Shown piece after piece: positions 1-64,000 of a stretch of DNA of 64,000 bases. Position 1 is the stretch's first letter. The number at the start of each line of letters is the position of its first letter. A model generated the notes under the pieces. That model saw nothing but the letters and a program-made list of their open reading frames with translations. It did no database searches and was not told the origin of the DNA. The position numbers were made by a program, and so were the translations under genes. Source of the stretch: Octopus vulgaris (Eukaryota); the NCBI GenBank assembly GCA_951406725.2, contig OX597839.1, positions 34,782,001 through 34,846,000 on the forward strand. Reading direction: 5' to 3'.

Positions 1-671
1 ATATATATATATATTTGTGTGTGTGTGTGTGTGTATGGGAGAAGGAATTGTGTGTCTATGTGTGTGTGTGTATATATATATATTTGTGTGTATGGGAGAA
101 GGAATTGTGTGTCTATATATGTGTATATATATATATTTGTGTGTGTGTGTGTATGGGAGAAGGAATTGTGTCTATATGTGTGTGTGTGTATATATATATT
201 TGTGTGTGCGTTTACTTTTTATGTGTGTTTGTGTATACGTCTATGTATGTGTCAGTGTGTTTTCCTACAAACGTATTTTTGAGATTTTTGGGGGGTTTTT
301 TTCTTCTTTTTGGTTGTACTTTTTATTATTTATTCGTTACTATTAAAATATGTTGCGAACTTCTTTATAAGGGTGGGACATGAAAAATAAAAAGAGAAGC
401 TAGATTCATTGATACCGAGATACATACATAGATAGATGCGTGTGTGTGTGTGTGTGTATGTGTGTTTTATTGAATTGGAATTGGGGAGAAAGCGACAGAA
501 TGGTAAAGACACACGTCTGCTTACAAATATGTATGAGAAAAAAAATACGTAGGTAGGTAAGAATGTGTGTGTATAAAATAACAGTTTGACTCAGCACTGC
601 GCAAGTTTCATGAAGAAGTCACAACTTAGATAATTCTTACAAAATGTGTTCAATCCCTCTTTTTTTCTTTT

Positions 672-720
<49 letters not shown>

Positions 721-817
721 CGCGCACAGGTAAATACACAATTGAGCTTCTATATATATTTGTGTGTGTATGTATATGTATATATATATATATATATATT
801 TATTTTATAGAAGGAGC

Positions 818-862
818 TTCTACAGGACTAGAACTGTTTCATTCAAAAGAAATCATCAGGAA
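818..862 (-). ncRNA. Minimal type I hammerhead motif (stem I truncated by inversion)
   Basis: TTC-CTGATGA-tTTC tttt GAAt-GAAAC AG ttctagtc CT GTA-GAA. GUA cleavage triplet. Confidence 0.6.
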
Positions 863-966
863 CAGTTCTAGTCCTGTAGAAGCTCCTTCTATATAATAAA
901 TTAACTTACTCTGCTAGGTATTGAGTACCTTATTTACTGTGGTTAACCCCGACTGAACCCGGGACC

Positions 967-1008
<42 letters not shown>

Positions 1009-1089
1009 GGTCCCGGGTTCAGTCGGGGTTAACCACAGTAAATAAGGTACTCAATACATTGCAGAGTAAATATATATATATAAATATAT

Positions 1090-1745
1090 AAAATTAATTA
1101 AGGGTAGAAATTGATATTTATCAATTAAGACCAGTGGTCTAGCATATTAAAAAAGAATCCGAAGATTAAAATATTTATATATACCAATTAAGGACTGAAC
1201 ACGAAAAGTGGACAGTCAACATGCTAGATATAGACGTCAAATCGCCATTCACCACAAAAGATTATGTTCTCAGATCAAACTCAACACAAAACCATAGCAA
1301 TAAACAAGTGAAAAATATACGAAATAAAATAATTACCCATGTACTAATTAGTTTCAGCTGTTATTTTCCGCAAGGAAAACTGCAGCCATCATCAGGGTTT
1401 CAACGCGCCAAAGTAAAGGCATTTGAAAGATATATTCAAATGTAATAGGCTGAACTCCATGCACGCGATATTTCGGTATCGTGTTTGCATCTAGTCCAGC
1501 AAATTACATTTATAACGGACCATGCTGATGATGGCTGCAGTTTTCCTTGCGGAAAATAACAGCTGAAACTAATTAGTACATGGGTAATTATTTTATTTCG
1601 TATATTTTTCACTTGTTTATTGCTATGGTTTTGTGTTGAGTTTGATCTGAGAACATAATCTTTTGTGGTGAATGGCGATTTGACGTCTATATCTAGCATG
1701 TTGACTGTCCACTTTTCGTGTTCAGTCCTTAATTGGTATATATAA
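1090..1745. mobile_element. Penelope-like (pLTR) fragment inserted head-to-head in (TA)n; same family at 23845-24140 and 62180-62480
   Basis: Near-perfect inverted arms at about 1177-1395 and 1525-1742, a hammerhead, and flanking (TA)n. The ORF track shows the same peptide on both strands. Confidence 0.75.
1520..1583 (+). ncRNA. Type I hammerhead ribozyme, Penelope-like minimal type
   Basis: CCATG-CTGATGA-t-GGCTG...CAGCT-GAAAC TAATTA GTA-CATGG. Stem I is 5 bp, stem III is the palindrome ACTAATTAGT, and the site is GUA. Confidence 0.85.
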
Positions 1746-1850
1746 ATATATATATAATACACTTTTCTCTTAAGCCACATTTAATGTGGTTATAGTGTCA
1801 AGTTTTGGCTGCTATTTTCAGCGTGGTGGTATCTCTTAGATACCCTAAAT

Positions 1851-2035
1851 CAGTGCTTTTCAACCTTTTTGCTGGAGCGGAACCCCAAGGAAACATTCCA
1901 CTGGCTCGAGGAACCCCTGTGCAATAATTTAATAGTCTTATGCACACATATCTGCACAGGAGAATTAAAAATTGCTGCCGATTTTAGCATTTTTGTAACC
2001 CTAAGGTTCCGCGGAACCCTGGTTGAAAACTACTG
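1851..2035. mobile_element. hAT-type MITE
   Basis: TIRs CAGTGCTTTTCAACC / GGTTGAAAACTACTG and a perfect 8-bp TSD CCCTAAAT at 1843-1850 and 2036-2043. Confidence 0.92.
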
Positions 2036-2135
2036 CCCTAAATTATAATTTTAATAATGATTATTACCTTTGAATGTTTTTATTCCCATGCTGGCCACTT
2101 GCGATATTTAAATTAACGATCTTATCCTTACACAC

Positions 2136-2286
<151 letters not shown>

Positions 2287-2299
2287 TGCAGCACAGAAT

Positions 2300-2350
2300 T
2301 TTGTCAGTGAACAGGTCATGGTCTCAAAGCGACGAAAATATTTTGACAAA
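2300..2350 (+). ncRNA. Hammerhead-like motif with G3-C8 swapped core
   Basis: TTTGTCA-GTGAACA-g-GTC...GAC-GAAA ATAT TT-TGACAAA. Stem I is 7 bp and stem III is the palindrome AATATT. Confidence 0.65.
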
Positions 2351-2919
2351 TTAAATTTAAATGTTGAAGTGAATCTAACGGTTTTTGTGTGTTTCTTAAA
2401 TGGCTTATAAACACCTTCCACGCTGCAATTGTTTTCGTTCCAGCACACGATCTCAGATCAGGTCACTTGCTATGCAAGTACATCGCCGTAATATACATAC
2501 ATACGTCTCTGATGATTTGACTATAAGTCGTGATAATGTAACTCGCAATATATCATTAATAACCTCCTTGTGTTAATGTGATATGCGTAAGATGATGTAA
2601 CTAAATATCTTATAAACAACCTCTCGTGTTCAGCAGTTTTCTAAATACACTCTGTGTGACACTCGAGCCTGGGTTTAATATCAACGGATACCATTACAAC
2701 ACAGAAACGAAAATACGGATGGATTTCTTAATGCTGGTCATTTGTAGAGCAGCTTAAAGTTTAAATTACTGGACGGATTTCCTGTGAAACGTTACTCGGC
2801 AGACTGCGTAACTCAGAGATCAGGGAGTCTTTCTTTTCGGTGTCAGCCACTCCTATGTTTTCAGCATTTAGAGGTCACAATTCCGGTATTATGCGGGAAA
2901 GAATCACAATTCCGATATT

Positions 2920-3350
2920 ATGCTTCCTGAGATTCGCCAACACTACACCTGATCTTCTCTTCCCCTCCATACACACGCTGAAGCATGGAACAAACTGCTG
3001 GCATCAGTTGTTAGTTGTCGGAGCACTGCATCCTTCAAAACTTCCATGCTTCCTGAGATTCGCCAACACTACACCTGATCTTCTCTTCCCCTCCATACAC
3101 ACGTTGAAGCATGGAACAGACTGCTGGCATCAGTTGTTAGTTGTCGGAGCAACCTTCAAAACTTCCATGCTTCCTGAGATTCGCCAACACTACACCTGAT
3201 CTTCTCCCCTCCATACACACACACAAGCATCTATCTGACTCATACACTGTTCACTTCCCAGACATTTGTACATTACTACATATGCTTTTTACACACTTTT
3301 GACAAGTTGTGGTGCACCTGAGCACTGTATACAATAATTTCATTATTATT
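2920..3350 (+). mobile_element. 3' end of a CR1/L2-like LINE with an internal ~120-bp tandem triplication
   Basis: Matches 13680-13925. Unit gcttcctgagattcgccaacactacacctgatc occurs three times and the tail is (ATT)n. Confidence 0.75.
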
Positions 3351-3884
3351 TAAAACAGATTTGTCTAGCTGAGCCAACGAATAGGAGACCTAGGGGTAAA
3401 CCAAGAATGTGATGGTTGGATGATATCCATAGTCCTAGGGAATCTCTTCAGGCCAAACTGTTACTTCTCCACATTGAGAGGTCACAGTTCTGGTATTAGA
3501 ATGTGAAAGGAAAAAAAAATTATTGGAAGAAAGATTCTTGAAGCTGAGCCGAACCAACAGGAGACCCAGGGCCGCAGTCAAATGACTGAAACAAGAAAAA
3601 GAATAAAAGAATGAGATGGGTTTGGGTAAGGTCCGCAGCTGGTGACTGGTGGAAAATATGGTGTTGTTTATAAATACACTGAAATATGGTTTGTTCGTGT
3701 GTGAGAAAAAATGGGTGGGGGGAGGAGGTAAGAGATAGAGGAAGGTAGTCAATAAGAATGGTTTCAAGGCCAATAATTTTTGAGGGGTGGGGCACGTTGG
3801 TTGCACTGGGCCCTGGTCTTCAACTGGTATTTATTTTATTGACATTCGACCACCATAAGGTTGAAAGGTAAAAGTTGATCTTGT

Positions 3885-4187
3885 TTGTTTGTTTGTTTCT
3901 TCTCGAGCCATGCCTGGCTCATAAGGGCCGGTTTCCTTGGCGTATAGGTTCCCCTCCTGGACGGGACGCCAGTCCGTAGTAGGTGAGCTGCAAGATGCAG
4001 GAAGAAAGAGTGAGAGAGAAAATTATGGTGAAAGAGTCAGCAGAAGTTTCGCCATTACCTTCTGCCGGAGTCGCGTTGAGCTTAGGTGTTTTTGCTCATA
4101 AACACACATATCGCCCGGTCTGAGATTCGAACCCACGATCCCTCAACTGCGAGTCCGCTGCTCTTACCACTAGGCCATGTGCCTCCA
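3885..4187 (-). mobile_element. tRNA-derived SINE
   Basis: Minus-strand head with A box TGGCCTAGTGG and B box GGTTCGAATC, ending in (AAAC)n. Related head at 20150-20460. Confidence 0.75.
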
Positions 4188-4427
4188 AAAGTTGATCTTG
4201 GTGGAATATGAATGCAAGAACATAAAGAGCTGGAAGCAATGGTGCTAACCATTTTTGGAAAGAACGAATAATAACACAGTGGTAAGAAGATTTTTGTCTT
4301 TGGGTAAGAACCGTTAGTTCCTATTTGCTGATCCTTAGAAAGTATGGAAAAGGGTTAATATTTCTTTCAAACTTTGCTTTTGTTACAATTATTCAAACCT
4401 TAAAGCATGCATGGGCCACATGCAGCT

Positions 4428-4856
4428 CTTGACGAGTTTCTAGGTTACTAGGCCCTTGACGAGTTTCTAGGTTACTAGGCCCTTGACGAGTTTCTAGGTT
4501 ACTAGGCCCTTGACGAGTTCCTAGGTTACTAGGCCCTTGACGAGTTTCTAGGTTACTAGGCCCTTGACGAGTTTCTAGGTTACTAGGCCCTTGACGAGTT
4601 TCTAGGTTACTAGGCCCTTGACGAGTTTCTAGGTTACTAGGCCCTTGACGAGTTTCTAGGTTACTAGGCCCTTGACGAGTTTCTTGGTTACTAGGCCCTT
4701 GACGAGTTTCTAGGTTACTAGGCCCTTGACGAGTTTCTTGGTTACTAGGCCCTTGACGAGTTTCTAGGTTACTAGGCCCTTGACGAGTTTCTAGGTTACT
4801 AGGCCCTTGACGAGTTTCTAGGTTACTAGGCCCTTGACGAGTTTCTAGGTTACTAG
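4428..4856. repeat. 27-bp minisatellite, about 16 copies
   Basis: Unit GGCCCTTGACGAGTTTCTAGGTTACTA repeated head-to-tail without spacers. Confidence 0.97.
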
Positions 4857-5080
4857 TTTAATTTCAACAGGGAAAATTGATTTGTAAAATGAGAAAATCT
4901 TAAGATTAACTCAGTCATGGAACGATTTAAAACTCGTACTGCGAGGTCAGTATCAAAACATTGACATCCAAGTTGTAGCGATTTCCTTTAATTTCTAGAG
5001 AGAAGCAAATGGGAAATAACGCTTAATGACCAAAGACAAACACAAAAAAAAACGTTATACAGTGTTATAAAAGTTATATA

Positions 5081-5239
5081 GGCGCAGGAGTGGCTGTGTG
5101 GTAAGTAGCTTGCTTACCAACCACATGGTTCCGGGTTCAGTCCCACTGCATGGCATTTGGGCAAGTGTCTTCTGCTATAGCCCCGGGCCGACCAATGCTT
5201 TGTGAGTGGATTTGGTAGACGGAAACTGAAAGAAGCCCG

Positions 5240-5275
<36 letters not shown>

Positions 5276-5590
5276 GCTTTGTGATTGAATTCGGTAGGTG
5301 GAAGTTACTGCCGTGTGTGTATGTGTACGTATAGCTGCTCAGTGCCTCTCCGAAAGAGAGAGAGGGATATATATGTGTGTCTGTGTCTGTGTTTGTCCCC
5401 CTAGCATTGCTTGACAACCGATGCTGGTGTGTTTATGTCCCCGTCATTTAGCGGTTCGGCAAAAAGAGACCGATAGAATAAGTACTCGGCTTACAAAGAA
5501 TAAGTCCCGGGGTCGATAGTCTCGACTAAAAAAGGCGGTGCTCCAGCATGGCCACAGTCAAATGACTGAAACAAGTAAAAGAGTAAAAGA
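5081..5590 (+). mobile_element. Abundant tRNA-derived SINE family A (other copies at about 22166-22548, 32745-33146, 41759-42102 minus, 44588-44975, 54605-55160 minus, 56250-56662, 59263-60041 tandem pair, 61745-62161)
   Basis: Shared head GGCGCAGGAGTGGCTGTGTGGTAAG...GGTTCAGTCCC, internal (TA)n/(TG)n, tail GAAACAAGTAAAAGAGTAAA. Confidence 0.92.
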
Positions 5591-5698
5591 GAGAGAGAGA
5601 GAGAGTGTAAGGCAAAAAAAAAAACCCCCCAAAAAACAACAAAACAAGAATTGGTAATTTGAAGTTCTTTTTAGTGAATGTCGATCATGGCAGCACGT

Positions 5699-5735
<37 letters not shown>

Positions 5736-6374
5736 GCAACAGATATTTCAAACGTTTTTGATGGAATGAAGAAGGCAGAGCAGTGATGGTGATGATGATG
5801 ATGATGATGATGATGGTGGTGACAAAGCTTATAGAAAATATAAACGGATTTCAAGGGAGATGACGGTTCTATTGGTTGAGTATAATTTGTTGTGTTGGGT
5901 GTCAGGGATTTGTTTTCAACAATGATGGGTACAGAGAAATTTTTCTTTTTTTTTTGCTACACGAAGGGGAATGAAGTAAAAAAAAAAAAAAAAAAAACCT
6001 TACACTTTATTTTCGTTACTGGAAATGGAAAAAAACCCCCAAAAAACAAACAAAAATGGAAATCTAAAACAAGGCAAGAACGGTCATTTTCTTTTGTTTT
6101 TTTGTCTTTTGTTAAAAAAAAAGAAAAAAAAAGACCCCAAAACAGATTGGTAATGAAATATTGAAACATTAATTTAATTTGCAACAATGATGGATACCAT
6201 GAAGCAAATGGGGAACAATCCAGGAATTCCATACTAAAGGTCACCGTTAAAGATTTTCATATTCTTTGATTGGTAAGTTAAAGAATTAGGTTTGACAGGC
6301 TCATAATTCTAAAACATAGAGTTTGTTTATGTTTTTGGTTTGCGGGATTCTTGATATGAACTCATGTGTTGAAA

Positions 6375-6940
6375 TATTCTTTACTACTCTAGGCACAAGG
6401 CCCGAAATTTTTGGGGAGGGGTGGGCCAATCGGTTAGATCGACCTCAGTACATAACTAGTACTTAATTTATTGACCCCGAAAAGATTAAAGGCAAAAACG
6501 ACCTCGGAGGAATTTGAACTCAGAATGTAAAGACAGATGAAATACCTATTTCTTTACTACCCACAAGGGGCTAAACAAACGGATTAAGTCGATTATATCA
6601 ACCCCAGTGTGTAACTGGTACTTAATTTATCAAGGATGAAAGGCAAAGTCGACCTTGGTGCAATTTGAACTCAGAATGTAACAGCAGGTGAAATACCGCT
6701 GAGCATTTCGTCCAGCGTGCTAACGTTTCTGCCAGCTTGCTGCCTTGTCCCCAAGTAAAATAATCTTTTCTACTCTAGGCACAAAACCTGAAATTTTGGG
6801 GAAAGGGGCCAGTTGATCGACCCTGAAAAGATGAAAGGCAAAATCGACCTTGGCAGAATTTGAACTCCAGAACATGAAGACATGAAATACCGCAAAGTAT
6901 CGCGCCTGGTGAGCTTACGTTTCTGCCAGCTCACCACCTT
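6375..6940 (-). mobile_element. Cluster of SINE family B (Nin/Deu-like core); also about 14245-14475, 18445-19340, 31290-31705, 35390-35605, 38190-38630
   Basis: Minus-strand head GGCGGCGAGCTGGCAGAAACGTTAGC...GAGTTCAAATTCC and core GACTTTGCCTTTCATCCTTTCGGGGTCGATAAA. Confidence 0.85.
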
Positions 6941-6974
6941 AAGGGCAAAGCTGAATATTAAAGTACACAAAAGG

Positions 6975-7980
6975 TTGTGAATCGGAAGAGGGGCTTAGAA
7001 GATGCAGGTTGCTCTGGGAGACCTTCAAAGTTGAATGATGAACGTTTGAAGGTAAATGTTGAACCAGCCCCAAACGCATGGTTAGGGAGTTTGTAAGTAA
7101 AATGTTGGAAGTTGCCAAAAGTACCATTCATGAACAGGTAAGAAAACTTGGGTACATTTCCCCACACTGATGTGTGAATCCCTCACAAGGTGTCATTGAA
7201 AAAAAAATGCATGGACCAGTTTGTCATGTGGTGGTGATACAGAAAAGACCAGCATGGGCCCTGTGCAAGGACACGCTCTTAAAATGCAATGAAACTAAAC
7301 CATTTTTGAAGTGATTAGTGGCTTGAGATGAGAAATGGTATATTTACAAAAATATGGTGTGGAAACAATTGAAGGAATTTGGGTGAGAATGGAGCGAAAC
7401 AGCTACCAAAGCGAAATAGTTGTACAAAAAACAGTTATGCTTTTATCTCTGGTGGGATTTCAAAGGCATTATTTGTTACGATCTCCTCCTACACAATCAG
7501 ATTATCAATTCTGATGTGTACTGACACCAGCTGAAGAAATTCAATAATGCACCAGACGAGGCCAGGACTGGCTTGTGTTCCAACATGACAACACCACACC
7601 ATGTCTGTCTTTGATTGCCAGCACAAAGTTGCAGGAGGAACCAGAGTGGGAACTTTTATTAACTGTATCCCCCACATCCTCCCCGACATTACACCATCAC
7701 TTTTCTCATTTCTTTAAGTCCCTGCAAAATTCCTTGAAAAAATTCCGGAAATCAGTTAAAGATTTAGATGCAATCAAAAACCCTGTGGACAACACTGTCA
7801 TCCTCCAAGACAGCCCAGTTCTATGTGGATGGAATTTTAAAAGTTACCAAACAGATGGACTGAAGTCGTTAACAAAAATGGAGGGTTATTTTGATGAATA
7901 AAAATTACTGTAACACAAATGTATTTGTTTTATTTCCATTCAGGAGATAAAAATACTCAGAATTTTCCTGATAACTCAAC
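6975..7980 (+). pseudogene. Degenerate mariner transposase
   Basis: Broken frames give LEDAGCSGRP, FLK*LVA*DEKW, WWDFKGIICYDLL, FQHDNTTP and HFFKSLQN, matching mariner motifs in order, with stops and frameshifts. Confidence 0.9.
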
Positions 7981-8249
7981 AGATTGATGATATCCACAAA
8001 CTTATTATTATTATTATTAACTTAAGAGGTGCAAGGACCCTCTAGTAAGATTGCTCAAAGCGAGTATTGTACCCCATGCAGTAAACCCTGGAGCCTTGAT
8101 TTGAGGGATTAAACACAACATGGAAACATGGGTATGCATATGATTTTGCGGTAATTCAGATTTTGAAAAACTTTTGATAGGTTCCTTTTGCTGGCTTTAA
8201 GTTCCAGAGAAAAATATCAAGTGTATGAATATGTGTATATATATGTATA

Positions 8250-8542
8250 TCTTTATATATAAAACTGAAGTTGTGTGTATGTCTGTCTACTCCGATTTAG
8301 ATTCCTAACTACTCCCACATTTTGCGGTGCAGTTTAACCAAAAGCGGGTATCTTATAGTCGTGATTCATATCGAGCCCTTCTGGGTATTAGCGCGCGTCT
8401 ACGATGAGTCTACAATTTTAAAAAAATTTACCATCATTTTTTCCGCATTTTTAATGCATTTTTTGCTCAGTTTATATAAGGGAAGTAACTCTCTAAAATG
8501 CTTATATAGTTATTTCCCTTACAAACCCGAGCGATACTGCTA

Positions 8543-8543
<1 letters not shown>
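8250..8543 (+). mobile_element. Non-autonomous Helitron-like element
   Basis: Starts TC(TTTATATATAAAA), ends CTAG, lies between A and T with no TSD. The subterminal hairpin appears partly deleted. Confidence 0.65.
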
Positions 8544-8583
<40 letters not shown>

Positions 8584-9355
8584 CATATGAAAGGGAAATG
8601 GAAATTAATTAAAATTTCCATTTCCAGTGGTCTAACGTGTAAAAATTTAGTCCGAAAGACTATGTATTAGTCATAAGATACTGTGTATATTTTAGCACAG
8701 AAGGAATCCACTCGCGGGATTCAACATGCTAGAAAGAACAGCTAGGTTCCATAACCACAAAATTGCTAAACTAAAATCAGAAACCAATTGGTCCAGGAAA
8801 CTAGATGGTAAAATGTTTTTATTTTTTCATTTTGTTCCTGTCGAATTTAATCCTTAATTTTTGTGGTTATAGAACCTAGCTGTTCTTTCTAGCGTGTTGA
8901 ATCCCACAAGTGGATTCCTCATGTGATTAAATGTACACTGTATTTTATGACTAATATATATATATATATCATTGGATTATATATCTGAAAAAGAAGCATA
9001 CTCTAAAGGTTTGAGCAGTAATGTCATTTGTATGAAGTTAAATGAATATCAAGTCATAAAGCAACCAATGGTTTCACATGATGAGTCATCTATAAAGCCG
9101 AGCGCTTTATGAATGCGAAACCATTGGCCACTGTATGACCGAATATATATTTAACAGTAAATATATATATATATATACCGGAGTAAACACATAAATGTGA
9201 GACAAGGTGGAAAAAAGAGTACTCAAATACCAGTGGTAGAGTAATATGCTTTAATTAAAAGCAGCAGAAAATTCAACAAAACCTGTTACTCTGAGTTTCA
9301 TGTTCCTGTTCGTCGGACAGTTTTTGCTAGAATCTGTCCGACGAGCGGGAAAAAA

Positions 9356-9393
9356 CTGTCCGACGAACGGGAACGTGAAACTCAGAGTAACAG
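9356..9393 (+). ncRNA. Hammerhead motif, U4C core variant (decayed inverted copy at 9283-9320)
   Basis: CTGT-CCGACGA-ACG ggaa CGT-GAAAC TCAGA GTA-ACAG. Confidence 0.75.
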
Positions 9394-10360
9394 GTTTTGT
9401 TGAATTTTCTGCTGCTTTTAAATAAAGTGTATATATATATATATATGTATGTATGTGTACAGATAGATAGATAGATAGATGAAACACAGATACACATACA
9501 TAGATATAGAGAGACAGACATAAATATAATTTATAAATTCGTGAATACTTGTGTGTGTGTGTGTGTGTGTACAAACATACATACACACACAAATCACATT
9601 AGGCGTTGTAAGCACTTAGGATAGCAAAAAAAAGGTAATATATATATATATATATATACACATATATAAAATATACATTTGAGAAATCAATGAGATATTT
9701 ATAGAGATAATACTTTTTGGCTTATAACAGTAGAATATTTTACAAGCTAATTAGGGAGAGAGAAGAAAGTGAGAGACAGCAGGTGCATTTTGATGTAACA
9801 GGTAAGGCCTCCACCTGGGATGACTGGGAGTTTATTTAAAAGCTATGGTGCTCATGTCTAACACTATGCCAACATCACTTCAGCTTGAAGCTAAGATTGT
9901 GAAAGTCTAGAAATGTTGATGATGATGATGGCTTTTAAACACTTTACTGTTCTGAATAAATGGTAAGGAATGAAAATATGAAAGAGAATCCTGGAAGATG
10001 GGCACATTTTGAATATAGCAAGGCTGAAAGGCAAGCTGCTCCACACACACACACACACACACATATATACACACACATACATGTATATACATATATACAT
10101 ACACATACATGTATATATGTATACACACTATACACACACACATATATACACACATACATGTATATATGTATACATACTATACACACACACATATACATAC
10201 ATGTATACATACTACACACACACACACACACACATATATACACACATACATGTATATACAAATACACACACACATACATGTATATACATATATACATACA
10301 CATATATACATACTATACACACACATATATATATACACACATATGTATGTGTATATATAT

Positions 10361-10517
10361 TAGGGCTGTGGAGTTGGAAACGATTAAGGGGAGGCAGGAA
10401 TTGGAGTCAGTAAAACAGACCACAATCACTTAATTACTTAGAGGAGTCAGAGTCAAAGGTGCCAATTGTAGAGGAGTCGGAGTTGGAGTCGAAGATTTTT
10501 TGTTTCGACTCAGCCCT
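10361..10517. mobile_element. hAT-like MITE
   Basis: Ends (T)AGGGCTG / CAGCCCTG with internal GGAGTC repeats. Confidence 0.6.
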
Positions 10518-10630
10518 GATATATATGTATATATATACACACACACACACTGACAAACATACATATACATGTATGCATGCACGCAGATACATCAATATAT
10601 ATCACACACACACACCTCTATTTATCAAGT

Positions 10631-10636
10631 TTTATT
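10631..10636 (-). promoter_or_regulatory. Candidate polyadenylation signal for the phosphatase gene
   Basis: AATAAA on the minus strand about 810 nt after the stop, followed by TG-rich sequence that could act as the GU-rich downstream element. Confidence 0.45.
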
Positions 10637-10959
10637 TTAGAGAAAAATTTGCTATCTTTCATAGAAAAAAATATTTGCCAATATTTTGTACAAACTTTTT
10701 AAAATATGATTTTGCTTTCTGTGAATGAAGAACTTAGTGGCAGGAGTGTGGCATGGATGGAGAGGCAGACATGTCTGTTTGGAATAGATATAAGGAGACA
10801 GGGACATACAATGCTGGCCGGTGACTTGGGTGAAGTCTGTACACCCTACCGTGTTGGTGTTGGATGTTGATGGGGACGCAGAGAAATACATCTGGGGCTA
10901 TTTTCTCTGTTTAGCTGCTCAAGACATATTTGGTGTTGAGAGGGTCCAGATTGTTTGGG

Positions 10960-11330
10960 GTTTAAAGGGTTGGAAAGACTAGGAACTGAACTCATGCTGG
11001 TTAGGTTTATAATGTTGGTGAGGCTGGAAATGGTGAGAATTGAACTGGTGTTGAGTAGGTTTAGAATGTTGGTGAGTATGAGAGGCTGGAAATGGTGGGA
11101 ATTGAATTCATGTTGGACAGGTTTGGGGTTAGGGTATGAAATGTTGGAGACAGTGGGAATTGAACTGGTGTTGAGTGGGTTTAGAATGTAGGGGTATGAG
11201 AGGCTAGAAATGGTAGGGATTGAACTCATGTTGGGTAGGTTTATAATGTTGGTGGGTATGAGATATTGGAGATGATGGGAATTGAACTCGTGTTGTGTAG
11301 GTTCAGAATGTAGGGGCTATGAGAGGCTGG
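10960..11330. repeat. Degenerate ~60-bp tandem repeat (about 6 copies) in the 3' UTR
   Basis: Recurring unit like tatgagaggctggaaatggtgggaattgaactcatgttgagtaggtttagaatgt at roughly 60-nt spacing. Confidence 0.85.
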
Positions 11331-11444
11331 ACTGGGGGTGGGGATTGAACTGGTGACGCTGTCGGAGAGCAGGCAAGAGGTTAGGGGTCAGGTAGCTGCA
11401 GGGAGCATTAAAACTAGTTGTCACTGAGCTGGAAGGGTCAACGC

Positions 11445-11570
11445 TCAACTGGTGTCCAGTCGAATTAGTCTTAATTTGGAATTATCTGCCAAGACGCAGG
11501 CGGCTTCATTGGAGCCACCACAATATCTTGATGAAGAAAACACGGTCAACAGCTTCCCCTCCTGTTGCAC
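11445..11570 (-). CDS. Exon 19, last coding exon
   Basis: [41 protein letters not shown]. 126 nt including TGA. Confidence 0.95.
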   Translation of the reverse strand: MQQEGKLLTVFSSSRYCGGSNEAACVLADNSKLRLIRLDTS

Positions 11571-12624
11571 CTGAAAAGAAAATAATAAAAGACATTTAAT
11601 GCTTTTAAATTGATTGGTTTTTCTTGAAACAGACACAAACTGTTCTTTAACTGTCGGGGTTAACAGGAATATATATATATATTACGGAGATGTACTCACA
11701 TAGCAAGTAATTTGATCTGAGATCGTGTGCTGAAACGAAAACAATTGCAGCGTGGAAGGTGTTTATAAGCCATTTAAGAAACACACAAAAGCCGTTCGAT
11801 TCACTTCAACATTTAAGTTTAATTTGTCAAAATATTTTCGTCGCTAAAATCCGTGACCTGTTCACTGACAAAGTCCGTGCTGCATCTCATGCAGCACGGA
11901 CTTTGTCAGTGAACAGGTCACGGATTTTAGCGACGAAAATATTTTGACAAATTAAACTTAAATGTTGAAGTGAATCGAACGGCTTTTGTGTGTTTCTTAA
12001 ATGGCTTATAAACACCTTCCACGCTGCAATTGTATATATATATCAATACCGTTCTATTTTTAAGAGATGACGAATTATATACATTATTTCAATTTGACGG
12101 ACATTTGTCCTCATCTTGTTTGTTGTTAACACAATATTTCGGCTGATATACCCTCCAGCCTTCATCAGGTGTCTTGGGGGAAATTTCGAACCTGGGTTCT
12201 CATTCCTAAGGTATTTTTTGTTGTTGTTGTTGTTGTTATTCAGGTCACTGCCTGGAATCGAACTTGGAATCTTGGGGTTAGTTGCCCGCGCTCTTAACCA
12301 ATACGCCATATTCGATTCCAGGCAGTGACCTGAATGATAATAATAACAATAACCTTAGGAATGAGAACCCATGTTTGAAATTTCCCCAAGACACCTGATG
12401 AAGGCTGGAGGGTATATCAGCCGAAACATGTTAACAACAAACAAGATGAAGACAAATATCCGTCAAATGTAAATAATGTAAAATATATATATATATATAC
12501 ACACACACACATATATATATATATATACACATATACATATATATGTATGTGTGTATATATATATATATAATGTACATATTTAACAAACGTTACAACAATG
12601 TATATATATATATATATATGTCTG

Positions 12625-12656
<32 letters not shown>

Positions 12657-15600
12657 TTTAGGTATATGTGTGTATATATATATATATACATATACATATA
12701 ATGTACATATTTAACGAACGTTACAACAAAACAAATGGTCTGGACATAGTTTAAGAAACAGAATTAAAACGAAAATAAGTGCTGGGATCGAATAGTTCGA
12801 CCAAGTCTGTCAATCCGGTGCTCCAGCATGGCCGCAGTCCCATGGGTAAAAGAAGTAAGAGATTAGAGGAGAATCGGAATACAAACAAGAATATAAAATA
12901 ATAGTTCGATAAATAATATTTGCGGAAAGCATTCAAGGGGGACACAACTCTATCACTACAGAAATTAGTTTTAATAGTAGTGGTAGAGTTCTCTCCCTTG
13001 AGCATTACGTAACGTTTTGTTCATTTTAAACCTTTCATCGCCGATATTGAAGAAGAGGAATGAAAAAAACTCCTCACTGAGACGAAATAAGAATCTGGTT
13101 TTACCTGAAATCCAACTTGTTGCACTTCATGAGCTCTGATAACGTGTGACAAGTTGTTCCGGTGGAGAAAAGACTTTAGTGCCGAACAGCTGAAGACATG
13201 AGCCGTACCGCGACGAACGTTTCGAGAAAAGCCATGGTTTTCCTTCAGGCTTTGCAGCATTTCTGGTGTGATTTGATCCAGTCTGTGAATGGTGAATAAA
13301 AGAAGATGAACGAAGTGGTATATTGATTGATCTACGACGAAGTGCTATGAGTGTTCAATCTAAATTGAATACCCTCCATCAGGCATTTGCCATATTCTGA
13401 ACGCCTTACTTCTTCCCTGGCCATGGACACATTGAAACTCCGACGTCTGGCAGCTAACTTGGCAGACACCCATAAAATTATCAACCATCTTACGAACAAT
13501 AACTCTGAGCACCTTTCCAAACTCCACCCGGCAGACACCCATAAAGTTATTAACCATCTTACAAACAATAACTCTGAGCACCTTTTCAAACTCCACCCGT
13601 CTAACACCCGTGGACATATTTACAGAGTCAGAAAACAGCACAGTCCCATGACTTCAGGAAACATTTTTTCACGCTGAGAGTTGCTGAAGCATGGAACAAA
13701 CTGCCGGCTGTTAGTTGTCGGAGCACTGCATCCTTCAAAACTTCCATGCTTCCTGAGATTCGCCAACACTACACCTGATCTTGTCTTCCCCTCCATACAC
13801 ACGCAAGCATCTATCTGACTCATACATTGTTCGCTTTCCAGACATTTGTACATTACTGCATATACTTTATACGTACGTTCTGACAAGTTGTGGTGCACCT
13901 GAGCACTGTATACAATAATTTCATTATATGCAATAATAATAATGGTTTCAAATTTTGCCACAAGGGCAATAATTTTGGAGGAGGGGACGAGTCGATATAT
14001 CGACCCCAGTATGTAACTGGTACTAATTTTATCGACCCTGAAAGGATGAAAGGCAAAGTCGACCTCAGCGGAATTTGAATTCAGAACGAAACAACAGGCG
14101 AAATACCGCTAAGCGCTTTGTCCAGTGGCATTTTTGTCCATCTTCGTGTTCTGACTTCAAATTCTGTCAGATTGCATCCTGATAAAAAAAACTGCACTAC
14201 ACAACACCAAGGTTAACGATGGTCTTTTCTTCAACCACAAAATATATTTCTTTACTACCCACAGGGGGCTAAACACAGAGGGGACAAACAAGGACAGACA
14301 AACGGATTAAGTCGATTACATCGACCCCAGTGCGTAACTGGTACTTAATTTATCGACCCCGAAAGGATGAAAGGCAAAGTCAACCTCGGCGGAATTTGAA
14401 CTCAACGTAGCGGCAGACGAAATACGGCTAGGCTTTTCGTCCGGTGTGCTAACGTTTCTGCCAGCTCGCCGCCTTTTAAATAGCAGAAAAGTAGCCACAA
14501 AATAGCAGACGGCCTACTGGTCCCTGGCCACTTTATCATAAGTTAGTGCCAAGAATGCACACCAAAGAGTTGAAGAGACAACAAGGCACCAGGGCTGGAC
14601 GACATATAAGCCATCACCTCTGGAAGCCAGCCTTCCACAAACATCGGTCATTAGATTTCTGTGATGAGAGCAATAGAGGAAACGAACCAAGAGACTTCTC
14701 GAAGCCTTGAATTATGCATTGCTGAGTGGTAAGAAGCTTGCTTCCCAATCACAAGGTACCAGGTTCCGTCCCACTGTGTGGCACCTTGGGCAAGTGTCTT
14801 TCACTATAGCCTTGGGCTGACCAAAACCTTGTGAGTGGATTTGGTAGATGGAAACTGAAGGAAGCCTGTTATGTATATGTGTGTGTGTATGTATAAATGA
14901 ATGTGTCAGTGTTTGTTCCCTATTACTGCTTGACAACTTGTGTTGGTATGTTTACGTCCCCGTGACTTAGCAGTTTGGCAAAAAGCGTTGATAGAATAAG
15001 TACTGGAGTTGATTCGCTCGACTGAAAATTCTTGAAGGCAGTGGTGCCCCAGCATGGTCGCATTTCAGTGACTGAAACGAAGAAGAGAATAAAAGAATTC
15101 CAAAGAAAGGCATTGTTTGTCTCAGAACTGTCTAAGGAACACACTCCCACTTCTCCCCTTTGAGAAGAAAGAAGGGAGGGAGGCAGGACAGAAGAAAGGA
15201 AGGAAGAGGGACAAAAGGAATGAATGAAAGAAGGAAGGAAGGAATGAAAGGGAAGAAAGAAGGAATGAAAGAAAGAAGGAAGGAAAGAATGAAAGGGAAG
15301 AGAGGGAGAAAGGAATGAAAGGGAATAAGGAAGGAAGGACAGAAGAAAGGAAGGAAGAGGGGCAAAAGAAAGGAAGGAAGGAAGAGAGGAAAAAGAAAGG
15401 AAGGAAGGAGGGAATGAAAAGGAAGAAGAAAGGAAGAGGGGCAAAAGAAAGGAAGGAAGGAATGAAAGAGAAGAAGGAAGGAAAGAATGAAAGGGAAGAG
15501 AGGGAGAAAGGAAAGAAAGAAGGAAGGAATGAAAGGGAAGAGAGGTAGAAAGGAAGAGAAGTAAAAAAAGAAAGAGAGGAGGAAAGGAAAATAGAGAAGG

Positions 15601-17666
15601 AAGGAAGAGTTTGTGGTGAGGATGGTGGTTACTCACCCGATTGGATCGTTCCACATGAGTTCCCAGGCGAGAGGACTTTCCTCTTCGGGGTTGGGCAAAG
15701 GCACAGGAATGCTGTTGATGATCTCCATTTTGCCGTTGCCGTGGACAGGACTTGGGATCCCACCATGGGTGCAGAAGATCTGGCGCAAAAGAGGGAGCAC
15801 AATGAGTAACGGAAACAAACAAACAAACAAACAAAAGTGTTTTGGGAACGGGAGAGGGTGGAGGGAGGGGTCAATGATAAAAAAAAAATTGTGCTGGGAG
15901 TTAGGGGTCAGTGGTGATGGTCAGTTGAGTAAAATGTAACAGTAAAAGTGGTGGGCATGGGCGGGTGGTTAAAAAGCTTGTTTTGCGGCCACATGGTTTT
16001 TGGGTTCAGTCCCACTATGTGGCGCCTTGAGCAAGTGTCTTCCACTGTAAACCCGGGGCCAACCAAAGCCTTGTGAGTGGATCTCGTGTATGAAAACTGT
16101 GTTGAAGCCCATTGTATAATATGTGTGTGTGTGTCTTTATGTCTGTGTTTGTCATCACCCTCGCTATTTGATAACCGGTGATGGTTCGTTTACATCCCCA
16201 CCATGACTTAGTGGTTCAGCAAAAGAGACTGATGGAATAAGCACCACACTTAAAAAGATAAATGGTAGGAGTGAGGGCATTTCACCCTTTCCAGGTCGAT
16301 AAATTAAGTACCAGCAAAACACTGGGGGCAATGTAATCAACTAGACCCCCCCACCCCACAAATTTCAGGCCTTGTGCCTTTAGTAGAAAGGATTATTTTA
16401 CTTGGGAACAGTTGAGGGTTGGCAACAGGAAGAGCATCTGGTTGTAGAAAATCTACCTCAACAGATTTCATCTTGAGTGTAAGGGCTTACTCTAAGTGTT
16501 GAGTCTTGTCTTAAGTGCAAGGTTTTACTTGAAGTGGAGCGTCTTGCCTTAAGTAGAATATCTTACCTCTCACCTTTAGCACTCAGATTAATTATTCACA
16601 TTGTTTTCAATTAATCATGTTTTATCTCATAGCTTTGAGAATTCAATGATGTGATTGTTTATTTTTAGAATGACATTGTAGGATAGGTGTGAGAGCCCAG
16701 ATCTGTCCTGTTTGCACATAAAACAGGTAGAATATTTGGACCCTGGATATGACTGGGTTAAACACATGTTTCTGACATAACCATGAAGCTTAAAAGACTT
16801 AAGGCAGAGACATTAGAACTTCTGATATCCATGTCTTTCCTACATGGCATTAGCAAGATTTAGTGATGTGACATGTTTGTCAAATGGCAAAATAAACCAA
16901 AGTTGAAACCCTAATCCTTATTAAACCACTTAACCTTTCAGTATTCAGATTACTCTCTGTCAAATGTTAAGATCATTTATTCATATTGTTTGGAATTAAT
17001 CCTGTTATTCTCAAAGCTCTGAGAATTCAACAATGTGATTGTTTATTTTTAAAATGACATTGTAGGGTAGGTGTGAGAGGTCAGACCTGATTGGTTTGAA
17101 TATAAAACAGATTGGATATTTTGGCCAAAATATGGCTAGATTAAAACCTAAAAGGTTAAGTTTAGGGTCTTAAGTGAAGGGCCTTGCCTTAAGTGTAGGG
17201 TCTTTATGCGTAGAGTCTTACCTTTCCATCAATGACAGCAGACAGAGGCATACAGTCAAAGCATTCATTGATTGCTGCCCAGATCTTTTCTCCAACAGAA
17301 GTACCAAATTTGGTAAGACACTCACTGCAACGGGACGAGATGGAATAACAATTATTGGAGACACCAATTGGAGATTTACTGAAAATACGACGAGTGATGG
17401 TGTTGGTGATTTTGATGGTGGTGGTCATCATCATCATCATTATCGCTATCATCAACATTTAATATCCGTTTTCCATGCTGGCATGGGTTGGACAGCTTGA
17501 CAGGAACTGGCAAGACCAGGGGCTGCACCAGGCTCCAACTGTCCGCTTTGGCAGGGGGTTCTACAGCTGGATGCCCTTCCTGACACCAACCACTTTACAG
17601 AATGGATTGGGTGCTTTTTACGTGGTGCCAGCACCACCATTATCAATTTAATCTCTACCACCAAAC

Positions 17667-17702
<36 letters not shown>

Positions 17703-20700
17703 ACAGGCTTCTTTCAGTTTCCATCTTCCAAATCCACTCACAAGTCATCATCATCATCAACAACAACAACATTTAATGTTCGTTATCCATGTTGGCATGG
17801 GTTGGACGGTTTGACCAGGGCTGGCAAGGCTGGAAAGCTGCACCAGACTCCAGTCTGATTTGGCATGGTTTCTATGGCTGGATGCCCTTCCTAATGCCAA
17901 CCACTCTGAGAGTGTAAATGTTTGTCAATTGTTATAGATCTATTTTAACCGATGTGTGAAAACCGATGGGTAAAAACCAACTGAAACGGATGAAAACAAC
18001 TGGTTTCAATTTACAGATTTTGAGTTTATTGAGTCTGTTATTTTATTTCTGTTAATCACAAAGAAACCCCGTAAGAACTGAAGACCCACCCGAGATACTC
18101 ACAGTTTGAAACTGAAAACCTCCTGGATGTTACGAGTTTCGTGGTTGCCTCGAAGTAGATAGAATTTATTCGGAGAGAGGAGTTTTTGCGCAAATAAGTA
18201 CGACACGACCTGTGGGCAGGAGAAAATAGCAACGAACTTACTGCATGCAGCGCAAAGGTGCACTAAAACTCATCAGCAAAAAAACACAAACAAAACTGCA
18301 TGAACAGTAACACAAAATATGCATAGGAAATGCACAGAGAAAAAGTCTTTAAAAGGGGGGGGCCGGAATTCGATGTGGCATTGATGAATTTCAGGAAGCA
18401 TGGAAGTTTTGAAGGCTGCAAATGTTCAAACAGCTAATATCTTACTTCTTTACTGCCCAAAAGGGGCTACACAGAGCGTTGACCCTTCCAGCATACGACA
18501 GCTCAGTGACAACTAGTTTTAAATCTCTTTGTAACTACCTGACCCCTAACCTCTTGCCTGCTCTCTGAAGCGTCACCAGTTCAATCCCCACCCAGTCCAG
18601 CCTCTCATACCCCCTACATTCTGAACCTACCCAACAGGAGTTCAATTCCCATCATCTCCACAAGGGGCTACACAAACGGATTAAGTCGATAATATCGACC
18701 TCAGTGCGTAACTGGTACTTATTTAATCGACCCCCGAAAGGATGAAAGGCAAAGCCGACCGTGGCAGAATTTGAACTCAGAACGTAGTGGCAGACGAAAT
18801 ACTGCTAAGCATTTCGCCCGGCGTGCTAACGGTTCTGCCAGTTCGCCACCTTTAATAATAATAAATGATAATAATAATAATAATAATAATAATCCTTTGT
18901 TATAGGCACAAGGCCTGGTGTTTGTGGGATGGGGGAGGGAGCAGTTGATTAGATCGACCCGAGTACACAACTGGTATTTAATTTATCGACCCCCACAAAA
19001 GGATGAAAGGCAAAGTCGACCTCAGAGGAATTTGGACTCAGAACATAAAGACAGACGAAATACCACTAAGCATTTTGCCCAGCATGCTAACATTTCTGCC
19101 AGCTCGCTGCCTTAATAATCTTTTCTACTCTAGGCACAAGGCCTGAAATTTTGGGAGAGGTGGGGTCCAGTCAATTAGATCAACTCCAGTACACAACTGG
19201 TACTTAATTTATCAACCCCCACAAAAGGATGAAAGGCAAAGTCGACCGTGGCGAAATTCGAACTCAGAACCTAGTGGCAGACAAAATACTGCTAAGCATT
19301 TTGCCCGATGTGCTAACGTTTCTGCCAGTTCGCTGCTCTCAGCTAATATCTGATGCAGGTAGTTTATTCCATGCTTCAGTAATTCTGAGCGTGAAAAAGA
19401 TGTTTTTGAAAGCTATGGATGCTGCATTGTTTTTTGATTTTGCAAGCATTTACGCAAGTGTTAGACATGTGGAGTTCAAAAAAGGTACCCCAGGTCGTTG
19501 TTGGAAAGCTGATGGTAGATAATCTTGTGGGTGCCTACCAAGTGTGTCGCCAGATGTTTGAGCTTTTATGTGTCCATGTCGAAGGAAGCAAGACGTTCAG
19601 AATATGGTGGATGCCTGAAGGCAGGTATTGGTCTGGTTGCACGTTTCTGATCGGTCTCCAGAAGATTGATATACTGAGCAAGATTGGGTGTCAGGGGATG
19701 CAAACTCTAAGTGTGGACGTATCTTAGCCATATACAGCTTTAAATTGAAAGCTGAAGAGCGACTGATAAAGATCTTACTGAGTGATGCTAAGATACCCTC
19801 AGCCTTCTCAACAATCTTAGAGACGTGGTTTGTCCAACGCAAATCGCTGTTGACAATAATGTCAAAGTCATGTTCACTAGCAGACTTCTTCAGGTTGGTG
19901 TTGTAGAAGGACTATGTAAAAGCTTGGTTTCCTTTCTCAAAAGATAAGAAAAACCTTAAAAGATGAAACGTTTTGCAAATAATGCTTATCTTTTAGCCAT
20001 TTTCTAACCATTTTTCTCTTGAAATCCACTGCTTTTGTTTCAATTAATTTTGACAATTATGAAGAATTTAGCAAAATAACTTTGTCATTATTAAGCTGGT
20101 GTTTTGGGGCATAAAACGAATATATATTTATGCGTGTGTGTGTGTGTAGTATATTTACGTGACTTTACGTGACCAACCAGGCCATCAGATGTTGTTACAC
20201 ATTGCTGGTCACAATGCGTTCGCATTGTTTTAGCCTTCGAATGACACCACCCCGCTGGCTAAGCGAGCAGGCCAACAGAAGAAAGAGTGGGAGAAAGAGT
20301 GGTGAAAGAGTACAGCAGGGATCACCACCCCCTGCCGGAGCCTCGTGGAGCTTTTAGGTGTTTTCGCTCAATAAACACTCACAACGCCCGGTCTGGGAAT
20401 CGAAACCGCGATCCTGCGACCGCGAGTCCACTGCCCTAACCACTAGGCCATTGCGCCTCCGTGTGTAGTATATATTGTATTCAAAGAAGAGAAAATATAG
20501 TAATCTTACCTCAATGCCGTGTTCTCCTCTGTCCACATAGTCTCCAAGGAACAAAAAAGAAGCTGGTGTCAAAAGTGGGCCCATACGCCACAAGGACTTC
20601 TCAAAGGACACTAAGTCCCTGTAGTTGCCATGGATATCTCCTGAAAGTAAAGAAAGACTGGACTTCACTAACAACTTACCCTGACAATTGCTTTTTAAGC

Positions 20701-23700
20701 TTAAATTCATCACTATACTTTCCTGCATGTGTTGAGTGCGTTTCTGCGAGAGTGTGTGTGTGCAAGTGTGTTTATATGTGTGCCAATTATTTTTAACCCT
20801 TTCGTTACCCTATTTCTGTTGAGATGCTCTGTGTTTCTTTCAATTAATTTTAAATATAACAAAGAATTTAGTGAAATAAACTTAGTTATCATTCAACTAG
20901 TGTTAGGAACATTGGGACTGAATCCAGAACCATGTGGTTGGAAAGCAAGCTTCTTACCACACAGCCACGCCTATACATATGTGTGTGTGTGTTTGTTTGT
21001 TTGTTTACATCCCCCAATTGCTTGTATGAAAATGCAGCAGGTAGTTGGTGTTGTTATCAGTTTCTCCGGTCAACAAATCATCTGGTCCCTTCATCCTATC
21101 ATAGCCACAGGAAACAAAGGACCCATTACTCACAAAACAAGTAAGGGTTAGCAACAGCATCAGGAAGGGCATCCAGCTGTGAAACAACACCTCAAATAAC
21201 ATACTTCCCCAACCCATGCAAACACGGAAAAGAACAGGTGGCACGTAAAAAGCACCATCTTATCGTGGCCGTTTGCCAGCTTCGCCTGGCCTCCGTGCTG
21301 GTGGCACGTAAAAAGCACCATGCGATTGTGGCCATTTGCCAGCCTCGCCTGGCCTCCGTGCTGGTGGCACGTAAAAAGCACCATCCTATTGTGGCCGTAG
21401 CCAGCCTTGCCTCGCCTCCGTGCTGGTGGCATGTAAAAAGCACCATCCAATCGTGGCCATTTGCCAGCCTAGCCTGGCCTCCGTGCTGGTGGCACGTAAA
21501 AAGCACCATCCTATCGTGACCGTTTGCCAGCCTCATCTGGCACCTGCCAGTGGCACATAAAAAGCACCCACTACACTCATGGAGTGGTTGGCATTAGGAA
21601 GGGCATCCAGCCGTAGAAACACTGCCAGATCAGACTGGGCCTGGTGCAGCCTTCTGGCTTCTCAGACCCCAGTTGAACCCTCCAACCCATGCTAGCATGG
21701 AAAGCGGACGTTAAATAATGATGATGATGATGATGAACCTGGTTTTCTTTGAATGATGGGCTGAAAATATTGTTGTAGATTATACAAACCTAGGATGTAG
21801 GTGGGAGACTTTAACGATAAAAGCCTCGGCTCACTCTTAAGAATTTCTTTTATCTGAGAACAAAGGATGAGTAAACACTTGGCGAAGGCGTTGTAATCGA
21901 CGGCGCCCCATGAAAAGGCCTCCTGTAAGAGAAATGGATGAACAGATTAGAAAGATGTGTGTGTCTGGTTGGAGAAAAGAGAGGAGAGAGCTATGAGAGA
22001 GGCAATAGGGGACCAGAGAATTTGTTTGTTTGTTCCTTCTCGAGGCATACCTGGCTCATAAGGGCAGTTTTACGGTTTCCTTGGCATATAGGTTCCCCAC
22101 CTGGACAGGACGCCGGTCCATCACAATGTGAATAACAAGCAAAAATGTGAAAACTCATAGTGAAAGGCGCAGGAGTGGCTGTGTGGTAAGTGGCTTGCTT
22201 ACGAACCACATGGTTCTGGGTTCAGTCCCACTGCATGGCACCTTGGGTGAGTATCTTCTACTATAGCCTCGGGCCGACCAAAGCCTTGTGAGTGGATTTG
22301 GTAGACAGAAACTCAAAGAAGCCCGTTGTATATATGTATATATATATATGTGTATGTGCGTGTTTGTGTGTCTGTGTTTGTCCCCCCAACATCGCTTGAT
22401 AACCGATGCTGGTGTGTTTACGTCCCCGTAACTTAGCAGTTCGGCAAAAAGAGACCGATAAAATAAGTACTGGGGTTGATTTGCTCCATTAAAGGCGGTG
22501 CTCCAGCATGGCCACAGTCACATGACTGAAACAAGTAATAGAGTAAAGAGAGAGTAACTGGAACACTTTCGATAATAGGCCTGTTTGTTCAGGGCTGCCC
22601 TGGGACAATGTCCCAAGAGCATCTGGTCGCAATGTTTTAGGAAACCTACCTTACTCTCTTTGGTGATTGTAGCAATTTTCTCTCTTTCAAAATATCGCAG
22701 ACCAGTGAGCATCTCATTGGGGTGTGAACGCTGAAATGGAAACATCACTTGGTAAGTAACAGGCATTTAACATACAAAAAAGAGGTTGACAGAATAAGTG
22801 GTAGTCTTTGAAGGAGTCGTACCCAATGACTGGTGATGTCTTGTAAACAACTTGCACATGCAAGTACTATCAGTCAAAAGCTCCGTATACCGGAAGCCAG
22901 CAAGTGTATGGGGTCATCAGGAGAGAATGCGCGCTGTTTCGGGGCCTACCTCTCGACAGCATCAATGCGCACCAGCCCCCTTCACTGATATGAGGCCCCG
23001 CTTGCTAGATCAGCTGGTTATGAAGTTAAACTCAATATCCTTCTAGCCATCACTCATCGTCTCTTTTTAACCAAATCCAGTGGCTAGCCTTCTCCACTGT
23101 AGATTGTCAACTGCTACAAAGGTAAAATTGATGCTTTAGATAGAAATAACTATAGGGGTATCAATTTATTGGATCAGGTGATGAAAGTTACACAGACGGT
23201 CACAGTCCAACAATTAGGGAGGAAGATAGCCTAGATGAGAAGCAGTTTGGCTTTGTCACCACTGATGCTTTATATTTCTGGTAAGGCAACTGCAGGAGGA
23301 ATATCTAGCCAAAGATAAACCTCTGTACTTGGCTTTTGTTGACTTAGAGAAAGCCTTTGACAGGGTTCCGCAATCCCTTAGCTGGTGGTCAATGCGGAAA
23401 CTGGGGATAGACGAGTGGTTGGTAAGAGCTGTACAAGCCCTGTACAGGAATGCTGTCAGTAAGGTGAGGGTTGGCAACAAGTATAGTGAAAAATTCACTA
23501 GTGCTCACTCCAAACACCATGATGTTGATTGGATGTTTGATTTTTTTCTCTCTCCGTAGAAGCCCTCAGATTGCTACCCAAACACTCTGAAATGTTCGTA
23601 TCAGAGCTTCCGGTGTGAATGCCAAGCAGTACAGCATGTTGTTTCTAAATTTCTGGTAGAGTGAATTGTGTCATGGTGCTGTTTTTCTCACAGACAGTGC

Positions 23701-23798
23701 CCAACAGACCCTACTATACTGTGTAGTCGACAAAATCAAAAACAATCAATGCACATGCACGAAATTAAAATTATAAAATGGCGACAATTTACCCTCAC

Positions 23799-23848
<50 letters not shown>

Positions 23849-24135
23849 AATTAATTAAGGGTAGAAATTGATATTAGTCAATTAAAACCAGTGGTCTAGC
23901 ATATTAAAAAGAATCCGAAGATTAAAATATTTATATATACCAATTAAGGACTGAACACGAAAAGTGGACAGTCAACATGCTAGATATAGACGTCAAATCG
24001 CCATTCTCCACAAAGATTATGTTCTCAAACAAAACTGAGTTTTATTTGAGAACATAATCTTTGTGGAGAATGGCGATTTGACGTCTATATCTAGCATGTT
24101 GACTGTCTACTTTTCGTGTTCAGTCCTTAATTGGT

Positions 24136-24166
<31 letters not shown>

Positions 24167-24967
24167 CATACACACACACAACATGCTTCTTTCAGTTTCT
24201 GTTTGCCAATTCCACTCACAAGGCTTTGGTCAGCCTGCGACTATAGAAGACACTTGTCCAAAGTGCCACACTGTGGGACTGAACCCTGAATCATGTGGTT
24301 GGGAAACGGACTTCTTACCACTCACCCAAACCTGTTCCATACACACACACACAGACAAAGGATTCCACACAGTTTCTGTTTACCAAATTCACTGACAAGG
24401 TAACGGTTGGCTTGTGGAGTAGAAGACGTTCGGCCAAGGTGCCAGTGCAGTGGAACTGAACCCAAAACTCCATGGCTGTTAAGCAGGCTTCTTAACCACA
24501 TGCCCATATATGGAGGGAAAACGCTGCTAATTTATTCAGATTTGTGTCGTGTTACCTGATTGAAAGAATCAACTGAAGACATTCTCTGGAACCTCGTCAT
24601 GTCCCCTTCTAAATGGATTGTGGATGAGGCACTCACAGCTTCTGTCCCTGTTGTTTACAAAGAAATTCAAGAAATCAAAATTAAACAAAAATACATTCAA
24701 CACAAAATGTCTTCTGGCTGTTCATTCTGTCTTGGTTTTCCTCACACACACACACACACACACACATACACACACACACACACACACAAACACATACACA
24801 CACATAAGCACACACACACATACACACACACATAAGCACACACACACATACACACACATAAGCACACACAAACACACACACACAAACACACACACACACA
24901 CACACACAAACACATACACACACAAACACAAACACACACACACAAACACACACATACATACACACAA

Positions 24968-24999
<32 letters not shown>

Positions 25000-25033
25000 A
25001 TACACACACAAACACACACACACACATACACAC

Positions 25034-25083
<50 letters not shown>

Positions 25084-26966
25084 GGGTGTCTTTCAGTTTC
25101 CATCAATCAAATCAACTCCCAGGGCTTTGAGTCGGTATGAGGTTGTAGTAGAAAAAAACCTGCCCAAAGTGCCATGCAGTGGGACGGAACCCAAAACTAT
25201 GAGGTTGGAAACATACTTCCGAACCACACAGCTGTACCTTATATCTATGATGAAGAAAACAATAAGTAAGAGAAGTAAGAAGATGCTGATGATAATGATG
25301 CTGATGATGATAATGGAAATGAATTTACCCCTTTCATTACCAACCTGGCTAAAACCTTCCCTGGCTCTGTAGTACAAATGTCTTGTTTTCATAAGTTCTG
25401 AATTAAAATCTTCCACCAAACCTTAGTCACAGTTTATGTTCTTAACACTAGCTTAATGATAACTAAGTCATTTTACTAAATTCTTTGTTATCATCATCAT
25501 CATCGTTTAGCGTCCACTTTCCAAGCTAGCATGGGTTGGACGGTTCAACTGGAATCTGGGAAGCCAGAAGGCTGCACCAGGCCCAGTCTGATCTGGCAGT
25601 GTTTCTACGGCTGGATGCCCTTCCTAACGCCAACCACTCCGTGAGTGTTGTGGGTGCTTTTTACGTGCCACCTGCACAGTTGCCAGACGAGGCTGGCAAA
25701 CGGCCACGATTGGATGGTGCTTTTTACGTGCCACCGGTACGGGGGCCAGACGAGGCTGGCAACGGCCACAATCGGATGGTGCATTTTATGTGCCACCGGC
25801 ACAGAGGCCAGTCGGGGCAGGGCTGGCAACAGCCACGTTCAGATGGTTATATTTAAAATTAATTGAAAGAAACACAGAGCATCTCAAAATAAATACAGTA
25901 ATGAAAGAGTTAAAGATGGAATGACAATAAAATGTCAGCTGGAGTAAGTTACCTTCTAAATCCCAGATTGCCATTACATCAGCCAGAGTGCCGGTCCGTC
26001 GCACTTTGACGGTGTGTGTTGCAAGTTCATAGTTTTTCGTAGGAAGAGGATCAGCTTTGTTGTTGCACGAAGTGTCATGAGTACCATCGCTGTCACTAGC
26101 ATCTGTTAAGACACGTCAGAAGAGAAAGAGGGGGATTTAAGATTGGTATTTGATGTATGACACACAAGAGGTAAGGATTTTATGATACATGTTAGATGTA
26201 TGACATGTCAGAAAGTGGCAAGCTGGCAGAACCGTTAGCACTGAGGTCAAAATGCTTAGCAGTGTTTCCTTCGGTTCAAATCCTGCCAAGGTCAGCTTTG
26301 CCCTTCATCTCTTCGGGTGGCTTGATAAAATAAAGCACCGGTCAAGGACTGGGGTTGATGTAATCAACTTGTTCCCTCACCTCAAAAAAAAAAGAAGAAA
26401 AAAGAAAAAGACGAAGGGCCTTGAAGCCTGCAATGGTCAAACATTCTGTTCTAGGGTAATGTGTTGTGATTCTGGTCACTTTTGAGTCCTGAGGCTCAAG
26501 GGGTTTAAAAAATAAAAGACAAATTAGAGGGAAGTGTTTGTATATATGTATATATGCGGCATTCAAAATGTGACCGCGTGTGTACCGTTGACGATTTTTT
26601 TTCCTCTGTCTTTCCTTCTCTGGTTCTTTCCTTCTCCTATGTTTCCGACGAAGAGGTCTGCTCGAAACGTTAAACCCTTCTTCCCTTCCTTCCTGAGCAT
26701 CCAATAATACTATAGTTTTTCCACGTCCTCGCGTTGTTGTGTTTTCATGTTTGGATTAACTTTTTATATATATATATATATATAATTTACAAGATAAGGG
26801 CAGAAGAAAAATTCTAATGCCAAGTATGCTGAAACATACTTGGCATTATAATTTTTCTTCTGCCCTTATCTTGTAAATTAGTTATAAATTTAACCTTTAA
26901 AGGTATTTTTTGATATGCTGGCCATTGATAAAATTTTTTTCCCCAAAAAAATTTTATCCTACATTA

Positions 26967-27032
<66 letters not shown>

Positions 27033-30000
27033 TGCATGCACGTATGTATGCATGTATGTATGTATGCATGCATGTATGATTGTATGTATGTATGTATGTA
27101 ATTAGAAATATGACAGAGCATAGGTGAAAAATTTCAGATGGGGAAAACCAGACAATAATTGATGAGACTACAGACAGAAATTTGGTGTGATTAATGTGTG
27201 GACAGGTACAAAACAAAAGAGGTCATTTGCTGGTTCATATACGAACCCTAATAGCTACTGGGTTTGTGGTCCTTGTTGCACCAGACCAATACCAAGTGTG
27301 AAGGACGAGCAAATGGGATTGGTTCTGCAGAAACCATATCCCACTATAAGAATATTCATCATACAAGATGTACAGCAGACCAAGACATCAGCCCCAACAC
27401 CCCCATATTTCACAAGTCCAGTGGCGATAGGGAAAGAAGCAACAGGGACAGGTGAAGGATGCTGCCTCTGGAAGTCTTCACCTTTGACCCTGTGCATAGG
27501 CAGCTGTAGGGAGATGGAGTGTTGTGCTCTTGAGCAAAACACTTCCTTTCACATTGCCCTACTATTATTTCGAGATCTGACATGTGACACAATTGTGCAA
27601 TTTATGGGCTTCTTTCAGTTTCCGTCCACCAAATCCATTCACAAGGATTTGGTCAGCCCAAAGGCTATAGTAGAAGACACTTGCTCAAGGTGCCATGCAG
27701 TGGGACTGAACTCAGAACCATGTGGTTGGTAAGGAAACTTCTTACCACACAAACAGTATAATTTATTGATTTATTAAAGAAAACGGCTAATTGCAAATAA
27801 ATTATGGCTCGAGTAAAAATCCTGAAGTAATCCCGAGATAATCCCAGTTTTGGCAAGTTTCTCAGACTGTTGAGAACCGTCAATAATATAATGCTGTAGT
27901 GTGACTAATACTAATACAATTGCCGTTAGTACGATGCTCCATCCATGGCCTGTCTGTTGGTCAATGTAAAGCAGCGAAAGAGAAAGGGGGGAAAAAGTTG
28001 TTTAGGTTAGACTCACCATCATAGGACAGCTTCTGTTTCTTTGAACTTTCATCTTGGCTTGTCACTTCTGTGTTGGACCTATCACAATAAGTGGAAAAAG
28101 AAAACAAAAAGAGAGTGAATTAGGACGGCGGATAGTACTAGGCAGAGAGGCAATGGTCAGCATGAGCAGGGTCTGGAAGAGTAGAGACATCAGACTCGCT
28201 ACCAAATGCAGATTGGTGAATGCAATCGTCTTCCCAATAGCAACATATGGATGCGAGACCTGGACACTAAAGAAAGCTGACCAGAAGAGAATTAATGCAT
28301 TCGAGCTTTGGTGTTGGAGAAGACTTTTACGGATTCCATGGACAGCGAGGCTCACCAATGGAGAAGTTCTTAACCAGATAGGGCCGAAAATGTCGCTAGA
28401 AGCTAGGATCACCAAGTATAGATTGGCATATTTTGGTCATATTATGCAGAGAGAATCCCTGGAGAAGGACATCATGCTCGGAATGGTCAGTGGCGAGAGA
28501 GGAAGAGGCCGACCAAGAACCCGCTGGCTTGACACCATCAAGAGTGATACCGGAATGGACATAGCCAGTCTGAAAGAAGCGGCCCAGAATAGAACTGACT
28601 GGAGGACACTGATCCAACGAGTGACCGAGAGTCGACTTCGACTGAGCGGATAGAGAGAGATCCTTATATATAGTGGACGTGCATCGATTAGGGGTTAGTG
28701 TTTTGGATCCATGATAGTGTTGTGTTCTTGAGCAAAGCACTTCACTCTACATTGCTCCAGTCTACTCAGCTGGCAAAACTGAGCATTCCTGCAATGGCCC
28801 GGTGTCCCGTTATGGCGGGGATGTATATCCTACACCCCAAAAAATACAGGAAACTAATCTTATAGAGCCTATGGTTTGGCAAGCAAATTTCAACCCTTTT
28901 CGATGCATGTATATACACATGTATGTCTTGTGCATGTATACATGAGTGTATGTGTGTCTGTGGGTGTGTGCATGTAATTACGTATGTATCATCATCATCA
29001 TCATCATCGTTTAGCATCCGCTTTCCATGCTAGCATGGGTTGGACGGTTCAACTGGGGTCTGGGAAGCCCGAAGGCTGCACCAGGCCCAGTCTGATCTGG
29101 CAGTGTTTCTACAGCTGGATGCCCTTCCTAACGCCAACCACTCAGTGAGTGTAGTGGGTGCTTTTTACGTGCCAGATGAGGCTGGCAAATGGCCACGATC
29201 GGATGGTGCTCTTTACGTGCCACCAGCACAGGTGCCAGACGAGGTTGGCAAACGGCCACGATCGGATGGGGCTATTTACGTGCCACCAGCACGGGGGCCA
29301 GGCGAGGCTGGCAACGGCCACGATTGGATGGTGCTTTTTACGTGCCACTGGCACAGTGAAGGCATGTAGCTTAGTGGTTAGGGGTGTTGGGACTCATGAT
29401 TGTAAGATTGTGGTTTCAATTCCTGGACTGGGTGATATGTTGTGTTCTTGAGCAAGACACTTCATTTCACCCAGCTCCAGATATGGTCAGTTGGAATAGT
29501 AAAGGGTTCATCTTACCTTTTGGTGTGAGTGTAAACAGAGCGAGGTAGGCGGAAGAGGATCGAGGTGCCACGGAATTTCAGGTTGCCAACGGCTACCAGA
29601 AAATTGTTGAGAGGAATACTGGAATGGTGTACATCGGTTTTGTCCTCATCATGAAACAACCTGAAGTTGGCAAATCATCATCGTTATTATACATAATTAA
29701 AATTTATAACAGGGTGAGGGAGAGAGAGAGAGATGTGAGGTTGTGATGGTCATGCATTTATCTGTGAAGGTTATCATTTGGTGATTGAATTGAAATGTAG
29801 CATGGGAAAAGTGTTGGTCAAGCTATTTGTAGGTCATGGTCAAGATTTGTCACTTGTTCCCCATGTTTCTATCTGCCTCTTGTTATAAACCCAAACTCGA
29901 ATATCAAATTTTAAAAGGTTTTAATCGACTAAAAATACAGCAACTTACAACACAAAGATTGCTAAATTGTAAGCAAAACCAAACTTCAACGCAATAATAT

Positions 30001-32907
30001 TTTTATGCAATGAGTTGCTTCATTCTCGACTAAAATCAACGCTGAACACGTCGTACCTCGAACAGAACGGAATTCCACGCAGTTGCAGTGCAGGCATGTA
30101 ACAGCAATTGAGACAATCAAAATCACGTTATCAAAACTAAAAATCACAACACCTCTATAGGCAAACCTTGCACAGTTTTTAAGGATTTAATTAACCCATT
30201 TTGGGGTTTTGTACTAATGAGTTATTTCCACAGAAATCCACAAACATAACACTGATTAATGTGGTTGGCCCGAGGCTATAGTAGAGGACACTTGCCCAAG
30301 GTGCCACACAGCGGGACTGAACCCGGAACCATGTGGATGGTAAGCAAGCTACTTACCACACAGCCACACTATATATATATGTATGTGTGTGTGTGTATTT
30401 ATATATATATATATATACACACACACACAATATATATATATACACACATAAATGTCAGACGACAAGAATGAGGGCTCAACACTGCATTGGTGTCTTTATT
30501 CGTGAATTAAGGCTACCATTGGTTTCACGTTCAGAAAAAATATCTTAATATCTCAACAATTTTTCAAGCCGATCACATCTAGGAATGGTGTCCGTCTCCA
30601 TTTTGGACGAAAACAAAATCTCATGGATTCACTGGAATTCTAGTAAAGAAAACAATAAATCAAGGGGCGATACTCTTGGCTGACATCTTTTGAGTTGTTA
30701 TCTCCCTTGGATTTGACTTGCGGGGGATAAAACAGCTTTGGTGTTGGAGAAGACTTTTGCGGATTCCATGGACAGCGAGGCTCACCAATGGAGAAGTTCT
30801 TAAGCAGATAGGGCCGAAAATGTCGCTAGAAGCTAGGATCACCAAGCATAGATTGGCATATTTCGGTCATATTATGGCGGAGAAAATCCCTGGAGAAGGA
30901 CATCATGCTCGGAATGGTCAGTGGCAAGAGAGGAAGAGGCCGACCAAGAACCCGCTGGCTTGACACCATCAAGAGTGATACCGGAATGGACATAGCCAGT
31001 CTGAAAGAAGCGGCCCAGGATAGAACTGACTGGAGGACACTGATCCAACGAGTGAGCAAGAGTCGACTTCCACTGAGCGGATAGAAGAAGAAGCATGGTA
31101 AATTTGCATTATATTATATTCCGTGTGTCGTTCGTATGTTTGTGTGCTGAGGTAGTTTGTCATGGGGGACATATTTCTTCTATGTGTGGAGTTTGTGAGT
31201 TGTGTATGTTCAATGTTCACGTTCAGGGAAAGAAGCTATCCTGGTAGGGTTGGCGGTATGGGGGCTGCTTCCTCTTTGTGCATATGTATATATTTCTTTT
31301 CTGCCCACAAGGGGCTAAACACAGAGGGAACAAACAAGGACAGACAAAGGGATTAAGTCGATTACATCGACCCCAGTGCGTAACTGGTACTTAATTTATC
31401 GACCCCAAAAGGATGACAGGCAAAGTCGACCTCGGTGGAATTTGAACTCAGAACGTAGTGGCAGACAAAATACCTATTCCTTTACTACCCACAAGGGGCT
31501 AAACACAGAGAGGACAAACAAGGACAGACAAACGGATTAAGTCGATTACATCGACCCCAGTGCGTAACTGGTACTTATTTAATCAAACCCGAAAGGATGA
31601 AAGGCAAAGTCGACCTCGGCGGAATTTGAACTCAGAACGTAACGACAGACGAAATACGGCCACGCATTTCGCCCGGTGTGCTAATGTTTCTGCCAGCTCG
31701 CCGCCTTTGTGCATATGTATATATAATAACATGGGTGGTGCAAAAAGATGGTGCAAAATTCTAAGGCAGACAAGAGGATGGCAAAAGAAATTTAATTAAA
31801 GAATTTCCGTTTACTTGATATTTTCATCGACAGTATTGTCTATGGAATCTGGGTGACAGGGCAAACCTTTGATATTCATGATGTCAATCACCATATTCCT
31901 GGAAGAAAGAAAGAATGAGATAAATGAGAAAATGTCTTCAGTAACAACAACAATACAATTTACTTAGAATTTAGATTTCACAGCATTTATATTTTACTTT
32001 TCAAAGTTACCTCTGCAGATTTTAAGTACAAATTAGAGCCAACACGGAAAGTTACAAGGCTTCATATACAAATACATCTACGTAAACAAAATCAAAATCA
32101 AATTCGAAGACTGGCATCCATGCTAGTGGAGTGCTAAGAGCACCATCCAAGCGTGATCGTTGCCAGAGCAACAAGCTGGCTTCCATGCCGGTGGCACGTA
32201 AAAAGCACCATTTGAGTGTGATCGTTACCAGGGTTATGATGGTGATGATGATAACGGTGATGATGATGATAATGGTGATGATGATAACGATGATGATGAT
32301 GATGGTGATGATGATAATGGTGATGATGATAACGATGATGATGATAATGGTGATGATGATAACGATGATGATGATAACAGTGATGATGATAATGGTGATG
32401 ATGATAACAGTGATGATGATAATGGTGATGATGATAATGGTGATGATGATAACGATGATGATGATGACCATGACGACGATGTGCTTCCAAAGCAGGTTTC
32501 TTAACCACATAGCTATACTATAATAAACGATAATCCTTTCTACAAGAGGCACAGGGCCTGAAATTTTATGGGGCTGGAGCCCCAGTGTTCAACTCGTACT
32601 TCTTATATTGACCCCTGAAAGGACGAAAAGCAAAGTCAGCCTCGAGAGAATTTGAGTTAAGAACAACACAGGGAGTTGGGAAGTGATCTAAAAAAAAAAA
32701 CCCCAACAAAAACCCAAATCAAAATCTGAAAAACAAATGATAAAGGCGCAGGAGTGGCTGTGTGGTAAGTAGCTTGCTTACCAACTACATGATTCCGGGT
32801 TCAGTCCCACTGCGTGGCACCTTGGGCAAGTGTCTTCTACTATGGCCTCGGGCCAACCAAAGCCTTGTGCGTGGATTTGGTAGACGGAAACTGGAAGAAG
32901 CCCGTCG

Positions 32908-32942
<35 letters not shown>

Positions 32943-33359
32943 ATGTCTGTGTTTGTCCTCCTAGCATTGCTTGACAACCGATGTTGGTGTGTTTATGTCC
33001 CCGTCACTTAGCGGTTCGGCAAAAGAGACCGATAGAATAAGTACTGGGCTTACAAAGAATAAGTCCCGGGGTCGAGTTGCTTGACTAAAGGCGGTGCTCC
33101 AGCATAGCCGCAGTCAAATGACTGAAACAAGTAAAGGAGTAAAGAGAGATATTTACCGAAATTCAGAAGGCTCCAGAAATCCTTCTTTGTGAGAACTGTA
33201 GAAGCGGAAAATATATTTGCAGCGAATTTCAGCAGAACCACCACCATGGTTTGTATGAGGGTCGAGAGCTGCCAAACCAATGTAGAAATGTTTGAAGGAA
33301 AGAAATTTCTTTCTGCCAACATCAAAGGCCCTGAAGAAGAAGAAGAAAGGAACTATATA

Positions 33360-33400
<41 letters not shown>

Positions 33401-33505
33401 GGTTTGGAGATGATGTACAGGTATTTTATATTAGAAGAAATGAGGTACTCAGAAATTCGGATGGTTTTATATTTACAGATATTTATTTGTATATTACATG
33501 TTTTT

Positions 33506-33542
<37 letters not shown>

Positions 33543-36500
33543 TACAAAGTGAGATAGGGGTTATGAGTGTAACCCACTATGGGATATCAGTTATCCAATA
33601 TACTGCTGGTGAAGTACCCAAATGGCAAATACATAAATGCTTATAATTGCAATGCAATTAATTCATTTATTGTATTAGATGGGCGAAGGTAAAATATTTT
33701 ACCTCAAATTCATAATACAAATAAGAAAATGGAGGAACAGATTCATTTCAATCATCAACTTACAGATATTACCAATTCATATTATTTAGTAACTACATAA
33801 ATAGGAACATCCAAATCCAACAAAACAATATATATATCAATATGTAAGATAATAGTACCATAAGAATAATACACATAAAATGGATCTTACAGCTGTTTCA
33901 GCCTGTAGATAAAGGTATCTCATTCTGCCTATATTAGTCAGATGTATTGAGGTAATATGCAGTTAAAAATGACTTACTTATATATATATCTCAAGGCCTC
34001 ATCAGAGATTATAAAGTACAATTATAAAAATGCAAAGATAAATATGAAACAAAATACACATACACAAGAATGTATATATATATACATATATATAAGTATA
34101 TATATAATAATATACATACACATAAGGTTACAGATAATCAAATATGTGTACTGGAGTATACATATCCATCCACATCAATGGGTATATGTACAAAGTTCAT
34201 TACATTACCAAACCCTCCTCTCCACAAAATGGGATATCAGTCAGCTGGTGGGTTAAACTTCTCAGCTACTAGGTTGGTACCTATTTACAGCTGAGTGGAC
34301 TTGAGCAATGTGAAATGGAGTGCAAACCCCTTAACATCTAAAGTATGCACTGTCACAGAAAGCACGTAGTCTTGACAATATCAAAACTTAACAAGGCTAA
34401 TTAAGATGGAAACGATGATGTTTTAATTAACAGTTAAAATGATTGGTCTTTTTTTTTTTTTTAAGGTTTGTTTGTGTTTTAATGGTGCATTATGTAAATA
34501 AAGGCTCTACCTGAAGAGACTGTCCATACGCTCGAGAGAACCACCTTTCTGTAGAATGTAGCGAGAAAAGGCTGCCTTACACATGAACATGGATGGATAA
34601 CTGAAGTTTAGGAATTCGCGTAGAATTAATTGTTCTGAAAGAGCGTGAAGAGGAGAAAAACACATAAAAAAGTCATTTTTAAAAAATATTTCCCTAAAAT
34701 CACTGATAAGGTGGTTTGCCCTCTCTGTATGAGGGGCTAAAAAAAAAAAAAGAATCCCCCCTTCCCCAAGAGCAGATCCCCTTTGAAATTAGCATGTGCA
34801 GGGCCAGATTTAGTGGGGCTCCATGTGTCAATAGAGTTTGCCTCCGCCTTACAGTTTTGCTAATTCGAAACATAATAAGGAGGGGTTCATTAAATCTAGG
34901 GGTCTGTATGAGGGGCTAAAAAAAAAAAAGAGAACCCCGCCTCCCCAAGAGCAGATCCCCTTTGAAATTAGCATATGCAGGGCCAGATTTAGTGGGGCTC
35001 CATGAGTCAATAGAATTTGCCTCCGCCTTACAGTTTTGCTAATTCGAAACATAATAAGGAGGGGTTCATTAAATCTAGGGGTCCCAAATGATTTAGAGGT
35101 GGACCCAAAACTTAAAAGGATCTCAGCAGATTCAGAAGGACTCAGTTAACCCTTTAATGGATTTTTAAATCTAAAAGGGCCCAGTAAACCAGAAGAGGAC
35201 TCAATGAGTCCTGGCTCTTTGTGTTCTGGCAGTTTCATCTAGGTTAGTATCGAAAGGGTTAAGAATTGTTTCTCTATTATATGTTTTAACTCATCTTTTA
35301 CCCTATTTCTTTTGAGGTACTCTGTGTTTCTTTGAATTGATTTTAAATATAACAAAGAATTTAGTTAAATAACTTGGTTATCATTAATATTTCTTTACTA
35401 CCCACAAGGGGCTGAATACAGAAGGGACAAACAAGGACAAACGGATTAAGTCGATTATATCGACCCCAGTGCGTAACTGGTACTTTATTTATCGACCCCA
35501 AAAGGATGAAAGGCAAAGTCAACCATGGCGGAATTGGAACTCAGAACGTAACGGCAGATGAAATACGGCTACGCATTTCGCCCGGCATAACGTTTCTACC
35601 AGCTCATTAAACTAGTGTTAGGAACATAAATTGTGACTAAGATTTGGTGGAAGATTTTAATTCAAAATTTATGAAAACCAAACTTTTGTACTCAGAGCCA
35701 GTGCCAGTTTCAGCCATGTTGGTAACGAAAAGTTATTTTACTAAATTCCTCATTAATTTCAAAATTAACTGAATCAAATGCAGTGGATTTCAACAAAAAT
35801 ATGGTAACAAAAGGGTTAAATAAGAACAAATAGAAAAATGTCAGAGAACAGGAAATATAAAAAAAATTACATAACAAAAAAATACAAGTAAAAATAATGT
35901 AATAAAAGATAATGGAAGCAAGCACAAACCGAGCTGGTCAAATTTTGCGGCCTTCAAGAGATGCTGGACAGCCACCTTATCTGAATCTTGGTTGAAATCT
36001 AGAGGTTTGGTTTCTGATACTATGGAAGCATTGCTGCCTGGAAGAAATATGGATAAAGAAATCATTCAACAACCAAAGTCTTGTGAGTGGATTTGGTAGA
36101 CAGAAACTAAAAGAAGCCCATTGTATATGTATATATGTGTGTGTGTGTATATATATATATCATCATCATCATAATTTAGTGTCTTCTTTCCATGCTGGCA
36201 TGGGTTGGAAATGATTTGCACAAATAGATTTAGTTGGAAATACCTTTAAGATTTTCAATCAAATGTAATGGTTCAGGTCCCAGGAGACAAGGATCATCGG
36301 ATGAAATGTCATTTTGAAGCTCTTCTAGACTGAACCACTGAAGAATGTCATCAGGAGACTGAAATCAGAGAGACAGAAGGAAAATAAAACCAAAATCAGT
36401 ACCACCCTGTCACCCCACCCCCACACATAAGAGAATCGGTTTTGGTCTGAATTCTAGTTTTTTAAAACTTTTTTTAACAGATTTAATTAGAATACCATAC

Positions 36501-36800
36501 TGGTTTCAACAATTTCTTCTTTTTCAATGACAACTAAAAAAAAATAGTTTAAAAGAAATTGCAGAGAGAGGAAAGAACTGTAGTGGATACATATAAACAT
36601 GACAGTAAATCCAGCTTCCATCTTCAGGGTGGAGAGATTGCTTGGAGAGACAAGGCACATTACGTAAACCTTCTGAGCCATGTGTCTCCAGGGCAAGAAA
36701 CTCTTAGTAGCTCATATCTTTATACTGAGTATATTAAGTGATATTTATCTCTCAGTGGATGGAGAACTTTTTTTGCTGATCTTATCTTAACAGAACAATA

Positions 36801-36834
<34 letters not shown>

Positions 36835-37005
36835 CACATGTGTTTGAATGAAAAGGTTAATCAAAAGTGCCCAAACACTAGGAAAAGGCTTTAGTAACAT
36901 CCTGATAAAAGATTTTATAATTAAAAAAAATTTTTTTAAACTTCTTTATACTTTAAAAAGGGTAATAAGTAACTTTTTGCAAGTTATATACATATATATA
37001 CATAC

Positions 37006-37038
<33 letters not shown>

Positions 37039-40000
37039 CATATATATATACATATATATATATGCATATATATATATATACACATATATACATATATATA
37101 TATACATATATATATACAGAGATACATACATATATATATACATATATAGACATACACACATAACAGGCTTCTTTACCATTTCCATCAACCAATTTTCACT
37201 CACAAGGCTTTGGTCAGCCCATGGCTATAGTAGAAGACACTTAACCGAAGGTGCCACACAATGGGACCGAACCTGAAATCATGTGCTTGAGAAGGAAGCC
37301 TGTCTACCACATAGCCACACCTACGCCACAAAATACACACATCATCATCATTGTCGTCATTCAACATCTGCTGTCCATGCTGGCATGGGTTGGATGGTTT
37401 AACTGAGGGCTGGCAAGCCAGATGGCTGCACCAGGCTCCAATCTAATCTGACAAGGTTTCTACAGCTAGTTGCCCTTCCTAATGCCAACCACTCCGGGAG
37501 TGTAGTTGGTGCCTTTTGTATATATGTATATATAGATAGGTACAGGAGTGGCTGTGCAGTAAGTAGCTTGCTTCCCAACCACATGGTTCTGGGTTCAATC
37601 CCAGTGCATGGCACCTTGGGTAAGTGTCTTCTACTATAGCCTCAGGCCAACCAAAGCCTTGTGAGTAGATTTGGTAGATGGAAACTAAAAGAAGCCCATT
37701 GTGTGTGTGTGTATCATCATCTTTCAATGCCTGCTTTTAATGATTTGGATGGTTTGATTGAGGACTGGAAAGCCAGGAAGCTGCACCAGGCTCCAGTCTA
37801 ATCTGGCAAGGTTTCCAGAGCTGGATGCCCTTCCTAATGCCAACCACTCCGAGAGTGTAGTGGTTGGCATTACACATGGGATATTTACTTGGGAATCCTT
37901 CGTGATTAATGTCAGCTTAAGAGAGAAGGAAAGAAGAGAAAGGTGAGCAGATGAGAAAAGCTGAAAGGCAAGAAACGAAGAAGAAGTGGCTGTCATCCAG
38001 CGCTACTCACTGATGTTGTGAGAATGTCTGAGTCGGTGGAGTCATCAATGGCTTCAGTGTGGAATATGAAGTGGGTAGAGATAGGCAAGTTTTCCAGTCT
38101 GCGGATGTAAGTGTGGACCACACCGACGGCCGGCACGACTGAGCCAATGTACTGAAAGAGAAAATAATAATAATAATAATAATAATGATTTCAAATTTCT
38201 TTTGCCACAAGGGCAGCTTGGGGGAAGGGATTAAGTCAATTACATTGACCCCCAGGTTGTAACTGGTACTTATTTAATCGACACAGAAAGGATGAAAGGC
38301 AAAGACGACCTCGGCGGAATTTGAACTCAGAACGTAGCGGCAGACGAAATACCTATTCCTTTACTACCCACAAGGGGTTAAACACAGAGAGGACAACTTA
38401 TTTAATTGACCCCGAAAGGATGAAAGACAAAGTCGACCTCAGCGGAATTTGAATTCAGAACGTAATGGCAGACGAAATACCTATTTCTTTACTACCCACA
38501 AGGGGCTAAACACAGAGGGGACAAACAAGGACAGACAAACTGATTAAGTCGATTATATCAACCCCAGTGCGTAACTGGTACCTATTTAATCGACCCCGAA
38601 AGGATGAAGGGCAAAGTCGACCTCGGCAGACAGCTGCTCTGGCAGTGATCCCACTTGGATGGAGCTGTTAGCGCGCCACTGGCACAGGTGCCAGTCATCG
38701 AATTTGGTTCAATTTTGATTTCACTTGCCCCAACAGGTCTTCTTGTGTCCAAAGAAGGAAAGGTATGCATAAGTGAACAAACATAATCCTTTCTACAATA
38801 TGCACAAGGCCTGAAATTTAGGGTAAGAGGTTATTTGATCACATCAACCCCAGTTATATATATTATGTATATATATATATGTTATATATATATCAAATGC
38901 CTTGCCAAAAAACCTGAGGGATTTTCATGGAGTAGTTATCATTAAGGTAGTGTTAGGAACATAAATTGTGACTAAGGTTTGGTGGAAGATTTTAATTCAA
39001 AACTTATGAAAACAAGACATTTGTACTACAGAGCCAGAGGCAGTTTCAATTGGGATGGTATCAAAATGGTTAAGAATTGTTTCTCTATTATATATTTTAA
39101 CCCTTTCTTTACTGTATTTATTTTGAGATGCTCTGTGTTTCTTTCAATTGATTTTAAATGTAACAAAGAATTTAGTAAAATAACTTAGTTATCATTAAGC
39201 TAGTGTTAGGAACATAAATTGTGACTAGGGTTTGGTGGAAGATTTTAATTCAAAACTTATGAAAACAAGACATTTGTACTACAGAGCCAGAGGCAGTTTC
39301 AATTGGGATGGTATCAAAATGGTTAAGAATTGTTTCTCTATTATATATTTTAACCCTTTCTTTACTGTATTTATTTTGAGATGCTCTGTGTTTCTTTCAA
39401 TTGATTTTAAATGTAACAAAGAATTTAGTAAAATAACTTAGTTATCATTCAGCTAGTGTTAGGAACATAAATTGTGACTAGGGTTTGGTGGAAGATTTTA
39501 ATTCAAAACTTATGGAAACAAGACATTTGTGCTATAGAGCCAGAAACAGTTTCATCTAGGTTGGTATCAAAAGGGTTAAGAATTGTTTCTCTATTGTATA
39601 TTTAAACAATATTGTAAAATGGGGAAATTTTGTGTTTCTATCAATTACTTTGAATATACCAAAGAATTTAGTAAAATAACTTAGTTATCATTAAGCTAGT
39701 GTTAGGAACATAAATTGTGACTAGGGTTTGGTGGAAGATTTTAATTCAGAACTTTTGAAAAGACACTTGTACTACAGAGCCAGCCAGGTTGGTAACCAAA
39801 GAGTTAATCACAGAACCACACCCACAGCCTAGTTGAAGATGATGATTCAATGATAGCAACAGATGGCCTGATTTAAACAGGATGTCAGATAAGCAGGATA
39901 TTATATTACTAGTTTCAACTTCTAACTCTTCAATAGTGCACAGCATGTGGCCCAAATACTCAATTATAAATAACCTAGTTTATTGTAAGTTGACAGAAGC

Positions 40001-40921
40001 TTGTTTGTCCATTCCTTTGTTTTCATCCTAGCATGGGTTATGTGTGTAGGAAGGTATTTCGTATTTCACAGGCCAGATGCCCTTCCTGTCTTTGAAGGCC
40101 TGACATGAGTGGATGATTTGTGGACAGGAGGAATGACAACAATAGTATTATTTGTAGTAAGGGGCTTTCCTAATGTGGTAATGTAAACAGGCGCAGGAAT
40201 GGCTGTGTCCCAACCACATGGTTCAGGGTTCAGTCCCACTGTGTGGCATCTCGGGCAAGTGTCTTCTACTATAGCCTCAGGCCAACCTTGTGAGTGGATT
40301 TGGTACACAGAAACTGAAAGAAGCCTGTTCTATGTAAAAATATATGTATGTGTGTGTGTTTGTGTGTCTGTGTTGGCTATGTCCCAACCACATGGTTCAG
40401 GGTTCAGTCCCACTGTGTGGCACCTCATGCAAGTGTCTTCTACTATAGCCTCAGGACGACCTTGTGAGTGGATTTGGTAGACAGAAACTGAAAGAAGCCT
40501 GTTCTATGTAAAAATATATGTGTGTGTATGTGTTTGTGTGTCTGTGTTTGTACCCCCAAGATTGCTTGACAACCGATGTTGGTGTGTTAACATCACCGTA
40601 ACTTAGCAGTTCGGCAAAAGAGACCGATAGAATAAGTACTAGGCTTACAAAGAATAAGTCCTCGGATCAGTTTGTTCGACTAAAGGTGGTGCTCCAGCAT
40701 GGCCACAGTCAAATGACTGAAACAAATAAAAGAATTTTAAAATAAGTATTCAGTCCACTCTGTGGGGTGGTTGGTGTTAGGAAGGGCATCCAGCTCTAAA
40801 ACCCCTACCAAAACAAACAGTGAAGACTAGTGCAGTCTTCTGCCTAGCCAGCCCCTATCAAACCATCCAACCCATGCCAGCATGGAAGACGGATGTTAGA
40901 TGATGATGGTGGTGGTGGTGG

Positions 40922-40973
<52 letters not shown>

Positions 40974-43900
40974 GATGATCTCCCCATTTTGTCTTTGGTC
41001 AACCTCTTGATCTTGTTCATTATCTTGGTGTCCATTCCGTCACCCTAATTGTCCATCTGTTCTCCTTCAGTTGTGCAATGTGACCATCTTCCTTTCTTCT
41101 TGTTGAGAGTGACTTTGAAGTCGTATTCTAGAGTAAACTACACCACAGTCATTTAAAAGCTACCCAGGTAAGATGCAATAAAAATTATATTTTATCACTA
41201 ACAAAAAAAGAAGAGAAGATTACTATTTTGTAAATCTCACAACATGAGATATTCAGCAACAGTACTTTGTAGTAAAGATTGTTTGCCAACATAACATGGC
41301 AGTCCTGGTTTAGGACGAATGTTGCTGTAATTTAGCCCCAAGAGACACCGTCTCCAGCTGGCTATACAACACAAACTGTGTCCTTATATTTTAGAACAAG
41401 GGAATCTGGCACCCCCACTCAGCTCAAAACAATATCTGTGTATCACGATTTCCAGGTTATTTCCCTTCATCAACACAGAACAACTGTTCAGCTAGAGGAG
41501 GTGCTGCCAAATTCCCATTTGAAATATATAGTTTTCAAAGTGACACACAGTCACTGATCTATAAATTAGAAAATTACTATTTTTAAATCTCATAACGTGA
41601 GATATTCAGCCACAGTACTTTGGAGTAAAGATTGTTTACCAACATAACATGGCAGTCCTGGTTTAGGACTGAATGTTTTTTTTTCCACTTCTTCCATTTT
41701 TCGATGCATTGGTGAAGACAGAAGATATTGTCACAGAGTTCTGAGATTTTGATGTCCATTACTCTTTTACTCTTTTACTTGTTTCAGTCATTTGACTGCG
41801 GCCATGCTGGAGCACCGCCTTCAGTCGAGCAAATCGACCCCAGGACTTATTCTTTGTAAGCCCAGTACTTATTCTATCGGTCTCTTTTGCCGAACCGCTA
41901 AGTGACGGGGACGCAAACACACAAACACATACATATATACGACAGGCTTCTTTCAGTTTCCGTCTACCAAATCCACTCACAAGGCATTGGTCAGCCCGAG
42001 GCTATAGCAGAAGACACTTGCCCAAGATGCCACGCAGTGGGACTGAACCCGGAACCATGTGGCTGGTTAGCAAGCTACTTACCACACAGCCACTCCTGCG
42101 CCATTCACAACTTTTCTGCACTACCCCCATCACAAAATTGAAAATCTTGAAAAAAAAAAATGCTCCACCCTGTTATATGACATGGCAATGGAGTAATTGG
42201 CCTTATGGGTCCTAGGGGTCAAGAAGAATAAAAAGAAAATGCGCAAGCATGGCTGTGTGGTAAGAAACCTGCTTCCCAACCACACGGTTCTGGGTTCAAT
42301 CTCACCGCATGTCACCTTAGTATGTCTTCTACTATGGCCTCAGGCCAACCAAAGTCTTGTGAGTGGATTTGGTAGAGGAAAACTACCGCCTCTCTTCTCT
42401 ATACCCACCACACACACTTTTCTTCACCACCACCAACACTACTACTACTACTTCTACTTCTACTGCTGCTGCTGCTGCTGCTACTACTACTTCTACTACT
42501 TCTACTGCTGCTACTACTTCTACTGCTGCTACTACTACTACTACTACAGCTGCTGCTACTACTACTACTTACTACTACTTCTACTGCTGCTACTACTACT
42601 GCTGCTACTACTACTACTTCTACAGCTGCTGCTGCTGCTACTACTACTACTACTACTACTTCTACTGCTGCTACTACTACTACTACTACTGCTGCTACTA
42701 CTACTACTTCTACAGCTGCTGCTGCTGCTACTACTACTACTACTACTACTTCTACTGCTGCTACTACTACTACTACTTCTACTGCTGCTACTACTACTAC
42801 TACTTCTACTGCTGCTACTACTACTACTATTACTGCTACTGGTGACCCACAGGCAGGCCCACCAACACACTCCCTTGATGACCACCACTACAGAAGCAAC
42901 ACCACCGTCATCACCTCTGCCATCATTATCATCAACACCTCCACCATCACCACTGGCATCACCCTCATCATCGCCACCCCCCACCACTACAACTGTTACT
43001 GCTACTACTAAGGGTGACACTACCACAATGACCTCCACTACAGAACAAAGACCACCACCACCACCACTACTGCCATCACCACCACCACCACCACCCCATC
43101 CTCATCATTGCCACTGCCCCCACCATCAGCAGCACCACCACCACTGCCATCATCTGCATCATTGCCACCACCACCACCACCACCACCACCACTATAACCA
43201 CTACAGCCTCCACTACAGAACCAAGTCTGTTATCACTTAGAGCCACTCACCCACAGAATAAAACCAATCCCGTTTCAAGTGGTCAGTTTTGACACGTGTG
43301 TGTGTGTGCATATGCACGTGTGTGTGTGTGCATATGCACGTGTGTGTGTGTGCATATGCCTCTGTGCACAAGTATATGCGAGTCTGTGTAAAGGTATGCA
43401 TATTTGTGTATGTGTACGTGTGTATGTATGTCTGCTCGTGTCTCTATGTACATCCATGCATGTGTGTGTAATCACACACACACACACACATGCGTCTATA
43501 TTGTATAATTCAGGTAAAAAAAAACACCCTGAAAACTTCAAAAAACGTGTATTTAAAAGCTTTTAAGTATGTCGTTCTTTGACTACCACATGTTATTCTC
43601 CATAAGGTTATATTCTAGAGCTGGATACACATGTGGGACTCTGCTTTGCATAAGATTAATACAAGAATAATATAACATGAAGAGGAATGGTATCAGGTTT
43701 TAATATTGATCTACTATTTAAGCCTGATATCCTTTGTCCATGTGTTTTATTATTCCTTAAGTGTCTGTGTGTGTAAGGACCCCATTTGGTCATGAATAGC
43801 CATGGGATTGCACCTAGGAAGTTCCCCTCCGAGGCACAAGTCCAGGCAAGGAAGACCAGAAGTTGCCCCTGCATACCAGCCTCCTCTCTCCATGCCACCG

Positions 43901-46900
43901 ATGTTATATATATCATCATCATCATCATCATTTAACGACCGTTTTCCATGCTAGCATGGTTTGGACGGTTCAACTGGGGTCTGGGAAGCCAGAAGGCTGC
44001 GCCAGGCCCAGTTTGATCTGGCAGTGTTTCTACGGCTGGAGGCCCTTCCTAATGCCAACCACTCCATGAGTGTAGTAGGTGCTTTTTACGTGCCACCAGC
44101 ACGGGGGCCAGACAATGCTGGCAACGGCCACAATCGGATGGTGCTTTTTACGTGCCACCGGCACGGGGCCAGTCGGGGCGGCGCTGGCAAACGTTCGGAT
44201 GGTTCTCTTACATGCCACTGGGACTGGTATCAAAGCTACAATTTCCATTGATGTTGATCGATTTTGATTTTGATTTATATATATATTTATATATAGTTAA
44301 TCTAAACATGAACAAGCAAAAAAAACAAGAAAAAAATAATGATGTGAGAATGTGGAATAAGTACAGTGTTATTGGACGCTCAGGAAAGGAAAGAAAAGAA
44401 AGAGGATTTCACGTTTCGAGCAGAGCTCTTCATCAGAAATATAGAAAAATTTCAAAGAAGGGAAGACGGAGAAAGAAAATCACCAACGATACACACACAG
44501 TCACATATTGAAATATATGTATGTACCTGTGTATGTAAATATTGAAATATATGTATGTGTGTGTGTGTCTGTAAACAAACATGAGTGCAGGCATGGCTGT
44601 GTGATAAGAAGCTTTCTTCCCAACCTCATGGTTCCAGGTTCAGTCCTACTGCGTGGCACCTTGGGCAAATGTCTTCTACTATAGCCTCAGACTGACCAAA
44701 GCCTTCTGAGTGGATTTGGTAGATGGAAACTGGAAGAAGCCTGCTGCGCATGTGTGTGTGTGTGTGTGTCTGTCTGTCTGTCACTCACCACCACTTGACA
44801 ACCAGTGTTGACGTCTTTATGGCTCCGTAACCTAGCAGTTTGGCAAAAGAGACCAATAGAATATGTACTAGGCTTAAAAACAAAAAAAGTATTGGGGTCA
44901 ATTTGTTGAACTAAAATACTTCAAGGTGGTGCCCCAGCATGGGCACAGTCTAACGACTGAAACACACAAAAGATAAAAGACACATATATCAAAGGAAAAG
45001 CTTTCTTAAATAAGTAGGTCAAAAGCTATTGTTAAGTCTACAGGTCACAAAGCTTTCCTGATAAACTTTTCTGGTGATGTAGATTGCAAGATATTTATTT
45101 ACTGATCAACCCTTTTGTTACCCTATTTCTGTTGAGATGCCAGGACCCCTGAACTGGTGGTACGTAAAAAGCGCTATCTGAATCGTGGCCGATGCCAGCG
45201 TCACCTCGACTGGCTTCCGTGCCGGTGGCACGTAAAAGGCAGCATCCGAATCGTGGCCGATGCCAGTGCCGCCTCGACTGGCTTCCGTGCCGGTGGCACG
45301 TAAAATGCACCAATCCGACCGTGGCCGTTGCCAGCCTCGCCTGGCACCTGTGCATGTGGCATGTAAAAAGCACCCACTACACCCACGGAGTGGTTGGCGT
45401 TAGGAAGGGCATCCAGCTGTAGAAACACTGCCAGATCAGACTGGAGCCTGGTGCAGCCTTCTGGCTTCTCAGATCCCCGGTCAAACCATCCAACCCATGC
45501 TAGCATGGAAAACGGACGTTAAACGATGATGATGATGATGCTTTGTGTTTCTTTCAATTAATTTTAAATATAATAAAGAATTTAGTGAAATCATTAATCT
45601 AGTGTTAGGAACATAAATTGTGACTAAGGTTTGGTGGAAGATTTTAATTCAAAACTTATGGAAACAAGACATTTGTACTCAGAGCCAGAGGTGGGTTCAG
45701 CCAGAGGTGGGTTCAGCCAGGTTGGTAACGAAAGGGTTAAGAATTGTTTCTCTATTATATATTTTAACCCTTTTGTTACCCTATTTCTGTTGAGATGCTC
45801 TGTGTTTCTTTCAATTAATTTTAAACATAACAAACGATTTAGTAAAATAAACTTAGTTATCATTCAGCTAGTGTTAGGAACATAAATTGTGACTAAGGTT
45901 TGGTGGAAGATTTTAATTCAAAACTTATGAAAACAAAACATTTGTACTCAGAGCCAGAGGCAGTTTCAGATGGGTTGGTATCGAAAGGGTTAAGAATTGT
46001 TTCTCTATTATATATTTTAACCCTTTTGTTACCCTATTTCTGTTGAGATGCTCTGTGTTTCTTTCAATTAATTTTAAACATAACAAACGATTTAGTCAAA
46101 TAAACTTAGTGAAATCATTAAGCTAGTGTTAGGAACATAAATTGTGACTAAGGTTTGGTGGAAGATTTTAATTCAAAACTTTTGAAAACAAGACATTTGT
46201 ACTACAGAACCAGAGGTGGTTTCAGCAGGGTTGGTAGTGAAAGGGTTATGGTGCTCTGATCAGAAGATTTTGTGATATTTGGGTTCTAAGATTTTTGCTT
46301 GGCTCCGTACTTTTAATGAATCAATTTCTCTCAACCCCCATCTCTGTCCATCTGCCATTCTCCTTCACACTTCCATAAATTTACTTACCCACCCATACTT
46401 CTCTTTATTCATTTTTCTGTAACTTTAGGGAATGCTCTGACATTTCTTCAACACTGTCTTTTCTCTATTCCAACAGGGGTAGCCATGTATCTCCCCTACA
46501 GCAAAATACCTATTCCTGTCCCTCTATCATACTTTAACTTCTCATCACCAGGCAAGCATCCACCTACCTTGATACTACTCACTCCAACAGCCAAGAGGTC
46601 TTGCCTTGTCTTGAGAGTTACCTGGTAACCTCAGTGGTGCTGGTGCCACATAAAAAAAAGCACCTAATACATGCTATAATGTGGTTGGTGCTATAAAGAA
46701 TATACAGCAGTAGAAGCCATGCCAAAGCAGACATTGGTGTTGAAGTGATAGCTGTAAATGAGTGTCACTGTCATACAAGCAGTGTCGTTCTTTTTCAATA
46801 TTCTGTGAAAAGATGTGTGGCCATGGGAAAATATTTCCTTGCTTGAAAATAGATCAAGGTTGGCAACAGGAAGAGCATCTCATCATCATCATCATCATCG

Positions 46901-49900
46901 TTTAGCGTCCGCTTTCCATGCTAGCATGGGTTGGACGGTTCAACTGGGGTCTGAGAAGCCAGAAGGCTGCACTAGGCTCCAGTCTGATCTGGCAATGTTT
47001 CTACGGCTGGTGCTTTTTACGTGCCACCAGCATGGAGGGCAGTCGGGGCGGCGCTGGCAACGGCCACGTTCGGATGGTTCTCTTACATACCACTGGCACT
47101 GGTATCACAGCTACAATTTCCATTGATGTTGATCGATTTTGATTTTGATTTTGATTTTCACTTGCCTCAACAGGTCTTCACAAGTAGAGTTCTGTTTCCC
47201 AAGGAGGAAAGGTATGCATAAGTGGACTGGCTACGTCCCAGGTAGAGGCCACGGGTTATGGTCTCACTTGTCCTGCCGGGTCTTCTCACGCACAGCATAC
47301 TTCCAAAGATCTCGGTCTCTAGTCATTTCCTCGGTGAGACGTAAAGTTGTTCTTTGTCAATATTCTGTGAAAAGATGTGTGACTATGGGAAAATATTTCC
47401 TTGCTTGAAAATAGATCAAGGTTGGCAAGAGGAAGGGCATCTGGATGTAATAAATCTCTGTCTCATAAACTCTTTCCTACTCATAAATTTCCGGAAACCA
47501 CCCAGATGAAGTGTCCTGCCAAACACATTCCAATCGTATCAGGAAATGGGCGAGAGAGAGAGAGAGAGAGACAGATGTTGGTCGTACTTGCAACTAAGTC
47601 CCTTCCTGGTAAGAGTTAAACAGACTGAGAGGTGTGGAAGATAAAACATCCTTCTGTTAAATAAATGTTGTTCAGAGAGATTCTAGATGATATCTTTGAT
47701 GAGAAGGAGGAGTTAGAGATCTATATCTGAGGAGGAAGGGTTAGAAATTAATAGTTGTTAACTCTCTTTCTTTCTTTATCTCTCTCTCTCTCTCTGGCTA
47801 GGTAACAACATACCTTCTCTACAGCAAAAGTGACAGACTTAAGCAAAAACAAGAAAAAAAGCAAACATCATAAGTATTGGGGTCGGCAAAAAAAAAAAAT
47901 CTTTCGAAGAAGTGCTCCAGCATGGCCACGGTGCAACGATTGAAACACAGCTGAAGATAAAAGATATATACATGTATGTATGTATGTCCATATTAGCAGA
48001 ACTGTCGAGTAAGCTGACCAGTGACAAGCAAGATGGTCAAACAATGGAACTGCAAATAGAGGGAGAGAAAGGGTAGGAGAGAGAGAGAAAGGGTAGAAGA
48101 GAGAGAGAGAAAGGGAAGAAGAGAGAGAGAAAGAGAAAGGGAGGAAGAAAGAGAGAGAGAGAGAAAGAGAAAGGGAGGAAGAGAGAGAATAATAGGTCAA
48201 ACGAGATGTTGGATTGGCGGGATTCTGGTTTAAGCACCTCACATAACACCCCCCTCCTCTCGTAACTTCTATTTTGGGGACTTTTCACCCCACCCCTACC
48301 AGCATAAATCCTAAAGAATCCACTCTTTTTCGAATGTCTTGCTTAAATCCCAGCAATGGACCACCACAGTCGGGGTGGGGGGCGCATCGCCATTCCATTA
48401 AATGGGTTTACGGAGAGAGAGAGAAGAATGCTGAAAAACAAAAACATTCAATAAATGTCTATTTATTTATTTATTTATTTGTCCCTCTCTTGGAATCTCA
48501 CAGCATGGAGTTATCTTCCCCTGCACTCACGCTTCTTATGTAATGAAGGCGAAGACAACGTTTGCGTGTGTGTGTGTGTGTGTGCGTGCGAATGTGTGAG
48601 TGCGCATGTGTGTGTGTGTGGTGTATGTGTGTTACTGTATGAGTACATATGTGTGTTTGTGGATTTATGTGTGTGTGTGTATACGACTGTATGTGTGCGT
48701 GTGGTGTATGTTACTGTATGAGTACATATGTGTGTATAAGTGTGTTTGCGGATTTGTGTGTGTGTGTGAGTGTCTTCGTATATGCGTACATGTGTTCGCA
48801 TAAGTGTTGTATGTGCATAGGTACTACTTAAGAAGCGTAGTCTTGGTGCGCGTAATCGCGCACCCGCGCTAGCTAGTCGTGACTAGTCGATCCTGCAACG
48901 ACTTCCTAGCAAAGTAAATAAAAACACAAAATAAATAATTTTTCTTTAAAAACAAAACAAATAAAAACACAAAGTAAATAAATTTTTAAAACAAAGTAAA
49001 CAAAACACAAAGTAAGGATCGACTAGTCGCGACTAGCTAGCTAGCACGAGTACGTGAGTGCGCGCACCTGGACCACTCTTCTTAAATAGTACACTGTGCA
49101 TATACGTATATGCGTGTAAGAGTACATTTACAATGTGTGTGTGTGTAATGTATTAAGGTATTTGTACATGTATGCGTGTATATACGATCATGCTGGCCAT
49201 AAAAATTATAAAATAGACCAAACCATTTCCCTGTCTGCCATAATATAATATAATATAACAAAAGCCATCGGGCGATCTTTCGTCTCTAGTAGACCTTTCC
49301 GTCGATTTCCGTAAAATTTTTTTTTTTTTTTTACATATGGGCTTCCGGGAACTTTTGAAGTAATATACATACATATACACATACACCGAGTAAAAAAATT
49401 TCAGTTATCTCTCTCTTTCACACATTACTCTGTCTCCCACACCCCATCAAACACACACACACACACACATGTACATCAATGCTTCACATGCACGGTAACT
49501 TCAAAAGAACTTCCCTCGTCATACAATCGCTTTCTCATAGTCTCTTTCGCTCTCATTACTTCAAAAGTTCCCGCAAGCCCATATGTAAAAAAAAAAATTT
49601 TTTTACGGAAATCGACGGAAAGGTCTACTAAAGACGAAAGATTGCCTCAGTATGAAGGCAAAATAACAAAACAATATCAAAACCACTACAAAAGCTATAA
49701 TGGTTTCGCACCTGCTTCCCCTCTTCTCCCAGGTCAGCATGATCTAGCAGACCTTTATTTTTTTTATCAGACAGAGTGACCATGCATCTTTTAACACATA
49801 TGGACGACTACATTATCTGCTCTATCTTTTATGAACGTTATCTGCTCTGATTAAAAAAATTTTTTTTTTTTTATGAATGTGGTCGTGGTTGGTGGTTGGT

Positions 49901-50045
49901 GATGGTGCAATGTGAAGGAGTTTTGGCTGCTTTTACCAGCAGATCGAGAGCTCGCATCTTGGAGCAGCACCCTGTATGGGTCCATGGAAAAAAAAAAACA
50001 GATGCTATATATATATACATACACACACGTATATATGTATATGTG

Positions 50046-50095
<50 letters not shown>

Positions 50096-50292
50096 TCAAA
50101 ACAAAGATGGATTAAGAAGGGTTTAAAAAGGAATTAGTAATCCATATATATATATATATAATAAATAAACAAATGTATATAACATTATTTCTACTCTCTT
50201 TCTCTCTATATATATATTATATATATATATATATATTATACATGCATACATACATTCACACACGTATGCATACAATATAGATATATATGTAG

Positions 50293-50357
<65 letters not shown>

Positions 50358-51387
50358 CATGTATATATACATGCATACGTATGTTATGTATATACACATA
50401 TAGATATATATAGATATAAACGTGCACATAGATGCATACATATGTGCACACACACACACACACACTGGTAAAACTACACCCTTGTTCAACTGGCTAAAAA
50501 TAGCAGTCAAATCTTTCTCAAATCATAGGTTACCGTTTAAAATACATTATAGCATGTATTATTCCTGATGGCGAAAATTGGTTGGTGATCGCTGGAATAT
50601 GTTTTAATTGTAGGTCAGTTAGGGTCAGTGTGCTGACCTGTGGTTAAATAACAGTTGAGGATTTTCTACAGAGCCGCTTCAATGGTCAGAAATAGAAGCT
50701 AAATCTTATTCAAATCAGACTCTAAAATGAATGGCATAACTCCAGGAATCTGCTCTGTCCACCGCACGACTTTGTTTCCTCATAACTTTCTTTTAAGAAT
50801 GGATAATTTTAATAGAATTACCAGCACTTAGGCTTCAGATGGTGTAGATTACGATTACATCGGAATTTAACGTGGAAAAAATAATGAAGTGGTGGAGGGG
50901 GGTGTCGATAATTACCTTTAATTACCATACTTCATCAAAATGAATGAGGAGATAATTATGCGATCTCACTCCATAATTTTATATATTTATTTTTCAATCT
51001 ACAACATCTGAAATGTATATGTGGGAAATTTTATCTAAAAAACCCCCAAAATATCCAGTTTTTTTAAAGAAAGTTATGAGGAAACAAAGTTGCATCGAGT
51101 TTTGAGAATTATCCGAAACTCTGCTCAACCGTTTCCGAAAGAATTAGATTAATGTAGTTCTCGGTAATTCAAGAGAAGGAAAGGAAAAAAAGGGTGGGAC
51201 GATCATGGCTGGAACGACCTTTGATCATAGGTTGACTTGACTGAAGTAGACCTAGGGCTGAATAACAACAACAGTAATTAGATTTAGTAGAAGCTAACGA
51301 AGAGGGCATCCTCTACGTCGCTGTTCGAAACCTTGGACTTTACCTTTGATTTTACCATATGCCTACACACACACATACAATGTGCAC

Positions 51388-51450
<63 letters not shown>

Positions 51451-51451
51451 C

Positions 51452-51489
<38 letters not shown>

Positions 51490-53236
51490 GTAGATAGATA
51501 GGTAGATAGATAGATGATAGATAGACAGACAGAGATAGATAATTAGATAGATAGATAGATAAATGGATGGATGGATAGATAGATAGATAGATAGATAGAT
51601 AGGTAGATAGACAGATAGGTAGATAGATAGGTAGATAGATGATAGATAGACAGACAGAGATAGATAGATAGATAATTAGATAGATGGATAGATAGGTAGA
51701 TAGACAGATAGATAGACAGACAGACAGAGATAGATAGATAAATAGATGGATGGATAGATAGACAGATAGATAGAAAGATAAATAGGTAGATAGATAGAGA
51801 GAGAGAGAGAGAAATAAATAGACAGATAATCTAATCTTCCCAGACTACTTCGAGATATTGGTCGATCGCACAATCAAGTAGAAATAGCAGCCAAATCTTA
51901 CTGAAATAACATCTCACTGTATTAAAACAGGAAGGACAACGTTAGATATAATATACGCCTGTGGCCACAACATATTTAAAAAGAAAAGGTAAATAAACAA
52001 GGATGGGCGTGGCTGGAAGGTCTTTTTCATCAAGTCTGTTCGATTAACACAGGCCTGGACCAACGACAACAACAATAATAATAACTTGTTGAGGTAAATG
52101 AGAGGGAGCCTGGATGTGGTTGTTTGGTTTGCTAAAAGTAGCAGCCATATCCCACTTTTATGAAACAGGGAAGGACACACATTGGATAATAAAGGTAGTC
52201 ATGGATACAGATTGCCTACATGTGTGTGTGTGTGTGTGTGTGAGCATAAATGATGGGATGGTTAAGGTTTGGATGTCGACTGAAGCAGGGCTGACCTGGG
52301 GCTGAAGGAACGACACCGCCCCATGTGTGTGTGTGTGTGCATGAGAGAAAGATAGATAGATAGAGAGAGAGAGGATGGATAGAAAGCGGGGAAGATAGAT
52401 AGATAGATAAATATATGGATAGAAAGAAAGAAACAGCGATAAACAACAAATAGATTGATAGCGGGAAAGAGAGAGAGAGGGAAATAGGCAGAAAGACAAA
52501 AAGATAGAGAGAGAGAGACAGATAGATACATATATATAGAGAGAGAGAGAAGGGTTAAGAGAGACAGATAGATACACAGAGAGAGATAAATAGATACATA
52601 GAGAGAGAGGCAAATAAATAGATACATAAACAGAGAGAGAGAAAGGTTAAGAGAAACAGATAGATAGATACACAGAGAGAGAGAGACAGATAGATACATA
52701 GAGAGAGAAGGGTTAAGAGAGACAGATACTACATAGAGAGAGACAAATACATAAATAGATACATAGAGAAAAAGACAAATAGATATAGATACATAGAGAG
52801 AGAAGGTTTAAGAGAGACAGATAGATACAAAGAGAGATAAATAGATAGAGAGAGAGAAGGTTAAGAGAGATAGATAGATACACAGAGAGAGAGAAGGGTT
52901 AAGAGAGATAGATAGATACAGAGAGAGACAGATAGATACATAGAGAGAGAGGCAAATAAATAGATACATAAACAGAGAGAGAGAAGGGTTAAGAGAGACA
53001 GATAGATAGATACATAGACAGAGAGGGTGGACGAAATGGAAACGGTTATTGTGAATTTCAAGTGTTACCTTGTTCATGATCCTGTGTAGGGTTTCGTCCA
53101 GGTGCCGTTCGTTGGTTCGGCGACGACCTGTCGGCAACCAGAAACCATTCTGTTTATGGTTTACCAAGAGGAACCTTCCGTCGGTCACCCTCGCCGCCAA
53201 AATACTGACGATTTGTGAGGATCTGGTGGCAGACAT
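11445..53236 (-). CDS. 19-exon gene, 787 aa: pseudo-Nudix + NCS/calcineurin-B-like EF-hand module + PPP-family Ser/Thr protein phosphatase (uncharacterised architecture)
   Basis: Manual splicing gives 19 exons totalling 2364 nt with GT-AG junctions and matching phases, ATG at 53236 and TGA at 11445-11447. PPP motifs GDIHG, GDYVDRG, RGNHE, HGG, WNDP, RAHE and FSSSRYC occur in canonical order. Confidence 0.92.
11823..11872 (-). ncRNA. G3-C8 hammerhead-like motif in intron 18, sense to the gene (mirror copy at 11902-11951 on +)
   Basis: Same family and fold as 2300-2350. Confidence 0.65.
12060..12480 (-). mobile_element. tRNA-headed, hammerhead-bearing element with partial inverted duplication
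   Basis: Head 12243-12310 has A box TGGCGTATTGG and B box GTTCGATTCC, then an (AAC)n linker and a hammerhead. Inverted copy at 12311-12480, (TA)n flanks. Confidence 0.75.
12128..12173 (-). ncRNA. Type I hammerhead inside a tRNA-headed element in intron 18
   Basis: GACAC-CTGATGA-a-GGCTG gagggtatat CAGCC-GAAA TA TT-GTGTT. AUU site. Confidence 0.75.
13105..13282 (-). CDS. Exon 18 (RRG and IRAHE)
   Basis: [60 protein letters not shown]. 178 nt, phase 2-0. Confidence 0.96.
13340..13930 (+). mobile_element. CR1/L2-like LINE 3' fragment
   Basis: Peptide [20 protein letters not shown]...NTRGH resembles the CR1 ORF2 C-terminus. A related decayed piece lies on minus at about 19345-19935. Confidence 0.8.
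15637..15779 (-). CDS. Exon 17 (HGG and WNDP)
   Basis: [47 protein letters not shown]. 143 nt, phase 0-2. Confidence 0.96.
17222..17324 (-). CDS. Exon 16
   Basis: [35 protein letters not shown]. 103 nt, phase 2-0. Confidence 0.95.
18103..18209 (-). CDS. Exon 15 (PPP motif RGNHE)
   Basis: [35 protein letters not shown]. 107 nt, phase 0-2. Confidence 0.96.
20510..20640 (-). CDS. Exon 14 (PPP motifs GDIHG and GDYVDRG)
   Basis: [44 protein letters not shown]. 131 nt, phase 1-0. Confidence 0.96.
21235..21735 (+). mobile_element. Repeat family C with (GAT)n tail and internal ~57-60-bp tandem units (also about 25490-25845, 28990-29355, 43915-44275, 45140-45540, 46880-47340, 60775-61135)
   Basis: Shared GTGGCACGTAAAAAGCACC units and 3' GGAAGGGCATCCAGC...CCAACCCATGCTAGCATGGAA...GATGATGAT. 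Confidence 0.85.
21790..21922 (-). CDS. Exon 13 (start of PPP catalytic domain)
   Basis: [44 protein letters not shown], comparable to the PP1 segment before GDIHG. 133 nt, phase 0-1. Confidence 0.92.
22650..22730 (-). CDS. Exon 12
   Basis: [27 protein letters not shown]. 81 nt, phase 0-0 using donor GTAGGT. Confidence 0.85.
23125..23500 (+). mobile_element. Decayed RTE-clade reverse transcriptase fragment
   Basis: [34 protein letters not shown], with upstream stops. Confidence 0.85.
24556..24647 (-). CDS. Exon 11
   Basis: [31 protein letters not shown]. 92 nt, phase 1-0. Confidence 0.87.
25953..26102 (-). CDS. Exon 10
   Basis: [50 protein letters not shown]. 150 nt, phase 1-1. Confidence 0.88.
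26641..26675 (+). ncRNA. Minimal hammerhead, U4C variant
   Basis: GTTT-CCGACGA-a-GAG gtctg CTC-GAAAC GTT-AAAC. Palindromic ACGT stem III, GUU site. Confidence 0.72.
28017..28078 (-). CDS. Exon 9 (polar linker)
   Basis: [21 protein letters not shown]. 62 nt, phase 2-1, needed to reconcile the phases of exons 8 and 10. Donor GTGAGT. Confidence 0.82.
28110..28660 (+). mobile_element. RTE (BovB-like) LINE 3' fragment with open frame; second copy at about 30733-31095
   Basis: [13 protein letters not shown]...[15 protein letters not shown]...YFGHIM...[11 protein letters not shown], followed by a short simple-repeat tail. Confidence 0.93.
29517..29660 (-). CDS. Exon 8 (EF4-like and following segment)
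   Basis: [48 protein letters not shown]. 144 nt, phase 2-2, donor GTAAGA. Confidence 0.88.
31815..31898 (-). CDS. Exon 7
   Basis: [28 protein letters not shown]. 84 nt, phase 2-2, acceptor ttccag, donor GTAAAC. Confidence 0.87.
33157..33330 (-). CDS. Exon 6 (EF2/EF3-like hands)
   Basis: [58 protein letters not shown]. 174 nt, phase 2-2. Confidence 0.9.
33884..34009 (-). ncRNA. Type I hammerhead with long (~90 nt) loop II in intron 5, sense to the gene
   Basis: ATCT-CTGATGA-GGCCT...AGGCT-GAAAC AGCT GTA-AGAT. Palindromic ACAGCTGT stem III, GUA site. Confidence 0.75.
34511..34634 (-). CDS. Exon 5 (EF-hand module, EF1-like)
   Basis: [41 protein letters not shown]. 124 nt, phase 1-2. Confidence 0.88.
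34724..35082. repeat. Tandem duplication of a ~179-bp segment in intron 4
   Basis: Near-identical copies start at 34724 and 34903. Confidence 0.9.
35930..36037 (-). CDS. Exon 4
   Basis: Acceptor ttccag, [36 protein letters not shown], donor GTTTGT. 108 nt, phase 1-1. Confidence 0.85.
36244..36358 (-). CDS. Exon 3 (end of Nudix-like domain)
   Basis: Acceptor tttcag, [38 protein letters not shown], donor GTATTT. WFSLEEL is typical of Nudix C-terminal strands. 115 nt, phase 0-1. Confidence 0.85.
38011..38151 (-). CDS. Exon 2 (Nudix-like)
   Basis: Acceptor tttcag, [47 protein letters not shown], donor GTGAGT. 141 nt, phase 0-0. Confidence 0.85.
38935..39806. mobile_element. Tandem array of a piggyBac-type MITE, 253-bp period (also about 45107-46248, 35250-35825, 20793-20910, 25325-25912)
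   Basis: Units bounded by TTAA-CCCTTT...AAAGGG-TTAA. Identical ORFs at 38979 and 39232 are exactly 253 bp apart. Confidence 0.8.
40981..41110 (-). mobile_element. Old LINE ORF2 C-terminal relic
   Basis: [33 protein letters not shown], with stops. Confidence 0.7.
42426..42840. repeat. Compound (CTA/CTG/CTT)n trinucleotide repeat
   Basis: Direct reading; explains the poly-L/Y/S pseudo-ORFs. Confidence 0.97.
44406..44440 (-). ncRNA. Hammerhead of the 26641 family with a non-cleavable GUG site
   Basis: ATTT-CTGATGA-a-GAGC tct GCTC-GAAAC GTG-AAAT. Confidence 0.65.
48821..49092. mobile_element. MITE with CpG-rich imperfect TIRs
   Basis: GTACTACTTAAGAAG / CTTCTTAAATAGTAC, and inner CTAGTCGTGACTAGTCGATCCT / AGGATCGACTAGTCGCGACTAG. 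Confidence 0.75.
49271..49646. mobile_element. MITE with ~90-bp TIRs
   Basis: GGCGATCTTTCGTCTCTAGTAGACCTTTCCGTCG... mirrored by ...CGACGGAAAGGTCTACTAAAGACGAAAGATTGCC. Confidence 0.88.
50767..51092. mobile_element. MITE with ~30-bp TIRs
   Basis: ACTTTGTTTCCTCATAACTTTCTTT / AAAGAAAGTTATGAGGAAACAAAGT. Confidence 0.75.
51390..51830. repeat. (GATA)n microsatellite (others at 55575-55655 and 58545-58870)
   Basis: Direct reading. Confidence 0.95.
53069..53236 (-). CDS. Exon 1 (aa 1-56), first half of Nudix-like domain
   Basis: [56 protein letters not shown], then donor GTAAC (phase 0). Joins exon 2 in frame to give a Nudix-box-like G-x5-E...R...G. Confidence 0.8.
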
Positions 53237-53429
53237 CGCTCCAGGATGCCTCCCCAATTAACTACGGCAACTCTAGGTTATTTGTCGTTAATTGGATATC
53301 GGGGTTTAATTAATCCCTTTTCCCCTTTCGTCAACGTCCACTTTTTCTGTCTCTGTTACTCTTCCTCTGTAGTTCTGTAGTTCGCCATGCTTGATGTGTG
53401 TGTGTGTGTGTGTTTTAAGTATGCCTTAG

Positions 53430-54130
53430 TGCGTGTGTGTGTATCTCTGTGTGTGTCTGTATCTGTGTGCGGGAGGTTAAGTGTGTATGTATATGTGTAT
53501 CTGAGTGTGTGTTTGAGTATGCCTCAGTGTGTGTGTGCGTGATTTAAGTGTGTATGTATATATATATATGTATCTGTGTGTGTGTTTATCTGTATCTGTG
53601 TGCGTGAGTTTAAGTATGCCTCAGTGCGTGTGTGTGTGTGTCTGTATCTGTGTGCGGGAGGTTAAGTGTGTACGTATATGTATATCTGTGTGTGTGTTTA
53701 AGTATGTCTCAGTGTGTGTGTGTATGTCTCTGTGTGCGGGAGGTTAAGTGTGTATGTATATATATATATATATATATATATACGTATCTGTGTGTGCGTG
53801 AGTTTAAGTGTGTACGTATATGTGTATCTGTGTGTGTGTGCGTGAGTTTAAGTGTGTACGTATATGTGTATCTGTGTGTGTGTGCGTGAGTTTAAGTGTG
53901 TACGTATATGTGTATCTGTGTGTGTGTGCGTGAGTTTAAGTGTGTACGTATATGTGTATCTGTGTGTGTGTCTCTGTGTGCGTGAGTTTAAGTGTGTACG
54001 TATATACGTATCTGTGTGTGTGTTTGTCTGTATCTGTGTGCGTGAGTTTAAGTGTGTATGTATATATATATGTGTATCTGTGTGTGTGTTTGAGTATGGG
54101 CAGTGTGTGTATGCGTTTGAGTGTGTCTGT
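53430..54130. repeat. TG-rich ~40-bp minisatellite just upstream of exon 1
   Basis: Recurring unit gtgcgtgagtttaagtgtgtacgtatatgtgtatctgtgt. Confidence 0.9.
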
Positions 54131-54815
54131 GCGAGTCTATATCTATGTGCGTGCGTTTAAGTGTGCATGTATGTGTGTGTCTATATATATATAAATATAG
54201 GTGTGTCCGTGCGTGTGTATGTTATGCGTAAGTGTGTCTATGTGCGTGTTTAAGTGTATGTTTATGTGCGCCTGTGTGTTCAAGTATGCGTCTGCGTGCG
54301 TGTGTTTAAATGTGTGTCTGTGTGTGTGTGTGTTATGTGTAAGTGTTTATGTTTGTGTCTCTATGCGTGTATTTCAGTGAAGTATGTGTGTGTGCGTGTG
54401 TATAAAGTGCATATGTGTATGTGTACGTTTTAGTGTGTGTGTGTGTGCCTGATTATCATGACTATTTCAGTGTATGTATATATGTGTGTGTGTGTTTATA
54501 TATTTATATATTTCACGTCGCACCTGTATATCTGCGCTTCAGTATTTAATACAAACACACACATACATACACGCACATACGTATGTATGTTTGTGTATAT
54601 ATATTACTTGTTTCTGTCATTCGACTGCGGCCATGCTGGAGCACTGGCTTTAGTCGAACCAGTCGACCCTTGGACTTATTCTTTGCAAGCTTAGTAATTA
54701 TTCTATCGCTCAATTTTTGCAGAACGGCTAAGTTACGCGACGTAAACACACCAACATCGGTGTCAAGCGATGGTGAGGGACAAACACAGACACACAAATA
54801 CATATACATACATAC

Positions 54816-54888
<73 letters not shown>

Positions 54889-54915
54889 CATATATATATA
54901 CACGTATATATATAC

Positions 54916-55045
<130 letters not shown>

Positions 55046-55196
55046 GATGGGCTTTTTCAGTTTCCGTTTAGCACAAATCCACTCACAAGGCTTTGGTCGG
55101 CCCGGGGCTATAGTAGAAGACACTTGCCCGGGTTGCCACGCAGTGGGACTGAACCCGGAACCATGTGGTTGGGAAGCTGCAACATTATCCCATGAC

Positions 55197-55232
55197 CGTT
55201 ACTCGGAGTTTCGCGTTCTCGTTCATCGGACA
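55197..55232 (-). ncRNA. Decayed hammerhead related to the 9356 family
   Basis: TGT-CCGATGA-acg agaa cgc-GAAAC TCCGA GTA-ACG. Confidence 0.55.
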
Positions 55233-55306
55233 TCCTTTGCTAACCGAGTTCTATTTTTTTCCCCACCTTGGTTTGCGCTTACGAGCTCACCTCTATGCGT
55301 GTGTGC

Positions 55307-55340
<34 letters not shown>

Positions 55341-55503
55341 GTCTGTGTGTGTGTGTGCGTAGTTTATTATTTTAACTGGCAGAAGTTCAAAGAGCTAAGA
55401 GTTTCTTGTATGATATTTATCATACACGCATACATATACGTACTTATATGCACCGACATATATCTAAATACACGCACCTACACATCGCCCTATTTATTAA
55501 ATC

Positions 55504-55575
<72 letters not shown>

Positions 55576-55622
55576 GATAGATAGATAGATAGACAGAGAT
55601 AGATAGACAGAGATAGATAGAT

Positions 55623-55653
<31 letters not shown>

Positions 55654-57543
55654 CACATACAGCTTCATTAATCTCATCACACACACAAAGATTATCTATC
55701 TATCTATAAGTAGGTCTAATTGGTTTATTTTTATATCTTATTTTTCCCATTTTATTTTATATTCTAATGGTGAGGCAGTAATATTGTTATCTGCGAACTG
55801 TTTCGGTTATTTATGCGTATATAACAACAAAATTATCTCGACACAACATTTAAGTAGGATGCAAGGAAAATAGCAACAACGTTGAATAACTTGCGACTTA
55901 TAATTAATAATAATTGTTATTCCACAGGAAGAAAAGTAATTGGCATAGAATTTAACCCGCCGCTTTTAAAACTTCGAATTTTCGTTAAGTCCCGCCCAAC
56001 TGAAACATACGTAGGTGTGTATGGTTATGTATGTATATGTGTGTGTATATGTGTCGCCATAGATATAAATAAATATTTATTTATCTCTCTTTCTCTCTCT
56101 CTCACTGAATACGTGAATATGAATATATATATATGTATATATATATATTCTGTCATTGCACTGCGGCTATGCTGGGGCACCGTCCTGATGCGTTTTGTCG
56201 AAGAAATCGAACCCCGATGCTTGTTATTTTTTAAGCCTGGGACGTATTAGGCGCAGGAGTGGCTATGTGGTAAGTAGCTTGCTTACCAACCACATGGTTC
56301 TGGGTTCAGTCCCACTGCGTGGCACCTTGGGCAAGTGTCTTCTACTATAGCCTCGGGCCGACCAAAGCCTTGTGAGTGGATTTGGTAGACGGAAACTAAA
56401 AAGAAGCCCGTCGTATATATATTTATATATATATATATATATGTATGTATGTGTGTGTGTCTGTGTTTGTCCCCCCAACATCGCTTGACAATCGATGCTG
56501 GTGTGTTTACGTCCCTGTAACTTAGTGGTTCGGCAAAAGAGACCGATAGAATAAGTACTAGGCTTACAGAGAATAAGTCCTAGGGCCGATTTGCTCGACT
56601 AAAGGCGGTGCTCCAGCATGGCCGCAGTCAAATGACTGAAACAAGTAAAAGAGGTAAAGAGTATTCTATTGACAGCATTTGCCGAACCGCTATGTAAAGA
56701 GTAAGTAAACAAACCAACACTATCAAGCGGTGGTGGAAGACAAACACGATCGCACACGTACACATACACACACACAGGTGCAGGCGTGGCTTTGTGGTAA
56801 GAAGCTGGTTTGTTAACCATATGATTCCAGGTTCAGTCCCACTGTGTGGAACCTTGGGCATGTGTCTAATACCATAGCCTCGGGCCTATCAAAGCCTTGT
56901 GAGTGAATCTGGTAGACGGAAACTGAAAGAAACCCATCATATACATACATACATACATATATGTATATACTTTATAATTAGGGTTCAGCAAAGATTTGCT
57001 TTACCACATACCGAACTTTAGAAATAGCAGCCAAAAACTTTAGCTATTTCTTCTACTTTAAAAAAGGGACTCCCAGAAAAACCAAAATACTTGAAAGCAA
57101 TCCACACAGGCAGAGAGGAAAAGTAACGAAAATCAATCAATATCTGACCTTTTTAAAGTAGAAGAAATAGCTAAGGTTTTTGGCTGCTATTTCTAAACTT
57201 CGGTATGTGGTAAAGCAAATCTTTGCTGAACCCTAATTATTAAGTATTACTTAAGCTTACCATGAAATGGTCTTTTTTATGCTGAATTCTACGAACAAAT
57301 TGCGTAATCTGCTGATAGTGAAACATTGATTGATTCTAGTTTCAGCTCATGAGCTGTGGCCATGCTGGGGCACCGCCATTAACATGCTTATGATTAATCT
57401 ATATTTTTGTTACTTTACATTTGTGTTGCTTGCTTATGTTCTGGTGTTTGCTAAATTTTCTAGAGAACATTTCTTAGTGGTAAGACCATAGCGGATCTAC
57501 TTCTAGCATAAGGGTTGCCCACATAGTGGTCATCCCTCTCATA

Positions 57544-57574
<31 letters not shown>

Positions 57575-57785
57575 CTGTATTCACTGCATTTTTTGTAGCT
57601 TATTAAAGATGTCCTCGTACGAAACGATCGTACCGAGATTTTAATCCATTCTTGTTGCTTTTTTCCTATTTGTAATCACCCCACTTGTCGTATGGTTAAC
57701 ACCATATAGATTTCCGGTGCATCCTGGTTAAGGACCATATTCATGTGAATTCTTTAGAATTCACTTGAATCTCAATTACTTAACC

Positions 57786-57836
<51 letters not shown>

Positions 57837-58360
57837 CATACATATATGTATGGTCGGTCCGGGGCTATAGCAGAAGACACTTGCCCAAGATGCCACGCAG
57901 TGGGATTGAACCCGGAACCATGTGGTTGGTTAGCAAGCTACTTACCACACAGCCACTCCTGCGCCTATCTCATTTGTTTATCTGCATAATTGTCTGTCTG
58001 TTTTTCCATCCTTGTTTTTGTATACATTTGATGCTTTTTTTCCAAGGAATCTAATGCTTTTGGCTTAGTTTTTCCTTGGGGCTGGCCAGATTGGAGCAAT
58101 CTCAAGATTAATCAGCCAAAATTGTGAGGATGATCCGGTTCTTGACTGAAGATAAAAGGCTTCAAATGACCCGTCCTTGTTTTCTTTGTGTCGTCTATCT
58201 GGATGTTTTATTGTCACCTTTTGTATCACTTAGTTGTCCGGATGTTTTGCATTCTTGTCCCATTTTGTATTTTATATACACACACACACACACACATATA
58301 TATATGTATATATATATATGTATATATATATATACATATATATACATATATATATATAAC

Positions 58361-58401
<41 letters not shown>

Positions 58402-58668
58402 TATACATGATGGACTTCTTTCAGTTTCCGTCTACTAAATCCACCCATGTTTTGGTCAGCATAAGGGTATAGTAGAGGACAATGGCCTAAGGTCCCACAA
58501 AGGGGGACTGAACCTGGAACCATGTGACTCGGAAGCAAACCTCTTAGACAGGTAGACAGACAGACAGGTAGATAGATTGATAGACAGGTAGACAGACAGA
58601 CAGACAGACAGATAGATAGACAGGTAGACAGACAGGTAGATAGATAGATAGATAGATTGATAGACAGG

Positions 58669-58700
<32 letters not shown>

Positions 58701-58737
58701 CAGATAGATAGATAGATAGATAGATAGGTAGGTAGAC

Positions 58738-58776
<39 letters not shown>

Positions 58777-60707
58777 CAGGTAGATAGATAGGTAGGTGGG
58801 TAGGTATACAGATAGACAGACAGACAGATAGATAGATAGATAGATAGATAGATAGGTAGATAGATAGATATACTGACAGACACACAGATAAATAAAGTGT
58901 GCTTGTTCATGTGTGAATAAATAAATAAGTATTGGTACCATATCTGTGCATTATTATTTTAGAGGTATTTCTTTTAGTTTAGTTTTTGCTAAATTATGCA
59001 CAAGGCACTTAGACCTAAAGAATTCCAACTTTCTCGAGTCTAAGTGCTTTGACTATGGGAGGTGAGGTTCGACAATTGTCATACTGGCAACAGCTTTTGA
59101 ACCCCAAACATGACTCCATGACTGAGTTCTTATCACCAGACAATAAATTTGTCCTCATTTCATGAATGGTTTAAGTCAGAGTTGGAAAATTCTTGAATCT
59201 AGAGATTATCTCCCCTTGTTACACACAGCTAGTCTTAATTGCCATTTGATAATTAACATGCCGGAGTGGCTGTGTGGTAAGTAGCTTGCTTACCAACCCA
59301 CATGGTTCTGGGTTCAGTCCCACTGCGTGGCACCTTGGGCAAGTGTCTTCTGCTATAGCCTCGGGCCGACCAAAGCCTTGTGAGTGGATTTGGTAGACGG
59401 AAACTGAAAGAAGCCCGTCGTATATATATATGTGTGTGTGTGTGTGTGTATGTTTGTGTGTCTGTGTTTGTCCCCCCAACATCGCTTGACAACCGATGCT
59501 GGTGTGTTTACGTCCCCGTTACTTAGCGGTTCAGCAAAAGAGAACAATAGAATAAGTACTAGGCTTACAAAGAATAAGTCCTGGGGGTCGATTTGCTCGA
59601 CTAAAGGTGGTGCTCCAGCATGGCCACAGTCAAATGACTGAAACAAGTAAAAGAGTAAGGAGTGGCTGTGTGGTAAGTAGCTTGTTTACCAACCACATGG
59701 TTCCAGGTTCAGTCCCATTGCATGGCATCTTGGGCAAGTGTCTTCTGCTATAGCCTCGGGCCGACCAAAGCCTTGTGAGTGGATTTGGTAGACGGAAACT
59801 GAAAGAAGCCCATCGTATATATGTATATATATGTATGTGTGTCTGTGTTTGTCCCCCTAGCATTGCTTGACAACTGATGCTGGTGTGTTCACGTCCCCGT
59901 AACTTAGCGGTTCGGCAAAAAGAGACCGATAGAATAAGTGCTAGGCTTACAAAGAATAAGTCCTGGGAGTCGATTTCCTCGACTAAAGGCGGTGCTCCAG
60001 CATGGCCACAGTCAAATGACTGAAACAAGTAAAAGAGTAAAGAACATTTCAAGAATGGCATGTCAGAGTTGGAGACTTTTTGAATCTAGAGATTATCTCC
60101 CCTCGTTACACACAGCTAGCCTTAATTGCCATTTGATAATTAACATGCAAAGAGATTACTTTTAGGAAAAAAATTCCAAGAATGAATGTTGTTTGGTATT
60201 TGATGTACCTTTATTTGAAGGCACGTGGCTTAGTGGTTAGGGGCATTCGGCTCATGATCGTGAGGTTGTGAGTTCAATTCCCTGTGATGCGTTGTGTCCT
60301 TGAGCAAGACACTTTATTTCACATTGCTCCGATCCACTCACCTGGCAAAAATGAGTTGTACCTGGATTTCAAAGGGGCCAGCCTTGTCACTCTCTGTGTC
60401 ACGCTGAATCTCCCCGAGAACTACGTTAAGGGTACACATGTCTGTGGAATACTCATCCACTTGCATCTTTATCTTTATCTTTTACTTGTTTCAGTCATTT
60501 GACTGCGGCCATGCTGGAGCACCGCCTTTAGTCGAGCAAATCTACCCCAGGACTTATTCTTTGTAAGCCCAGTACTTATTCTATCGGTCTCTTCTTGCCG
60601 AACCGCTAAGTTACGGGGACGTAAACACACCAGCATTGGTTGTCAAGCAATGCTAGGTGTCAAACACAGACACACAAACACATACACACACATACATATA
60701 TATATAC

Positions 60708-60773
<66 letters not shown>

Positions 60774-61307
60774 GAAATCGAATTGAACCAGCCAGGATCC
60801 CTGGTCTGGTGGTACGTAAAAAGCACTATCCAACTCGTGGCCGAAGCCAGTGCCGCCTCGTCTGGCTTCCGTGCCGGTGGCACATAAAATACACCAATCC
60901 GACCTTGGCCGTTGCCAGCCTCGCCTGGCACCTGTGCAGGTGGCACGTAAAAAGCACCCACTACACTCACGGAGTGGTTGGCGTTAGGAAGGGCATCCAG
61001 CTGTAGAAACACTGCCAGATCAGACTGGAGCCTGGTGCAGCCTTCTGGATTCCCAGAACCCCGGTCGAACCGTCCAACCCATGCTAGCATGGAGAACAGA
61101 CGTTAAACGATGATGATGATGATGATGATGATGATAGCAAAACAATTTAGATTCAAATGAATATGGTACTTAACTTAGATGCACCAGAATTTTTTTATGG
61201 TATTACCCATAAAATTATGTGGGATGATTATAACCAAAAAATAAGCAACAAGAATGGATCAGTAGTTTACTAAACTACCGATCCATTCTTGTTGCTTATT
61301 TTTTGGT

Positions 61308-61360
<53 letters not shown>

Positions 61361-61904
61361 ACGACAGGCTTCGTTCAGTTTCCATCTACCAAATCCACTC
61401 ACAAGGCTTTGGTCGGCCCGAGGCTATAGCAGAAGACACTTGTCCAAGGTGCCACGCAATGGGACTGAACCCGGAACCATGTGGTTGGTAAGCAAGCTAC
61501 TTACCACACAGCCACTCCTGCACGTTAATTTCATGAGCAGGCTGTTCCGTTGATCGTATCAGCTGGGACCATCGTCGTCGTAACTGACGGAGTGCTCCTT
61601 TTCAATTACATACATTCATTCATACCTACACACACACATACATGACTGCAACTCAAAGCAAGAAGTCACATATTTGGCATGGGTGTCTACTTAACAAAAA
61701 TACAATGAACACAATTTCCAAATTTGAAGCCACAACTATCCCCCAGGAGTGGCTGTGGGGTAAGTAGCTTGCTTACCAACCACATGGTTCCAGCTTCAGT
61801 CCCACTGCGTGGCACCTTGGGCAAGTGTCTTCTGCTATAGCCCCGGGCCGACCAAAGCTTTGTGAGCGGATTTAGTAGATGGAAGCTGAAAGAAGCCCGA
61901 TGTA

Positions 61905-61953
<49 letters not shown>

Positions 61954-62471
61954 TTGTGTGTCTGTGTTTGTCTCCCAACAACATCGCTTGACAACTGATG
62001 CTGGTGTGTTTACGTCCCCGTAACTTAGCAATTCGGCAAAAGAGACTAATAGAATAAGTAGTAGGCTCACAAAAATAAGTCCTGGAGTCGATTTGCTCGA
62101 CTATGAAGGCAGTGCTCCAGCATGGCCGCAGTCAAATGACTGAAACAAGTAAAAGAGTAAATATATATATATATATACATACAAAATTTAAAGGACTGAC
62201 CACTAAAAGTGGATGGTGAGTATGCTAGATATAGATGTCAAAATCGCTATTTTCCACAAAGAATGGGTTCTCAAATAAAAAAACTCAGCACATTTGAGAA
62301 CACATTCTTTGTGGAAAATAGTGATTTTGACGACTATTTCTAGCATGTTGACCATCCACTTTTAGTTCGTCAGTCCTCTAAATTTGGTATGTAAAAATAT
62401 TTTAATCTTCGGATTTTTTTAATATGCTAAGCCACTGGTTTTAATTGATTAATATCAATTTCTACCCTTAT

Positions 62472-62533
<62 letters not shown>

Positions 62534-63003
62534 TTATCCCCCCCACCATCGCTTGACAACCGATGTTGGTGTCTTTATTGGTTGTGTGAAGAATAGTCGA
62601 CCGTCTTGTGCTGCTTCGCAGCAGTTTTCTGGTTGTGCTGTCTCTCCGCCTTGAGAAGGGTCAGCAATGTCACCAGTAAGAAACATGTTCTATTGGGACC
62701 TTAGTGGGTCCGAATTGTCCTCTTCGGATGAGGAGCTCGTACGAGCAGTTGATAGAATGGACAAGAGCTCAAAGAAGGAAAGTTCTGCGGGAGGGACAGA
62801 AGTCACAAAAATGGAAGTGGACATGACAAAATGGAGAAATAGGAGAAAATAACATGTAGGATAGGTGGCGATGTTGTCAGCACCCCAGAAAGTATTGGAA
62901 GAGAGGGACAAGAAAACAGGGATCTTTTCACTTTGACAACGCTCTGGAGAGATTGTATTCACCTCAATAGATGTCAACAAATATCTTACAAACTATACAA
63001 TTT

Positions 63004-63796
63004 GGATCTTTTCAGTTTGAACGGCAGATGTCAACACAATTTCCACGTAACTAAACACTTTTAAACTTCGTATACTGGTAGAATGTGTTTATAAAACATC
63101 ATTTTTTTCTTGGCTTTATTGAGAAAATTCTATAGTTTGTAAGATAGCATTTCGGCAATTTTAACCAATCGCTGGAGTCCATTTAGGTAAACAACATTCT
63201 GTGCATAATGAATATGTCCCTCCTTTAAGAAACAGATTGGGTTTATTTACATTTACGAAGAAAAAAAGATACCCTTTCCCCACCCCTAGCCCTAACCCTA
63301 ATCCTAAAATAGATTGAAATTCAATAGATCGATACTAGGGTTATAATTATGGGTGACAATTTCATACGACACCGTTACGGAAAATGGGATTTTTTTCTAG
63401 CGGTGTCAAATGAAAATGTCATCCATAATTATAACCCTAGTATCGATCTATTGCATTTCAATCTGTTTCAGGGTTAGGGTTAGTTAGAGTTAGGGGTGGG
63501 GGAAGGGTATCTCTTTTTTTACTTTGCAAATGTAAATAAACCCAATCTGTTTCTTAAAAGAGGGACATATTCATACGGCACAGAATGTTTTCACCCCAAA
63601 TGGACTCCAGCGATTGGTTAAAATTGCCGAAATGCTCGATTTTAAAGTGGAAATATCTTACAAACTATAGAATTTTCTCAATAAAGCCAAGAAAAAATTA
63701 TATTTTATAAACACATTCTACCAGTATACGAAGTTTAAAAGTGTTTAGTTAACTAGAAATTATGTTAAAAAACTGCCGTTCAAACCGAAAAGATCC
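63004..63796. mobile_element. Fold-back element / long-TIR MITE (~790 bp)
   Basis: Ends GGATCTTTTCAGTTTGAACGGCAG / CTGCCGTTCAAACCGAAAAGATCC. The arms pair over nearly the whole length. Confidence 0.9.
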
Positions 63797-64000
63797 CCTA
63801 TCGCTGATGTCAGCTGATAAAATATATATACTTATATATTATTACAAATGTATAATTACACACACACACGCACACACACGCATACACACACGCACACACA
63901 TGCACACACACACGCACGCACACACAAACACACACACACACACGCACGCACACACACGCATGCACATACACACACACACGTAGCTACACTGAACTATGAA

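Follow-up and report, generated by a model that had tools for sequence, protein, structure and literature searches.

A Predicted Nuclear PPP Phosphatase with Nudix-Like and EF-Hand Modules in Octopus vulgaris, a Likely Sister of the BSU1/PPKL Phosphatases

Introduction

The usual census of PPP classes comprises PP1, PP2A, calcineurin, PP4, PP5, PP6, and PP7, and regards BSU1/PPKL as confined to plants and protists. In calcineurin A, a B-binding helix, a calmodulin site, and an autoinhibitory domain follow the catalytic domain, and calcineurin B has four calcium loops. PPEF/RdgC (PP7) has the order IQ motif, PPP, EF hands. The BSU1/BSL/PPKL proteins of plants, green algae, and alveolates have Kelch repeats and a C-terminal tail. 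BSU1 is blocked by its CDK-phosphorylated tail (bioRxiv 10.64898/2026.01.06.697939).

EF hands that precede a PPP domain have been listed in protist "EF-hand Bsu1s" from an apusozoan, choanoflagellates, Basidiobolus, Nannochloropsis, and Cryptosporidium (Kerk 2021, PMC8249667); no animal appears among the 27 rows for Bsu1 in its Table S4 (parts C-D), and Nudix is not listed. The Cryptosporidium row is presumably EFPP, an apicomplexan protein described as a likely inactive pseudophosphatase (PMC3447748). Our literature search found no paper on the animal family described here or on its Nudix fusion.

The gene reported here lies in a window of 64,000 nucleotides from Octopus vulgaris. A sequence-only reading had likened its product to a single-chain calcineurin and had stated that none of the named animal PPP classes has its domain order or a Nudix domain; EF hands before a PPP domain are already described for the protist proteins above.

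Results

The gene is located on the minus strand at 11445..53236, with its ATG at 53236, an in-frame stop 8 codons upstream, and a stop codon ending at 11445. Its 2364 coding nt are divided among 19 exons separated by 18 introns, all GT-AG. The translation is identical to CAI9741501.1 (P0001, Octopus vulgaris, 787 aa), which makes the protein and coordinates first proposed exact. The order of parts is Nudix-like region, EF module of neuronal-calcium-sensor (NCS) type, linker, pre-catalytic segment, and PPP domain. Exon contents were read from the translation, aided by alignment (exons 1, 5, 6, 8-14, 18, and 19), structural models (exons 1, 2, 4, 7, 8, 10, and 12), a motif scan (exons 15 and 17), and spliced RNA (exons 3-6).

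The catalytic domain begins in exon 13 (aa 482-526; 21790..21922), which carries an invariant W-G and the first PPP-domain helix. Exon 14 (aa 526-569; 20510..20640) encodes GDxHG, followed by an Asn that marks the family, and GDxVDRG; exon 15 (aa 570-605; 18103..18209) encodes GNHE, exon 16 (aa 605-639; 17222..17324) the PPP core, exon 17 (aa 640-687; 15637..15779) HGG and WxDP, and exon 18 (aa 687-746; 13105..13282) the second clamp arginine (R711) and RAHE. The coding part of exon 19 (aa 747-787; 11445..11570) holds an altered SAPNY loop with Tyr762 and Cys763 and the last strand. As defined in PMC8249667, the motifs GDxHG, GDxVDRG, GNHE, HGG, WxDP, and RxH, two clamp arginines, and the loop Tyr were all present (at residues 526, 558, 590, 644, 682, 711, 736, and 757), in agreement with the metal-binding motifs noted at the outset. 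Of 54 aligned relatives, 51-54 retained each motif intact, and the exceptions came from truncated or broken models. Asn followed GDxHG in 232 of 237 family rows, and the protein stopped two residues after the last strand, an end found in 50 of the 54 rows. The domain thus keeps every metal and phosphate ligand, in contrast to the likely inactive EFPP, and its sequence indicates that it likely acts as a Ser/Thr phosphatase.

In phylogenetic trees, whose outgroup rows were metagenome ORFs assigned to classes by motif, the family catalytic domain formed its own clade (support 100/99 and 100/100) on a stem of 1.0-1.7 changes per site. In the PPEF-free tree, the family and BSU were split from PP1, PPZ, PP2A/4/6, and calcineurin at 99/98, a value that could reflect the position of the root because PP5 was in no tree and PPEF was left out of this one. 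When PPEF was included, the two long branches of the family and PPEF met in a grouping without support, leaving the position of the family open; uniting the family with BSU cost 0.23 lnL there, versus 10.6-18.3 for other pairings. The BSU rows fell on one side of a branch excluding the family in three trees (99, 100/99, and 94/89). Asked of the phylogeny whether it nests within a characterised class, the family proved to be a clade beside, and not inside, the BSU rows tested. Pairings with PP1 and PP2A were rejected (p 0.02). A pairing with calcineurin appeared in none of three trees and cost 10.6-12.5 lnL when forced, at p-AU values of 0.19 and 0.09 that do not reject it.

Searches gave a similar picture. 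The best natural single-domain match in a PDB sequence search was BSU1 (176.7 bits), followed by PP1 (169.8) and calcineurin (158.7), so that BSU1/BSL/PPKL was the nearest tested class in both the trees and this search. Kelch phosphatases made up four of eight rows of Atlas structure matches, the BSU1/PPKL alignment there covering 342 residues from 394 at TM 0.78, and two NCBI records carry BSU1/BSL1-like names. A family-profile search placed calcineurin (217 bits) above PP1 (209), and RAHE is common to the family and calcineurin, whose catalytic domains are about 32% identical. By Foldseek, PP1, calcineurin, and PP2A were equally near at 29-34% identity, with no BSU1 chain among the matches listed. 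Like BSU1/BSL/PPKL, the family places its accessory domain first and the PPP domain last and has a toxin loop with Tyr-Cys, the Cys being Leu in calcineurin (PMC10214084, Table 2). It differs in its long separate stem and in having no C-terminal tail, and no Kelch repeats were found among the Pfam families shown for 54 members or in P0001. Taken together, these sequence comparisons suggest that the family is likely sister to the BSU1/PPKL (Kelch) phosphatases, as a distant cousin and not a fused calcineurin.

Members of the family were found from corals to amphioxus and in Ciona, ticks, a beetle, and a moth; identity among most invertebrate phyla was about 45-70%. Separate octopus loci were found for the PP1, PP2A/4/6, calcineurin (the A subunit at a locus of its own), and PPEF classes, the PPEF-like gene being intronless. 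PPEF/RdgC also joins PPP and EF hands in a single chain but in the opposite order, with the EF hands C-terminal. The proposal of a distinct invertebrate PPP subfamily therefore held as to distinctness from these classes and to wide occurrence in invertebrates; it did not hold as to restriction, since the catalytic lineage was also present in protists (cryptophytes, rhodelphids, and diatoms), whose members had neither Nudix nor EF parts.

Alternatively, the published "EF-hand Bsu1"/EFPP group might include this family as its animal orthologue, with only a Nudix cap added, a reading we regard as rather doubtful. By eye, in the partial sequences available from Kerk 2021 (PMC8249667), the same EF module was recognised in the Thecamonas, Cryptosporidium, Nannochloropsis, Basidiobolus, and Monosiga rows, with an HGG-type insert, a Y-I-F-x-x-Y-D EF3, and a closing G-T-x-x-L-F-R; as in the family, the module precedes a catalytic domain on the BSU1 side of the tree. 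Such a protein is listed for choanoflagellates, and the BSU kinship favoured by our trees and the BSU1/BSL1-like record names fit this orthology as well. However, the three rows in which the first motif is visible have Gln after GDxHG, as in BSU1, where the family has Asn, which points to separate clades. In Guillardia, moreover, the listed Bsu1 (XP_005824960.1) and the protein that falls in the family clade (XP_005828635.1) are two distinct proteins, and the family lay beside the BSU rows in trees built without the published EF-hand Bsu1 sequences.

Upstream of the catalytic domain, exon 9 (aa 353-374; 28017..28078) encodes a polar linker with a K-K/R-x-K/R motif (aa 366-369; 28030-28041), a predicted nuclear localisation signal. 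Although it sits in the least conserved stretch, this motif occurred in 53 of 54 relatives versus 8.2 of 54 expected after shuffling, suggesting that the phosphatase likely works in the nucleus. Exon 10 (aa 374-424; 25953..26102) completes the linker and encodes a conserved pre-catalytic beta-hairpin (aa 403-418), exon 11 (aa 424-454; 24556..24647) an R-x-x-S-[VI]-D-x-F motif, a candidate phosphorylation site with R445 and S448 each in 53 of 54 relatives, and exon 12 (aa 455-481; 22650..22730) a near-invariant helix (457-469). Three segment motifs cited in the sequence-only reading sit at residues 398-411, 457-462, and 484-487. In the full-length octopus model, the pre-catalytic segment was unplaced (pLDDT <50); when the C-terminal half of relative P0015 was modelled alone (pLDDT 89, pTM 0.88), the hairpin reached 77-82 and the helix 87-95. 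Cryptophyte and Rhodelphis relatives, which lack both the EF and the Nudix part, also carry these segments. BSU1/PPKL proteins show by eye a similar order of pre-catalytic strand, R-x-x-S-I-D-x-F, helix, and Trp, for which the statistics are weak: hhalign gave a probability of 0.27 (not significant; one of 40 shuffles scored higher), and an ordered-motif test was passed at p <0.04 by five of nine BSU rows, all close kin, by none of 11 other PPPs, and by six of 13 protist family rows.

The EF module opens with a short strand and helix in exon 4 (aa 142-178; 35930..36037). As anticipated, the AlphaFold model showed four helix-loop-helix units (eight helices, aa 178-330) after the Nudix-like region. 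Exon 5 (aa 178-219; 34511..34634) encodes EF1, whose NCS-type loop has no calcium site, exon 6 (aa 219-277; 33157..33330) EF2, an invariant HGG insert, and EF3, exon 7 (aa 277-305; 31815..31898) the EF3 exit and EF4 entry helices, and exon 8 (aa 305-353; 29517..29660) a degenerate EF4 and the invariant segment that closes the module. With relative P0122 as the query, the module matched KChIP4 (E 2e-7), Frq1 (1e-6), and calcineurin B (0.18). Cys-Pro in EF1 is a feature of neuronal calcium sensors; the EF1 loop had Pro in 53 and Cys in 35 of 54 relatives and Pro in 167 of 170 wider rows, the octopus having Tyr-Pro. By its sequence, then, the module is of neuronal-calcium-sensor type, NCS/KChIP-like, and not calcineurin B. 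As in KChIP, NCS-1/Frq1, hippocalcin, and recoverin, four EF hands with a dead EF1 loop follow a leading helix; unlike in these proteins, the module is embedded in an enzyme, has no free N-terminus for myristoylation, and has a basic EF2, a degenerate EF4, and the HGG insert.

The EF2 loop was canonical in none of the 54 relatives. EF3, the only intact calcium loop of the family, was canonical in 47 of 54 relatives and 107 of 179 wider rows. In the octopus, the EF3 loop (aa 264-275; 33162..33197, coordinates derived from the gene model) is degenerate in the alignment, with Ser, His, and Glu at ligand positions 1, 3, and 5, as it was in all 15 cephalopod sequences examined. No canonical calcium loop was found across EF1-EF4 of P0001, and the octopus protein has likely lost its calcium site. 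The full-length AlphaFold model showed no confident EF-to-PPP contact, and gating by an EF module in cis, as first proposed, is not supported for the octopus.

These data bear on a calcineurin-like mode of action, in which the EF module would hold, in cis, a helix from the catalytic half and activity would be turned on by calcium. The order of four EF units before a PPP domain suits it, as do RAHE and the calcineurin A-like region before it, the p-AU values above, the canonical EF3 of most relatives, and the top Foldseek matches of the full model, which were engineered EF-subunit/calcineurin A fusion chains. NCS modules also grip target helices. However, those fusion-chain matches have an rmsd of 22-29 A, and the EF module of the family resembles NCS proteins, is fused N-terminally to the catalytic half, and has no more than one calcium loop. 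The family catalytic domain is not followed by a B-binding helix, a calmodulin site, or an autoinhibitory domain, and helix 457-469, the candidate for clamping, packs with the catalytic half on its own and persists in EF-less protists. In the octopus, which has its own calcineurin A, EF3 is degenerate. We consider this mode unlikely. The initial likeness to a single-chain calcineurin was not supported, and the best trees place the family beside BSU1/PPKL.

The Nudix-like region, first placed at about aa 1-140, was supported at aa 7-142. Exon 1 (aa 1-56; 53069..53236) encodes the first strands, a W-x-P motif, and most of a dead Nudix box, exon 2 (aa 57-103; 38011..38151) the core strands, and exon 3 (aa 104-142; 36244..36358) the end of the fold with conserved W111, G130, E132, and P133. 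The Atlas model matched Nudix clusters (TM 0.72), and the AlphaFold model had Nudix topology (pLDDT ~90). Pfam NUDIX matched four of 54 relatives (best E 6e-7) and had no match in P0001 itself. The catalytic box of Nudix hydrolases is GX5EX7REUXEEXGU. The family shares their fold and box position but differs in that none of the 54 relatives matched this pattern or had Glu at +17 and +21, and the box Gly was kept in seven; on this sequence evidence, the fold is catalytically dead.

A dead Nudix could still be a sensor of ADP-ribose, an Ap4A-type nucleotide, an RNA cap, or an inositol pyrophosphate that gates or targets the phosphatase. Pseudo-Nudix sensors do exist, such as the TRPM2 NUDT9-H domain; W33, W111, G130, and E132 are nearly invariant in the 54-row alignment, and the fold, recognised in 32 of 68 representatives of at least 700 aa, persists from coral to amphioxus and in ticks and insects. 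Nevertheless, a sensor appears quite improbable. Protist members of the catalytic clade lack the fold, and among the folded parts it has the lowest conservation (mean column identity 0.40, versus 0.64 for EF and 0.78 for PPP). Gly, Trp, Pro, and hydrophobic residues occupy most of its conserved columns in the 54-row alignment; one column is basic, and no conserved basic pocket or metal-binding cluster was found. Gating by a nucleotide-type ligand, as originally suggested, thus found no support.

At the transcript level, single RNA contigs of 3.2-3.3 kb in all four runs, from four studies, had exons 3-4-5-6 spliced with no mismatches, covering three of 18 junctions directly. The proposed splicing of exons 1-3 to the phosphatase exons was thereby borne out for Nudix exon 3 and EF exons 4-6; the remaining junctions rest on contig size, the poly(A) signal, and full-length relatives. 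If all downstream exons were included, the 3' ends of the four contigs would fall by arithmetic at 10523-10739, and AATAAA lies at 10631..10636 (minus strand), 809 nt after the stop. Full-length relatives occurred in more than 10 phyla, many on contigs of 2.6-4.8 kb, too short to hold introns. An annotation artefact joining two adjacent genes has a negligible chance of being correct: the O. bimaculoides counterpart is annotated as two fragments (P0003 and P0004) and direct splice evidence covers few junctions, but a single mRNA fits the relatives on short contigs, the contig sizes, and the presence of only one poly(A) signal nearby. The octopus gene is confirmed as a real, spliced gene encoding a three-part 787-residue protein.

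Discussion

The family is a real, ancient, and apparently unnamed PPP lineage. The account we somewhat favour is that of a single-chain, nuclear Ser/Thr phosphatase from an ancient BSU1/PPKL-sister lineage, with two modules and, in the octopus, calcium-independent. All regulation of the octopus phosphatase is what we infer from sequences and models. A floppy linker would join aa 7-345 to aa 398-787. In the latter, the conserved hairpin and helix are predicted to fold onto the catalytic domain like a regulatory subunit within the chain, probably switched by phosphorylation of Ser448. In the former, the dead Nudix fused to the NCS/KChIP-type EF module would likely be a targeting or substrate-docking unit, the Nudix fold probably serving as a structural cap or protein-binding surface and not as a nucleotide sensor. 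Binding of one calcium ion by EF3 would modulate this unit in most animals; EF3 being degenerate in coleoid cephalopods, the octopus included, its enzyme is likely calcium-independent.

A broader reading, which we put forward tentatively, is that a further, so far unnamed PPP class came down to animals as the missing sibling of the Kelch phosphatases of plants and apicomplexans. This class would be a one-chain nuclear holoenzyme with its own regulatory hairpin, an NCS-type calcium sensor, and a pseudo-Nudix cap added in animals. It would have persisted from corals to tunicates, expanded in mites, lost its tie to calcium in coleoid cephalopods, and disappeared from vertebrates and the main model animals, which would be why it has been missed so far.

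With a further PPP lineage, the number of classes assigned to the first animals would have to be revised, and the BSU1 side of the tree would reach into Metazoa. The family would also offer a natural experiment in phosphatase regulation, in which the same catalytic unit occurs without an EF module, with a calcium-competent one, or with a calcium-blind one, and the gene should be tractable in beetles, moths, ticks, mites, oysters, sea urchins, and Ciona. Should the family indeed be absent from vertebrates, it may be a candidate target for selective inhibitors in ticks and mites.

Gene Structure and Transcripts

A search using one exon of this repeat-rich stretch (contig C26 of the octopus assembly G000) found P0001, a 787-residue protein of Octopus vulgaris (CAI9741501.1). 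The gene claimed by the sequence-only reading was recovered: 19 exons on the minus strand, from 53236 to 11445, are separated exclusively by GT-AG introns, and their translation equals P0001 letter for letter. A stop codon lies in frame upstream of the P0001 ATG, and exons 12 and 14 each gave a single genome match at the search threshold. The same reading had called for RNA-seq confirmation. In all four runs examined, from four studies, exons 3, 4, 5, and 6 were joined at the predicted splice sites on one contig of 3247–3334 nt with 0 mismatches, so that three of the 18 junctions, including that of Nudix exon 3 with EF exon 4, were seen spliced. The runs were presumed to be RNA; the spliced joints show that these contigs derive from mRNA. 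By arithmetic, these contigs leave space for exons 1-2 plus 21–177 nt and for exons 7–19 plus 706–922 nt. The sole AATAAA within that 3' range lies 809 nt past the stop codon.

A gene-fusion artefact was rejected: as regards the other 15 junctions, full-length relatives are carried by contigs of 2.6–4.8 kb, and the spliced contigs have lengths that suit a single mRNA. The O. sinensis model is 787 residues long, and the O. bimaculoides annotation is split into two pieces. Two Mytilus edulis models, P0020 and P0023, carry a repeated insert in or before the linker, with TfoX_C-like and other weak Pfam matches; the gene prediction has probably taken in a repeat. A metagenome contig (L106:1694-4707) holds a compact, short-intron copy of the entire Nudix-EF-PPP gene.

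Repeats within the Window

Two related fragments on the plus strand, at 28045–28653 and 30694–31084, lie in introns of the gene and matched only DUF6451 in Pfam (E 0.03); they look like the final part of the reading frame of an RTE-type LINE. A reverse transcriptase fragment occupies 23266–23559 on the plus strand (RVT_1, E 3.5e-4). Remnants at 13369–13677 and 19597–19911 are LINE-like but gave no clear Pfam match. Intronic tandem arrays with units of 174–253 bp and 90–96% identity were located at 38933–39783, 45699–46248, 34724–35083, 40200–40548, and 31291–31657. Arrays of 62–68 bp units occur in several places, one of them in the 3' UTR at 11020–11331. A perfect inverted repeat spans 1171–1749, with 225 bp arms (1171–1395 and 1525–1749) that are 100% identical and 129 bp apart; it reflects either an assembly artefact or a foldback duplication of recent date.

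Domain Architecture

The suggested Nudix-like N-terminus was borne out by the predicted structure, in which residues 7–142 have Nudix topology (pLDDT about 90) and match Nudix clusters in the Atlas with a TM score of 0.72. Pfam NUDIX matched in four of the 54 aligned close relatives, and this is the least conserved folded part of the protein (mean column identity 0.40). The 54 relatives were scored against the Nudix box pattern. With positions numbered from the Pro of W-x-P, 7/54 keep the box Gly and the two catalytic Glu positions are filled in 0/54, so the Nudix box is dead and an active Nudix hydrolase was rejected. Conservation falls on Gly, Trp, Pro, and hydrophobic columns, together with a few acidic columns and one basic column. 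From this pattern, a phosphate pocket is not evident and the fold was likely retained for structure or protein contact.

As the reading had described, the EF region is predicted to form four helix-loop-helix units (EF1–EF4), preceded by a leading helix. The EF module of a relative lacking the PPP domain matched KChIP4 (E 2e-7) and Frq1 (1e-6), as well as hippocalcin and recoverin, but calcineurin B at an E of only 0.18. The module is of the NCS type, and EF1 carries the NCS-type Cys-Pro. The EF2 loop is basic and canonical in 0/54, and EF4 is degenerate. EF3 is canonical in 47/54 relatives and in 107 of 179 wider rows; it is not canonical in any of the 15 cephalopod rows or in 57 other, mostly divergent, rows. 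Accordingly, the octopus protein likely binds no calcium. Divergent family copies include P0111, P0149, P0220, and many representatives; the three named ones are mite proteins, which suggests an expansion of the family in mites. In the divergent copies EF3 is often altered, with an acidic residue replacing Glu12.

Linker length ranges from 41 to 88 residues. K-K/R-x-K/R, which has the form of a classical nuclear localisation signal, occurs in the linker of 53/54 relatives (8.2 expected from shuffling), and the family protein is likely nuclear. Residues 398–490 equal the catalytic core in conservation. They were unplaced in the full-length model (pTM 0.54); in a model of the C-terminal half of a relative, P0015, built from a deeper alignment, the pre-catalytic segments folded with the catalytic domain (pTM 0.88), with pLDDT values of 77–82 for the hairpin, 62 for the R-x-x-S region, and 87–95 for the helix. 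Because cryptophyte and Rhodelphis relatives without EF or Nudix parts keep recognisable forms of these segments, we assign them to the catalytic unit and not to the EF module. An hhalign comparison of the family and BSU (BSU1/PPKL Kelch phosphatase) pre-catalytic segments was not significant.

The PPP domain proved as complete as claimed: no metal ligand is missing, and the two clamp arginines and the Tyr-Cys of the loop are in place. The active site is intact, and from these residues the protein would be expected to act as a phosphatase; the Tyr-Cys would further predict sensitivity to microcystin and okadaic acid. Family marks are an Asn after GDxHG (232/237), a Ser-rich loop replacing SAPNY, and a final strand that ends the protein.

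Phylogenetic Placement

As outgroups, the trees used P0191, an intronless octopus PPEF-like ORF, and complete ORFs of metagenome loci, which were labelled by motif; the metagenome ORFs stand in for spliced PP1, PP2A, PP4, PP6, and calcineurin proteins of the octopus itself. PP5 was not found among the loci searched for PPPs and outgroups. The 68-row tree is a quick tree only, and the 34-row and 24-row trees are subsets of its rows that drop long branches (mites, P0163, P0213 domains, P0182, and P0225) and near-copies. In all three trees the family stood alone on one side of a long branch, with support of 100 (SH-aLRT, quick 68-row tree), 100/99 (34 rows), and 100/100 (24 rows). It is thus an ancient clade of its own, in keeping with the proposal of a distinct PPP subfamily.

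When PPEF was included (34 rows), long branches met and the tree gave the family no firm attachment; constrained pairing cost 0.23 lnL units with BSU, 10.6 with calcineurin (p 0.19), 14.5 with PP1 (0.06), and 18.3 with PP2A (0.05). With PPEF excluded, the mixture model on 24 rows put the family and BSU together against PP1, PP2A, and calcineurin (99/98). Pairings with PP1 and PP2A were then rejected (p 0.02), and that with calcineurin was not (p 0.09). The database names that suggest an orthologue of PP1 or PPEF were rejected. PDB sequence scores leaned slightly to BSU1, and in Foldseek PP1, calcineurin, and PP2A came out at much the same distance. Kinship with BSU1 is likely. The family falls outside PPEF and the Kelch-bearing PPKL and probably outside calcineurin.

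The likeness to a single-chain calcineurin extends to the order of folds and no further: the top matches of the full model were engineered calcineurin fusion chains, at an rmsd of 22–29 Å. Separate octopus loci, labelled by class motifs, represent PP1 (three), PP2A (two), PP4, PP6, calcineurin A, and PPEF. The PP2A catalytic genes are in tandem (C21:16.98-17.04 Mb, L033-L039), the second diverged around the WxDP loop. The PPEF/RdgC-like frame (C16:24153580-24154314, L052) is intronless, has 650 codons, lies on a very long branch, and is possibly a retrocopy.

Taxonomic Range and Published Relatives

The family occurs in molluscs, a brachiopod, annelids, nemerteans, hemichordates, echinoderms, amphioxus, Ciona, Priapulus, and corals, and in ticks, spiders, mites, Limulus, a centipede, crustaceans, a beetle, a moth, and a tardigrade. 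Domain scores for 68 representatives of at least 700 residues gave Nudix+EF+PPP in 32, EF+PPP in 29, and PPP alone in seven. Checking 20 of 150 representatives yielded 10 organism names, including Hanusia with Guillardia, Rhodelphis, and Pseudo-nitzschia. No vertebrate, fly, or nematode was among the named rows, which were not chosen to probe those groups; nematode clusters rank first among the Atlas features of the catalytic part. Loss in vertebrates may have occurred.

The 2017 phosphatome survey of Chen, Dixon, and Manning could list the family. The literature search returned no paper on the family or on a phosphatase combining Nudix, EF-hand, and PPP parts, most subscription papers lying beyond its reach, and the accessible portions of PMC2559854, PMC2175518, PMC10214084, PMC6501069, and PMC10746186 do not describe it. 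EFPP is described as a likely inactive pseudophosphatase (PMC3447748), and Toxoplasma EFPP is cytoplasmic and dispensable (PMC8785970). In the accessible parts of Kerk et al. 2021 (PMC8249667), Kelch-less Bsu1s with EF hands are reported from an apusozoan, choanoflagellates, a fungus, and a stramenopile, and by eye their EF module is that of the family. Unlike the family, the 27 Bsu1 rows seen there include no animals and list no Nudix domain. The sequence-only reading's statement that none of the named animal PPP classes has this order or a Nudix domain is incomplete, since EF hands ahead of a PPP domain are already published for these Bsu1s. The Guillardia Bsu1 listed there and the Guillardia member of the family clade are two different proteins.

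As to mechanism, one idea is that the pre-catalytic hairpin fills the RVxF/PxIxIT groove. Ser448 is a candidate switch, and the N-terminal unit may have a targeting role. In its working the family would come closest to a one-chain holoenzyme on the BSU1/PPKL side.
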